DNA of 64,000 nucleotides from Lytechinus pictus (taxonomy: Eukaryota), in contig NC_087252.1 in NCBI RefSeq assembly GCF_037042905.1, positions 2,048,001 through 2,112,000 on the forward strand, given 5' to 3'. Made by a program: the position numbers and the translations under genes. The notes below the pieces were generated by a model that did not search any database, was not told the origin of the DNA, and saw only the letters and a program-made list of their open reading frames with translations. Position 1 is the first letter of the stretch; each line of letters begins with the position of its first letter. Shown here piece after piece: positions 1 through 64,000 of this stretch.

Positions 1-3000
1 AGGAAAGCGGGAAAAGGAACGAAAGAAGAACATTCGAGAAAGAACAAATCATTTCAAAATAGGCCTAAGTAAAGCAATAGCATGATGGGAATAAATTTAA
101 AGATGACAAAGAGGCAAATAATAGCGGGAAATGAAGATAGATTTCGTCAAAAGCTAAATTGGAAAACAAAGAACAAGAAAAAAAATACTTTATAACACGA
201 CCGGGCTGCCGAGGATTGAATATAAAGAGCGGGAAGAAAGACGGACTGCATGCATATAACATTCTGCTATAGGCTTGCTAAATTTTATTAAAAAAAGCTT
301 TGCCCAAGACCCCACGCAGTAGGGGCTCCTCATCTAAAGGCCTAACATTCAAATGGCTCTATAACGTCCCCCCCCCCCTTGTAGGGACCCTTCCTACATT
401 AAGCTTTTCGTTCAATCACTGGCGTACAGGCGTGGGGTCTTGGTTCCACACCCAAGGGGAAATAAAAGAAATATAGGAGACAAATTAATGAAACGAATGG
501 AAACAATTAAGTGTGTTATTTGCTGAATATAATGGAAAAATCTATCACATAATTATTATTTTTTTCCCAGCTCGCTTGCTCGCTGGCGACTTTCTATAAA
601 TTTTCCCACATCGCTATGTTTCGCCCCCTCAAAACATTTGGTTCATTACGCAACTGGGTTGAATGAATGTGTTGTGTAAAAGCTATATCCTGTATATGCC
701 CGCGATTCGATTAAAATGGCGGCAATCTGCGAGGTTTAAATGGCTTTGATATCAAGAAGTTCCGGGGGCTCCGCCCAGGACCCCAACCACATAGCACTGT
801 CGTATGTGAGTATGGAAGGGTTGGGCCATGGCCCCTAAAAGTTCTGCAACAAAAAAGAGGAAAGAAAAGCACAGAAAAAGTGTAGGACTATGATTTTATT
901 TACTGAATATATTGTAAAAAAAATATAGCAAAGTTAGATTCTCATGAAAAGGTGATTTTTTTTTCTCGCTCGCTTCGCTCGCTTCGCTCGGGATTTATAT
1001 TAAGCAGCTTTTTAGTACATGTGCCATACTGCGCCCCTGTTTTTTTTTTACTCTTCACGCTACTGCTGCAAAAAATCCTATTCACAATGGCATACAGACC
1101 ACAACAAAAGAAATGGAAAGAGAGAAGATTGATATATATTCTCTGGATATCATGTCAAAATCTATCACAAAATTGATTCTTTGTATTTAAAAATGTCAAA
1201 TTTTTTGCTCGCTCGCTTCGCATTCTCGCAACATTTAAAAAAAGATAAACTCTGCCCGATCCACAATATCTGGCCCTCTCAAAATAGTCGCCTCATTACA
1301 CCATTACGCCTAGTACGAGGTTACGGTATGCTATATGACCGGGAAATTTTTGGCTCTTGCCCCCCCCCCCCCCCCCCCCCCCCCCTGGTCACCGACCCCT
1401 GTTACGCCGCTGGGCAGTGGAACGTATTTTTGTTGAGGGGGGAAGCAAAAAGGGAACTTATATGTCAAAATGGGCATTTGGTGCAAACGAATATTTTCAC
1501 CGAAAAATTATCATATGCGTGAAGTAATTGTGAGTTTTGTGGTACTAAATTTGAGCACAGCCTTTTTGAAGGGATTTGTGATTGATTACACATAAATGTA
1601 TGCTTTATTTCTTCTGCGAGCAAACGATTACCGAAAAATTTAAAAATCTGTAAAAAATTAAATTCGATTTTTGGTGAATTTTGGTGAATATTAATGTCAA
1701 AATGTCACCTTTGCGAGATGTTACAAGCGCGAATCACCATCTCAAACTTCTGGATATTTTATGTAATAAGACAAAATAAAATACATTACGACCAGTTTTT
1801 GTTATGAAAAAAATGTCTAATCTAATTAAATAACTAAAGAATTTACGCAAGCGCGAAGCGCAAGCATTTAGTGACTGATGAATAGGATACATCTAACAAA
1901 TCAGGTATGGGAGAGCGGGGCTAATCCGCCCCAGGAGCAAGTCCGCCCACAACTTGATCTGACACTTTGCCGTGACTGGATGAATTACAATTCACAATAA
2001 TACATACATACATACATACATGATAAACAAAGAATAATTGGATTAAGATGTCAATTTCAAAAAGTGAACGTGTATAGAAAATTAACTAAGTATTCAATAA
2101 CTAAGTCCAATAAGTCGGAGAAGGTCCCTAGATCCCGAAAATACGAATAGTAGGCATATAACTATAATTTTTCGTAAAATCAAAATATATAATTAGCCCA
2201 ACACTGCTTACAATGACTGCATATATTGAACAATTACACAATGTTACATATGTAAATACAAATGAGAGGCACAAATAAAAATTATATAAAAGTGCAAAAA
2301 TAATTGAAATGAAAAAGCTGATGCAAGATTTTAAAAAAAAGAGAGGGAGAGACAGAGAGAAAATAATTCTTCAAGTCAATCACTGTTGAGTTTTATGTAT
2401 TTGGAAAACGATATGCTTTTCAGCTATGGTTTAAACTAAGCAAGCTTTGGGGGAACCTTTAATCTATTAGCTAATGAAATCCAGAAATAATCTATTGCCC
2501 AATTCATATTTTAAGTGGTAATTCAGTGTTCTGTGTTGATCATTTAGTCACACATTGAGATATCACTATATCACAGGGGAGGCGCGTACTTGGAGCAGGG
2601 GACACATGACCCCCAAGTGCCCCCCACCCCCCCCAAAAAAAAAATAATAATATCCGCTGGAAACTAATCCTTTTCCAAAATAGGATGCATTTCAAAATTA
2701 AATATGTCTTTTTCTAACGAATATACGTTTTTAGAAGTAAATTATACATTTTTGGTTAGAAAATCAATACATTTTTGGCACGTGCTTCGCGCTCTATCAA
2801 TTATTAGTGAGAAAGGTATACCTTATCATGTTTATGGTTTTCAAAATGTTTAGAATGTCCAGTATCTAAGTTTGAAATAATAACAAATTTTTCCTCGCGT
2901 TTCGCGCTGGCATCAATTATTTTTTTAAAACAAATGTTCATTATATATATTTTTGGTTTAAAAAATGTTAAAATTTTCAGTTTTCAGGGTTGGGATATCA

Positions 3001-3525
3001 CAAATATTAAACTCGAGCCTCGAGCTCGCATTATTTCATTGGCGAGATATGTAGGCCTATCATATTCATAAGTCACTAAATGCTGACCATATCAGGTTCC
3101 TTTTCAGGTCAGAAGGTCCTATATATAAACAAAATCAGCTCGAACCTACAGCTGGCATTAATTCATTAGTTAGGTACACATCTTTTTTCATATTTAAAAA
3201 ATACTCGAAATGTTTCATTTCCATGTCTTATTACAAGAAATGTCCGAATGTTTGAGGTCGTGATTCGACCTCAATAATTAGAATTAATGCCCTTTTATCT
3301 TAACAGTGAATAGCACCATGAAGCGAGTTTTGAAACTTCAGATTGGAATTTTTCCAAAGCGCTACTCTCTCGCGGAAAAAAGAGCCTATATATCTCAGCA
3401 ATCAGTTAAAAAAGGCTTTCCTCAACTTACAAATTACTACAAAAACAACCAACTACTCCACGCAGATAGCAGTGTCATATAGGAACATTATACGTTTGCA
3501 CCAGATGCAAATGGAAACATATGTA

Positions 3526-4392
3526 CCCTTATTATCTTTGCCTCCCCCCTCTCCAAATGAAAATATGTTAAGTGCCGGCCCAGATTTACTTTTTAAATCC
3601 ATGTTATTCTAATTTTTAAAATATTCACGGACAATACACTCTATTAATTCTGGTTAAGTTTTTCTTCCTTTTTGGTTTGTAGTCCATTCTAAAAATACAA
3701 ATAAAAAAGAGATTTAAGACATATGATAACCTGGTATTAAAGTACCTTTATTGTCTTTGCCTACCCCCCTCCAAATAAAAATATGTTAAGCACCGCCCCA
3801 GCTTTTACTTTTTGAATCCATGTTATTCTAATTTGTAAAATGTTCACGCACGAAACACTCTATAGGCTTCTGGTTAAGTTTTTTTCTTCTTTTTTTTTCG
3901 TTTTTAGTCAATTCTAAAAATACAAATAAAAGAAATTCAATACATATAATAACCTGATGAAAATAAGTTCCCTTATGTCTTTGCCTCCCCCTCCAAATGA
4001 AAATATGTTAAGCATTGCCCCAGCCTTTCCTTTTTCAATCCATGTTATTCTAATTTGTAAAATATTCACGCACAAACCACTTTATATGCTTGTGGTTAAG
4101 TTTTCCTTCTTTTTGGTTTGAAGTCCATTCTAAAAATACAAATAAAAGAAATTCAATACATATAATAACCTGATGAAAATAAGTTCCCTTATGTCTTTGC
4201 CTCCCCCTCCAAATGAAAATATGTTAAGCACTGCTTCAGCCTTTCCTTTTTCAATCCATGTTATTCTAATTTGTAAAATATTCACGCACAAACCACTTTA
4301 TATGCTTCTGGTTAAGTTTTTCCTCCTTTTTGGTTTGAAGTCCATTCTAAAAATACAAATAAAAAGAAATTTAGGACATATAGTAACTTGGT
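3526..4392 (+). repeat. Tandem repeat, about 220-bp unit, 4 copies
   Basis: TCTTTGCCTCCCCCTCCAAATGAAAATATGTTAAG-like starts near 3526, 3745, 3970 and 4186. Confidence 0.9.
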
Positions 4393-4733
4393 AAAAAAAA
4401 GTGCAGCATATTAGAGGCAATCGTGTGCTTGTGCATGTAGAGGATCCTATGCGTGCATCCGATCCCAAACAACACAGAAGCAAACACGGAGGCACTGCGC
4501 ACACACACTGGACACATTTTCAATAGGCTAGGGAGCGAGTTACGCTATAGCAGTAGTTAACACTTTAAGACCTTAACAGACGTAAACAACTATTAGGTTG
4601 GACGAAAATATTCGCCTTTCCACTCTGACTTTCTACATGTCTGTTGTCATGATGAAAAAATGTACAGTCCAGTGATAACGAAGAGAATCACACACGTCTC
4701 ATGAATTAAATACTGATTTTGCAATACGAGACT

Positions 4734-4736
<3 letters not shown>

Positions 4737-4779
<43 letters not shown>
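4737..4779 (+). repeat. (GA)n microsatellite
   Basis: Direct reading. Confidence 0.95.
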
Positions 4780-4780
<1 letters not shown>

Positions 4781-4859
4781 AGAATAGAGAAAGACAATGG
4801 TTTCCTCTATCACGGGACCATGTGGAATATTGAGGAAGAGATTGTCAACATTATACCTA

Positions 4860-5188
4860 TCATCTGATCATACGATAGGTATTATACATGAATGAAACGA
4901 TTGAATTACCACATCCAATTAATACAGCTATGTCCTTGTATCCAATCTTGGAAAGCTCTTCACTTAATTTCTTCCTATCTCCTTTGATGAAGTCATGAAG
5001 TTTTATTAATACAGCAGTAGTTCCCTTAGTGAGATGGTCAGGTGCGTACTGGACTCTGTATTTTGTTAACGTCTCATCAGGAATTTCAAGAGCCTTCGCT
5101 AACGGATACACATCTTCGAGGAGTAGGCGGAAGGCAATGTCAAGTAATTCGCATAGCCCTACGTTGTCCGACCTCGAGGTGAGCAGAT
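4860..5188 (-). CDS. Gene A death domain 7 (most canonical); probably the last or penultimate coding exon
   Basis: ttttatctatag|DLLTSRSDNVGLCELLDIAFRLLLEDVYPLAKALEIPDETLTKYRVQY...VLIKL...KLSEELSKIGYKDIAVLI. Ends at a donor at 4910 or reads to the stop at 4860. Confidence 0.75.
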
Positions 5189-8100
5189 CTATAGATAAAA
5201 CAGAAAATTATGAACAAGAATCTAAGCCAAGTGGCGTTGTAAAGTAAACTTCATGTTTGGCATGTTTGGTTGTGAGTAAAGTTAGGTTTATGACAAAACG
5301 CAATTCGACGCCTAAAACGTGTTTTTTTTCTTTCAATACTTTTCAGGATAGTTTTGTTCTGTGTGATATTAGTAGCAAACTAAACTGAAAGGGTGATAAA
5401 CGAACTTTCCCTCAATGGAAGACCTAATAATACATACCATTATCCTGCAAACTACTATATCCTACTCGGCACCATAGTAGTATGTATGGTCAAGATAGAC
5501 CACATGTCAATCACATGTGATTGACAGGTGTCAATCACAATAGTGAATAGGCTAATCTCCTACTTGATTAATCCCCAACTGGTAATGAATAAGACAAATC
5601 CTCTATTGTAATGAATAGGGTAATCTCCTCCTTGATTAAACCCCCAACTTGGTAATGAATAGGACAAATCCTCTATTGTAGTGAATAGTATAATCTCCTA
5701 CTTGATTAAACCCCAACTTGGTAATGAATAAGACAAATCCTCTATTGTAATGAATAGGGTAATCTCCTCCTTGATTAAACCCCCAACTTGGTAATGAATA
5801 AGACAAATCCTCTATTGTAATGAATAGGGTAATCTCCTACTTGTTACTGAATAGGACAAGTAATGAATGGGGTAATTATCCTCATCCCAAATGAATAGGG
5901 CCATCTCCTCCTCAATGAATGGGACAATCTCCTACCTAATGTTGATATCAGTGAGGTCAAAAGCGGAGAGTCGTTGTGGGGATGAACATAATTAATTTTT
6001 AAATTTATGTTAGACAAAGCGGTCAAGTTGGACATGGAGATTTTTTGTAATGTGTGGAGAGTAGGGATTGATGATGGGACAATAGAATTAGGGTAGTGAG
6101 TTGGTCAAGTTCACTCTTTTGAGTGGGGATTTTGGATACAGGCAGATGTTTGCCAATCAGCTCATCTGTGTGTGTGTGGGTTTATGGATGCAGATTTTGG
6201 ATGCAGGTAGATGTTTGCCAAGCAGCTCATCTTTGTGGGGTCTTGGATGCCGACAGGTGTTTGCCGTTTGCCAAGTAGCCTCATCTTTGTTAGGTTTTGG
6301 ATAAAGCTATTAAAAGCCAAGTAGTTTTCAAGACATCTGCAAGAAGCCATATTGTAATTGGATAATTATGAATTAACGGTGACCTCGTGAAACACTTGGT
6401 TAAGGTGACCATAGGGATGCATCATTGATTAGTGACCCTCGATGGTCATGAAGTTAGAGTGGAATAGTATTATTGGTTACACAGTGAACCTAATTTCAGG
6501 GGGGTCGCTTACAATTTAACATGACTGTTTCCACGGTTTCATGCAGGATAGCTGTCACCCAATCGGTATGTCTCATTCCGCCATTTTGGCGTTGCAACGT
6601 CTACGGCGAAACATCAGCATCGTCATGATTGTGGAGTTGTGGGGGGCGTAATAAGAGAGTTTAGCTAGAATCCACTTCATTCCCTCACATTATTCCAGCA
6701 GTGTGGCGTTGCGGCGTCTAACGGCGTCATGGGGTTGCGGTATAGGAGGATCGCAATTTACCATTTGGCAATGAGTTCGACGATGTTTGGTGATTAATAA
6801 TGTCAAATGTCGGTCCCAATTATAAATCATCATTTCTCATAGATGCATGTCTGTAAAAACTTATCACACGCACACTCTACATGTAGAACAGAAACACACA
6901 CTCTCTATTTATCGGATAGTGGGGGTTAACACTTCTTCCAATTGTTGTCACATGACCCTCCGTTTATTTTCAAAATCTTCAACCTCGAGAAAACAAATAA
7001 TTATTCAGATCGAGTGTCAATTCAAAGAGCAGGAATGTATCAATGTTGTCGATAGACTCGGGGCACTTTATCATTTGGAATACTTTTTTATTCAATTTTG
7101 TACTTCCCGAGATCGAAGTTGAGAATATCTCATTTTTATGGGAAATATATTTACAGAGGGCAATAAATCGGATCAAATCGTCAAAGTTTATGTTTGCAAG
7201 GATTTTATCAAATAAAACAACAAAAACTTTCACTCTTATGTCTAAGGAAAATTATTTATATTATCATTGTTATAAACACAAACCTCAGTATGACACGATT
7301 TTTCAAGTGTCATGTTTGCTGCGCCAATGCAGTGCAAATAACAGCAAGATTAACACAATGTAGACAGAGAGTATGAATGAACTATGACACTTCATGAAGT
7401 AGATATTCAGACAATCTATTTCATTGAAAGAATTGTATTGCCAACAGATGGTTCGCAATTGATGAGCTATTGTATTCATTATTTGGATAATGTGGCCGAT
7501 AGAGGGCGTGCTATATCATTTCAGATTTAATTAGTTTGGAAACTGTACTTTCAGAGAACTTTAGAATATTTCCTTGACAGTAAAATATAATTCCAGATAG
7601 AATTAAGGCGCTCAGTCGCATCGGCAAATCTGTAAATTTCATACAGCGCGTCCCTAAAAAATGTCCCTCTGACATAAGGCTGAATTAATTTAAAATATGG
7701 AAATTATTCTCGAGTAAAATAATGTATAATTATAGGAAGCTCATCTCAAGTCCTCACTTCTCAAACAATTTCATTGGTCTTGCTTCAGCGGTTTTGAATA
7801 TACAGTAATTATGTAACAATGGTGCTTTTCAGCCTATTCCAAGTTTTCATACATGCATCAAGTTAGATTATGATCATGATATAAGCTTTCTACTCCTGTA
7901 CATTATTTTGATTGAATGAGAGTACTACAACACTTTGGAATAACTTCAGCTTGGCTATGTCAGAGGGACATTTTTGGGGGGGACGTGCTGTATGTAGGTC
8001 TACATTCGTAGACATGGTAGAGGTGACATGATTGAAAACACTTCATTGCGGCGTACATTGCTCTGTTTTGACGGCGTTACGGCGGCGTACGGTGGCGCTA

Positions 8101-11100
8101 CGGCGCATCTAACGGCAATGAACATTGCGCCATGGCGTCATAGTTTGACAATACTCACCATGTAATATAAAGTGGCGATGCAATTGTTGCACTATCATTT
8201 GCAAGCTTAACATCTTCAAGTCAACATGAATACTCTCTCAAACCGATTTGCTTGTTCCCTATGCGATAAGACGTATAGTCGCAGGTTTGACGTGAAGAGG
8301 CACGAACAAACTGCGCATCGAGAAATGGAAACGGATGAGGAACCGAATGAAACTAAATCTGAGAATGAAGACTCCAGTGATAATGAAAATATCATAGAGG
8401 AAGATTCTAAAATGATAGAATCAGAAAGTGAAGAAGAAGACAATGGAGATCCTGAAGACAACCTAGTTTATCAAGAATGGTTCAAACTGGCTCTAGCAGC
8501 AACCGATGAGATGAGAAATGAAAAATACGAAAAATATATCTCACGGGGTATGGATGAGGAAGAAGCTCGAGAGAATGCTCACACAAAAGTTTTATGGGCA
8601 GTCAAACGAATCTTCTTCGACCACTACTCTTACTTCTTGCGACATAGCTTGTATCTTGAAGAAGATGACAGCAATCTTGACATTCTATCTGATATCAAAG
8701 AAAGAGTAGAGAATGGAATGGATATTCGGAAAGCAATACAACGCGTGTTGGCCAGACACGGAACAAAGTTTGATGTCCTATTTCAATACCAGGAAGAAGA
8801 GGAGTATGAAGAAGAGATGGAAGGGATTGAAGAAAGTGACAACTAGTGCACATAATAATACAGAACAAACTTTGTAGATTGTAGAAAGCTGAACATGTAT
8901 TATGATCATGATGAAATGATATTTTTGTCCATGCTGATAAGTTCCAAGAGAGTGACCACATATAATATATGAATGTACTTTTTGATACCTACAAATTAAA
9001 AATATGCATTGCTTGTTAATATATTGTTTCATACTGCAATTAAAATAACAAAATTTGCTGATGTGAAATATATTTTTGCATAAGATGTGTTTTTTCCTTC
9101 TCTTGTGCTTTGTCGTTGGACGGATTGATGCGATTAAACGCTTTCTATCAACAAAAATAAAAATTGAATTCATGACTTTGCCGTTAGTTGCGCCGTAGCG
9201 CCACCGTACGCCGTCAAAACAGAGCAATGTACGCCGCAATGAAGTGTTTTCAATCATGTCACCTCTACCATGTCTACGAATGTAGACCTACATACAGCAC
9301 GTCCCCCCCAAAAATGTCCCTCTGACATAGCCAAGCTGAAGTTATTCCAAAGTGTTGTAGTACTCTCATTCAATCAAAATAATGTACAGGAGTAGAAAGC
9401 TTATATCATGATCATAATCTAACTTGATGCATGTATGAAAACTTGGAATAGGCTGAAAAGCACCATTGTTACATAATTACTGTATATTCAAAACCGCTGA
9501 AGCAAGACCAATGAAATTGTTTGAGAAGTGAGGACTTGAGATGAGCTTCCTATAATTATACATTATTTTACTCGAGAATAATTTCCATATTTTAAATTAA
9601 TTCAGCCTTATGTCAGAGGGACATTTTTTAGGGACGCGCTGTATGAAATTTACAGATTTGCCGATGCGACTGAGCGCCTTAATTCTATCTGGAATTATAT
9701 TTTACTGTCAAGGAAATATTCTAAAGTTCTCTGAAAGTACAGTTTCCAAACTAATTAAATCTGAAATGATATAGCACGCCCTCTATCGGCCACATTATCC
9801 AAATAATGAATACAATAGCTCATCAATTGCGAACCATCTGTTGGCAATACAATTCTTTCAATGAAATAGATTGTCTGAATATCTACTTCATGAAGTGTCA
9901 TAGTTCATTCATACTCTCTGTCTACATTGTGTTAATCTTGCTGTTATTTGCACTGCATTGGCGCAGCAAACATGACACTTGAAAAATCGTGTCATACTGA
10001 GGTTTGTGTTTATAACAATGATAATATAAATAATTTTCCTTAGACATAAGAGTGAAAGTTTTTGTTGTTTTATTTGATAAAATCCTTGCAAACATAAACT
10101 TTGACGATTTGATCCGATTTATTGCCCTCTGTAAATATATTTCCCATAAAAATGAGATATTCTCAACTTCGATCTCGGGAAGTACAAAATTGAATAAAAA
10201 AGTATTCCAAATGATAAAGTGCCCCGAGTCTATCGACAACATTGATACATTCCTGCTCTTTGAATTGACACTCGATCTGAATAATTATTTGTTTTCTCGA
10301 GGTTGAAGATTTTGAAAATAAACGGAGGGTCATGTGACAACAATTGGAAGAAGTGTTAACCCCCACTATCCGATAAATAGAGAGTGTGTGTTTCTGTTCT
10401 ACATGTAGAGTGTGCGTGTGATAAGTTTTTACAGACATGCATCTATGAGAAATGATGATTTATAATTGGGACCGACATTTGACATTATTAATCACCAAAC
10501 ATCGTCGAACTCATTGCCAAATGGTAAATTGCGATCCTCCTATACCGCAACCCCATGACGCCGTTAGACGCCGCAACGCCACACTGCTGGAATAATGTGA
10601 GGGAATGAAGTGGATTCTAGCTAAACTCTCTTATTACGCCCCCCACAACTCCACAATCATGACGATGCTGATGTTTCGCCGTAGACGTTGCAACGCCAAA
10701 ATGGCGGAATGAGACATACCGATTGGGTGACAGCTATCCTGCATGAAACCGTGGAAACAGTCATGTTAAATTGTAAGCGACCCCCCTGAAATTAGGTTCA
10801 CTGTGTAACCAATAATACTATTCCACTCTAACTTCATGACCATCGAGGGTCACTAATCAATGATGCATCCCTATGGTCACCTTAACCAAGTGTTTCACGA
10901 GGTCACCGTTAATTCATAATTATCCAATTACAATATGGCTTCTTGCAGATGTCTTGAAAACTACTTGGCTTTTAATAGCTTTATCCAAAACCTAACAAAG
11001 ATGAGGCTACTTGGCAAACGGCAAACACCTGTCGGCATCCAAGACCCCACAAAGATGAGCTGCTTGGCAAACATCTACCTGCATCCAAAATCTGCATCCA

Positions 11101-14100
11101 TAAACCCACACACACACAGATGAGCTGATTGGCAAACATCTGCCTGTATCCAAAATCCCCACTCAAAAGAGTGAACTTGACCAACTCACTACCCTAATTC
11201 TATTGTCCCATCATCAATCCCTACTCTCCACACATTACAAAAAATCTCCATGTCCAACTTGACCGCTTTGTCTAACATAAATTTAAAAATTAATTATGTT
11301 CATCCCCACAACGACTCTCCGCTTTTGACCTCACTGATATCAACATTAGGTAGGAGATTGTCCCATTCATTGAGGAGGAGATGGCCCTATTCATTTGGGA
11401 TGAGGATAATTACCCCATTCATTACTTGTCCTATTCAGTAACAAGTAGGAGATTACCCTATTCATTACAATAGAGGATTTGTCTTATTCATTACCAAGTT
11501 GGGGGTTTAATCAAGGAGGAGATTACCCTATTCATTACAATAGAGGATTTGTCTTATTCATTACCAAGTTGGGGTTTAATCAAGTAGGAGATTATACTAT
11601 TCACTACAATAGAGGATTTGTCCTATTCATTACCAAGTTGGGGGTTTAATCAAGGAGGAGATTACCCTATTCATTACAATAGAGGATTTGTCTTATTCAT
11701 TACCAGTTGGGGATTAATCAAGTAGGAGATTAGCCTATTCACTATTGTGATTGACACCTGTCAATCACATGTGATTGACATGTGGTCTATCTTGACCATA
11801 CATACTACTCACCATAAATTACAGATGGGATTCAAACAGCCTCGAAATATGCATTAAGATGTGTTAATGCGCAACTATTCTGCCTTTCCTTCGTTGTCCA
11901 TAGATCCAACCCAATGTAAACCATGTACACTGGAAATTTTTTTGGTGTTAACTGTTTTTAAGTTTCGGCCTTCAAAGCAACAATTTAGATACTTTCAGAT
12001 GTATGAATAATGTCTAACAGCAAAATGAACAAACTTTCTACACGCAAATGCATGGAAACAAGATCCTGCTAAAACCAAGACGTCATAATTATTTGGCATG
12101 TTTAGAGCGTTTTCGAGTGAAATTTTTGTATTTTGTAGCATTCCAAATTAACTTCCAGAAAGTGTGTAGGCCTTTTTTCTATAATGTCTTCGACCCGTTT
12201 CCGCGGAAAAAGTGGTTAAAAAACTAATGACATGAATAAAGCAAGAATATTTTGACCAAATCCTAATATACTACTTGTACTACTCCAAAAGTTAAGTAGT
12301 ATACATGTCCAATCAGAGTATATTTACCCATAACTTTTGCGGATTTCAGCTTTTCACGGAGTTTATTCTCAAAGTTCTCTTCCGGATGCTCCGTCATCCA
12401 ACCCCGAGCATACGCTCCTATCACATCCGCACAATGAACACCTTCTTGATCTTCTCCGAATGTTCGTTTGATTTTGTCATGCTTATATGTGGGAAGGCAG
12501 GCAGCGATTCTAAGAACTTCGTAATTGATGGAGTCACTGAGCAGAATATCCGGAGTCTTAACGGTGTTAACTGGGGATTAATGTGAATTGAAGTTATCTA
12601 TTAGGACATTATTGGCATTTGTCAATATTCTTGGTCGAAACACAAAAAGTAGCACAAAGCAAATATACAATTTGAGGAACATTAGTAAATGAACAAAAAC
12701 ATATTAACAGTATTTCATGAAATCTTAAGTTTTCTTTCATTAAATTAGACATGAATAATAGAAAAGAGGGTCAAACATGGAGGGGAAAAAGAGAGATAAA
12801 AAGAGAGTGTGTAAGTTAGAGGGGGGGGGGGGGGGTGTGGCGAAGGATGATGAACAGAGTGATATGAAGAAAATAGACGAAAAAAAAATATCGTCAGTCA
12901 TTACCTGAATACCTAATGTAAAACACAATGTGATAGCCATATAAAGTGTTCAAATGCAAAAAAAAAAATAATGATAACAAATAACGCGTTGCATTTTATT
13001 GTTAAGTAAAATAATAAATAAGCCCTAAACAAATAGTCTATGAGGAGGGGATGGCGGATGACAAAACCGATGAGTGGACATTTCCAAATTATGTGGTCAC
13101 TCCAAATTACAGAATATTTGTAAATAAACGTGTTTAATAGGTGTAAATAATGCCATACCATCATTCATTCTCTGTGATGTTATCAAATAAAGGATGTTAA
13201 GGGGTTCCAGTAAACGAAAGACAAAGAAATTAAATAAAACAATATGAAATCTAATTTCACTGTGACATACCGTAGGGAACGAATCCTTAAAAGTTGCTTT
13301 CAATATGAATGTAATTTGCCTTTATTTCATCCTCAATTAGAAATATACATAATACAATATATAAGAAACTATTAACAAGTAAAAATGAAATTGAATATGG
13401 ATAGCGGATTGCATAAAGCCACAAGGCATTGTATAGATGAAGTCCCCCACAAATAGACACATGGTAGATGAGAAGCGCTTAATAAATGTAACTATTAGTA
13501 TTATTGTTATTAATATTATGATGATGATGATGATAAAGAAAGGATAAGATAAAACATAAAACAAGATATATAAATAGAAACAAAAATTAATGTACAAATC
13601 AGGCTTCACTAATTCAGTATGGGATAGAAAAAAACCTCCGGGTTATACATTAGGACGCAAATGATGAAGAAATAGTGGACATTTATCAAGGAAACGGTCA
13701 CCCCCTTATAAAAATCGCCAATGGTATTTGAATGGTGGCGAATGGTAGTTGAATGGTGATCTGAATGGTAAATGGTACGCGAATGGTATTTCAGTGGTGT
13801 TTCAATGGTAAGTTCTTAATGGTAAGTGGTAGTTTATGGTAGCTGAATGGTGATCTGAATGGTAAATGGTACGCGAATGGTATTTAAGTGGTGTTTCAAT
13901 GGTAAGTTCTTAATGGTAATTGGTAGTTTATTTAATGGTAAATGGTATACCATATACCCAATGGTGTCTCAGTGGTATGTGTCTAATGGTATGATTGGTA
14001 TGATGAATGGTATACCATACCCAATGGTGTCTCAGTGGTATACAATGGTGTCTCAGTAGTATGTGCCTCTAATGGTATGATTGGTATGATGAATGGTATA

Positions 14101-17100
14101 CCATATACCCAATGGTGTCTCAGTGGTATTCAATGGTGTCTCAGTAGTATGTGCCTCTAATGGTATGATTTGTATGGTGAATGGTATACCATATACCAAT
14201 GGTGTCTCAGTGGTATACAATGGTGTCTCAGTAGTATGTGCCTCTAATGGTATGATTGGTATGATGAATGGTATACCATATACCCAATGGTGTCTCAGTG
14301 GTATTCAATGGTGTCTCAGTAGTATGTGCCTCTAATGGTATGATTTGTATGGTGAATGGTATACCATATACCAATGGTGTCTCAGTGGTATACAATGGTG
14401 TCTCAGTAGTATGTGCCTCTAATGGTATGATTGGTATGATGAATGGTATACCATACCCAATGGTGTCTCAGTGGTATACAATGGTGTCTCAGACTCTCAG
14501 TAGTATATGTGCCTCTAATGGTATGATTGGTATGGTGAATGGTATACCATATACCCAATGGTCTCTCAGTCGTATTCAATGGTGTCTCAGTAGTATGTGC
14601 CTCTATAATGATATGATTGGTATGGTGAATGGTATACCGTATACCCAATGGTGTCTCAGTGGTGTCCAATAGTCTCAGTGGTATATGTGTAATGGTATAC
14701 CATATGCCCAATATGGTGTCTCAGTAGCATGTGCCTATATAGTGGTATAATTAATGGATAGTTGTTGGATAATTGTAACGCAATTGTGGCTTAGTGGTGT
14801 GTGCCTAATGAATGCTATTTATGTTAATGGTGAATGGTATGCCCAATTGCATTACCCAATAACATAATTCCGAAGATTTAAAGAAAAAGAAAATCAAAGA
14901 TTAAAAATTAGAATTATTAAAATTTTTGAGTTGTGACTTTTATGCGAGCAGCTTCCCCAAATCAGGCCCATTCGCTCATGATGGCAAACATGGTCTGTTG
15001 CATTCTTTTAAATTGTCTTTGTCTTAATTAAGTAAAAGGCCTATATGTGTTTAAATATCATTGAACCAGTGCTTAAAATACAATACTATTAATTTGTTAT
15101 ATTTTACAATTGTACATATTACCTTCTAAATTTATATCTGAAGCATTGAGTGCAAAAATAAAAGGAGTCAATGAAATCTTATTTGATAAAAAGGATTTTA
15201 TTGTACCTTAATATCAACGGACAAATTATTTCACAGCCGCTCCCGAAAGGGAAGAATATAATCATCATTTACCGTAAAAATCTTGAAATTGAAACATGCA
15301 AGTTTTAAAGAGCATGAACAAGATGTGTATCGTACTAAATAGAAAATTGTACATTTCACCATCCTTTCTTTTCTCTTTTTGTTTCTTGGTATAATTTGAA
15401 CGGCACACCACCTCTCCTATCTGTATGGTATACAGTTTTTTTTATGTAACGCCCCCCCCCCCTTCTTGAAAGTTTTGTTCTATTTTTAAATTAATTTTCT
15501 TATTTAATTATGGCCACTTTTTATAAAGAGAGCTATGGGGTGTTGCAAGGAAATATTTGCAGTCAATCCCAAAATTCGGTTGCAAATTTACAAGTGATAG
15601 ACTAATTTCATCTAAAGTAAACCAATTTATAGATTTATTGATGGAAGAAACAATAAATCAGTTGCAAGTTTGCAATGAAAAGTAAGACTTTCAATTGATT
15701 TTGGAGTTTGAAATTCAATTGCAAGTTTCTTGCAATGTCCCATAGGTCATTAGTTTGCTTAAAATGAATTCACTGTTGGTTGTCTTCCTCCCCCAACCCC
15801 TATTGAAATTCCCATCGGCAAACCCTGATTTTGGTCTGCAACGACCAAAGCCCCCTCCCGGCCAATTTATATATCGCTTCTACTGCTTTTGATCATAAAC
15901 CGTTCCTTTTTTTTTTCTTTACAAATTGTGTTTTAATTATTTTTTCTCACTCATGGATGGTGTTTATAAAGAGGAGAGCTATTCTAGGCCGATCATTACT
16001 TGCTTAATTGAAATGATTTGTCTGTTATTGTCTTGCCCCCCCCCCCCAGTATCAAAATTCCCTGCCGCCAGGCTAGTACAATATGTAACAGAAAAAAATC
16101 TAATGAACGAAATTCTCAATTGCAATCAAAACAAAAGCGAAATTAAACAAAGAGAGAAAAGGAAAAAAGAAATAAGTAAAAAATATATATATCGAAAAAC
16201 AGAAAAATAAATTTAAAAAAAGAAAAGAAAAAGACTAAGACAAAGAAAAGAAAAAAGACTGAACAGAAAAAAAGAAGGAAAAAGAAAAAAAGACAATGGA
16301 AAGAAAAAAAAGAAAGACATGGAATTATAGAACAGAAAAAAATTGAGCAAAATTATTTTTTTCATAGATCATTTCAAAGGATAAGCAGTGGCAAAAATTG
16401 ACTGCATGGTTAATTGCCAACCCAGAACCAATCAAGAAAAAGACACCCCTGATTTGGTCTTACATGCAATTCACTCCTCCCCCATATCGGGATTATCTTG
16501 GCTAAGAAGCCCCCTCCCCCTGATTTGGTTTTGATTTACCCCCCCCCCCCCCAATATCGGGATGTGTTGGCTGCGCTGCTAGCTAGCTCGCTCTATATGT
16601 ACGTATGTAAGTGTTGTTCTCGCACGCGCGCGCGCACGTACGTACGCATGTAACCGCCAATTGCAATATTTGAAAAAAGAACCCGATCAACCACTGTTTT
16701 GCTGTTCAGAAGTCCGTCTATAATTCATCATAAACTAAAGGAACACAGGTCAGATTCGGACAACGACTTCAAATTCATTCGCAGAATACGCTAAACAGTA
16801 AGTTAGATAACAATTTTCTTTGATATTGTTTTCGTAGTTAGTGGCTCGGCCTGATTTTCTAGAATGTTACTGTTACCGGTAGGCCTACTGTAGTGTTAGA
16901 TGTCGTTGTACTGCCACGGGGTTTCACTGCCACCGTACCGCCACTGCCCCGTTGGCGCGGGCACGCCTGTCTCTGGCGAAATGGATTATGGGGTGCGTTA
17001 ATATGCTTTGTATAGGCTGAGGTGAGCTGAGCCGAGCATTATTGTCATTGAGTAGTAATTCGCTCGTATGGCCTGATATCTATTTTCAATGTTTTACAAA

Positions 17101-20100
17101 ACCATCTCTGAATACCGGCGGTATGAATTTATGAATGAAAGACTTGTTATTGTTAAATTAATGCTGTACAGTGCAGTACTGTCATGACATTGACTGTCAA
17201 AGACAAAGTGTCAATTAGGCCATTGGTTACTGCACAACATTGACATTGTTTCACTGAAATGGAAACCTTGCCGAAAAATATTGCTCTGGAATGAGGCCTA
17301 TAATTTGTTGTTGTTGGTAGATAATGTTGGTAAATTAAGATGACATGGACATGGTAGTGTAACAGTAAAAACAGACTGAAGTGTAAGATTTTAGAGTGTA
17401 CAAACGGTCATGTTACAGTAGTATTAAGGTGAAACATGGTAAGGTGTCCTAAATTTTAAAACATAAAATAAAGCATTAAAGGCTACGCAGGCCCTAAAAA
17501 GCTACGCACCACTTATTGCGCATGCAATTTCAATGGTAAAATGTGCACTTTGTGTGCGGAACTGTGACTGGAGAGAGTGACAAACGATTCCTATTCAATT
17601 TTTCTAGAGAGACTGCAATAATTATTCAGAGAAAACCTACAACTGTTTGGAATTAACATATTTTAGAAATTGAGGCAGAGAAATATTCCATGATAAATCA
17701 AGAAGTGTTCTGAAAACATGGCGGGGTTTTGGTATTAGTGAGTTATGTGATATTTTCTTCTTGGTTAGGCCTAAGGTTTTTTAGAATATTTATTACATAT
17801 GAATACGATATAATTTGTTCAAATATAAAAATTGGCATAGTTTTTGACGTTTGTAAACAAAATTCGTAGTTTACATAGTATATGCAAATGTATCCCCCCA
17901 AAAAGGGCCTATACTAATCTGAACTCAGCCATGCCAGCTGACTAAAATCACAATTTCTGAATTTTTTCCTTGGGATTTTTCCGCGGGATTGGGCGCTAAT
18001 TTCGCACCGACCAACTTCGACCAAAATTCACCACCAAATGTTGTTCTCAAATGTCATATCAAGACTGAATTGCATTTGAATGTCCATATGCCCACCGCTT
18101 TTCCGAATATCGGGAACAGCTGTATATCGGCTTCGATCTCTACGTCATTGTTTGAATCCTCATGCGTTGCTTTGCCGTAATTTTGATATGGACTGAAGTT
18201 CGTAACCAAATCATGCAAACTGCCGCAGGCAAATCTTTTGGTCGCTAACTTCAGTCCTTATAAATAATGGCAAAGCCAAGCAAAGTGATGTCTGACTGAG
18301 AATTTGAACGATAACGTAATGTTTAATGTTGGGGCCCGCAAAGATAACCTGGCTTGAGCCCGGACCGGAAGGTTTAGCAAAAAAAATTCTGGGTCCTGGA
18401 TCCGCCTGGAACTCGGAGCCACCGGTCAACAATGCTGCTGCAGCCCTAAGAAAAACCTGGCCCCGCTAATCCCTAATGCACTTTCGTACCCTGCGATGTT
18501 AGCGAACTAATTTAACCTAAATATTTGTCCGAATCAATTCACTGAGCATCAGGAACATCTTTATTCCGGCTTCCACCATGATTTCATCATTCGAATTATC
18601 AGATTTAGGGTCTCACTCCACCGTATATTTATTTGGATATTTGCTGAAGTTAGCGATTACAACGCGCAAACACGAAGTCAACAGTGTTGCTGCCCTCTGC
18701 GTTCGTTTGGCAAAATCTGACTAAGAATTTTAACTAAGACGTCGAGATCAAAGCTAAAATAATGCTGTTTCCACTGCTCAAAGTGGCTGAAATTCATGTA
18801 AAGGATGAATTAAGTTAGATTATTCGAGAAAATAGATGAGCTTGGTTCATGAATAGTGGTAAATGGTCACATTATCTTGGTATTTATTTGGTATTTTTCG
18901 GAGACATAACAGCTTCTGATCTTCGCTGTCTTGGCTCTCAACCCGGACCGGCTTGGCCTGGGGAAAATCCCCCCAACTCACTGGTCTCTGAATTCCACCC
19001 CGGCATGGCTCCCACCATTACGATAATATCGGGAATGGAGCCAAAATACCGCCGTTCCCAATCGTGATGTTTGGAAAAATGGTGGACATATTGTGTATTG
19101 ACCTGTATATTGACCAACAAAATACGCCATAATAAAGACAACGCTGGATCCATGCGCTTACAATTATGTCACAATAGTAAAGTAAATGAAATGCGCACCA
19201 ATTTCCGATGCAGAATCGGCTTTCTGTTTACACGTAGTAAAAAAGCCGATTCTGCATCGGCTCGCGGTTCTGAACCTACTATTTTGGTGGTGCAAATTGC
19301 TGATTCTGAACCGCGAGCCGATGCAAGTTAATCGTGTTTTACACGCTATGAAAAAGCCGATTAAGTGTAAACACGGTATATATTTCCATTAGAAATATTT
19401 GCTGTAACTTTCAAAAGGAGGGACACACTTGTGTAAAGACTCCATATTTACATTAAACACATAGGCCCGAATTCACAAAGGTGGTTTTGCAAACCCATGG
19501 TTGAGTCCATGGTGTATGCAGATTTCCTGTATAAATTACGCTTAATTTAGCACGTATCTGGCGCGTGTATAAAAAATGTCCAATTCTGATGCGCGCTTTT
19601 GTCGCAGTGAGCCAAATTGACGCCTGTTACCATGGTTAGATATGCTATTTTATTCATGAGTCCACTGTTTGAAGAGTGGACTCATTAATTCAAAACAGTG
19701 GACTCGTGATTAAAATAGCGTGGATAACCACGGCAACAGGCGTCAATTTGGCGCACTGTGACAAAAGCGCGCATCAACATTGGACATATTTTGATATACG
19801 CTGTAAATAAGCTTAATTTATACAGGAAATCTCCATAAAACATAGACTCAACCGGGGTTTTCAAAACCACCTTTTTGAATTCGGGCCATTGACTATTGCT
19901 CTCAAGGGGGGGGGGGGGGGCACAGGTCAATTGTGCCCATCTGGATCCGTTACTGTGATTGTCAATACCAAGAAAAGAAAATCATATTGAATGTTATCAA
20001 TTAATTGATTAGGCCTACCTTTTGAAAACTGCTGCTCTGGAAATATGACTTCAGATCATTCTTTTTCTATTAGATAATTTTCTCTTGCATATCTACATGA

Positions 20101-23100
20101 TTGCTGATCAAAACACGTTACGCAGCAGAGTAACTGTGTTATATTGATCTATATATTTCAAGCATGCACACACAGAAAATCTTTGATGGGGGAATTTTAT
20201 TTCTGTGACATCAATTTCAAACATATTTTCAAGTGAATTTGCTGCATATGTTGAAATAAAAATGATCATGATGCTGTATATGAGTGAATCATTGCATTTT
20301 GGAGCTTAAAGAAAGTTTTACTATAATAGTATTATATTTTTGTTTTTATCTGCACATGCATATTTTCCAACACTCAAATTGATTTAATTTCATTTAAGAT
20401 TGGACGACGGATACACTGGATGATAATGTAGATGGTCCAGGATTATCTGGGAAGGAAACTACAGGTGTTGAACACAGAAAACCGTTTACAAGAAAACAAC
20501 TGGAGTTTGTGAAAGGTAATTGTGTAAGAATTCACTTCAGTGGAAAGAATTGCAAAGCTTCATTAAATAAAACAGATTGTACTCCTGCAGTGGCATAGCT
20601 GAAAAAAAAAAACTTGTGAGGAATGGTAAAAATACTGAAAAAGACCAAATGTCATCCCCATTTATAGGATTACACGTCCTTTCTAACACCCCCCCCCCTG
20701 GAAAAAAATCAATATGCTGGCGGGGGAGGGGGTGGACACTGGCCCCAGGTATGCATGTGGTATGGTATTTGTCATCATTTGGGCAACCTCCCATTAATAT
20801 AACGGGTTATTTTCTGCTAATCTATGGTTAAACATGAATTTCTTTATCATATTGTACAAAATGTTTTGTATATTTGTTAATTGGTACTATTCAATTGAAG
20901 GGTAGTGTATTATGCAAATTTCTCGATATTTTAGAAAAATATATCAATTTCTCAAGAAAGCTTGCACGCACGACAAGCATTGATGTTTTGAACCCGTAGC
21001 TGACATACTGTCCTTTGCATTGTTTTCATCCCATATTCCTTATTACAGCTGCAAGAAATTAATCTTGCCGGGTACGCATTCACTTCACCTTGGTCGAGTG
21101 CAGCACAGTGGATAAATGTGTTGCTGAAGGAAAACACCATTGCTAGGATTCAAACCCACGACACTCTGTTGAAAGGTGAGAGTCAGAACCACTAGACCAC
21201 GACGCATACACAGTTAACAAGCTGATGTCATACTCCCACTTGTTCTTTTGTATCTTATAACAAGAAGTCATGTTTATTCACATTTTGACCTCCAAGAACT
21301 AAAAAGTGGAGTGAAGATTTATTTAATGTAAACACATGCATTGCTTGAAATTATTTTATGCTACGTGGGACATATCATACACACGTGTACGAAAATATGA
21401 AATTATTATGATTTCATTTTATAACATAAGCCTAACACATATTCCTGACGATCATGTGCACATTCCAGTAATTTTTCCCAAAATGTTGCTAAACCTTCAA
21501 ATCAAAGACTTTGTTATCAGATTTTAACGAAATTGTCAACATTATGCTTTTCTGATTAATTCTCTTCCTACCTAAATCTCCCCTTTCCTCATGCTTTCTT
21601 TCTATGGACCCTTCATTCTCCTTATAACTATGTTATATGTAAAATGTAACCGGTCGTCCAACCCATTTGATTGAAGGGCTAGGTACTCTAGACTGAAAGT
21701 TATGTGATTTAAATTCAAAGAGTACATCAGACAAAAAAAACACTGAAAATTTCATCAAAATTGAATGAGGATTAACGAAATTATGACGAATTAAAATTGT
21801 TATTTTTTGGTAAAACTGTTCTCTGCAAGTCCTCATGAATATACAAGATCCCAATTTATATATTTTTTTGTATTATATGAATTCAAATTTTGTCCAAGCT
21901 AGGTTGTAAAAAATTACGATTGACTACTGATATACTGTGTAAGACAAAAATTATATTATTTCTCACACATAGTTGAGTTATTCATCTGATTCAACACAAC
22001 AAAAATAGACAAAAAATAAATAAGTGGGAATCTTGTATATTTGAACTATGGGAAATAGTTAAAAAATAGATGTGCTACTAAGAATTATTTTCTATATGAT
22101 TTGCAAAATATTAAAAAAAGATGTCGCTATTTTCTTGTTTTTTTTCTATTTTCATGATATATTCTTTATTTATTCTATTATTCTATATATTCTATTTTTG
22201 ATATAGATATTATTTATTCCTTTATGTATCTTTAATGTATTTATGATAAACTTTTGGCATGTTTCTACAGAAAATCATTAAAAACGATTTATCTTTTCCG
22301 GACTCGAAAAACCTTATCGCCCTTAAACCAACCTGCTTCTACAAACCTAATAATCTGATTAACTCGCTTTTCGCGTTGCAAATACGGCGGAAATCAGAAA
22401 ATTCAACCTATAACCTCACGTTGCATTGTACATATGTCCAAAATTGCATCTTCTTAGGAAAATTTTCAAAATTTGTGGTAGATCTCACTCAATGTAGCAG
22501 GTATACGTGTTGCACGATCAGCTGGCGAGATCAAAAAGGCCAGAATGTGCAAATTTATTTACTGCGAATTTGCACTTTTGGGATTAAGCACTTCCGCCAG
22601 ACACGATACGCTATTTTGCCGTGTGTTTTTACAGAAAAGTTAAACGGATTAACATGGCAATAACCACCTCTCAGAGATGGTTATGAGAAACCATATTTTG
22701 CTTGAAGCAGTTTATCAATAAACTGCATCGCGTCTGTTTCTACAAAATTCTACAGGAAAGTTTTCCGGGATTCTGGATACTTACGTGGGTAATACCTTTT
22801 AACGATTCTATGTAGAAACACGCCGTTTGATATATCTTTTAGGTGAAAAGAAAATAGAGAAATATTAGGAGGTTCTATTTTTATGGGGGTACTATTTTCC
22901 CCTCTTTTGGGGATATTTATTTCCTCTAAGTTTGGTACTCTTTACCTTTAATCATTTGGCCATGTGAAGGCTATCACACATTTTGAGTTTAATCTTCGAA
23001 ATTTGGTGTTCATTAGTTTGTTGTCCAAACTCTGTCTTACATTTAGATTTGTTTATAGGAAGATTAACATAATATCTATGTGGAGTGCAATCATTGACCT

Positions 23101-26100
23101 CTTGTAGAGTCGTGCAGTCACATGTATTCATAATGCTGGTGCTTTTATGCCATACATGTACTTGTCAATACTGGGTTCCACTCTTTTGTACTTGAACTTA
23201 TTAGTAAAAAAAATATTTTATTAATGTCATTGAAGTAGCTGTGTGAAAGCAATTACACACAACAGATTTAAAATCAAGGTTATTGTATTACAAGTATCAG
23301 GTTTGTTTGCAGAACAGTGGTTTTGCCAAGTACTCAATCCACGTAAAAAGCCATCAGAGAGAACATGTTTATTCTTGGAAATGTTATTCATTTGTTGTGT
23401 TTTTCAATTAAACTCTGTCTTGATACATGTTTATTTTAGATACCAAGATTGACAGAGTATAGATGTCAACGAGGAGCAAAGTCATATATATTCATAACTT
23501 ATGTGCTTTAATTATAAAGTCTATACTTGTGAATGCTGTGTTCCATTTATGCTGTACTTAAACTTCTTATAGTAAAAACATTTGACGTTCTTGAAATAAC
23601 TGTTTTCATCATTTTTTCTTGTGCATACTTAATCCATTATCAAACCTACCATTAACCCGAGCTATATATGCTGTTCACCATTGGTCTACCATTCACTGTA
23701 CTTTATTGGCCTACTATACATTGTACACCTTTGGTCTACTGTCTATCATTCAGTGTAAACCATTGGTCTACCATTCACAGTACACTTGTGGTCTATAATG
23801 TATGGCCAATGGTGTAAATTGAATGGTTGACCAATGGTATAGAGTGTATGGTATGACAATGGTGTACAGTGAACGGTAGGCCAATGGTGTACGGTAAATG
23901 GTAGGTCAACGGTGTATGGTAAGCCAATGGTGTACGGTGATTGGTAGGTCAATGGTGTATGGTGAATGGTAGGGCAATGGTGAACGGTGTATGGTGAATG
24001 GTAGGTGAATAGTGTACGGTGAATCGTACGCGAATGGTGTACAGTGAATGGTAGGCGAATGGTTTATGGTGAATGGTACGCGAATGGTGTACGGTGAATG
24101 GTACGCGAATGGTGTACGGTGAATGGTAGGTGTACGGTGTATGGTGAATGGTAGGCGAATGGTGTATGGTGAATGGTACGTGAATGGTGTACGGTGAATG
24201 GTACGCGAATGGTGTACGGTGAATGGTAGGTCAACGGTGTATGGTGAATGGTAGGCGAATGGTGAATGGTGTAAGGTGAATGGTAGACCAATGGTGTCCA
24301 GTGAACGGTGGCTGAATGGTAAATGGTAGGCCAGTGAATGGTGGCTGAATGGTAGTCAATGGTAAACCTGTCTATAGTGGCCATGGTAGATCAATGGTGA
24401 ATGGTGTTTGATCAATGGTATATGAATGGTAAATGGTGCTCATGAATATGGTAATAGTAACGTCCCAATTATTTAAATTAGTTTGAATGGTATACCATTG
24501 GGGCTTGAATGGTATACCATTGGTGTATGATGGGTGCTGTGCGAATGGTATTCCAATGGTATATCAATGGTGTATGGTGTATGGTATTTCAATGGTATAC
24601 CATTCAATTTTTTTTATAAGGGCCTACTCACTTGTCAGAGACAATATCAAAACGAAATAGTGCCAATGCTTTAAGAGAGAAGAGCAGTGGTAAAAAAGAC
24701 GTTCCAGTATTCACTTTGATTAGAATGAAAAATAAAAACTGCCGAAAAGAAAGAGTCCATATAAAAATTTTCTCTTTAGGTCTGAAAAAAACTAACTCTT
24801 AAGATATATCTTTTTAAGATTCAGTAGCGTAGATATATATTGTGAGTCAACTACGAACTTTTCCCTTGAAACATTATGCATATTCCCTCTTATAACGTTC
24901 ATGTATTGCTATGTATTGTTTAATCAAATACTGTACATGTACCAACTGGAGTAACCACAGTTCAAAATTTGTTAGAAATATTTAATTAATGAACCACACA
25001 TTATCTTACAAAAAATATTTCGTAATGCCATAGATAAGTCAAGTAGGGAACACTTACTGTATGTTCAAATAATTTTTAGATAAATTCGAGGAAGCTTGGC
25101 GACGGAGAGATCTTTTTTTATAATCACAAAGAAGACCAATCCAAGCATTTTGATATCATTAAAATGAATATATGCCCGAGGCTAACTATATAATATTAAT
25201 GATTTGATGATTTTTTTTTTAATGAAGAGTGAGTGTATGTGGGAAGAGGGGGGGGGGTGTACAGGCCAATCCCTTATCCGAAAAGTGCGCTTGCGTATGA
25301 TGACCGGTGTGTTGGCTAAGTTGGTTTAGCGTCCGTCTCACAACCGGGAGGTCGGGGGTTCAAACCCCGGCCGCGTCAGACCAAAAGACGTTAAAAGATG
25401 GGAGTTGCTGCTACCCTGTTTGGCGTTCGATGATTAAAGGGATAGAGCCTCGTCGATCTAGCGCTGCACAGCGGCTGCTGGGCCCACGATCAATTGGGCA
25501 AAGCAAATTTTCGGAGTATTTAATTTCATGTCTATTTCGAACAATAAAATATGGATTTTCATGGATTATCTATCCCCGAAATTTATGATTTTGTACCTTT
25601 TACATGTTTTACAAGGCCAGATGATCTTGTTCCATGTTGAATTCCTAGGTCTCTGCCAGGGTTAAGGTCTGTCCACAGCTCATCTGTATGAAACATATCA
25701 TACATATGTACATGTAAGATAGGGTAGTTGATATCAGAATTTAAAAAACTATTTTTTTTTGTATTATGAAAAACATTACAACTGAAATTTCAATATTAAC
25801 GTATTTTAGTCTGGACTGTTAGTGAAATTATGTGGACACAGTGGGAAAAGGCATTATTTCTTCTCCAGACCTTTGTATACATATACGGGTTAAAGACAGG
25901 TATGCTAAAAAAACCTGACTGCAGGAAGTGAAAAAAATGGGTCAAAATGTCAAAATTTAAGGATAAAAAGTGGTCTGATATATAGACTAGTAGCAGTGCG
26001 AAACTTCGTAGCAGTGTAAAATTTTGCATTTGCTTTATTAGTCTTTAGATTCAATTTGTTTTTTAACAGAAATTTTGTCTGTCCTGAAATCCCAATGCAC

Positions 26101-29100
26101 CAGAATAGTTGAATTCAGATGCATAAACGGGCCGAAGAGTGGTGGTGGAGGGGGCTGTGGTCGTGTGTGTGTGTATATATTGGTTTCGGGGTAAACATGT
26201 GCAAGACATATTTTTTCGCGTGTGTTTGAAATTGTGTTGCCATGATAACAATAATTTATAGCAAATGTTAGGTAAAAATCTTGCAGTTAGAATAATTATT
26301 CTTTTTTTTAAAATCCATTCTATTTGGCACACATATTGGTTTTGAGGTGAAGATGTGCGAGAGACACTTTCTTGAGTGTGTCAGAAATCTTGTTTCCATG
26401 GTAACAAGATATTATAGCCAGAAATGCAGGAAAACTCCTTGTGAATCAGACTAATTCCCCATTTTTTAGCCAGTGCTCATAAAATTTGGCACAAACATTC
26501 ATCTTGGGCTAAAGATTCATATTCATTATTGTTTGTCTTCAAACCGCATTACAATGATTAGGTCATAGGAACCGTTTAGCCCGTTTATGCACCTGAATTC
26601 AACTATTCTGGTGCATTTGGATTTCAGGACAAACATAATTTTTGTTAAAAAGGATTTGAATCTAAAGACTATTAAAGAAAATGCAAAATTATACACTGCT
26701 ATGGAGTTTTGCACTGGCACTCGTCTATATATCAGACCACTTTACATTCTTAGATTTTGACATTTTTGTCACTGTTCCTGCAGTCAGTTTTTTGGAGCAT
26801 GTTCTTCTTTTAATCCTCATAAAAATACAAAGGTATGGAGGAAAAAATCATGCTTTTGTCCACCTTGTCCACCTCTGTGATATTTTCCGCGCTAAGAGAC
26901 CAGACTATTTATGCCTATCATATGAGACAAATCGGGCTAATCGGCTGCTTTATTAGACAATTTCTTTGCTCATTATAACTAAGGCACATACGTCATAGCC
27001 ATGGATGTCTCGTCATCTATTTTTCATGATGATTCTACTCTCCAAACATTAACCACGTTAACCATCAACATATTTTAGTCTCAAAATCAAGTTTGTTAAA
27101 TCATATATACATGTAACAATCATACTAATATGACCTTTTATGTCTTGTCGACCAATGCTGACCACTGCCTCATGAAGTTTCAACCTTTTTTCGTAATTGC
27201 TACACGTCGCCTGTCTGATCCATTCATTCACCATTGCATCCGTGTTGAACAGTGTGGCATTATTTGCAGTAACTATTGCGTCCTCTTTCGAGTCCATATC
27301 TACACACTGCAACAATGATTTGACGTGCCTACTTGTCAGCCTGTCAGCAAAGCCTTCAACCTCACATTCGATGAGGTCCCCTACGAGGTGATGTGGCACT
27401 TGAAGTTAACAAATGAAATCGAAATTAAATTCGAATTAAAATATTGTATCAAATAAAAAAAAATAAAAAAAGCTGTAAAAAGTTCAGAATATGGAGGAAA
27501 GTGATTAATGGTACAAATTTTTTTCTCAAATTTGAGTCACATGATCAGATAGTGAAATTAAAGTAATAAGTATTGGTGACTATCGCTTTAACAATATATA
27601 TTGAAAGGACAACATGTATTTAAAAAAACACCCCACAACAATAACAGTTGCGACAAAATGTTTACCTTTGAAAAATGATCTGTCTGTTGGTTTACATTCA
27701 GTCTTCTCGAGAGCATGACTTAGCAGGATATATGGATTTTCATCAAGATCTTGATGCTTCCACTCTACAACCTGCTGCGTTGCCTCCTGGATGGTGTTTT
27801 GTTGAATTATTTGTGAGGAACCAAAAGATGGGACCTTGCCTGTTAACTTCTGAAGGAAGCGTCGAAGTTTGTCAGGATCTTTTATTTGCCAGAGGATATG
27901 TTCGATTGTTTTATCTGCGACATCGTTAGTTCTCTTTTCTCTGAGTTCTGAACAAAATATAATGTGTGAGTTGGTAAAACAATCTTGAATAGATTACAAT
28001 GCTTTATTTCATACAAAACGCTGTCAGATTTAAACCATAGAAAATGGAATACATGCATGTAAGAAAGTAAATATATGGCCAACATATTCGCTCGAAATTT
28101 ATCAATGAAATGTTGAGCTTCCAGAGTTCTTCCAAAAAATTGAAAAATCATTTTTTCTTCGAGAAAAGGGGTAAAATAAAATTGTGCATTTAGCCTATTT
28201 TTACCTTTCCAAAATCGCGAAATAAACACTACAAAAATTTTCAGTGTTTGTAATTCCTTAAGTTAATATCTCAATAAGTATGTCCCCCCTTTTCGATTTA
28301 TAATAAACTATGACTTGATCTGATTGTTATGGATAGAATCGCAGTTCCTGTATTAACCCCAGAGCTATTTCAACATTTGCCGTTTTGAATTTGTGTTTTA
28401 GCAAAGTCTGCGAGATTTTGTGAAATCATTAATTCTTTTGGAAGAATCTTGGAGCAGTAATCTTCCAAAATAACAAAAACAAAGAACGTTATATATAAAC
28501 GTCCAACTTAAACTTTATAAATTTCATGTTTAAAGGTCAAGTCCACCCCAGGAAAATGCTGACTTGAATGAATAGAGAAAAAGTAAGCTAGCATAGTGCT
28601 GAAAATATCCTGAAAATCGGATGGAAAATATTAAAGAAAGTTATGACATTTTAAAGTTTCGCTTATTTTTCACAAAACAGTGATATGCACAACTAGGTGA
28701 GTCAGTCGATGATGTCCATCACTCACTATTTCTTTTGTTTTTTATTGTTGGAATTATACAATATTTCATTTTTTATAGATTTGACAATAGGGACCAACTT
28801 GACTGAACCATATAGTATTAAACAATACTAATTCCACATGTTAAGGGAGGAATTAATCGTTGTATCACTTGACACTGAGGAGAAAACTAGAATATTTCAT
28901 ATGATGAAATACAAAAGAAATAGTGAGTGGATGACGTCATAGTCTCCTCATTTGCATATCAGCCAGGATGTGCATATAACTGTTTCGTGAAATTAAGCGA
29001 AATTTTAGAATGTCATAACTTTCTTACTTAACATCCGATTTTGATGAAATTGTCAGTGTTATGCTTGTTGGATTTTTCTCTTTTTATTCAAATCATCTTT

Positions 29101-32100
29101 TTGTTGGGGGTGAACTTGTCCTTTAAATTTCTCTTGGCGACGCACCCATTATATCTTTCCATGCTTCCTTGAAATTAGCCTTCGTTAGTGCATCAAGTAA
29201 TAGCTTTCCTTGGTTAACGGTTGTGTTTTTTTCTTTCCAATCACACAGATGAACATATATCTCTTCGTCTGTCCTACTTCGTCCTACTCCCAGGGATAAG
29301 TTTTTCAGAGTGGCATTTGCTTCAACCATATGTTCAGTCATACTGCGGCTTAATGTCCAAAGTTCAGGGAACGATATCATTCCTGGAAAGATAGGGATAT
29401 ACGAGAACGATTTATTGTATTTGTTATTCCTTTCCCAAATTGAAATTTGACAATAGCACCATTTATGCAAATAATCATCAAACATACATAGAACAAATGC
29501 AGGGAATGGTTTATGGTTTTATAAAAAAAATATGCACATATCGCAGCCAATTAGGCTGAACTGCATAAGTTTTACAATATATGATAATGATAAAATGATG
29601 ATAGCGATCAAACATTACAAATTTACTATTTACAAATAAAACGATAAACACGTTGGGTAACCTGGCAGATTAAGGAAAAGATGACCAGAGTATAAGGTAG
29701 AGGGGGGGGGGGAAGATTCAACAGATAGGGATAAAGTAGACGAGGAAGGGCGGGGAAGGTATTAAGAAGGATATAATAGAGGGGAAGAAGAGCAGTAATA
29801 CACAGCAGATAAAACTATAATAAAGGGGAAAAAAGAGTGAGAAACATAGCTCGTTAAATTAAGAAGGGTTTAGTAAAAGATAAACATTCGGTAATGATAT
29901 GTAAATTAAATATGCAATGTGTTCGAAATTAAAGACAAGTCAGGTCTAAAGTCTATTATGTAGAGAAGACATGTCGAAATAAAAAAAAGAAAAGCAGGTG
30001 AAGTTAAATAATTATACAGATCATATAAAATAATCAAATGAAAAATTACTGAAAAATTTGAGTGCTTAGATATGTTAAGTTTACATAAAATGTGAATATC
30101 ATAAGACCTTGAAAAAATATACCATACATTAAACTTAAAACAGGAAAATCATTACAGCTGAACAAATAATCGGATATGGAAGGAAATATGCTAAATGGAC
30201 AGTTTTGTGGACAAGAATAAACATAAATTAACTAGGCCTATATTATTAATAAAACATAAGCCACCTGTGCAGGAACATTTCATAAAGCGCATTGGCATAT
30301 CTAACTGTCTAATGTCATTTAAAAGCCTCACGAGAAGCAGTAAATCACTATTGTGGTAAAGATCTGTCCTAGCTTGGCGATATTTTTTTGTGTACTGGAG
30401 TTGGAGACAACCAGTGAGAAAATCCGATTGTCATTTGTCAGAGAATTCCCAAATTTTGAAGACGGTTACTCAAGGTTGTTAGACCAAGTGTGGATGGAGC
30501 ACTGTCATATCATGGATGGTACTTCCCTTGGAGTATTATTCGGATAGTGCGTTTCTGGTTCCCTCTAGCGAATAAGCTTGTTGAAGGGTTAAGGCAGCGT
30601 GTCACAACGGTGCACAATACTCCAGAATAGGCCCAATTTAACATTGATAAACAGTCATAAGATCGTCATTTGAAGCACCGAATCGTTTCAACGATCTAGC
30701 GGATAACATTCAGTTTTCGTGCGGCCTTAGACTTAATGTATTGAATGTGATAATTCCATCTAAGATCTTTCTGGACGATCACTCCGAGGAGTTTTACATT
30801 ATCACACTCCTGTATCTGATTCCAATTTATTTCTACCTTGACAGGAGAGGGTGGGTTACGAGCAAAGCACACTGTCTTGTCCTGGCACAAGTCTCAAATT
30901 GGTTCTTTCACATCAGTCCTGGACCGAATTGACTACCTCAGGAGTTGAACTGGGTGATGTGATATGACGTTTTTCTGCGATGGTCAGATCATCGACGTAC
31001 TTATATCAATGGGATAAACAGAGTCGATAAAATAAAGAAGAAAATAACCCACAGCAACCACCTTAACATTGCATGGGTGTTTCTAACAGATCGCCATGAT
31101 TATTATGCAATTGGGACATTAATGTCTTTGAGAAGAAATCTTACCGGCGAAAAAGTTTTTGCTGATTTCCGAGCATCCAGACTTGCCTAAAGCAAGGCTT
31201 AGGACAGCATTCGGATTTTCACTGAACCTGCTGCACCGCCATTCCATGAATAGCTTCATAGCTTCATTTGGGTCTTTTATTCCTCCATGTAAATTGGGTA
31301 GATCAGCTTGACCAGCATAAAGCTTGAAAAGAAGTTGTTGAATTTTCTGGGGATCTACAATGTCTGTTATTATCTGTTCTACTGTTGCCTGTGAAACTTT
31401 TTCATCTGTTCGTTTTCGGTTCTCTGTAAGAAAAAAAGCATACACTGATTAATAATTATCAATGGTTATTCCCATATATTCCCATCTATCGAAACGCAAA
31501 CACATCATTTATATGCAAAGTAAACAAAACAATTCGAAACACGGTATACTTGTTGACGGGAACTTAAAGAAAAGACTGAATTATAAATCAGAAGTTTGTT
31601 ATTGGACACCTTCATAATAGCGATTGGGTTTCATCCACTTCCATATTTCATGAACATTGCTCTGATTTAATTGTCTTAGTTTATTAATCAACAATTTATT
31701 ACATCATGTGTTCACTAAAATTTTACCTCGCATTTCATTACAGTATGGAAGCTTAAAAGTGCCACCGAGATGTCCATATAGTCATCTCGTCATCTATTAG
31801 GGAAAATAATAAGATGACGGGGTCTATATTCCGCGTGAGAGATGATCAGATGACAAGATCTTGGATCTCGTCATGTCTAGATCTTGTAGAAGAGATGATC
31901 AGATGACAAGATCTCGGATCCAAGATCATGCCATCTGATTATCTCTTCTAAAATATGTAGACATGACGAGATCCAAGATCATGCCATCTGATCATCTCTT
32001 CTGAAATATGTATACATGACGAAATCCAAGATCTTGTCATCTGATCATATCTTCTAAAAGATGTAGACATGACGAGATCCAAGATCTTGTCATCTGATCA

Positions 32101-35100
32101 TCTCTCACGCGGAATATAGACCCCGTCATCTTATTCTTTTCCCTAATAGATGTAGACATGACGAGATGATTATATGGACATCTGGATCGCACTTTTAAGC
32201 TTCCATATTACAGTGCAGCATTTTCGACCCTGTTCTGTTGCATGAAAAAAAATAGAAATATCTGTTTTGGTAGTAATAGCGAAAGTAGTAATATCAAAAA
32301 TGTAAAAGTACCACGTAGATTCTGCCATCGCGTCCCAAAATTTGCATTTTGCAACGCTGATTGAAGTTTGTTGGCATGTTTATTTTTTCTATGTTCATCT
32401 TTCCATTTGCAGAGAAGATTGTATACTTCAGGTGCCCTCATCTCTTCTGTTGCATCCTTAATACCAAGATTAAGAAGGGCCTGATGTAATTTCTTCATAT
32501 CACTGCTTGGTGTGTCATACGCGAGTGACCATAGCTCATAGAATGATATGTCTCCTGGTAATGAACAAATCAATTAATGAAACAATCTTGTCAGTTGAAA
32601 AGCAAAGTTCGGGATAATATGTATTCAAAATATATAAAATGCACAGGACTGTATGCAAATATTCAATATCCACAATAAAACATGTCTTTACACACTGGTA
32701 GTTTGATCACACCCTTAGCATTTCACATTTTAGAAAGTCAATAACGTTCAAAATTCCTTTTTTCTCTCGCAAGGGTACTTTACACATGACTAAAAATAAA
32801 GCACTAATGTACTAAGATTGGATAAATAGATCACAGATACAATTTTGCAGCACTATTGAAAATAGTGGAAAATTTTCATTATTTTAATTCATGTATACTT
32901 TCACCTTTTAACACTTCAGTTAGAAGTTGAACGAATCATAAGATTGCTACAACAAACATTGCCGACGGAAGCAAAAAAAATTAGGGGGGGGGGGAAACCA
33001 CCAATTTTTTTTGAAAAGCAAAAAAAAAAGGTTAGCAACCGAAATTTTAGGGGGGGGGGGTGACCGACAAAATTTTTTGACAAGCAAAAAAAGGGGTAAA
33101 AATCTAAGGGGGGATCCACCTCAAATTAAGGGGGGGGGACAGGTCCCCCGCTTCCGCCGCCTATGACAACAAACATCATACAGACCTCACTGCCAATCTT
33201 ACCATCAATATGTGCTTGTTCAATCATAGGGATACTTTCCTGGCCATCATTTCTCGCGATAGTACGATCTAAATGAAATAATGTTTCATTGAATCATTAA
33301 TAGTACAAATAAATATCTAATCACAATATATTCGTACGTTTGAGAAATGACAAACAAATTACAAGAGAGCGAGATCAAATTTTGCCTTTATATAATTTCA
33401 AAAAAATTATACATGAACACAATCAACACAGAAACTCACCCGTCAACCGAAGGGAACATGCTAAGAAAAAAAAATCGAATTAGAGAGAAGCATATTTATT
33501 GCAATTCTTTAATATCGGGTTCCTTGATATCATCATACCTCATTTAAGGATTTACTGTCAGCAACATAATTTTCCCTCAATAATGTAAATCATTACCTTC
33601 ACACTGCTCTGTGGCTATGTTCGAAAGATCGTTAATCCTCAATTACTGTTTATTTCTTGCACGTGCTTAGTTTTATTGGCTTTAATATTGCGCCGTGGAT
33701 TTTCCCGGCATATTTCGAATAAAGTTTTATATCAATTATCGCCTTAGTCTACAATAAGAAATGGATTAATAAATATGCCAATCAATAACTGCACAAACCA
33801 ATATATTCAATGTTCATACCCGTTGTTGTAGTGCCATCAAAAGTGTTCTGCCGAAAACACGCAATACGTTTCAACCGAAGAAACACTGCAATCGCTCCAA
33901 GAAGAATAAGGACGAACAGTGGAACAACTGCAGATCATCAGTGCGTTGAAAATGATTTAGAGAGGAAAGAAAGTTTTAATCAGCCAGACAAGTCAATAAA
34001 AGGTTCGTAAAATATTAGCTGTATTTTTTAAATCAAAGAACATACATACAAATACCATCACGCACATACACATGCAATAAGTTCCCTTTTTCTAATTTCC
34101 CTTTTTAACGAAACTGTTGTGAGGTAATAATTTGGCAGGATTGTTACGGCAACCATTCACTAATATGGTGTTAACATTCGATTTATCAAACGTCACGTAA
34201 TCTAATCGTTCCAAAAGTTACAAGGGACATTCAGGGGGACATGAGGAAATTTATCGATTTCCTGACATTAAATTATTTTTAACAGTTTATTGAGCTTAGT
34301 TAAAACGTTGTCATCATTGTTACATTTTTCATGCCAAAATTCACTATTCAATTTCAAAATGAGATCTGATCTTTATCAGCAAAATGTTTCCTCTCATATT
34401 GGAGGTAGCAGCCATGTTATGGTTAACATTCCATGCAAAATGCTATAATTTTGTTCTCCTTTGATAGACATGTTTACTTATTCATTTGGTAGGGGAGGGA
34501 TATTTTCAAAATTGACCAAAACGGTCGATCACCGAGATATTCTTCTTTAATATATTCTACATTTGTGAGTTGTACAGGACCACTTCAGTCAACAAATTAT
34601 GTGGTTATAGCATTTATGAACAAGGAGTCATGAAAAAAAGAAAATTAAAGAAACGGTCGACACTTCCTTCACACATACACACAGCCAACAGCTGCACACA
34701 CATGTATCAACAACTTTCCCGTAAGAATAGAAAGTTACCAAGAAATATTGCATATCATTGAATAAATACATAAGCATACTTCTTATTATTATATCAGTTA
34801 CATTTCTTCTTAATAAGTGCATTGATAATCTTCACTGGAATAGGCGTTTTGTGGTAAATATTTTACGTTTTCCCTTGAAATCGTTTTACAATTTCTGTAA
34901 TAATAAAGTAACGAATATTACCAATTTTGGCTGCATGGTTACCACTTTTGTCTTCTTTCGTAATATCAGTTGTGAATGCTCTACTCGTTCCTGTAACCGA
35001 GTGCATTCCAGTCGATGATTCCACGAAGATCGTTGCGGCTTGCTGTTCTCCTGTCCCAGGAATATTAGAAGCAACACAAATGTATTGAGTTTGACTCGGC

Positions 35101-38100
35101 TGGGCTTCAATGGAAATAGACTTATTTTTCGTCCCGTCATCATTACCCCATTCCTTGGCAACGGCATTCATCTTCTGAGAACCGTGCAAGAAGAAAATGT
35201 CTATCTGAGGGTAGTAGTTCGTCACTGAGCAAGTTAAGACGATGGTTGTATTAGTCAAGACACGACATGATGGCTCTGTGGTATTTAGTCCAGGTGATAC
35301 TGTATCAGTACACTGGTTGATAGTTGGAAATGGTTCTTGTGGGGGAGCTGAAAATAAAGAAAGAAAAGATACAATGTGAAAATCATATGGCAATTGCAAG
35401 GCATAATGAACATATGTATTTGCACGAATTCCCTCGAAGTGCATTTCTTTATGAATAAATTGTTTTTCTTTACGGATAATTATCATTCGCGTTATTGAAT
35501 GCCAAATGGATTGATAAACATCCTTCATAGAGAAGATGTATTGTGTCATGAGATTCAATGGCACAACGTTCAAAGGTATCTTTGAAGCTTAGCTCAATTT
35601 GAAAGCAAAGTCTAAGAGTGACTAGTAACTTCCTATTATGATAATTAGGGGAAATCATGTAGGGCTTAAAAATAAACGCCAGTGGTGGTAAGGTTAAAGG
35701 AGAATGAAACCCTTGAAACCAGCTGAATTCATATCAAAGAGAAAAATCAAAAAAACATATTGTTGAAAGTTTGAGGAAGATTGAATGAATAATAAGAAGT
35801 TATGAGCATTTGAATATTGAGATCACTAATGCCATGTAGTTCCTCCCATTGGCAATGCGACCAAGATCTGTGATGTCACACACGTACAACTCCCTCATTA
35901 CTTAAGTACTTATTTCACTTATATTCTCACTTTTATAGAGTCTATCACAAGGTGAGGTGTCCTCTTTATGAGAGGACAAGTACAGAGGTTCTACAACATT
36001 ATATCATTGATTAATCGTTTGTCATATGATTAGAATGAGCAAAAAGATATGTTTTGGGGTATATTTTCAGTGTCCAAAAGGGAAGAGTTGTTCATCTGTG
36101 ACATCGTAGATCTTGGTCACATTGCCAATGGGAGGATCTCCATAGCATTAGTGATCTCGACATTCGAATGCTCATAACTCTTCTATTGCTAGTCCTATTT
36201 TACTCAAACTTTTGTTGATCTTATTCTTTGATTTTTCTGCTTTCACAAAGCTAACTTGCTCCAAGAGTTTCATTCTCCTTTAACTATCTCAAAATCATTT
36301 TGAACAGATTCCATAAAATTACACCCGAAGTGTATTATAAAACCATGAAAAACAAATAAGCCGCATGATTCCGATGAAAAATATGTAATTGCTGAGATAT
36401 TGGCCAAACAAGCATGTCATTTCAGTAAGATGTATGTAAATAAACCAGATCTAGATGTTTTTGATAAAATTACATGTAATCTCGAACTTTAAAGACTATA
36501 TGATGAAATCAATTGTTGCTGCAGCTTGCAGCTACTTTCCTTAAGCTTTGAGATCTTAATTCGCTACATTATCACAAATATCATCCTATCCTTACCAAAG
36601 ATTTTCACATCTGTTTGGTTGTATATCAGGATACCAAGATAGTTCGAGACCCGGCATATGTATCGACCTTCATCTTCTATCCGGGCATCTCTGATGGTCA
36701 GAGTGTAATTGGAAGCCATGCCATACCGACTGTCCTCGGTGCATGGTCCGGAGATTTGCCCTACCCCGTCCCTATCTACCCAGATGAGAAGATTGTCTGC
36801 AGTTTCCGGTTTATCTCCTTTCTTCCAGTAGACAGCCACGGGCGATCGGTAAAACTCACAGTTAAGCACAATATCGTCCCCCTTTTTGATGGATTTGTGG
36901 AGATCCGTGCGAACGAAACCGTCTGGTACATCTCCAGCAACACCTTTGAAATTCATATACATATGAGTACGTTATTCAAAGGGGAATCTAAACCAAATAA
37001 AAGCTTCTTTCCAGAGGAAAAGGGAAAAATCAGTTAAGTTGATAGGTGAAAGTTTGAACAATATCGGACAAAAATAAGAAAGTTTTTGAAAGTTGTAGAA
37101 GATACTGGTTATCACCCATGGAAATTTCCAATTGGCCGCATAAGTCATGTCATAGTGATGTAAGGCAAGGACTACTCTTCCGTGTACTCAATAACATGAA
37201 ATGTCTAAAATTTCATTTTTTCAAAAGTTTTACTTCAAGTTATATATTTTTCTTTCATGGAGACAAAACACTAGTAGTACCTTGAATATATTTATATTAC
37301 TGCCCATGGGGAATGAGTATTTAGGGGAAAACAACACATTCCTGATAATTAGTTACATGGCCTATGGGAAACTTGTCCTTGCCCCTTGTCATTATTTATT
37401 TACCCAATGGCCAATTTGATATCTACATAGTCTTAGTGATCTCAATTTTAAAGCAGCCATAACTTTCTTATTGCTTGTCCGATTTCTGTCAGACTTTTAC
37501 CATTCTCTTTGATTTATTTTTCTCCTTTTAAACACAACATTTTGTGACCAAGGCTGGATTCACCTTTAAAAACTTATTTGATAACAATGAAATATAAGCG
37601 AAGGGAGAGCAATAGAGGGAGAGAAAAATGAAGAAAAATGAATGAAGGAAATGCCGTAAATAAACCTGATAGATGAAAATATCATGTTAACAGGATTTTA
37701 TTTTTATAGTTCTATAAACATTGTACGGCAATTCGGCATGTCCCGTCTCCACCTAATATATCAAGTTGGTTTGCGATTCCCGACGATAAAAAATAACCAA
37801 GTCACACACACACACACGCACGCATTCACCTTCTTCACACCCATCTCACCCACATTCTCACGCACAGACACAAACACACATTGCCAAAACCCACACCAAC
37901 CCGAAAACACAGACCAAGACAGAAGTGTTCATACACACATACGCACCCATACTCACACACGCCACTCAACCCACAGCAGAAAAATGCCCTTCATTACAAA
38001 TGCCCCAAACATATGCTATATGTGCCCTCCTTGGATGAAAATCCCCAATACTTTCCAAATAATACGCGTACAAATCCCCAGTATATAGGAGAACATACAG

Positions 38101-38296
38101 GGAGACACACATTGACACACAAGGCTTCATTGATTCACAAAACACAATTACCCAATAAAGAAATGTGCTTAAAGATAAAAGGGTTGAAATAATAGGATGT
38201 TTATCTCATTAATTAGTAGTACTTACGCCATATGAAAGATGCAAATAGAAGACACCCCACGCACAAAGAGAGTAATATTTTCTGTGTATTCTCCAT
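4860..38296 (-). CDS. Gene A: spliced type I membrane receptor, SP-IgV-IgC(C1-like)-TM-(death-fold-like)x7, about 1000 aa
   Basis: Manually spliced exons with GT-AG ends, all joining in frame: 38227-38296, 36596-36943, 34922-35347, 33820-33927, 33440-33460 (tentative), 33203-33268, 32312-32554, 31145-31423, 29146-29382, 27666-27947, 27126-27398, 25597-25683, 24632-24668 (tentative), 12905-12912 (tentative), 12328-12570, 4860/4910-5188. The first exons match gene B exon for exon. Linking the last two death exons to this gene is inferred from strand and phase. Confidence 0.8.
5543..5843 (+). repeat. Subterminal tandem repeat (68-70 bp unit, about 4.5 copies) in the TIR; mirrored at 11442-11742
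   Basis: AATCTCC recurs at 5554, 5622, 5692, 5761 and 5831. Confidence 0.9.
7644..7990. mobile_element. Tc1/mariner-type MITE nested in the Polinton arm (mirror copy at 9295-9641)
   Basis: TA-flanked. TIRs CAGCGCGTCCCTAAAAAATGTCCCTCTGACATA / TATGTCAGAGGGACATTTTTGGGGGGGACGTGCTG. Confidence 0.7.
8226..8846 (+). CDS. Intronless 206-aa protein: N-terminal C2H2 zinc finger, acidic linker, helical C-terminal domain (Polinton accessory-type)
   Basis: FACSLCDKTYSRRFDVKRHEQTAH. TATAAA at 8166-8171, caacATG context. The only long ORF in the unique spacer. Confidence 0.75.
   Translation: MNTLSNRFACSLCDKTYSRRFDVKRHEQTAHREMETDEEPNETKSENEDSSDNENIIEEDSKMIESESEEEDNGDPEDNLVYQEWFKLALAATDEMRNEKYEKYISRGMDEEEARENAHTKVLWAVKRIFFDHYSYFLRHSLYLEEDDSNLDILSDIKERVENGMDIRKAIQRVLARHGTKFDVLFQYQEEEEYEEEMEGIEESDN
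9208..11809 (-). repeat. Right inverted arm of the Polinton-type element
   Basis: Reverse complement of 5476-8077. Confidence 0.95.
12328..12570 (-). CDS. Gene A death-fold-like domain 6; not in the ORF track
   Basis: Own translation: NTVKTPDILLSDSINYEVLRIAACLPTYKHDKIKRTFG...AYARGWMTEHPEENFENKLREKLKSAKVM G|GTAAAT. 243 nt, open, acceptor ccccag. Confidence 0.68.
13719..14790 (+). repeat. AATGGT-based minisatellite (higher-order unit about 90 bp), left subterminal array
   Basis: Repeating ...AATGGTATACCATATACCCAATGGTGTCTCAGTGGTA... units. Confidence 0.92.
19464..19887. mobile_element. Palindromic MITE (GGCCC termini, Harbinger-like)
   Basis: GGCCCGAATTCACAAAGGTGGTTTTG ... CAAAACCACCTTTTTGAATTCGGGCC. 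Confidence 0.75.
20960..21206 (-). mobile_element. tRNA-derived SINE (related 3' fragment at about 45567-45727, plus strand)
   Basis: Minus strand GTGGTCTAGTGG...GGTTTGAATCC, then GCTGCACTCGACCAAGGTGA core. Confidence 0.7.
22256..22824. mobile_element. MITE with short TIRs
   Basis: GGCATGTTTCTACA ... TGTAGAAACACGCC. Confidence 0.55.
23640..24605 (+). repeat. AATGGT/GTGAATGGT minisatellite, right subterminal array (short inverted ACCATT block at its start)
   Basis: Repeating GGTGTACGGTGAATGGTA(CG/GG)CGAAT units. Confidence 0.92.
25303..25561 (+). mobile_element. tRNA-derived SINE
   Basis: A box TGGCTAAGTTGG, B box GGTTCAAACCC, non-tRNA body, AATAAA near the end. Confidence 0.8.
25597..25683 (-). 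CDS. Gene A linker exon
   Basis: tttcatacag|...ELWTDLNPGRDLGIQHGTRSSGLVKHVK G|GTAC. 87 nt, phase 1-1, open. Confidence 0.55.
25807..26906. mobile_element. Non-autonomous DNA element with long degenerate TIRs
   Basis: TAGTCTGG ... CCAGACTA. Inner mirror AAGTGGTCTGATATATAGAC / GTCTATATATCAGACCACTT. Confidence 0.7.
27126..27398 (-). CDS. Gene A death-fold-like domain 5
   Basis: EVEGFADRLTSRHVKSLL...MVNEWIRQ...KLHEAVVSIGRQDI. The IGRxD-type end is typical of death domains. Donor A|GTATG (alternative at 27135). Confidence 0.72.
27666..27947 (-). CDS. Gene A death-fold-like domain 4 (type b); not in the ORF track
   Basis: Own translation: ELREKRTNDVADKTIEHILWQIKDPDKLRRFLQKL...QQVVEWKHQDLDENPYILLSHALEKTECKPTDRSFFK G|GTAAA. 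282 nt, open, aligns with domain 2. Confidence 0.78.
28534..29122. mobile_element. TTAA-flanked MITE (Kolobok-like)
   Basis: TTAA|AGGTCAAGTCCACCCC ... GGGGTGAACTTGTCCT|TTAA. Confidence 0.75.
29146..29382 (-). CDS. Gene A death-fold-like domain 3 (type a)
   Basis: GMISFPELWTL...IYVHLCDWKEK...QGKLLLDALTKANFKEAW. Homologous to 62644-62898. Confidence 0.78.
30240..31010 (-). mobile_element. CR1/L2-type LINE 3' fragment (RT C-terminus), degraded
   Basis: Minus strand YKYVDDLTIAE near 30980-31005, VKLLGVIVQKDLRWNYHI, RPILEYCAP. Confidence 0.75.
31145..31423 (-). CDS. Gene A death-fold-like domain 2 (type b)
   Basis: VSQATVEQIITDI...AMKLFMEWR...ENPNAVLSLALGKSGCSEIS. Phase 1-1, donor G|GTAAG. Confidence 0.78.
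31744..32207. mobile_element. Foldback element with internal inverted tandem repeats
   Basis: TATGGAAGCTTAAAAGTGC ... GCACTTTTAAGCTTCCATA. Internal GATCAGATGACAAGATCT units in opposite orientations. Confidence 0.75.
32312..32554 (-). CDS. Gene A death-fold-like domain 1 (type a)
   Basis: GDISFYELWSLAYDTP...LLNLGI...VYNLLCKWK...KLQSALQNANF. 243 nt, same length as paralog exon 60127-60369. Confidence 0.8.
33203..33268 (-). CDS. Gene A juxtamembrane linker exon
   Basis: tttcatttag|...DRTIARNDGQESIPMIEQAHID G|GTAAG. 66 nt, phase 1-1, weakly similar to gene B 59191-59244. Confidence 0.7.
33820..33927 (-). CDS. Gene A exon 4, transmembrane helix and basic stop-transfer
   Basis: VVPLFVLILLGAIAVFL-RLKR. 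Acceptor ctgcag, donor G|GTATG. Parallels 57432-57524. Confidence 0.85.
34922..35347 (-). CDS. Gene A exon 3, C-type (C1-like) Ig domain plus Ser/Thr-rich stalk
   Basis: VLTCSVTNYYP...WGNDDGTK...YICVAS. Acceptor ttttcag, donor G|GTAAT. Homologous to 56355-56801. Confidence 0.85.
35698..36279. mobile_element. TTAA-flanked MITE (Kolobok-like)
   Basis: TTAA|AGGAGAATGAAAC ... GTTTCATTCTCCT|TTAA, with long imperfect inverted arms. Confidence 0.78.
36596..36943 (-). CDS. Gene A exon 2, V-set Ig domain
   Basis: VLNCEF...VYWKK...YTLTIRDARIEDEGRYIC gives the canonical B-strand Cys, C-strand Trp and DxGxYxC. Donor G|GTAAG. Confidence 0.9.
36979..37565. mobile_element. Degenerate Kolobok-like MITE
   Basis: AGGGGAATC ... 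GATTCACCT|TTAA. Subterminal motifs resemble the other two TTAA elements. Confidence 0.55.
38227..38296 (-). CDS. Gene A exon 1, signal peptide
   Basis: aaaATG context; MENTQKILLSLCVGCLLFASFIW, then donor C|GTAAGT (phase 1). Similar to gene B leader (LSLCV-C). Confidence 0.8.
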
Positions 38297-38987
38297 TTTG
38301 TAGACCTTCTATTACGCGATGAAAATAATGTGCAGTTTCGAGCCGCTAACGCTCAAAAGTTAATATTGACACTGTTAGCTGTCGCATCATTAATCATGAT
38401 ACTTTGATCATGTTTATTCCTATATTTTATGTTCATCGGTAAACAAATGTGTGGCTTAATTTGGCGAGTAAACGATTTTCGAGGAATGAAGGTTACTTTC
38501 TTAAAGAGAGGCCCAAAAAATGGAGAAATAAAACTTGCGGAACATTCTTCTCACTGTTATACCCAGGTGTTATACAAATCTTACACTATGCTTCTGGAGG
38601 TAGTTCTTGGTTATAGTGATGTGTTGAAGACTTAAGGACCGGAAAATAAAAAATAAAGGAATATGTTAAAGCAATATTCAATTCAAAATAATCAATTAAA
38701 AGGATAACGTTAGCAGTGGTGCAATGAGCCAAAAAATTATGAGGGGCCAGATATGGCGTATCGTGCAAAATGTAGAAAAGAGTTGCGATTGAGCAAAATT
38801 TTTCAACATATTTTGATGTAGAGGAATGAAGGACATGAATGAGAATATGCTAATATAGCCTACTGCAAAGCATAAATCTGTACAATAAGATATACATGAC
38901 TAAGAAAAACTATTTGGGTCACTGGCATGGTACTGTAAATCAATGTTTACAAACAAAGACTGAGATATCATAATGGGGAAAATGGCA

Positions 38988-41073
38988 GTGTAAACCACGA
39001 TTTTTTAATGGAAGTTTTGAATCGCTTTAATATGGGAACAAAATTTATTAAGTGGGTAAAAAACATTTATTGCGAGAGGAAAAGTTATGTTATGAATAAT
39101 GGATTTTTAACTAAGGTAATTAATATGGAAAGAGGCATATTCCAAGGGTGCCCAATTTCCCCCTATCTTTTTTACTTGTAATTGAAACAATGGATTTTGC
39201 TGTGAGACAAAATGACAATATCAAAGGTATTCCAATCCAAAATGAAGAAGTGAAAATTTTATTGATGGCGGAGGATTCAACTTGTTTTTTGGATGGTTCC
39301 TTGGAATCTTTTAATATTTTATTTCAAGTGCTTGATAAATTTGCTAGTAGTTCAGGGTGTAGGCTTAACTTATCTAAGTCAGAAGCTATCTGGATGGGAA
39401 GGAAAAAAGGTTGTCAAGATTTCCCATTTGCTGAAAGAGGTCTAACATGGAGAGATAATTCTTTCAAAACATTGGGTATTCAATTTTCGTAGAATTTTAA
39501 TTCACTGTATAGTCTTTACTATGTTCCTAAACTGAGGCAGATAGAGAATATATTGAATTGTTGGCGCTCAAGAAATTTGTCTTTTGTTGGAAAAATCTGT
39601 GTTATTAAAACTTTATTAATGCCTCAGTTGCTGTATTTATTATCTGTTTTGTGTATTAAAATTCCAAGCATTTTTTTTAAAGATCTAAATACTTTATTTT
39701 ACAGATTTATTTCGAATGGAGGCAAGGACAGAGTAAAGAGGAATTTTTTTTGTAATGAGTTTTCTGCCTGTGGGCTCAAGATGGTTGATCCCTATACATT
39801 TTCATTGGCTCAGAAAATGATTTGGGTAAAATTTTTGTTAAATGATAATTACAATAGTGGATGGAAATTAATTGAAGTTTCCTTTTTTAGACAAATTTAA
39901 TGCAATGAGGGACATTTTGTGGAAGGCCCATGCACCTGAACAAATTTTGAATTATTTGAATTGTTCCCTACTTGCAGACTCAATCCGGACCTGGTACTTG
40001 TTTAGAGATAAAGCTTCCAGAAAAGAGTTTGGTTATGATTATTTGTATTTGGGTTATTCACATTGTATTTGGTTTGACAGAAATGTCAGATCCAAATCTA
40101 AACAATTTTTCTTTTTATGAAAATTGGTTTAATAAGGGCATAGTTTTTATAAGTGATCTCTTTAATCCACCCCATCCAGGTTACAAGTTATATGAAGAGT
40201 TAGTTCTCGACTTTGAAATTTCAGCAAAAGATAGAAGAAAGTATATTTTTTTATTACAAAATATTCCTGGTCCATGGTTAGATTGGCATAATAATCCAGA
40301 TTTAGATATCCATTCTGAAGTTGTAGATAAATTATTAGAGGAAAGGAAAGTTAGCAGTTATGCATACTCGATATTTTTCGATCAATGTCTCCCAGATAAT
40401 TGTATTTCCTTTTGGGAAGAGTCGTGCCCTCCTAACGACAAAGTAGACTGGGAGAAAATACATATGCTGAATTTTAAGAGTACTATTGATAGCCGCCTCA
40501 GATCATTTTATTTTAAGGTGTTTCATAAGACAATTGCCCTTAATGCATTTTTATTTAAAATCAAGAGAAAAGATTCCCCAAACTGTTCATTCTGTAAAAG
40601 AGACCCTGAAACAATTGTACATATATTTTGTGATTGTCCGGTGGTTAACATTGTATGGGACGACCTGTTATCTATAATAAACCAAAAACAACATTCAAAT
40701 ATTATCCTTTCCCCCTTTGTAAAGATTTTTGGTATTCAAGATGATAATTGTCTAGCATTCATTTTCCTTGCTTTCAAATACTATGTTCACTTTTGTAAAT
40801 TTAATAACAAAACCCCCAATATTGTGGAATTCAAAGCTCATATCCAAGGTATTAAGGATATTGAATATGTTTTGGCGAAGAAAAATGGTAAATTACCTGT
40901 ACATTTTAAAAAGTGGAGATTTGATATCTAATTTGTTTTATGTATCTGTCTTGACAAGTATATACCTACATGTATGTAAGTGCTGCTCTGTTTAATCATG
41001 TAAAAAGCTTGTTGATTTGTTTGATTTGTACTGTGAATTATTTTTTGATCAATAAATATTGAAAAAAAAAAAA
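38988..41073 (+). mobile_element. 5'-truncated L1/Tx1-clade LINE, ORF2 pseudogene
   Basis: RGIFQGCPISPYLF, MAEDST (degenerate YADD), C-terminal CSFC..ETIVHIFCDC. Frameshifts and stops. AATAAA at 41051 followed by a poly(A) tail. Confidence 0.9.
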
Positions 41074-41825
41074 CATAGACTGAGATATGCGTTTAACTAT
41101 TTTTATCAATGTTTACAAAGTCTGAGATAGACATGACTTGTAACATATACAGTCCTCCATTCTTTATCCCTAACCCTTCTGACTCTATCAATTATCATCA
41201 TCTAGAACAGAATGGGTGTAAGAGATCTAAACTCAAATAATATTAGTTCAGGTGGTCAAAGCTTGATGGAGTTCAGTTCCATTTGGGCTATATCTAAGAG
41301 CAATGCTCGTCGATTCATGGACCAGTTCGGTCAATGGTCGATTCAACAAGTTCAGACGAGAGAAAACAGTAAACAGCATGAATGTAGAACCTTGGAAAAT
41401 AGACCATTCAGCTTACCAGTCAACGAGACTTATCGGACACAAACTCTAAAACGTATTTTTTATTCCACAACTCCTATAGAATGATTCGTTGAAGAACGCA
41501 ACGCTTGAGATACACACCTCCATGGGCGTATCCAGGATTTAAAAAAGGGGAGCACATGTTTTCGAGGAAAAAAATTGACAAGCAAAAAAAGGGGAAAAAA
41601 GGTCTTTACTTTCAAAAGGGGGGCACACTTCTGTTCTTATGGCATTTTTACATTACAAATTTTAATTTTGCTTCTCGAAAGGAGAGGGGGCACGGACCGA
41701 CTGTGCCCCCCCCCCCCTGGATCCGGCAGTGCACACGCCATTATTCTATAGTGAGATAGAGATGGACAAAATTTTGACATGACCGTCAAGTGTGGTCTGA
41801 ACTTTGTTTTGCTCATATTCGTAGT

Positions 41826-41928
41826 CATGGACCTATCCAGGGAGGATTATTCTATTGTTACTGGTGGTGCTGAGTATTGTCACAGCACCCCCAGTAACAA
41901 TAGATAATCCTTCGTGGATAGGTCCATG
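41826..41928. mobile_element. Hairpin mini-MITE with CATGGACCTAT termini (P-element-like)
   Basis: Near-perfect stem of about 46 bp. Flanks TTCGTAGT / GTCGTAGT. Confidence 0.65.
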
Positions 41929-42645
41929 GTCGTAGTATAGGACATCTACTCATTTTTTTTCTTTTGACGGCATCAGCCACGCCAATTTTCAACTTTCCTC
42001 TTATTTAGGATTTTCTTACTTTAAAGAATAAGCATTTCGCGTTTGGTATCAAATTAAAGCCAATTGCGACGGAAAGTTATTTATCTATATGCAGTTTATG
42101 GAATGAAGATATCATACGTGTTATCAAGCTATAGCTAATTAGCCAATGGAATGTTAATTTTTAATACATTTATTTGTAGAATCTGATGACACCGATATCC
42201 TTCCCACATGGAACGTGTTTCAAAACTTCCTAAAGAGTAACCACTATGTGATGGACAAGGTACATGAGCTTCCTTCTTACTAAACTACATGGGACGGACA
42301 GTAAGGTTTGCCGGGTGACCTTCTGATTAGTTGTTCTCGAGTTAAAGCTCCTGAAGACAAACACATTTGACACGCTCTTTTGTAGGAAAATTGTTAATAT
42401 TTGAAGCATCTTTATTCTTGCTAAATAATAATGAAAAAGAATAATGTCAGATATTCTGTTTCATTTCCACATTTTATCAGTGAAAGGAAGTATGAATCAC
42501 AGTTTTTAACTAGTCTACTTCTTCTGCATCAGGCTATATAAATTTAGATGGTATTGAAACAGTAAGTACAGTGTGGAAATCTTTCCCTTGCCGAATGGAT
42601 ATAATACGGTTTCACATCCGGAAATGTCATTTTTTTTTTCTTATA

Positions 42646-43464
42646 CAGTGCGTCCCAGAAAAAACGAAACCGAGATTTAGCGATGATTTATCATAACTTA
42701 ATCATAAATAAAATAGACAAATGACCTACCAATGTAAAGCTTAGAATCTCCTCTTTTATCTGATACTACTTAGATTATTCCTCATTCACGCATGATTGAG
42801 CAAAAACAATTCGAAGAAAGGATGCCAAAAACTCATTTGGCGGGGGGTATCTGAATTTCAAAAAGAAAATCACATGACTAAAAAGTTCAATATCTTCTCT
42901 TTTCTTTGATACCTAAATCACAGAAAATGGTCAAGTAGTAAAAAAGTTATGATCCCTCGAAACAATGCTTGTATTTCCATAATTTCATTAAATAAACGTG
43001 TTTTCACCGGTTTCCCACTGAAGCTATCGCACGGTAACAAAAGACTTAATGCATGGCTGAACGTCAACAAAACGGAGTGTCGAGTGAGTTTGAACGCTAG
43101 CCTGTAAAACCTCTTCATTTTATGAAATTATTGAAATTCAAACCTTATTTCAAATAACCAGAACTTTGTTATTTCTTGACCATTTTCTGTAATTGAGGTA
43201 TCAAATTAAAGAGCAGATATTGAACTTTTTAAAAATGTGGTTTTCTTTGTAAAACCCAGATACGGCCCGCCAAGTGACTTTTTGAAATCCCCTTTTAAAA
43301 TTGTTTTTGCTCACTCATGCGTGAATGAGAAATAATCTAAGTAATTTCAGATGAAAGAGGAGATTCTAAGCTTTAAAATGGTAGGTCATTTGTCTATTGT
43401 ATTTGCGATTAAGTTATGATAAATCATCGATAAATCTCGGTTTCATTTTTTGTGGGACGCACTG
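42646..43464. mobile_element. Tc1/mariner-type foldback MITE
   Basis: TA|CAGTGCGTCCCA ... TGGGACGCACTG|TA. Inverted arms cover most of the element. Confidence 0.85.
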
Positions 43465-44667
43465 TATACACTTAAAATAATACTAGTAGAACACATTAAA
43501 TTGCATGTGCCCTCAGTGAGGACTTATATGTGCTTCTTCAGAAGACAGTTTTCACGTCAGCCTCTTGATAATCACGATACTCTTAATCATGTCATATATA
43601 AGCTGCATTTGATGGTTGGTTCTGTTGACATCGTGTTACGGCAGATTTTGGCTACTGTTCATATCGGTAAGAGAAATTTGTAGCGAAAATGTGCAGTTAT
43701 ATATTGATGTGCCTGTACAGTGGATAATACGCAACATAACTTGAAACCCAAATTTGACAGTTATTAAGAACTAAAGGTTGATAATTAATGGTATTTTTAT
43801 ACTTCGTGTACCTAGTCTACTGCAGATGATATTCATAAAATGGTGATTATTTTTCATTCTTATTGGTCTGCTTAATTAGTTTAGGGTTTGATTTACTTGT
43901 TAAATGGTTTGTATTTCCATTAATAAGAAAAGCAAAAGATGAAAAAAAATCCACAAAGAAATACATAAGCAATGTTTAAAACAAAGAAATAAATCAGAAA
44001 AAATGACTTTTGCCATTTTTCTTTATGGAATTCCTTGAAATGGATTTCGAAGATGACATCGGGGGAGGGGGGGGGGTGAAAATTTGCGATGAAATTGGGT
44101 GTTAACTATACAAATAATGTTTTTCCTGAATAAATTTGCATTTTTTATACTGGCTTGTAGTTTATGTGATAAAGAATGTGCGAGCTGAAATTTGGCGCGA
44201 TCGAGATCAGAGTGAGGGGGGGGGGGGGGGGGTCATGCTCCCAGCCTCGATACATCTCAAATAGCCCAGTCCTTTTAGGATTAAGCAGTAAAGAACACTT
44301 GAACTTGATACCCCACGCCGTAGCGTGTAATAAACGCAAATGATAAATGAAATCAGGAGACATGATACATGTACCTGCACACCTCGAAAAGACGAACATC
44401 GCAGACTATACATGTACACATAAACTTGAAAGCAAGTAGTATTTATGATTCCGTGTGAGTCATTGTTTACATAGTTATATTTCTAAATATACAGATTGAT
44501 TACAGTCACCATTGATCTTCTTCCTTTTGTTATTTTCCATTTTGTTCTTCATTCCCTCCTCCACTTCTTCTTTCTACAAGAAGGCACTGGTCCATTTGTT
44601 CAGCAGTAATATTTCTGTCAGTCCGAGGTTTAAAGTTTTTGTCTTTCATCACGGTTAAGTTAAGCAG

Positions 44668-45160
44668 GATAATAATAATAATAATCCGCTTTCATATAGC
44701 GCTTAATGCATCGGAACAACGTGTCTAAGCGCTTTACAGATATATTATTACCCCGGTCATCCGATTCAATCGTCATTCCCGCACACAATGTGTGCAGGAT
44801 AATAATAATAATAAGAATCCGCTTTCATATAGCGCTTAATGCATCGGAACGACGTGTCAAAGTGCTTTACAGATATATTATTACCCCGGTCATCGGATTC
44901 AATCGTCATTCCCGCACACAATGTGTGCACATCCTCCACTCCCTGGGGAGTATTCCAGTCAGTCGCCGGTGAGGCGCATACAGTACTGGACAATATACAA
45001 TGACTTTCACATCCTACCGGGTACCCATTTAGCACCTGGGTCGAGAGTGGCAAAGTGCGGATTACCGCCTTGGCAAAGGACGCCAGACCGCGGTGGGATT
45101 CAAACACACGACCCCCTGTTTACACGGCGATAGTCAGAACCATTACACCACAGCTCCTCC
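44668..45160 (-). mobile_element. tRNA-derived SINE with (ATT)n tail and tandemly duplicated 3' end
   Basis: Minus strand GTGGTGTAATGG...GTTTGAATCC head, core CTCGACCCAGGTGCTAAATGGGTACC. About 130-bp 3' segment occurs twice. Confidence 0.8.
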
Positions 45161-46102
45161 GTGTAATGAGATTCCCTTTTCCCGACTCTACTGATGAATG
45201 AATAGCTTTTTCAACTTCTACGAAGTTCAGTAATATTGATTTTATTCTACATCTGTTTCTAAACAGATCAAAAGAGTACCACCCTTATCTTTTTTAAAAA
45301 CATCATAATTTTAAACAAAGTTGACTTTAGGAAAATAATTGTAAAGCTTTTGATTTGTTTAGACATTCGTGAAAGTGCACTCATAGCAGAATTAACACTT
45401 CAAAGTCACCAAGGTCAATTTGAGGGATTTGTGATCCACAATATTTTTTTTTCATGATTCGTTTTTTACATTTCGATCCCGGGTCAATGAGTTCAAGTTG
45501 ACAAGACCACCTTTCTACAACTTTGAAATGGTAAGGTCCATTTAGTTTATTAAAACAAATATCAACATTATGCTGCACTCGATCCAGGTGATGAGAATGG
45601 ATACCGGGCAGGATTAATTCCTTAAATGCACTGAGCGCCGTTGATGGTAGCTCGAGCTAAAGCCGGGGTAAAAAAAATAGCAAGCACTTTGTACCCTCAG
45701 GCAATTTAAGTGCTTTATATATCCAGCTATAATTTTTTTATTTTCATCAAAATAAATTTAATTATTTCCTTGAAAAATAAATTGTTCTACTTGAATGAAC
45801 ACCGGGCAATGTAGCCAAGACGTGGTTCAGTAAGTATAATTTATGAATGAAAAAAATATGTTTCATGTATGAAAGGGGAACAGGGAACGGCAGAGATAAC
45901 CGAGAGAGCGTGTTGGGTGTATGAGTAACCTTTGTTCAAACAAACATGTTAAAAATTATACAGAGACCGAATATTATGAGACAGGCCAATGAGGTCTTGA
46001 CACTAGTTAATAATCAACTACGATGATGGGACCGTATGTAATATAATCGAGGTAAATATAGCTACCGCGCGTTTTCACCTGGTAATATTGTAAGAGCTGA
46101 AA

Positions 46103-46184
46103 ATGGAGGATCGAAAAGGAAGACTGGAACTGTCTCTTTGTGTGTGCTGTATTTTGTCAGTATGTGTCACATCTGGAATATCAG
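46103..46184 (+). CDS. Gene B exon 1, signal peptide
   Basis: aaaATGG; MEDRKGRLELSLCVCCILSVCVTSGIS G|GTAAAT. Confidence 0.8.
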
Positions 46185-49100
46185 GTAAATTTTAAACGAC
46201 CTTGAATTAATACAGAATGTCTTAATAAACGCCCTGATTTTGGGCATTGATTGCTAGCTTAGTCTTAATGCAAGTGAACACGATCGACGAAAAATGTCGC
46301 GGAAGGTGGTATGTTTACAACACATGCATGCTGAAGGAAAGCAATATATTGCTTTATTTCTTTGTTTTAGATATGGTTTGTGAAGGTTGAATGCAAAACG
46401 AGAGAATGAAATGAACAAGTGAAATCGTAAGGTGTGGTATGGACAAATGTGGCGTCATGCTATGATGACATTGTCACCATATTATCTTGACTATCAGTGC
46501 TACTATTGTTTTCTTTTTATAATAGCTTGAAAAGCATATTTTATTCAACATGTGGGAATTCATTAAAAATGATATGAATGTTCAGTAAAGTTTCATCTTG
46601 ACGCAAAATTTACTCGTTGTTATCGTTTGATGAGCAGTATAATATTATCAAACTTCTTTCTACTCACATGTTTATCACTCTGTTTATGGATAGTTATCTA
46701 AAAACCATGGTAGGTTGGCATGGTTGAGGATTCCATGTCAAGACACTAAAGCAGAAAAAATAGATTGTGGTATTTTTCTAAATCGCTTGATAAAAAAAAG
46801 ATCACAAGTTCCTGAAATTACCACATCGTCCAGACAAATAACCGAGGGGTCTATGAGAGCTGCTTCCCTTATTCATTCTAAGAAATATATTTTCCGACTT
46901 TTTATTTCTTCCTTATTCAAGAGGAGTGTTTTCATCCCTCTTCAAGGTTCCTACATGTACTACCCATCGGTTCCTTATGTTATTATTACTTGCCTTCAAC
47001 CATTCTCACTCATTTCAAAATTCTTATTAATATGTCTTTTTTTGTATTTAGGGGTCGCTGGAGAGATCAAAGATGGAATTGTTTTAACAGACCTACACAA
47101 GACAGTTCAGAGAGGAAACGACGTCGTGCTAAACTGTGAATTTTACAAAGAACCTGTTGCCGTCTATTGGAAGAAAGGGGATGACCCTGAGGGTGGAGTT
47201 AACGTTGTAACGTGGGTGGACGGAAGAGAGTTCTCTGGATACTGCATGAACAATGAGAGATGTGGGATTGGAACTACAAACTACTCACTGATCATCAGAG
47301 ACGCCCAGATAGCAGACCGAGGTCGATACATATGCCGGGTTTCGAACTACCTTGGTATCCTGATTCACAACGTCACAGATTTAAAGATCTATGGTGAGAA
47401 ATTGCAAAGAAGTAATTCCCTCGCATTTGAGAGAAACAACGCACTGAATTTACTGTTACGAATAAGCCATAGTTCCAAATTCTCTGATGTTTTTAAGCAA
47501 TCTTTATGTTTTCGCAATAATCTGAAAGGTTTTTGCTTTAAAGATGTTGTTTAGTTAGTAGTCAAGGTAATTGTGTGGGTCATAATTTGGCTACTTTTCA
47601 AGTAGCATGATAATAACTAAATATTTTATACACTGTAATCCGTAACTAAAATATTATAGGCCTGCACAAGTGTATATTAATAATGAAATTGTTTACAAAT
47701 GCATATTATGTTAAAACAGATTCTTGGTCTTGAAAGTTTGTCTCGTACAAGTACTTGTGCAAATAACTGTAGGGAACTAGTTTGTACATTATCCAAGTTT
47801 ATTGCAGCCTGAGTTCACAGAGTTCTTTAACCCCTCTCTCATTTTCAGGCCCTTGCTCTACTCCAAAATAACCCTAATTTAATTTCCCCTTTTCTTCAGT
47901 CTCCATCAGCATTCTTGCCTTTTATCCTCATGTATCTTTGTTATCCCCATCTCCTTTGTTATCCTCATCCATCCTTCATCCCTTGCACCCCACACTTGAT
48001 AATTTATTTATCTCTTGGTCCTCTCAGCTATGTTACTCCCCTCCTCTCTCTTGGTTGATTGAATCATGAATATTTATGTTGTAAGACTCCTTATGTGTGA
48101 TTGGTTCTTATTCATGATGATGCATTACTTCTGTTATTGTCATCCTCCAATTTAATTTGAATATGTATTGAAATCTAGTACCTTGTACAAAGAAAGCCTA
48201 GAGAGGAAATGAATAATAAATTATGCCCTGCCAAGCTAAGGCAGTTGAGCACAGACCTTTAAACCAACAGCATCTACCTCTTCATCTGTTCTTGTTCTGT
48301 GTTGGAAGAACCCGCGTATACTTAGAGCTAATAAAATATAAAATACAGCTCCTACAACTGGTGGCAGCGGTACTCCAACTCAACAGACAAGTTTTGCAGA
48401 CAGAATTATTCTTCGAGCAAGAAATTGTGAATCTCCCTTCTTCGAGGAAAGCTAGTAAAGCTAAGCAAAGCATCCTTCTTCTAGTGTTTCGCCCTTCTTC
48501 TTGATCAGCTTGGCAAGCCTTAGATATAATTCTCCCTTCATCTTCTTCGGTGAGCAATTTCTCAAACCTAGGTCGATAGTCTGCATCTTCATTCAACACC
48601 CTCCTTCAAATTAGGTATGTCGATATTAGATGATACATGTTATAGCCCTTTTTTTGTGCTCATTGATACAGCAAATTTTAAATTGCATGTCTGCAGGTTT
48701 GTGCCAGCCTGTTTCATTTTGCAGTTTCCTATACATTACTTCATATAGAAGGTAGCTACACCCTACTTCATTTTGCAGTTAGTTGTATTACAGTTACATA
48801 AGCTATCTGCTTAAATTTGTCAGCTGTATCTGCACGATATGAATCAGCTTACCTCATTTTTTTTCAACATGGTTGCTGTGTATTAGACAATTCTCCCTAC
48901 ATCTTGAGATATTTATAGCTACATTAACCTATCACTGTTTTGAATACTATAATTAATTCATAGCAGTCAGAACATTGTGCTCATTTGCAATGTGAACGTT
49001 TAGAATGGATTTACCCGAGATTTTCTCTGGTGAAGAGGGTAAAGACTTTCACCAGTGGATAAAACGTTTTGAACTGGCAACTGAATTTATCCCTAATGCT

Positions 49101-52100
49101 TTTGATCAAAGGCACATACTATTGCCAGCACGATTATCTGGACCAGCTTTTATCATCTGGGATGGTCTCCCTGAATCGGAGAAGAAAGACTTTGCCAAAA
49201 TCAGAGACAAACTCTCCCAAGTCTTTGGTAGAACTCAGTATATGCAGTCCTTCAGATCATGTATTACTGCAAGAAAGCGACTACGAAATGAGCCACTTGA
49301 AGTTTACGCATCAGCCATCATTACAATGGTAGGAGAAGCTTTCCCCAAAAACGACGCTGAAGCGAAAGATGGTGAAGCATTTAAGATATTTCTCGCTGAC
49401 CCAAAGCTACAAGTTAAGATTCACGAGATGGGTGGAACCACACTATCTGATGCACTGAACATTGCCCTTAGAGTAGAAAGAGCAAGCGAGCAACTTTCTC
49501 CAACAACAAACGCCACCATAGCATCAACAGAAGTAACACCTACGCAAGATATCGTCTATCTCTAAGTCCTAAAGCGATTAGATGAACTGGAAAGAAAATT
49601 TGAGGAACTGAACTTTTCACAAGATCACAGCAAGCCAAGTGATGAGCAGACTACACACACTCAGAGATTCCCAGTCCCAGAGACAACCGCCCTGCCTCAC
49701 CAAACCATCGCTCAAGATGCTCCCAACACTACACACACAGGCCATCCGATAGACAGAGTATGAGCTGGTATAGATCACCAAGCCCTATGCCATCAAAGGA
49801 TGACTACCGACATAATCACCATCATCCTCCATCTAGTTCCCAAGATAGATATTCCCGTCAGCACAGACAGGATCAACGATCTCGATCGCCAAGTCCACGA
49901 CCAGAATATCGCCGCAGATCCCCAAGTCCTCATGCCCACCCCTACCAACATCAAAGCCAAACCAATGAACATTTTCCGAATAGATATTCTCAAGGGTATG
50001 GCAATGCAAGCGACAGATATGACAACCGCCGATACTCCCCAAGAAGAGGTGACAGACAACCCCAAGAGAATGTTCGCCCTAGTCGTCATGTCCAATTTGC
50101 AGAATCAAGGCCGGAAAACTTCTACTAGTTGATGATGAGGGCCAGTCGTCAGCTGCTACGTCAACGGCCCAAACCAACAGACGCCATGATCCATCAAGTG
50201 AGCAAATACCACCCTACATCCCAATCATCTTAGAAAATACCTATGTATTAGCTTACGTAGACTGTGGTTCCTACACTTCGCTCATTAACAGTGACTTTTG
50301 GGAATCTATCCCAAAACATCATAGGAGTCCTCTCACCAAGTCAGCCATGACAGCTACTTCAGTAACGAAAAACCCCTTAGACATTCTGGGCACCGTTGAG
50401 GCATCCTTACATCTAGGGAACACCACCAGACAGCACACCTTTGTTGTCGCCAGAAACATTTCACACCAGGTCATGATTGGATTGGACTTATTTTGGAAGT
50501 ATGACGCCTCAATCTCCACGACAACCTTCATCATGCCATGAGTGAATATACCTCTTGTGAACAAGCACCAATACAAAACCCCGTTGAAGTGTAATGTGTG
50601 TCTAGTGGGAAAAGCAGCCATCCCTCCTTCATGCGAGACACATGTAAATGGAAGATTTGTATCGACACAAGCCGATGTCATCCCCACCAACTATGATGGT
50701 ATCTTTGAACCTAAATTTCAATCACATCTACAAGTTGCAAGTGCTAGAAGTCTATCTAGACCTCAGGACGGTCTCATCCTCATTCGACTCATCAACCCAT
50801 CACAAGATGCTGTCGAGATACCAGCCGACACCAATCTTGGCCAGTTTTACTCTATGACGGGTGAAATTCAAGAAGAGTACGGAATAGTAGATAGTATTGT
50901 TGCAAGTACACAAACAAGCACACAAAAACCCAAACCACCACTTAAAGTTGCATCCATGCTCCCTACTTCAGATATGACTCCAAGTCAAAGAGAGAAAGCA
51001 GAGCAACTACTCTCCAAATATGATGATGTTTTCAGTTTTCAGTTCGTCATCTGACGATATTGGCCAGACTGACTCATCCTACCATCACATCAACACAACG
51101 ACCGAGGTACCAATCCAGAAACGAGCATACCGGACCTCACCAGCCTTGCGATTGGAAATCCAGTCACAAGTAGATGATCTACTGCGCAGAAGAATAATTG
51201 AAGAAAGTCATAGCCCCTGGGCAAGCCCCATAGTAATGGTTAAGAAGAAAGACAATACGTACAGATTCTGTGTAGATTATCGTGCCTTAAACGCAGTGAC
51301 TGTAAAAGACTCACACCCGATCCAAAGGCAAGATGATTCTATTGATGCACTATCATCCTCAACCTACTTCTCTGTCATGGACTTATCTAGTGGTTACTGG
51401 CAGATTCCACTCAATCCTGATGATAAGGAGAAGACAGCATTCACAACAGGTACAGGGCTGTATCATTTCAATGTTATGCCCTCGGTCTAGTCAATGCCCC
51501 AATGACGTTCCAACGCCTGATGGAAGCAGTTCTCCACGGTCTCCACTGGTCTACTTGCTTAATTCACTTAGATGATTGCATTGTACTGGGAAAGATATTT
51601 GACGAACACCTACTCAATCTCCATAAAGTACTCCAACGCTTCAGAGAAGCTGGACTTAAACTCAAGCCATCTAAGTGTCAGTTCTTTTGTAAGGAAATTA
51701 CATACCTGGGTTACGTCATCAATGATAATGGTGTACTTCCTGACCCCAACAACATCAGCAAAGTAGCATTTTTGCCAAGACCAAAGAACCCTACCAATGT
51801 CAGATCCTTCCTTGGACTAGCCTCCTTTTATCGGCGATTCATCAAAGATTTCTCAAAGATCGCCTCTCCCTGCGAGGACAAGAGTTCACTATCTTCACAG
51901 ATCACCAACCAATCCTTGGCTTCAACAGAGTACCAATTCAAGACGATGTTTCAGGTCGTCGAGCCAGATGGATAGTTGAACTCAGTGCACACACTTTCCA
52001 AATCAAACACCGGAAAGGCCGTCAAAATAGCCATGCAGATGCCTTATCCCGACGACCACCATCCTCTGAGCAGAGCGTTAACCTGGTAGATGTACTAGAA

Positions 52101-55100
52101 GACAGCCCAAGACCAACTGAAGTAACCAACCAAGCAGAGCATACATGTAACATGGTACAGACTCGTTCAGCCTCTCGTCAAGCCATGAGTAAAGAAAGCC
52201 GGACCATTGACAAACCTATGCCTGCACCACCTAAAGTACCAACTGAAGCTGAATCTACCGACACCCCCAAAAAATTCAGTCTTTCAGGACAAGATAATGA
52301 GTTACGCCTACATCAACAACAAGACAAAGATATACAGGCAGTAGTTAGATATTTGACTGATGAGAAATACGCAAAGAAACTCCCGGTATGAGACGGTACT
52401 TATGGAACTATCATCGCCTGACCATCGTCAATGATATCCTCTATCGCCGGATACAAAATAATATTGATGAAGCTACATTCCAAGCAGTAGTACCGCACTC
52501 CATGGCCTCAACGGTTCTCAACCAACTACATGGTGATCCAGCTGCCGGACATTCTGGTACCCGAAGAACACTTCAAAGGGCCAAATCCACTTGTTAGTGG
52601 CCATTTATGCACAGAGATATTGTGAACTATTGCCAGACCTGTGCAGCATGTGAGTCGATGCGATTGCCAAATCCCAAGTACCGAGCACCTCTTCACAATA
52701 TCACCACAGAGCGTCCTCTCCAGAAAGTATTTGCCGACGTTGCAGAGCTCCCAACTTCCAGAAAAGGCTTCCAATATATACTGGTAGTTGTTGATCATTT
52801 CAGCAAGTACACAAATATCTACCCAATGAAATAGCAGACAGCACCAACCATAGCTAAACAATTCTTCGAGGACTACATCAAAGAACATGGTGTACCAGAA
52901 ATCCTCCACACAGATCAGGGAAGAAAATTTGAGTCAAGACTAATACAAAACCTATGCAAAAAACTTGGCATAAGAAATACACGATCATCTCCATATCATC
53001 TCTAAGGAGCGGGCCTAGTTGAAAGAGCCAACAGAGTAATCAAGGAACAGTTAGCCAAATACCTTGCTGACAATGGTGGAGAATGGGATGCCCATATATC
53101 CCAAATCCAACTTGCATACAACAGCAGCATCCATTCAAGTACGGGTTTGTCACCATATTACATCCTACATGGTAGAGAAGCAAGGATACCACTGAATGTA
53201 ACCTTTCCTATTCCTCCTCCGTCATACTCATCACCACAAGAGTATGTGACCAATCTGCAGAGCCGATTGAAGAAAGCATTCAATCATGCTCAACAACAAA
53301 CATCTCAAGCTCAACAAATGCAGAAAGATGACTACGATCGTAAACTACGTCTGACCAAGTACAGTACTGGAGATCTAGTATGGCTACACGATCAAGTTAA
53401 GCACAGAAACAAGCTTGAACCAAACGGAAAAGGCCCCTTTGAAATAATTTCTTCCTCACATGATGGACTAAATTACAAGATATCTGATATTCATTCACAC
53501 CACAACAGATTGAAAATGTTTCGTTCCAGAAGTTCACTCCAACGACCACTGTCTTTTACCCAATCGATAACAACTGAGACTCCATCTCTTCGACCACACA
53601 AAATCCAAACCACAGGAATCATTCAGTATAAAATAGTCACTCTCAGAGGAAGAAGCAACATCCCCACATCTCGTGTCTGACCAATCTTCATACGTCAGAT
53701 TCCAGAAAAACCTGACCAACAGCAAAGACCAGGCACATCCTCTCTTCATTCTAACCATGATGAAAACACAGCTCCGTCTAGGAAATGAATTTATATCTCA
53801 TCGACAGAGCAGAGAAATATGAATTAATATAAACTTCTTGTTGACGACATCAGGAAATTATAATTAATATTGATATGAACTCATCCTTGACAACATATAA
53901 ATTATGAACTTATTCATAGCACATGATATTCGATGAAGAAAATCTAGCCACATGGACGTTTTGAGACAAAAATTGAAATTGGAAGCACAAGAAGTGAAAT
54001 ATATATGATTTAAAAACTGATCTTCATAAACTCAATATGGACACTTAACTGCACCCAAGTGATATGAACTGATAGTCAACGTCTTCACGAGTGATATGGA
54101 CACTATTATACATATGTTTGTGATACATTACATGTTTACTGAGATTTAACATTTAATATTTTTGTATTTTTTTATAACGTTACTTTCGTGTGAATTAATA
54201 ATTGATATTTACATTTGATGCAGAAATTCCAAAAAAAAAATCAAATTGGATATTCTTTATCTTGTAAAAAACCAACATATTTTCAATTTTGACAAAGAGA
54301 CTTGACATTTTTTGAATAAATTAAATGTATATACATATATTACAAAATGGTGTAGCTCACCGATATGCGTATGCACTAATACAGAGATGCCTTTGGTCAA
54401 TACTACAAACTGATCTACCAAATTGATCAATTATTGTTAATAGTGTATTTCTTTGTCTAACAAAATGTGAAAAAGGACTCTATACTTGATACAGAGATTA
54501 GTAGTATTTAGGTCTATGATTATATTATATGACTACTCTACAAGACCTAGTGAGGAAAAAATGTGTTGTTGACCAAGTTCGAAGTAGAGTTATAAGAAAT
54601 TATATTTCTCTTGATATGTAAGATGTAATTCCAAATAGACAAATGCATTTAAAGCCCACAAAGATTTACGGAAAAGAGAAAAGACTCTATCATGTGTATA
54701 TGCTAGAGTACCAAACCGCACGAGGTGATATTTAATTTTCATATGACCACATGTAAACAATTATGTGATTGCGATATTTCAAATTATATTCATATATATT
54801 TTAACAGAGTTTCATTCACATACAAAACTCTGCTTATTTTGATAAAATTGGAACTTGTTAAAGGAGAATAGTCGTATGTTTGAGTATACATGTATGTTGT
54901 ATAAGATTATCATGGACGTTGCCTTAATGTTAAATACAAAATAAATAAAAAAAATATAATTGATTTAATATTGGAATCCCGTTTTATCATTAAAATCATT
55001 TACCTTTGATAATTTATTTGCCCACTTATTTTGTGTAATGTTTTCAAAATATGACAATCAATGGAAATGATGAAATATTAATTTCTATCATACATGTATG

Positions 55101-58100
55101 CACATATCTGAGACAGGATTTTAATATTCTTAGAAAAAGGAAGAAATTGATTGCATGATTATTTTTACTGAAATTTGTAAAAAAAAAGAGTACTATTACG
55201 GACAAGTTTGTCATGTCAACATGTTGTATTTTTGGTTGATGAAACGTTTATAAGAAAAATATACAAACAGAAAAAGAAATAAAGTTATTAGTTTGAATAG
55301 GTCCAGGCATAGAACGAGGATTTTATCATGAAATGATTTCTTGTGTACTTTATGACTTGAAGATTCTGATGGAATATTGTCATATTAATGATTTACAGAT
55401 TTGAAAAATCATTTTCTGTGTACTTTTATATTATAGTTTATACATGACCATGGTTACTTAAAATTTGTTTTGAGATCCTAAAATGAGAACATTTTATTTG
55501 GAGAAAGGAATATTATGTAGGCAACTAGTTTGTACATTATTCAAGTTTATTGCAGCCTGAGTTCACATGATTCTTTAACCCCTCTCTCATTTTCAGGCCA
55601 TTGCTCTACTCCAAAATAACCCTAATTTAATTCCCCCTTTTCTTCAGTCTTCATCAGCATTCTTGCCTTTTATCCTCATTTATCTTTGTTATCCCCATCT
55701 CCTTTGTTATCCTCATCCATCCTTCATCCCTTGCACCCCACACTTGATAATTTATTTATCTCTTGGTCCTCTCAGCTATGTTACTCCCCTCCTCTCTCTT
55801 GGTTGACTGAATCATGAATATTTATGTTGTAAGACTCCTTATGTGTGATTGGTTCTTATTCATGACGATGCGTTACTTCTGTTATTGTCATCCTCCAATT
55901 TAATTTGAATATTTATTGAAATCTAGTACCTTGCGCAAAGAAAGCCTAGAGAGGAAATGAAGAATAAATTATGCCCTGCCAAGCTAAGGCAGTTGAGCGC
56001 AGACCTTTAAACCAGCAACATCTACCTCTTCATCTGTTCTTGTTCTGTGTTGGAAGAACCCGCGTATACTTAGAGCTAATAAAATATAAAATACAGCTCC
56101 TACAATAACAAATGAGGATATTCTTTTAGTGGAAATATATTTTCAGATCCACTGTCCTACATGTACATGTCCTGCATGTCATAGCGTAGTCGTTGATGAC
56201 AGATGTGTAAAATGGGAATATCTAAAAGTCACAACATTGTGTGGTAGCATGGACCTATTTGTAATAGGTCCATGGTGGTAGAGTGTAAAGTGAGACCTTT
56301 GATATCTATAACCATCCAAACCAATGCATGAGCCATATGTTTGTTCCGTTGTAGCTCGTCCTGATGAACCTTACCCAATCATCAACGAATGCGAGACGAA
56401 TGGAGGTTCGTCTTCTGCTACTCGTACAGGAGACTGCAGGATCTCAACCAACTCCACAGTTATGAACATCACATGCTCAGCCTCCGGATTCTTCCCGGAT
56501 GTTAACCTGTTCTTCCTACATGGATCTTCAAAAGTGATTAACATCGGGAGCAATGGGTGGAAAAATGAAGACGGTTCTAAGAGCAGATCTATAACAATCA
56601 ACGCAAGGGTTAGCGACAAACAATACGTGTGCGTTGCGTCAGACATACCTGGTTCCACAGAGGAGAAAACGGCGGGGGTATATATTGAGAGTTATTTTTC
56701 TTCTCCAAAAAAATCAGACAATGCATCACGTTCATTCGAGAAGACAACTGCCAATCCAAATGAAGCTGAGATGAGGAGTGGCACAAATCCTGCAAAGATC
56801 GGTAAGTTAACTTAATATATCTTTGTTAAGGAGACGTTCGATTCGATCGATGGACTTCACGCATTGACCTACAACTTAAGATAACATTTTACCATCAACA
56901 TAAACAATGCTCTCACAATCTCTAAATGGATGTTGATCGAACTATGACTGTCTCTTTCAAGCTTTAATAAACATTGCCAGTAAAAATACAATTTGATTGT
57001 CAATTAAAAACCCAATTTAATTCATAAAAAAATTTGAGTGGCCGTCATAATTTCCATTGCACTGATTCAAAAAAAAAAGTTTGGCCGTTGTAACAGGGGC
57101 GTCAAAATTTTTTCATGATTGATCAAACAAAGAACAGGGGGTGGGGGTAAGTCATTGTTAACTCACAACAGATCACTCCTCCTAAATGTCCTACGTTTTG
57201 TCTCATTCCATGCATTCCATATGTTTTATAGGAACAACACTTAATATTAACGAATACAAAAGACCCTCGCCTCGCTCTATCCACCTTTTAATCTAAGACT
57301 CTGTGATTTACTGTTTGGAATGATCTAGATCTAAAGTGTCGCCGATTATGTATCTACACACACTTAGATTGTCTGACTATGAAGTCAAGTTGCACAAAAA
57401 AGTAATAATGTCTGAATTTTTTTCTTTCCAGTTGTACCAATATTAATGATACTGTTTGTCGCCACGGCAAGCGTGGTATTCTTGTGGCGGAGATCAAGGA
57501 AACGGCTGGCCAGAAGTCACATAGGTAAGCACTACCATTCCTTCCGCGATCGATGTAATCTCGATTATCATTACCACAATCTTTAAGTAGTCACTACTGG
57601 TATACGGATTGGGTGGGGGATTCTTGCTTCCAAAGAGCTGCACAACCTAGGGGGGGGGGGGGTGAAAAGTAAGGACAAGGATGGGAAAAGGGTTAATATG
57701 ATTCAATATGTTTAATACAGTGCGTATCAAAAAAGTTTAAACTTAGAAAAAATCCTGTAAAATTGTACATTTGTAAAATCCTGAAGATTTTCCCATGTTT
57801 TAACATTGGTATATATCCATTTAAGCAAATGACGATAGAACTGTCGAAAAGTATTTCCGCTTGAGTGAGCACCACTTACTTTTGAAAAGTTAGTGAAAAA
57901 TTATTTGCGAAGAACTTTGAAATAGTTATGCGAATAATAGTAGACCTTAATCATGAAGAACACGTTGAATTTAGCTAGTAAAATTGATCTGAAGATATAT
58001 TTTACCTATTTAACTTGTTTCCCTGCCAAAAACACTTCGAAGAGTGCATTGCGCCCCATCCCACTCCCCCAAACACCGAGGCCATCGTGACGATATTTAC

Positions 58101-61100
58101 TTTACACTGAGCTGTGATTTACATGAAAATGGCTTAGGCTTGATTTTCATTTTGTTAATCATTGTCAAGCTTGAAAAAGAGTGGAGAAACAGGTATTAAA
58201 TGAAAGATGAACTGTAAACCCACTTTAAATGCTAAAAACTTAGTGAAAAAATGCTGGAGATGTCTGATATAAACTTTTGTTCAGATTTAGTTCTGTCCTC
58301 AGATCCAGCTGGCACAAAAAAGGGTAAATGTTGTGCTTACTAAGTGTTGAAATTTCAATTTGGGTGGCAAAATTGTTACAAAATGCTTGGATGTACCCAT
58401 GTATTACAGTTGACAAAAAGTGCAATGGGAAATGTATGAGAAATGTTTCGCAGGGTAAACTTGATTTCGCCCTTTCCTTTGACACAGCGTGAAAACGAGC
58501 ATTTCTAGGCAAACAGATTTTTGCGAGCTTTACAAAAATGGACAGTGCTCACTCAAGTGTAACATTCTGTCAATACTTTTACTTTCATTGGATAGCTGAG
58601 ACCCAAACCCAAGGTTATATGTGAAAAATTACCCATATGTCGTATATTTTTTAATTCCCAGGGCTTTTTCAAAGTGTAAGCCTTTTTTTGATACGCATTG
58701 TATAGTGCCCAAATTTATGTCAGAATTTCATTTCCATATAAAAGAGCCAAAAATTTCGCTTTCGAGTTTTGAAGAAAATCCCCGAATCCATTAAACAGCG
58801 TGTCGTGATACTAAAAATCAATAAATCATCGGGGGGGGGGGGCACAACCGGCCGGACCCCCTCCCTTGAGAGCCATAATTGAAATTTGTAATGTAAATAC
58901 CGTTTTTTCCTCGAGTGTGCCCCCTTTTGAAAGTGAGGATGCCTTTATTTTTCTTGTCAAATTTTCATCGGAAAATGTGCCCCCTTTTGGGGAAAATTCT
59001 GGATCCGCCCCTGCATCACCGTGATAGTTTGGCTTTAAACTGACGGACTAGAATCTCAAAATTTGAAATACCGCACCGTGAAAACGGTATGTGATATCTG
59101 AAAAGGATTCCTTTCATTCATTAGAATTTAAAGACCAGCGGATCGTTTGTAGCAGTCATAATATATCAATTCGACATTTTTTCACTGTAGGTAAACGTGA
59201 TGTCGAGGAGTCAGAGTTATTGATGCAAAAAGTAAAGGTACAAGGTAAGTGTTGCACGAAAACACATTGGCTTAGCATTGAATATTATAGGGAAGGAATT
59301 GTCTTAATCCTGATTCCTCATCACCATGTGTGATTATTATCCAAATTTGACACCTAGATAGATCTTTGTAATTTGATTGGTTGTTTGATATCGTTCAATC
59401 AGCCCATTTTGAAATGAGGTTATCAACCGTGCAATTTTGGATCCATTCATCGTGCAATTTTGGATCCATACGATTTTGTACATTACACGCGCGCACCGAG
59501 ACTGCTTGCAGCTAGGCACCATCAGTTCGCATGTTTTAATGACGTAACAATGAACAGACCAAACTCGCACTGCATGAGCATGATTAACATCGAAATTTAT
59601 AAATTTCATATGAAAAAAAAATAATGTTTTAGGTGTCATATAAACCAAATAATATTTTTTTTTATCCGTGCAATGGACAGAATACTTCATTCAGTGAGAG
59701 ATGAAATAATGATCCATTCAACTCGGCTACACCTCGTTGAATGCATCATTTCATATTTCACCTTATGAAGTATTCTGTCCATTGCACTCATAAACATTCA
59801 TTATTTGTATAATATGGCACCACGCCGACGCGCTTGGTGTAAAACAAAGAACGGAATCAAATGATAGTATAATGTCAAGAGGAAATAACTTAAAATCGAA
59901 AAAAAAGGGTATTAAATTCACCAATATGTAGCTTAATGGGGATATATCTGTGAAAGCGTCCAAAAACACCACAATACTTCTTTATTAAGAGTTCCGCAAT
60001 GTCCTAAGGAACTAAAATGCATGTACTGTCTTAATTGATAGGGAATTATTGATAAAACTCAAGCGCAGTATAAATCATAGCAAGTTAATGTTTTGAACTA
60101 ATATTTTACAATTTTTTCATGTACAGGGGTTGTCTCGTTTTATGAACTGTGGCTACTGGCTTATGACACTCCGAATGATGAGATGGCAAAGGTATATACT
60201 GCTCTTGTTAAGCTGGGTATTAAGAATGTCAAGGGACAGATGGATAAAGGACTTGTGTATGATGCTCTTTGTAAATGGAAAGAGAGATCATATGCACGTG
60301 ACCAACCACAGATGTTAAGAGATGCCTTAGAGGAAGTGGGCCTTGAAACTAGATGGCAAGAGATTTACGGTATGTATTTTGATATCTTCCATTAAAAATT
60401 AACAACATTCTTATTTTCAAACAACTCGCCCTTTATCATGCGGTTTTACACCATTGCCTACATGGGTTTTCACAATAATGTTACCTTAAGTTCGTCACAA
60501 TTTCTATGTTTTACCATTTAGCAGCATTATATTGGCTACAGCACATGTTCCATCATTAATTATTTCCTACATTATTCATTGATTATTTCTCACAATGCAG
60601 ACCACGTACGGCAAGGCAATGATGTTACCAAAGTACCTGAAGGAACACTCGAACAAATCCTGCTTGACTTGAAAGGCAAAAGTTCAATAAAAAAGTTCCT
60701 GAATAATTTGTTACAACGTGAAAGTAAAGGTTTACAAAATGAGATAATCGTTGTCGCCCATGGCAGTGAAGAGGACAAAGGAAAGTCTGCCAGTGAAGAG
60801 GGCAACATAGCTATGGAAAACACAGCTTCCGTCAAAGAAATCAGTGACACCAATGACGGCGAAGGGAACAATAAAGTCTCAGTTCCCGTCAAAGAAGTAA
60901 GTGACACCCATGACGTTGAAGGGAACAAAGGAAACACAGTTTCCACCGAAGAAACCATTGACGGTAAAGGGAACAAGGAAGACTCAGCTCTCACCAAAGA
61001 AACCGAAGACACCCGTGACAGTAAAGGGGACAATGAAGACTCAGCTCCAGCCAAAGACACCCATGACGGTGAAAGGAACAAAGGAAACTCAGCTTCCGCA

Positions 61101-62898
61101 AAAGAAACCAATAACGGTAAAGGGAGCAAGGAAGACTCAGCTCTCACCAAAGAAACCAATAACACCCATGACAGTAAAGGGGACAATGAAGACTCAGCTC
61201 CAGCCAAAGAAACCAAAAACACCAATAGCGGTAAAGGGAGCACAGGAAACTCAGCTTCCGCAAAAGAAACCAATAACGGTAAAGGGGACAATGGAAACTC
61301 AGCTCCCACCAAAGAAACCAATAACCCCCATGGCGGTAAAGGGAACAAGGAAGACTCAGCTCTCGCCCCAAAAAACAATGACAACCATGATGGTAAAGGT
61401 AACACAGAAGCAACAGCTCCCGCCAAAAAAAACGATGACACCCATGACGGTAAATGGAGCAAGAAAGACTCGCATCCCGCCAACGTATCCAAGCAAGAAG
61501 AAGTCTTTCAGGCAATTGAAGGGGTCGAATACAGTGACGGCATGCACAAGTTGAAGGAATGGAATAATGGTCCTTTCAAACAGAATCCGTTTGTTCTAGT
61601 TAGTCTGGCACTCGAAAGAGCAGGGTATCTCCATATCTCAAAGACCTTCTTTGACGGTGAGTCTCTATCTATTTGACATATCCAATGCAACTAATACGGT
61701 TCACTTATAGTCCATAGTCCATATAATTCGGGTTTAACTTAGACCGTGGTCTAACTCTGTGCTAAAATTAATGGAAGCCAAAATGTCAGAATTTTGTTGA
61801 AATTATATCTTTCCAATGTTTACTGTATTTTTGTCCTTCTAATTCTGTAATGGAGACGACACTATCTTATTCAGCCTTCCCAGGCAGCTAAGGATGATTT
61901 GAAAGCCAAATGAGCCGATACATTGAACCTTTATCATTAGAGATTTATGCCACAATTGGCTATCCATAGTTAAACCACAACTTTAAACTAGAGTTTCATT
62001 GGAATCTGACATAAGCATACGGGCCATAATGTTCATCTGATTGGTGTGATGACTTGAGAATATGGATTTTGCAATCATGGAATTTTACGTCAATAAGCTA
62101 ATTAGTTTGTTTGCAATACTTAAAAATGACACAAAAAAAGATGATATTTTGTGATTGTGGAAAAAGGAACCCTTTTGTTAAATAAAACAAAAATACGCCA
62201 GGTTTTTCTTCATGATCTAAGTGGTTTCAGGTCTACACTAACTACAGTCTGCTTGTTTATTCCGATTTAATAAAAAGAGAAATTTGTGGTACACGATGAT
62301 TTCAGGGGAACAACATTAAATATGGTGGATTGTAGTGACTTGAAGGTTCAACAGAATAGTACGTTGTGATGATTTAAAAGTACGAATACAACCTAACTGT
62401 CAGAACAAGCCTACATAATATATCGTTTTAATAATGCATGTACTGTATAGGTCCTATTGTACATAGGCATAGGGGGTGGCTAAACAAGGTAAAATCTATC
62501 GAATTGTGCCTTGTTTGTCATATTAGACGGTGAATAAATATAAAGATTAGACACAATATATATTTCGTTACTTTGTTCATGAATGTGAATGTACAAAAGA
62601 GGCATATATATTATTAAGCACGCTCTAACACGTTTCCTTGCAGGCCCTGTATCATTTTATGAACTTAGATCATTAATGTACAACGTGAATACACCTAGCC
62701 TAGAGAAGCTAAGAAAAACAATTTGCAAGCTAGACATGCTAGAAGTCGATGCGACGAGTGCAGATAAATTCGGTCCACAACAAATCTACGACTCGCTGTG
62801 TCAGTGGAAAGAGGGACACCCTCAGGTAGATCAAGGAAAGATATTACATGATGCACTTTTAAGAGCCAGACATGAGGAAGCATGGTGGAAAATTCTAG
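46103..62898 (+). CDS. Gene B (3'-incomplete): paralogous receptor SP-IgV-IgC(C1-like)-TM-(death-fold-like)x>=3
   Basis: Exons 46103-46184, 47052-47393, 56355-56801, 57432-57524, 59191-59244, 60127-60369, 60601-61656, 62644-62898. All GT-AG, all phase 1, 857 open codons. Ends on a donor, so the gene continues past the window. Confidence 0.87.
47052..47393 (+). CDS. Gene B exon 2, V-set Ig domain
   Basis: VLNCEF...VYWKK...YSLIIRDAQIADRGRYIC. Acceptor tttag, donor G|GTGAG. Confidence 0.9.
47768..48356 (+). repeat. 5' LTR
   Basis: Direct repeat of 55516-56104. About 19 mismatches by manual count. AATAAA at 48330. Confidence 0.95.
48359..48371 (+). other. Primer binding site, complementary to the tRNA-Leu 3' end
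   Basis: TGGTGGCAGCGGT lies 2 nt after the 5' LTR and matches the ...ACCGCTGCCACCA end of animal tRNA-Leu. Confidence 0.75.
49005..50128 (+). pseudogene. gag: Gypsy gag, disrupted
   Basis: PEIFSGEEGKDFHQWIKRFE...EPLEVYAS; stop at 49563-49565; R/S/P-rich C-terminal region in a second ORF. Confidence 0.75.
50230..53540 (+). pseudogene. pol: Gypsy pol (protease, RT, partial RNase H, integrase) with stops and frameshifts
   Basis: VDCGS protease site. RT motifs SPWASPIVMVKKKD..RFCVDYRALN, DLSSGYWQI, HLDD. Integrase H..H/C..C, VVVDHFSK, HTDQG. Confidence 0.92.
55516..56104 (+). repeat. 3' LTR
   Basis: Preceded by purine tract GGAGAAAGGAA (55500-55510). Confidence 0.95.
56248..56274. mobile_element. 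27-bp minimal MITE with the same termini
   Basis: CATGGACCTATTTGTAATAGGTCCATG, flanked by direct repeat GTGGTAG. Confidence 0.6.
56355..56801 (+). CDS. Gene B exon 3, C-type (C1-like) Ig domain plus stalk
   Basis: ITCSASGFFP...WKNEDGSK...YVCVAS. Donor G|GTAAGT. Confidence 0.87.
57432..57524 (+). CDS. Gene B exon 4, transmembrane helix
   Basis: ttctttccag|VVPILMILFVATASVVFLW-RRSRKR...G|GTAAG. Confidence 0.87.
57718..58700. mobile_element. Tc1/mariner-type non-autonomous element
   Basis: TA|CAGTGCGTATCAAAAAA ... TTTTTTGATACGCATTG|TA. Confidence 0.8.
59191..59244 (+). CDS. Gene B exon 5, linker
   Basis: ttttcactgtag|GKRDVEESELLMQKVKVQ G|GTAAGT. 54 nt. Confidence 0.7.
60127..60369 (+). CDS. 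Gene B death-fold-like domain 1 (type a)
   Basis: GVVSFYELWLLAYDTP...LVKLGI...VYDALCKWK...MLRDALEEVGLETRWQ. Confidence 0.82.
60601..61656 (+). CDS. Gene B death-fold-like domain 2 (type b), interrupted by a long hydrophilic tandem repeat
   Basis: The N-terminal part (KVPEGTLEQILLDL) and C-terminal part (KEW...QNPFVLVSLALERAGYLHISKTFF) align with gene A exon 31145-31423. 352 vs 93 codons. Confidence 0.82.
62644..62898 (+). CDS. Gene B death-fold-like domain 3 (type a)
   Basis: GPVSFYELRSL...IYDSLCQWKE...QGKILHDALLRARHEEAW. Donor G|GTAAGT. Confidence 0.82.
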
Positions 62899-64000
62899 GT
62901 AAGTTAATCGTTCAACCTTTATATACATTTTTGTTTTTTTAATTAAATGTCCATATACCGGAATCTCACTTATCAAATATAACACACCGGATTAGTATAC
63001 TGCCATTTCATGTACAAACTCGACAACACAATTTTGACCGAAATTACTCCATCATCGGAGGTTTCATTACCAAAAATCCCACCACACCAATGAAAAATAA
63101 ATAAATGTACTATAATAAATTTAGAAACAGAAGGAACACAAAACAGGCAAATATAATGTAAATACAACAACATGTTCTATCGTATGATCTCAGGCGCGTA
63201 GCCAGGGGGGGCGCCCCCCAAAAAAAAACGTCCCCAAAAAGAAAAAAAAAGAAAGAAAAACAAGAGGGGAAAAGGAAAAGCGAAGGGAGGAAAGGGAAGA
63301 AAGGTAGCTTTGTGGGTTTTTTGTATTCTTTTTTTTTTTTTTTTCAAAAGAGAATCTCCTTTACTCTTGCTCTAAATTTATATATGAATTTTGCTTCCGC
63401 GCTGCGCGCGGTTAAATGACAATATTGCAGTTCTCCATTGTTTCCCCCACCTTTTCTCTAAACCTGTTTTTCCACTTCAGCTATATGTGTTTCTTGCCAG
63501 TTAAAGTTCAAATGTGTACATTAGGGCATGGAATTCGAGTAAGGTTAGGCCGAAGTATATGAAGTTACCTTTTTTTAATTCTTTTTTTTTATTGATCGCG
63601 CAACTTATGGTCAGGTCTGCTCCGGGCGGGTAAAATCTTTATATCAATTTCTGCCGTCGCCTCCATATAGGCAACTTCTCCCGCTTTTCAGCTCATTACT
63701 AAGCAATCATAATTTGGGGGGGGGGCAAACAGGTTCCTAATTTAAAAAGAGGAAGGTATAAATTCGTGTCGTATTAAATAAAAAAGTACAATATTTTTTT
63801 TTTCAAATTCTATTAAACTTCCGTGTCATTTCCCTGCACATTCATCTCCTGTTCTTTCTTGCGCACTCAGTTTGAAATTTTGAATGACACTTAAGTTTCG
63901 TTATCATTCAAAATGAAAGCGCTTCAGGATAAGTCAAAGAAATTATACATATCCATTTTAATATAATTTCAATAAATCACATGCAGAAGTTTCAACTTTT

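Follow-up and report, generated by a model that had tools for sequence, protein, structure and literature searches.

The locus raises the question of whether an immunoglobulin (Ig)-type receptor can carry a whole array of death folds in one chain, and what such an array would do. The window, as we call the whole stretch of 64,000 nucleotides (C8:2048001-2112000 of the 812-Mb Lytechinus pictus genome), was analysed with 100 kb added on each side (264 kb in all). Gene A corresponds to RefSeq XP_063959097.1 and gene B to XP_063959098.1, both from L. pictus and both annotated as uncharacterized.

Gene structure

An earlier note on this DNA had described a chain of leader, IgV, IgC plus stalk, transmembrane (TM) and linker exons followed by helical exons. 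This chain was borne out by splice sites and reading frame (Table 1). GT is found at the end of all tabulated exons (16 of 16 in gene A and 8 of 8 in gene B), AG precedes all internal ones, and all exon junctions of both genes are in phase 1. Splicing by coordinates gave 1227 codons to module theta for gene A and 857 codons within the window for gene B, with no stops. Module profiles, partly built from these exons, scored mostly 80-130 bits against the cluster and at most 15 bits against reversed ORFs. This wide difference, together with a sister gene that keeps every exon under constraint, indicates that the gene A chain is not due to chance. The exon series of both genes are confirmed as real coding exons. 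A sequencing run considered as splicing evidence covered introns as well as exons; it is therefore DNA and uninformative on splicing.

The two genes match exon for exon only loosely, because beta1 of gene B carries a large insert and gene B has three alpha-beta pairs where gene A has two. "Up to seven" death domains proved too few: gene A has 10 module exons, with eta degenerate, and gene B has 10-11, both genes running past the window edges. Past the right edge, gene B extends for a further 26 kb or so, to about C8:2137937, with beta, alpha, beta, gamma, delta-like, epsilon, zeta and eta/theta modules, of which delta, zeta and eta/theta are weak. The insert that splits beta1, inside the window, is a polar coding tandem repeat (60815-61492) with about 18-19 residues per unit, and it is far shorter in the next paralogue. 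The genes do lie head to head on opposite strands, but this is merely the point where a tandem cluster of nine close IgV matches changes orientation (four minus-strand genes on the left, five plus-strand genes on the right). A functional pair is not supported by this arrangement.

The sister gene (C8:2027052, 57 kb away) keeps all gene A exons within 18 kb, and compared with it gene A is stretched by intronic insertions. The gamma-to-epsilon introns are enlarged to 13 and 7 kb in gene A and to about 14 kb in gene B. Assignment of delta and epsilon to another gene was rejected because their order is kept in the sister gene, at spacings of 2.8 kb and 0.7 kb. In both RefSeq models a splice donor that lies at gamma or immediately downstream of it is read through, and about 400 residues are lost. 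The model of gene A ends at the linker exon (25683-25597), where a weak donor is followed by a stop codon four codons into the intron, and the read-through in gene B is at C8:2119969. These early ends may be either annotation error or a real short isoform.

Several repeats lie within the locus. The 6.3-kb element in the delta-epsilon intron of gene A has inverted repeats that are 99.5% alike, and its single central ORF (8211-8843) encodes a C2H2 finger. Its insertion is recent, and its ends resemble those of a non-autonomous Polinton/Maverick. The LTR element in gene B is Gypsy-like, with gag-pol split over several frames. A degraded LINE-like reverse transcriptase remnant lies between the two leader exons (38939-40928). 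Palindromic MITE-like repeats (42642-43468, 31744-32207, 28529-29127, 19464-19887, 59632-59821) and minisatellites (3516-4402, 13718-14757, 23644-24438) were also observed.

Table 1. Features of genes A and B (positions in the window unless C8 is given)
Feature	Position	Strand	Remarks
Gene A leader exon, signal peptide	38227..38296	-	start of XP_063959097.1
Gene A Ig domain 1 (V/I-set)	36596..36943	-	Pfam Ig_3 5.6e-10, V-set 2.9e-7
Gene A Ig domain 2 (C1/C2-like) + Ser/Thr stalk	34922..35347	-	Pfam C1-set 3.4e-4, 21.3 bits
Gene A transmembrane exon, basic stop-transfer	33820..33927	-	
Gene A juxtamembrane linker exon	33203..33268	-	100% identical in sister gene
Gene A module alpha1 (death fold, model with five helices), 81 codons	32312..32554	-	
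Gene A module beta1 (death fold), 93 codons	31145..31423	-	
Gene A module alpha2 (death fold), 79 codons	29146..29382	-	
Gene A module beta2, 94 codons	27666..27947	-	
Gene A module gamma (probable death fold), 88 codons	27135..27398	-	gene B gamma Pfam Death E 0.001; gamma-zeta hhalign 77-89%
Gene A 29-codon linker exon between gamma and delta	25597..25683	-	absent from earlier note
Gene A module delta (short; least well supported as death fold), 81 codons	12328..12570	-	
Element in gene A delta-epsilon intron	5476..11809	.	2643-bp terminal inverted repeats, 6-bp target duplication; absent from sister gene
Gene A module epsilon, 93 codons	4910..5188	-	dN/dS 0.23
Gene A beyond left edge: zeta, degenerate eta, theta, then short tail exon	C8:2044478-2042337 (zeta to theta)	-	
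Gene B leader exon	46103..46184	+	XP_063959098.1
Gene B Ig domain 1	47052..47393	+	Pfam V-set 1.6e-7; 62% to gene A
LTR retrotransposon in gene B Ig1-Ig2 intron	47768..56104	+	LTR similarity 96.8%; target duplication of 5 bp
Gene B Ig domain 2 + stalk	56355..56801	+	Pfam ig E 0.021; 41% to gene A
Gene B transmembrane exon	57432..57524	+	
Gene B linker exon	59191..59244	+	
Gene B module alpha1, 81 codons	60127..60369	+	45% to A alpha1
Gene B module beta1, 352 codons, polar repeat insert (~260 residues) in middle loop	60601..61656	+	two half matches of beta profile
Gene B module alpha2, 85 codons	62644..62898	+	

The Ig ectodomain

Pfam analysis confirmed Ig domain 1 in both genes and Ig domain 2 weakly. 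In domain 1 the V-set score is above the cut-off in both genes, and I-set and Ig_3 score higher. The proposal that the second domain is C1-like holds marginally for gene A (21.3 bits, cut-off 21), but gene B has no C1 match. The nearest solved relatives of the IgV include Robo, LRIG1 and contactin, and also light chains. Across paralogues no part is better conserved than the IgV, whose F-G region and strands vary little; this counts against a simple sensor reading. No positive selection on the IgV was seen in the one pair tested, gene A and its sister. None of the seven proteins scanned has an ITAM, and gene A has no ITIM-like motif. TNFR cysteine-rich repeats gave no match in the seven models; the ectodomain consists of two Ig exons and the stalk.

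The death-fold array

The modules are of eight types, whose order is constant: (alpha-beta)n, gamma, delta, epsilon, zeta, eta, theta. There is one phase-1 exon per module, and there are 8-11 modules per receptor. The leftmost two genes have n = 1, gene A and its sister n = 2, and gene B and its neighbour n = 3. That the cytoplasmic exons are death folds is best founded for alpha, beta and zeta, whose predicted structures are Greek-key helical bundles superposable on DD/DED/CARD/PYD, while gamma, delta, epsilon, eta and theta show weak Pfam or profile homology to the death fold. The predicted models have six helices in beta1, five in alpha1 and alpha2, and four long ones in eta and theta, and several modules appear in them to lack helix 3. 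Canonical death-domain assemblies use helix 3, which contributes surfaces for type I and III contacts. Pfam Death (PF00531) matched one of the 10 cytoplasmic exons of the window at all (E 0.0025, 18.3 bits, under the 22.6-bit cut-off). On whole models it scored 13.4 bits for gene A and 20.1 bits for gene B, and the cut-off was reached as a summed score only, in models P0017, P0090 and P0162. Among the fold matches the best single one is vFLIP, of which only one DED aligned, and the DDs of Fas, TNFR1 and p75 are also found. Foldseek against PDB and BFVD gave nothing at E<=0.001, the top BFVD row being a viral death-domain protein (E 0.05). Profiles of alpha, beta, gamma and epsilon found nothing meaningful among PDB sequences (best E 0.025, topoisomerase II), and ESM Atlas scores for epsilon to theta (0.81-0.82) are at chance level.

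The array had been called pre-assembled, and predicted multi-module models lend this some support (pTM 0.74 for seven modules, 0.69 for three). A pTM of about 0.7 is high for independent beads, which argues that the modules pack together. Judging from these models, the modules probably adjoin with little linker and pack into a defined in-chain array. None of the fold matches covered two modules at once with a low rmsd, and a packing of tDED or 2CARD type is thus not demonstrated. Prediction of alpha1 and beta1 as separate chains without alignments gave a complex score of 0.01, which speaks neither for nor against binding.

NACHT, kinase, TIR and caspase domains were not found among the listed ORFs of at least 200 residues in the 264 kb, nor by Pfam in any of the seven models. 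NACHT was likewise absent from models P0001, P0002 and P0005-P0007 and from C8:1.9-2.3 Mb (56 of 357 candidates scored). A tail leading to a NACHT exon, as in AjNLRC4, was rejected for the cluster, since the last exon of gene A is the short tail exon that follows theta. Pfam scans found no TSP1, ZU5 or UPA, and all tail exons of gene A are helical modules or short linkers. Because the models scanned have no catalytic domain in the tail, the tail must act by binding.

A multigene family in echinoids

Genes A and B belong to a multigene family of echinoids that encodes single-pass type I receptors. The IgV exon has 61 matches in the genome, 33 of them close (E<=3.4e-18) and mostly on C8. Searches with modules found 18 places for epsilon, 27 for alpha and 19 for gamma, and a hand tally gives about 20-25 loci with death-module tails as a lower bound. 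Between gene A and its sister, dN/dS is 0.44 for the ten modules (Fisher p 1.9e-9), 0.45 for the five distal modules (p 8e-4) and 0.38 for the IgV. The data demonstrate a type I topology, an ordered non-catalytic array and selection to keep the array.

A search of 1.84 billion representative proteins gave 267 matches, of which the best 150 were taken, and 55 of the 159 proteins collected carry modules. Full or partial models are found in S. purpuratus, L. variegatus, Diadema antillarum and D. setosum, none with a gene name; P0005, P0006 and P0007, from three species, extend through theta. No death-array relative outside sea urchins was seen among the named matches (names were looked up for 28 representative proteins, and word-index searches saturated). 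The impression that the architecture belongs to no named family was upheld, as no such family was found. Searches of the open-access literature listed no account of Ig receptors that carry death domains in tandem. Rast 2006 and Hibino 2006 reportedly mention sea-urchin V/C-type Ig genes, possibly including these ectodomains. A term search gave no match in PMC11688612.

Further family clusters lie at C8:13.75-14.03 and 18.4-20.7 Mb, C10:21.36-21.43 Mb and C11:19.8 Mb, and in some models additional Ig domains or delta-like modules are present. In the next paralogue (C8:2168831-2171938) the first alpha exon is split by a 2.9-kb insertion; this gene is probably broken or skips the exon. Match scores on contig C325 (15223-19564) are identical to those of the sister gene, of which it is probably an uncollapsed duplicate.

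Possible alternative tails on the same ectodomain

Module matches are missing from about 10 close IgV loci at C8:23.6-27.9 Mb, which alternate with same-strand VLIG/GVIN GTPase exons. In the one locus examined (C8:25946001-25966000), IgV, IgC, TM and linker exons are followed by a GTPase exon, and no death module intervenes. The GTPase exon is large and, in this copy, carries a frameshift. Several similar loci were observed at C8:23.6-26.1 Mb. The IgV of the GTPase locus groups with a death-array receptor with support 94/98, in a tree from which 5 of the 27 proteins tried were left out for want of a usable IgV. We infer that the Ig/TM exons are spliced to the GTPase exon, and IgV-IgC-TM plus VLIG/GVIN GTPase is a possible Ig-receptor GTPase fusion family. 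In an old database model, P0023, the IgV-IgC-TM of the family is joined to NACHT, and its IgV nests inside the family; P0023 may be a chimeric prediction. Proteins of Ig-TM-GVIN and Ig-TM-NACHT layout, whose Ig domains are distant ones, are present in sea cucumbers.

Possible function

We favour, with a probability of roughly 0.55, a recruiting receptor, in which the Ig domains cluster on a ligand and the death-fold array recruits adaptors or caspases. The Ig domains would bind a cell-surface or microbial ligand, and the resulting clustering would expose or multiply the death-fold surfaces of the array. Its several different surfaces could then recruit death-domain adaptors or death-domain caspases. 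One chain would thereby take the place of the oligomers that death receptors form, the response being immune or cell death, and the alpha-beta copy number may tune length or valency. Death-domain caspases are reported in sea cucumbers (PMC13673367).

Alternatively, the array might soak up or cap death-domain adaptors and, once a self ligand engages the conserved Ig domains, damp signalling towards death or inflammation. Such capping or soaking up is known for vFLIP, cFLIP and POP proteins. A conserved ectodomain without positive selection and the lack of an ITAM are consistent with this inhibitory role, and the apparent lack of helix 3 in several predicted modules would block filament extension, so that a capped or inhibitory array fits as well. 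The match to vFLIP points the same way, but a fold match shows no function, and it covers a single DED. Gene A also lacks an ITIM-like motif, and eight distinct conserved module types seem excessive for a simple sink; we regard a decoy as unlikely. Death folds are also known in non-death roles, as in ankyrin and UNC5, and adhesion, gamete-recognition or guidance receptors could use the array as a structural scaffold or rigid spacer. Both the kinship of the IgV to Robo, LRIG1 and contactin besides light chains and its conserved F-G strands agree with such a role. TMDD1, a death-domain protein, acts in fertilisation (PMC13192892), but its death domain is single and extracellular. Rapid copy-number turnover and tail exchange with the VLIG GTPase suit immunity better, which makes a scaffold quite improbable.

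The protein might also mostly end at gamma, the distal modules being a minor isoform or decaying in genes A and B after the large intronic insertions. Models P0001, P0002, P0012 and P0034 stop at or near gamma, and the swollen introns of both genes, the weak donor and early stop of the gene A linker exon and its degenerate eta fit this. However, the distal exons are free of stops and constrained, and the three models that reach theta come from different species. We consider a mainly short protein very unlikely.

Comparison with known systems

About ten ordered, different death folds would offer a natural test of a single-chain, pre-built platform and of the means by which it is held inactive. 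Standard annotation overlooks the family, the tail being missed by Pfam and both genes shortened in RefSeq. It spans Diadema to Lytechinus, the host urchin is genetically tractable, and the family, still uncharacterised, is a part so far missing from the echinoderm receptor repertoire and directly open to testing.

The receptors are neither NLRs nor TIR receptors. By analogy, they would work most like death receptors (TNFR type, UNC5), yet they lack the defining ectodomain or tail features of these. Death receptors normally have one death domain, and the platform is built from many chains. TNFR death receptors (Fas, TNFR1, p75NTR) share the single-pass form and the non-catalytic death-fold tail, but have a cysteine-rich ectodomain and one DD multiplied by oligomerisation, whereas here the ectodomain is Ig and each chain has many different modules. 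UNC5A-D have TSP1, ZU5, UPA and a single DD; the present receptors have none of those domains, 8-11 death folds, and multigene clusters. Ig-TIR receptors (IL-1R type) share the Ig ectodomain, the single TM and the non-catalytic tail, but there the tail is a TIR and the death fold resides on a MyD88-type adaptor, whereas here the death folds are within the receptor and there is no TIR. Caspase-8/cFLIP/vFLIP tDED and RIG-I 2CARD have two modules, in contrast to 8-11 on a membrane receptor. AjNLRC4, the sea cucumber Ig-TM-NACHT protein, is also an echinoderm membrane receptor with two Ig domains and binds microbes (PMC8699970). The IgV of sea cucumber Ig-NACHT is only about 20% alike and lies outside the family, and no NACHT was found in genes A and B. 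Tentatively, and with more doubt than confidence, the receptors may represent a heteromeric death-domain assembly (Myddosome- or PIDDosome-like) written as one ordered chain of 8-11 modules, in an Ig system exon-shuffled to alternative effectors: a death-fold array, a VLIG GTPase and perhaps NACHT.
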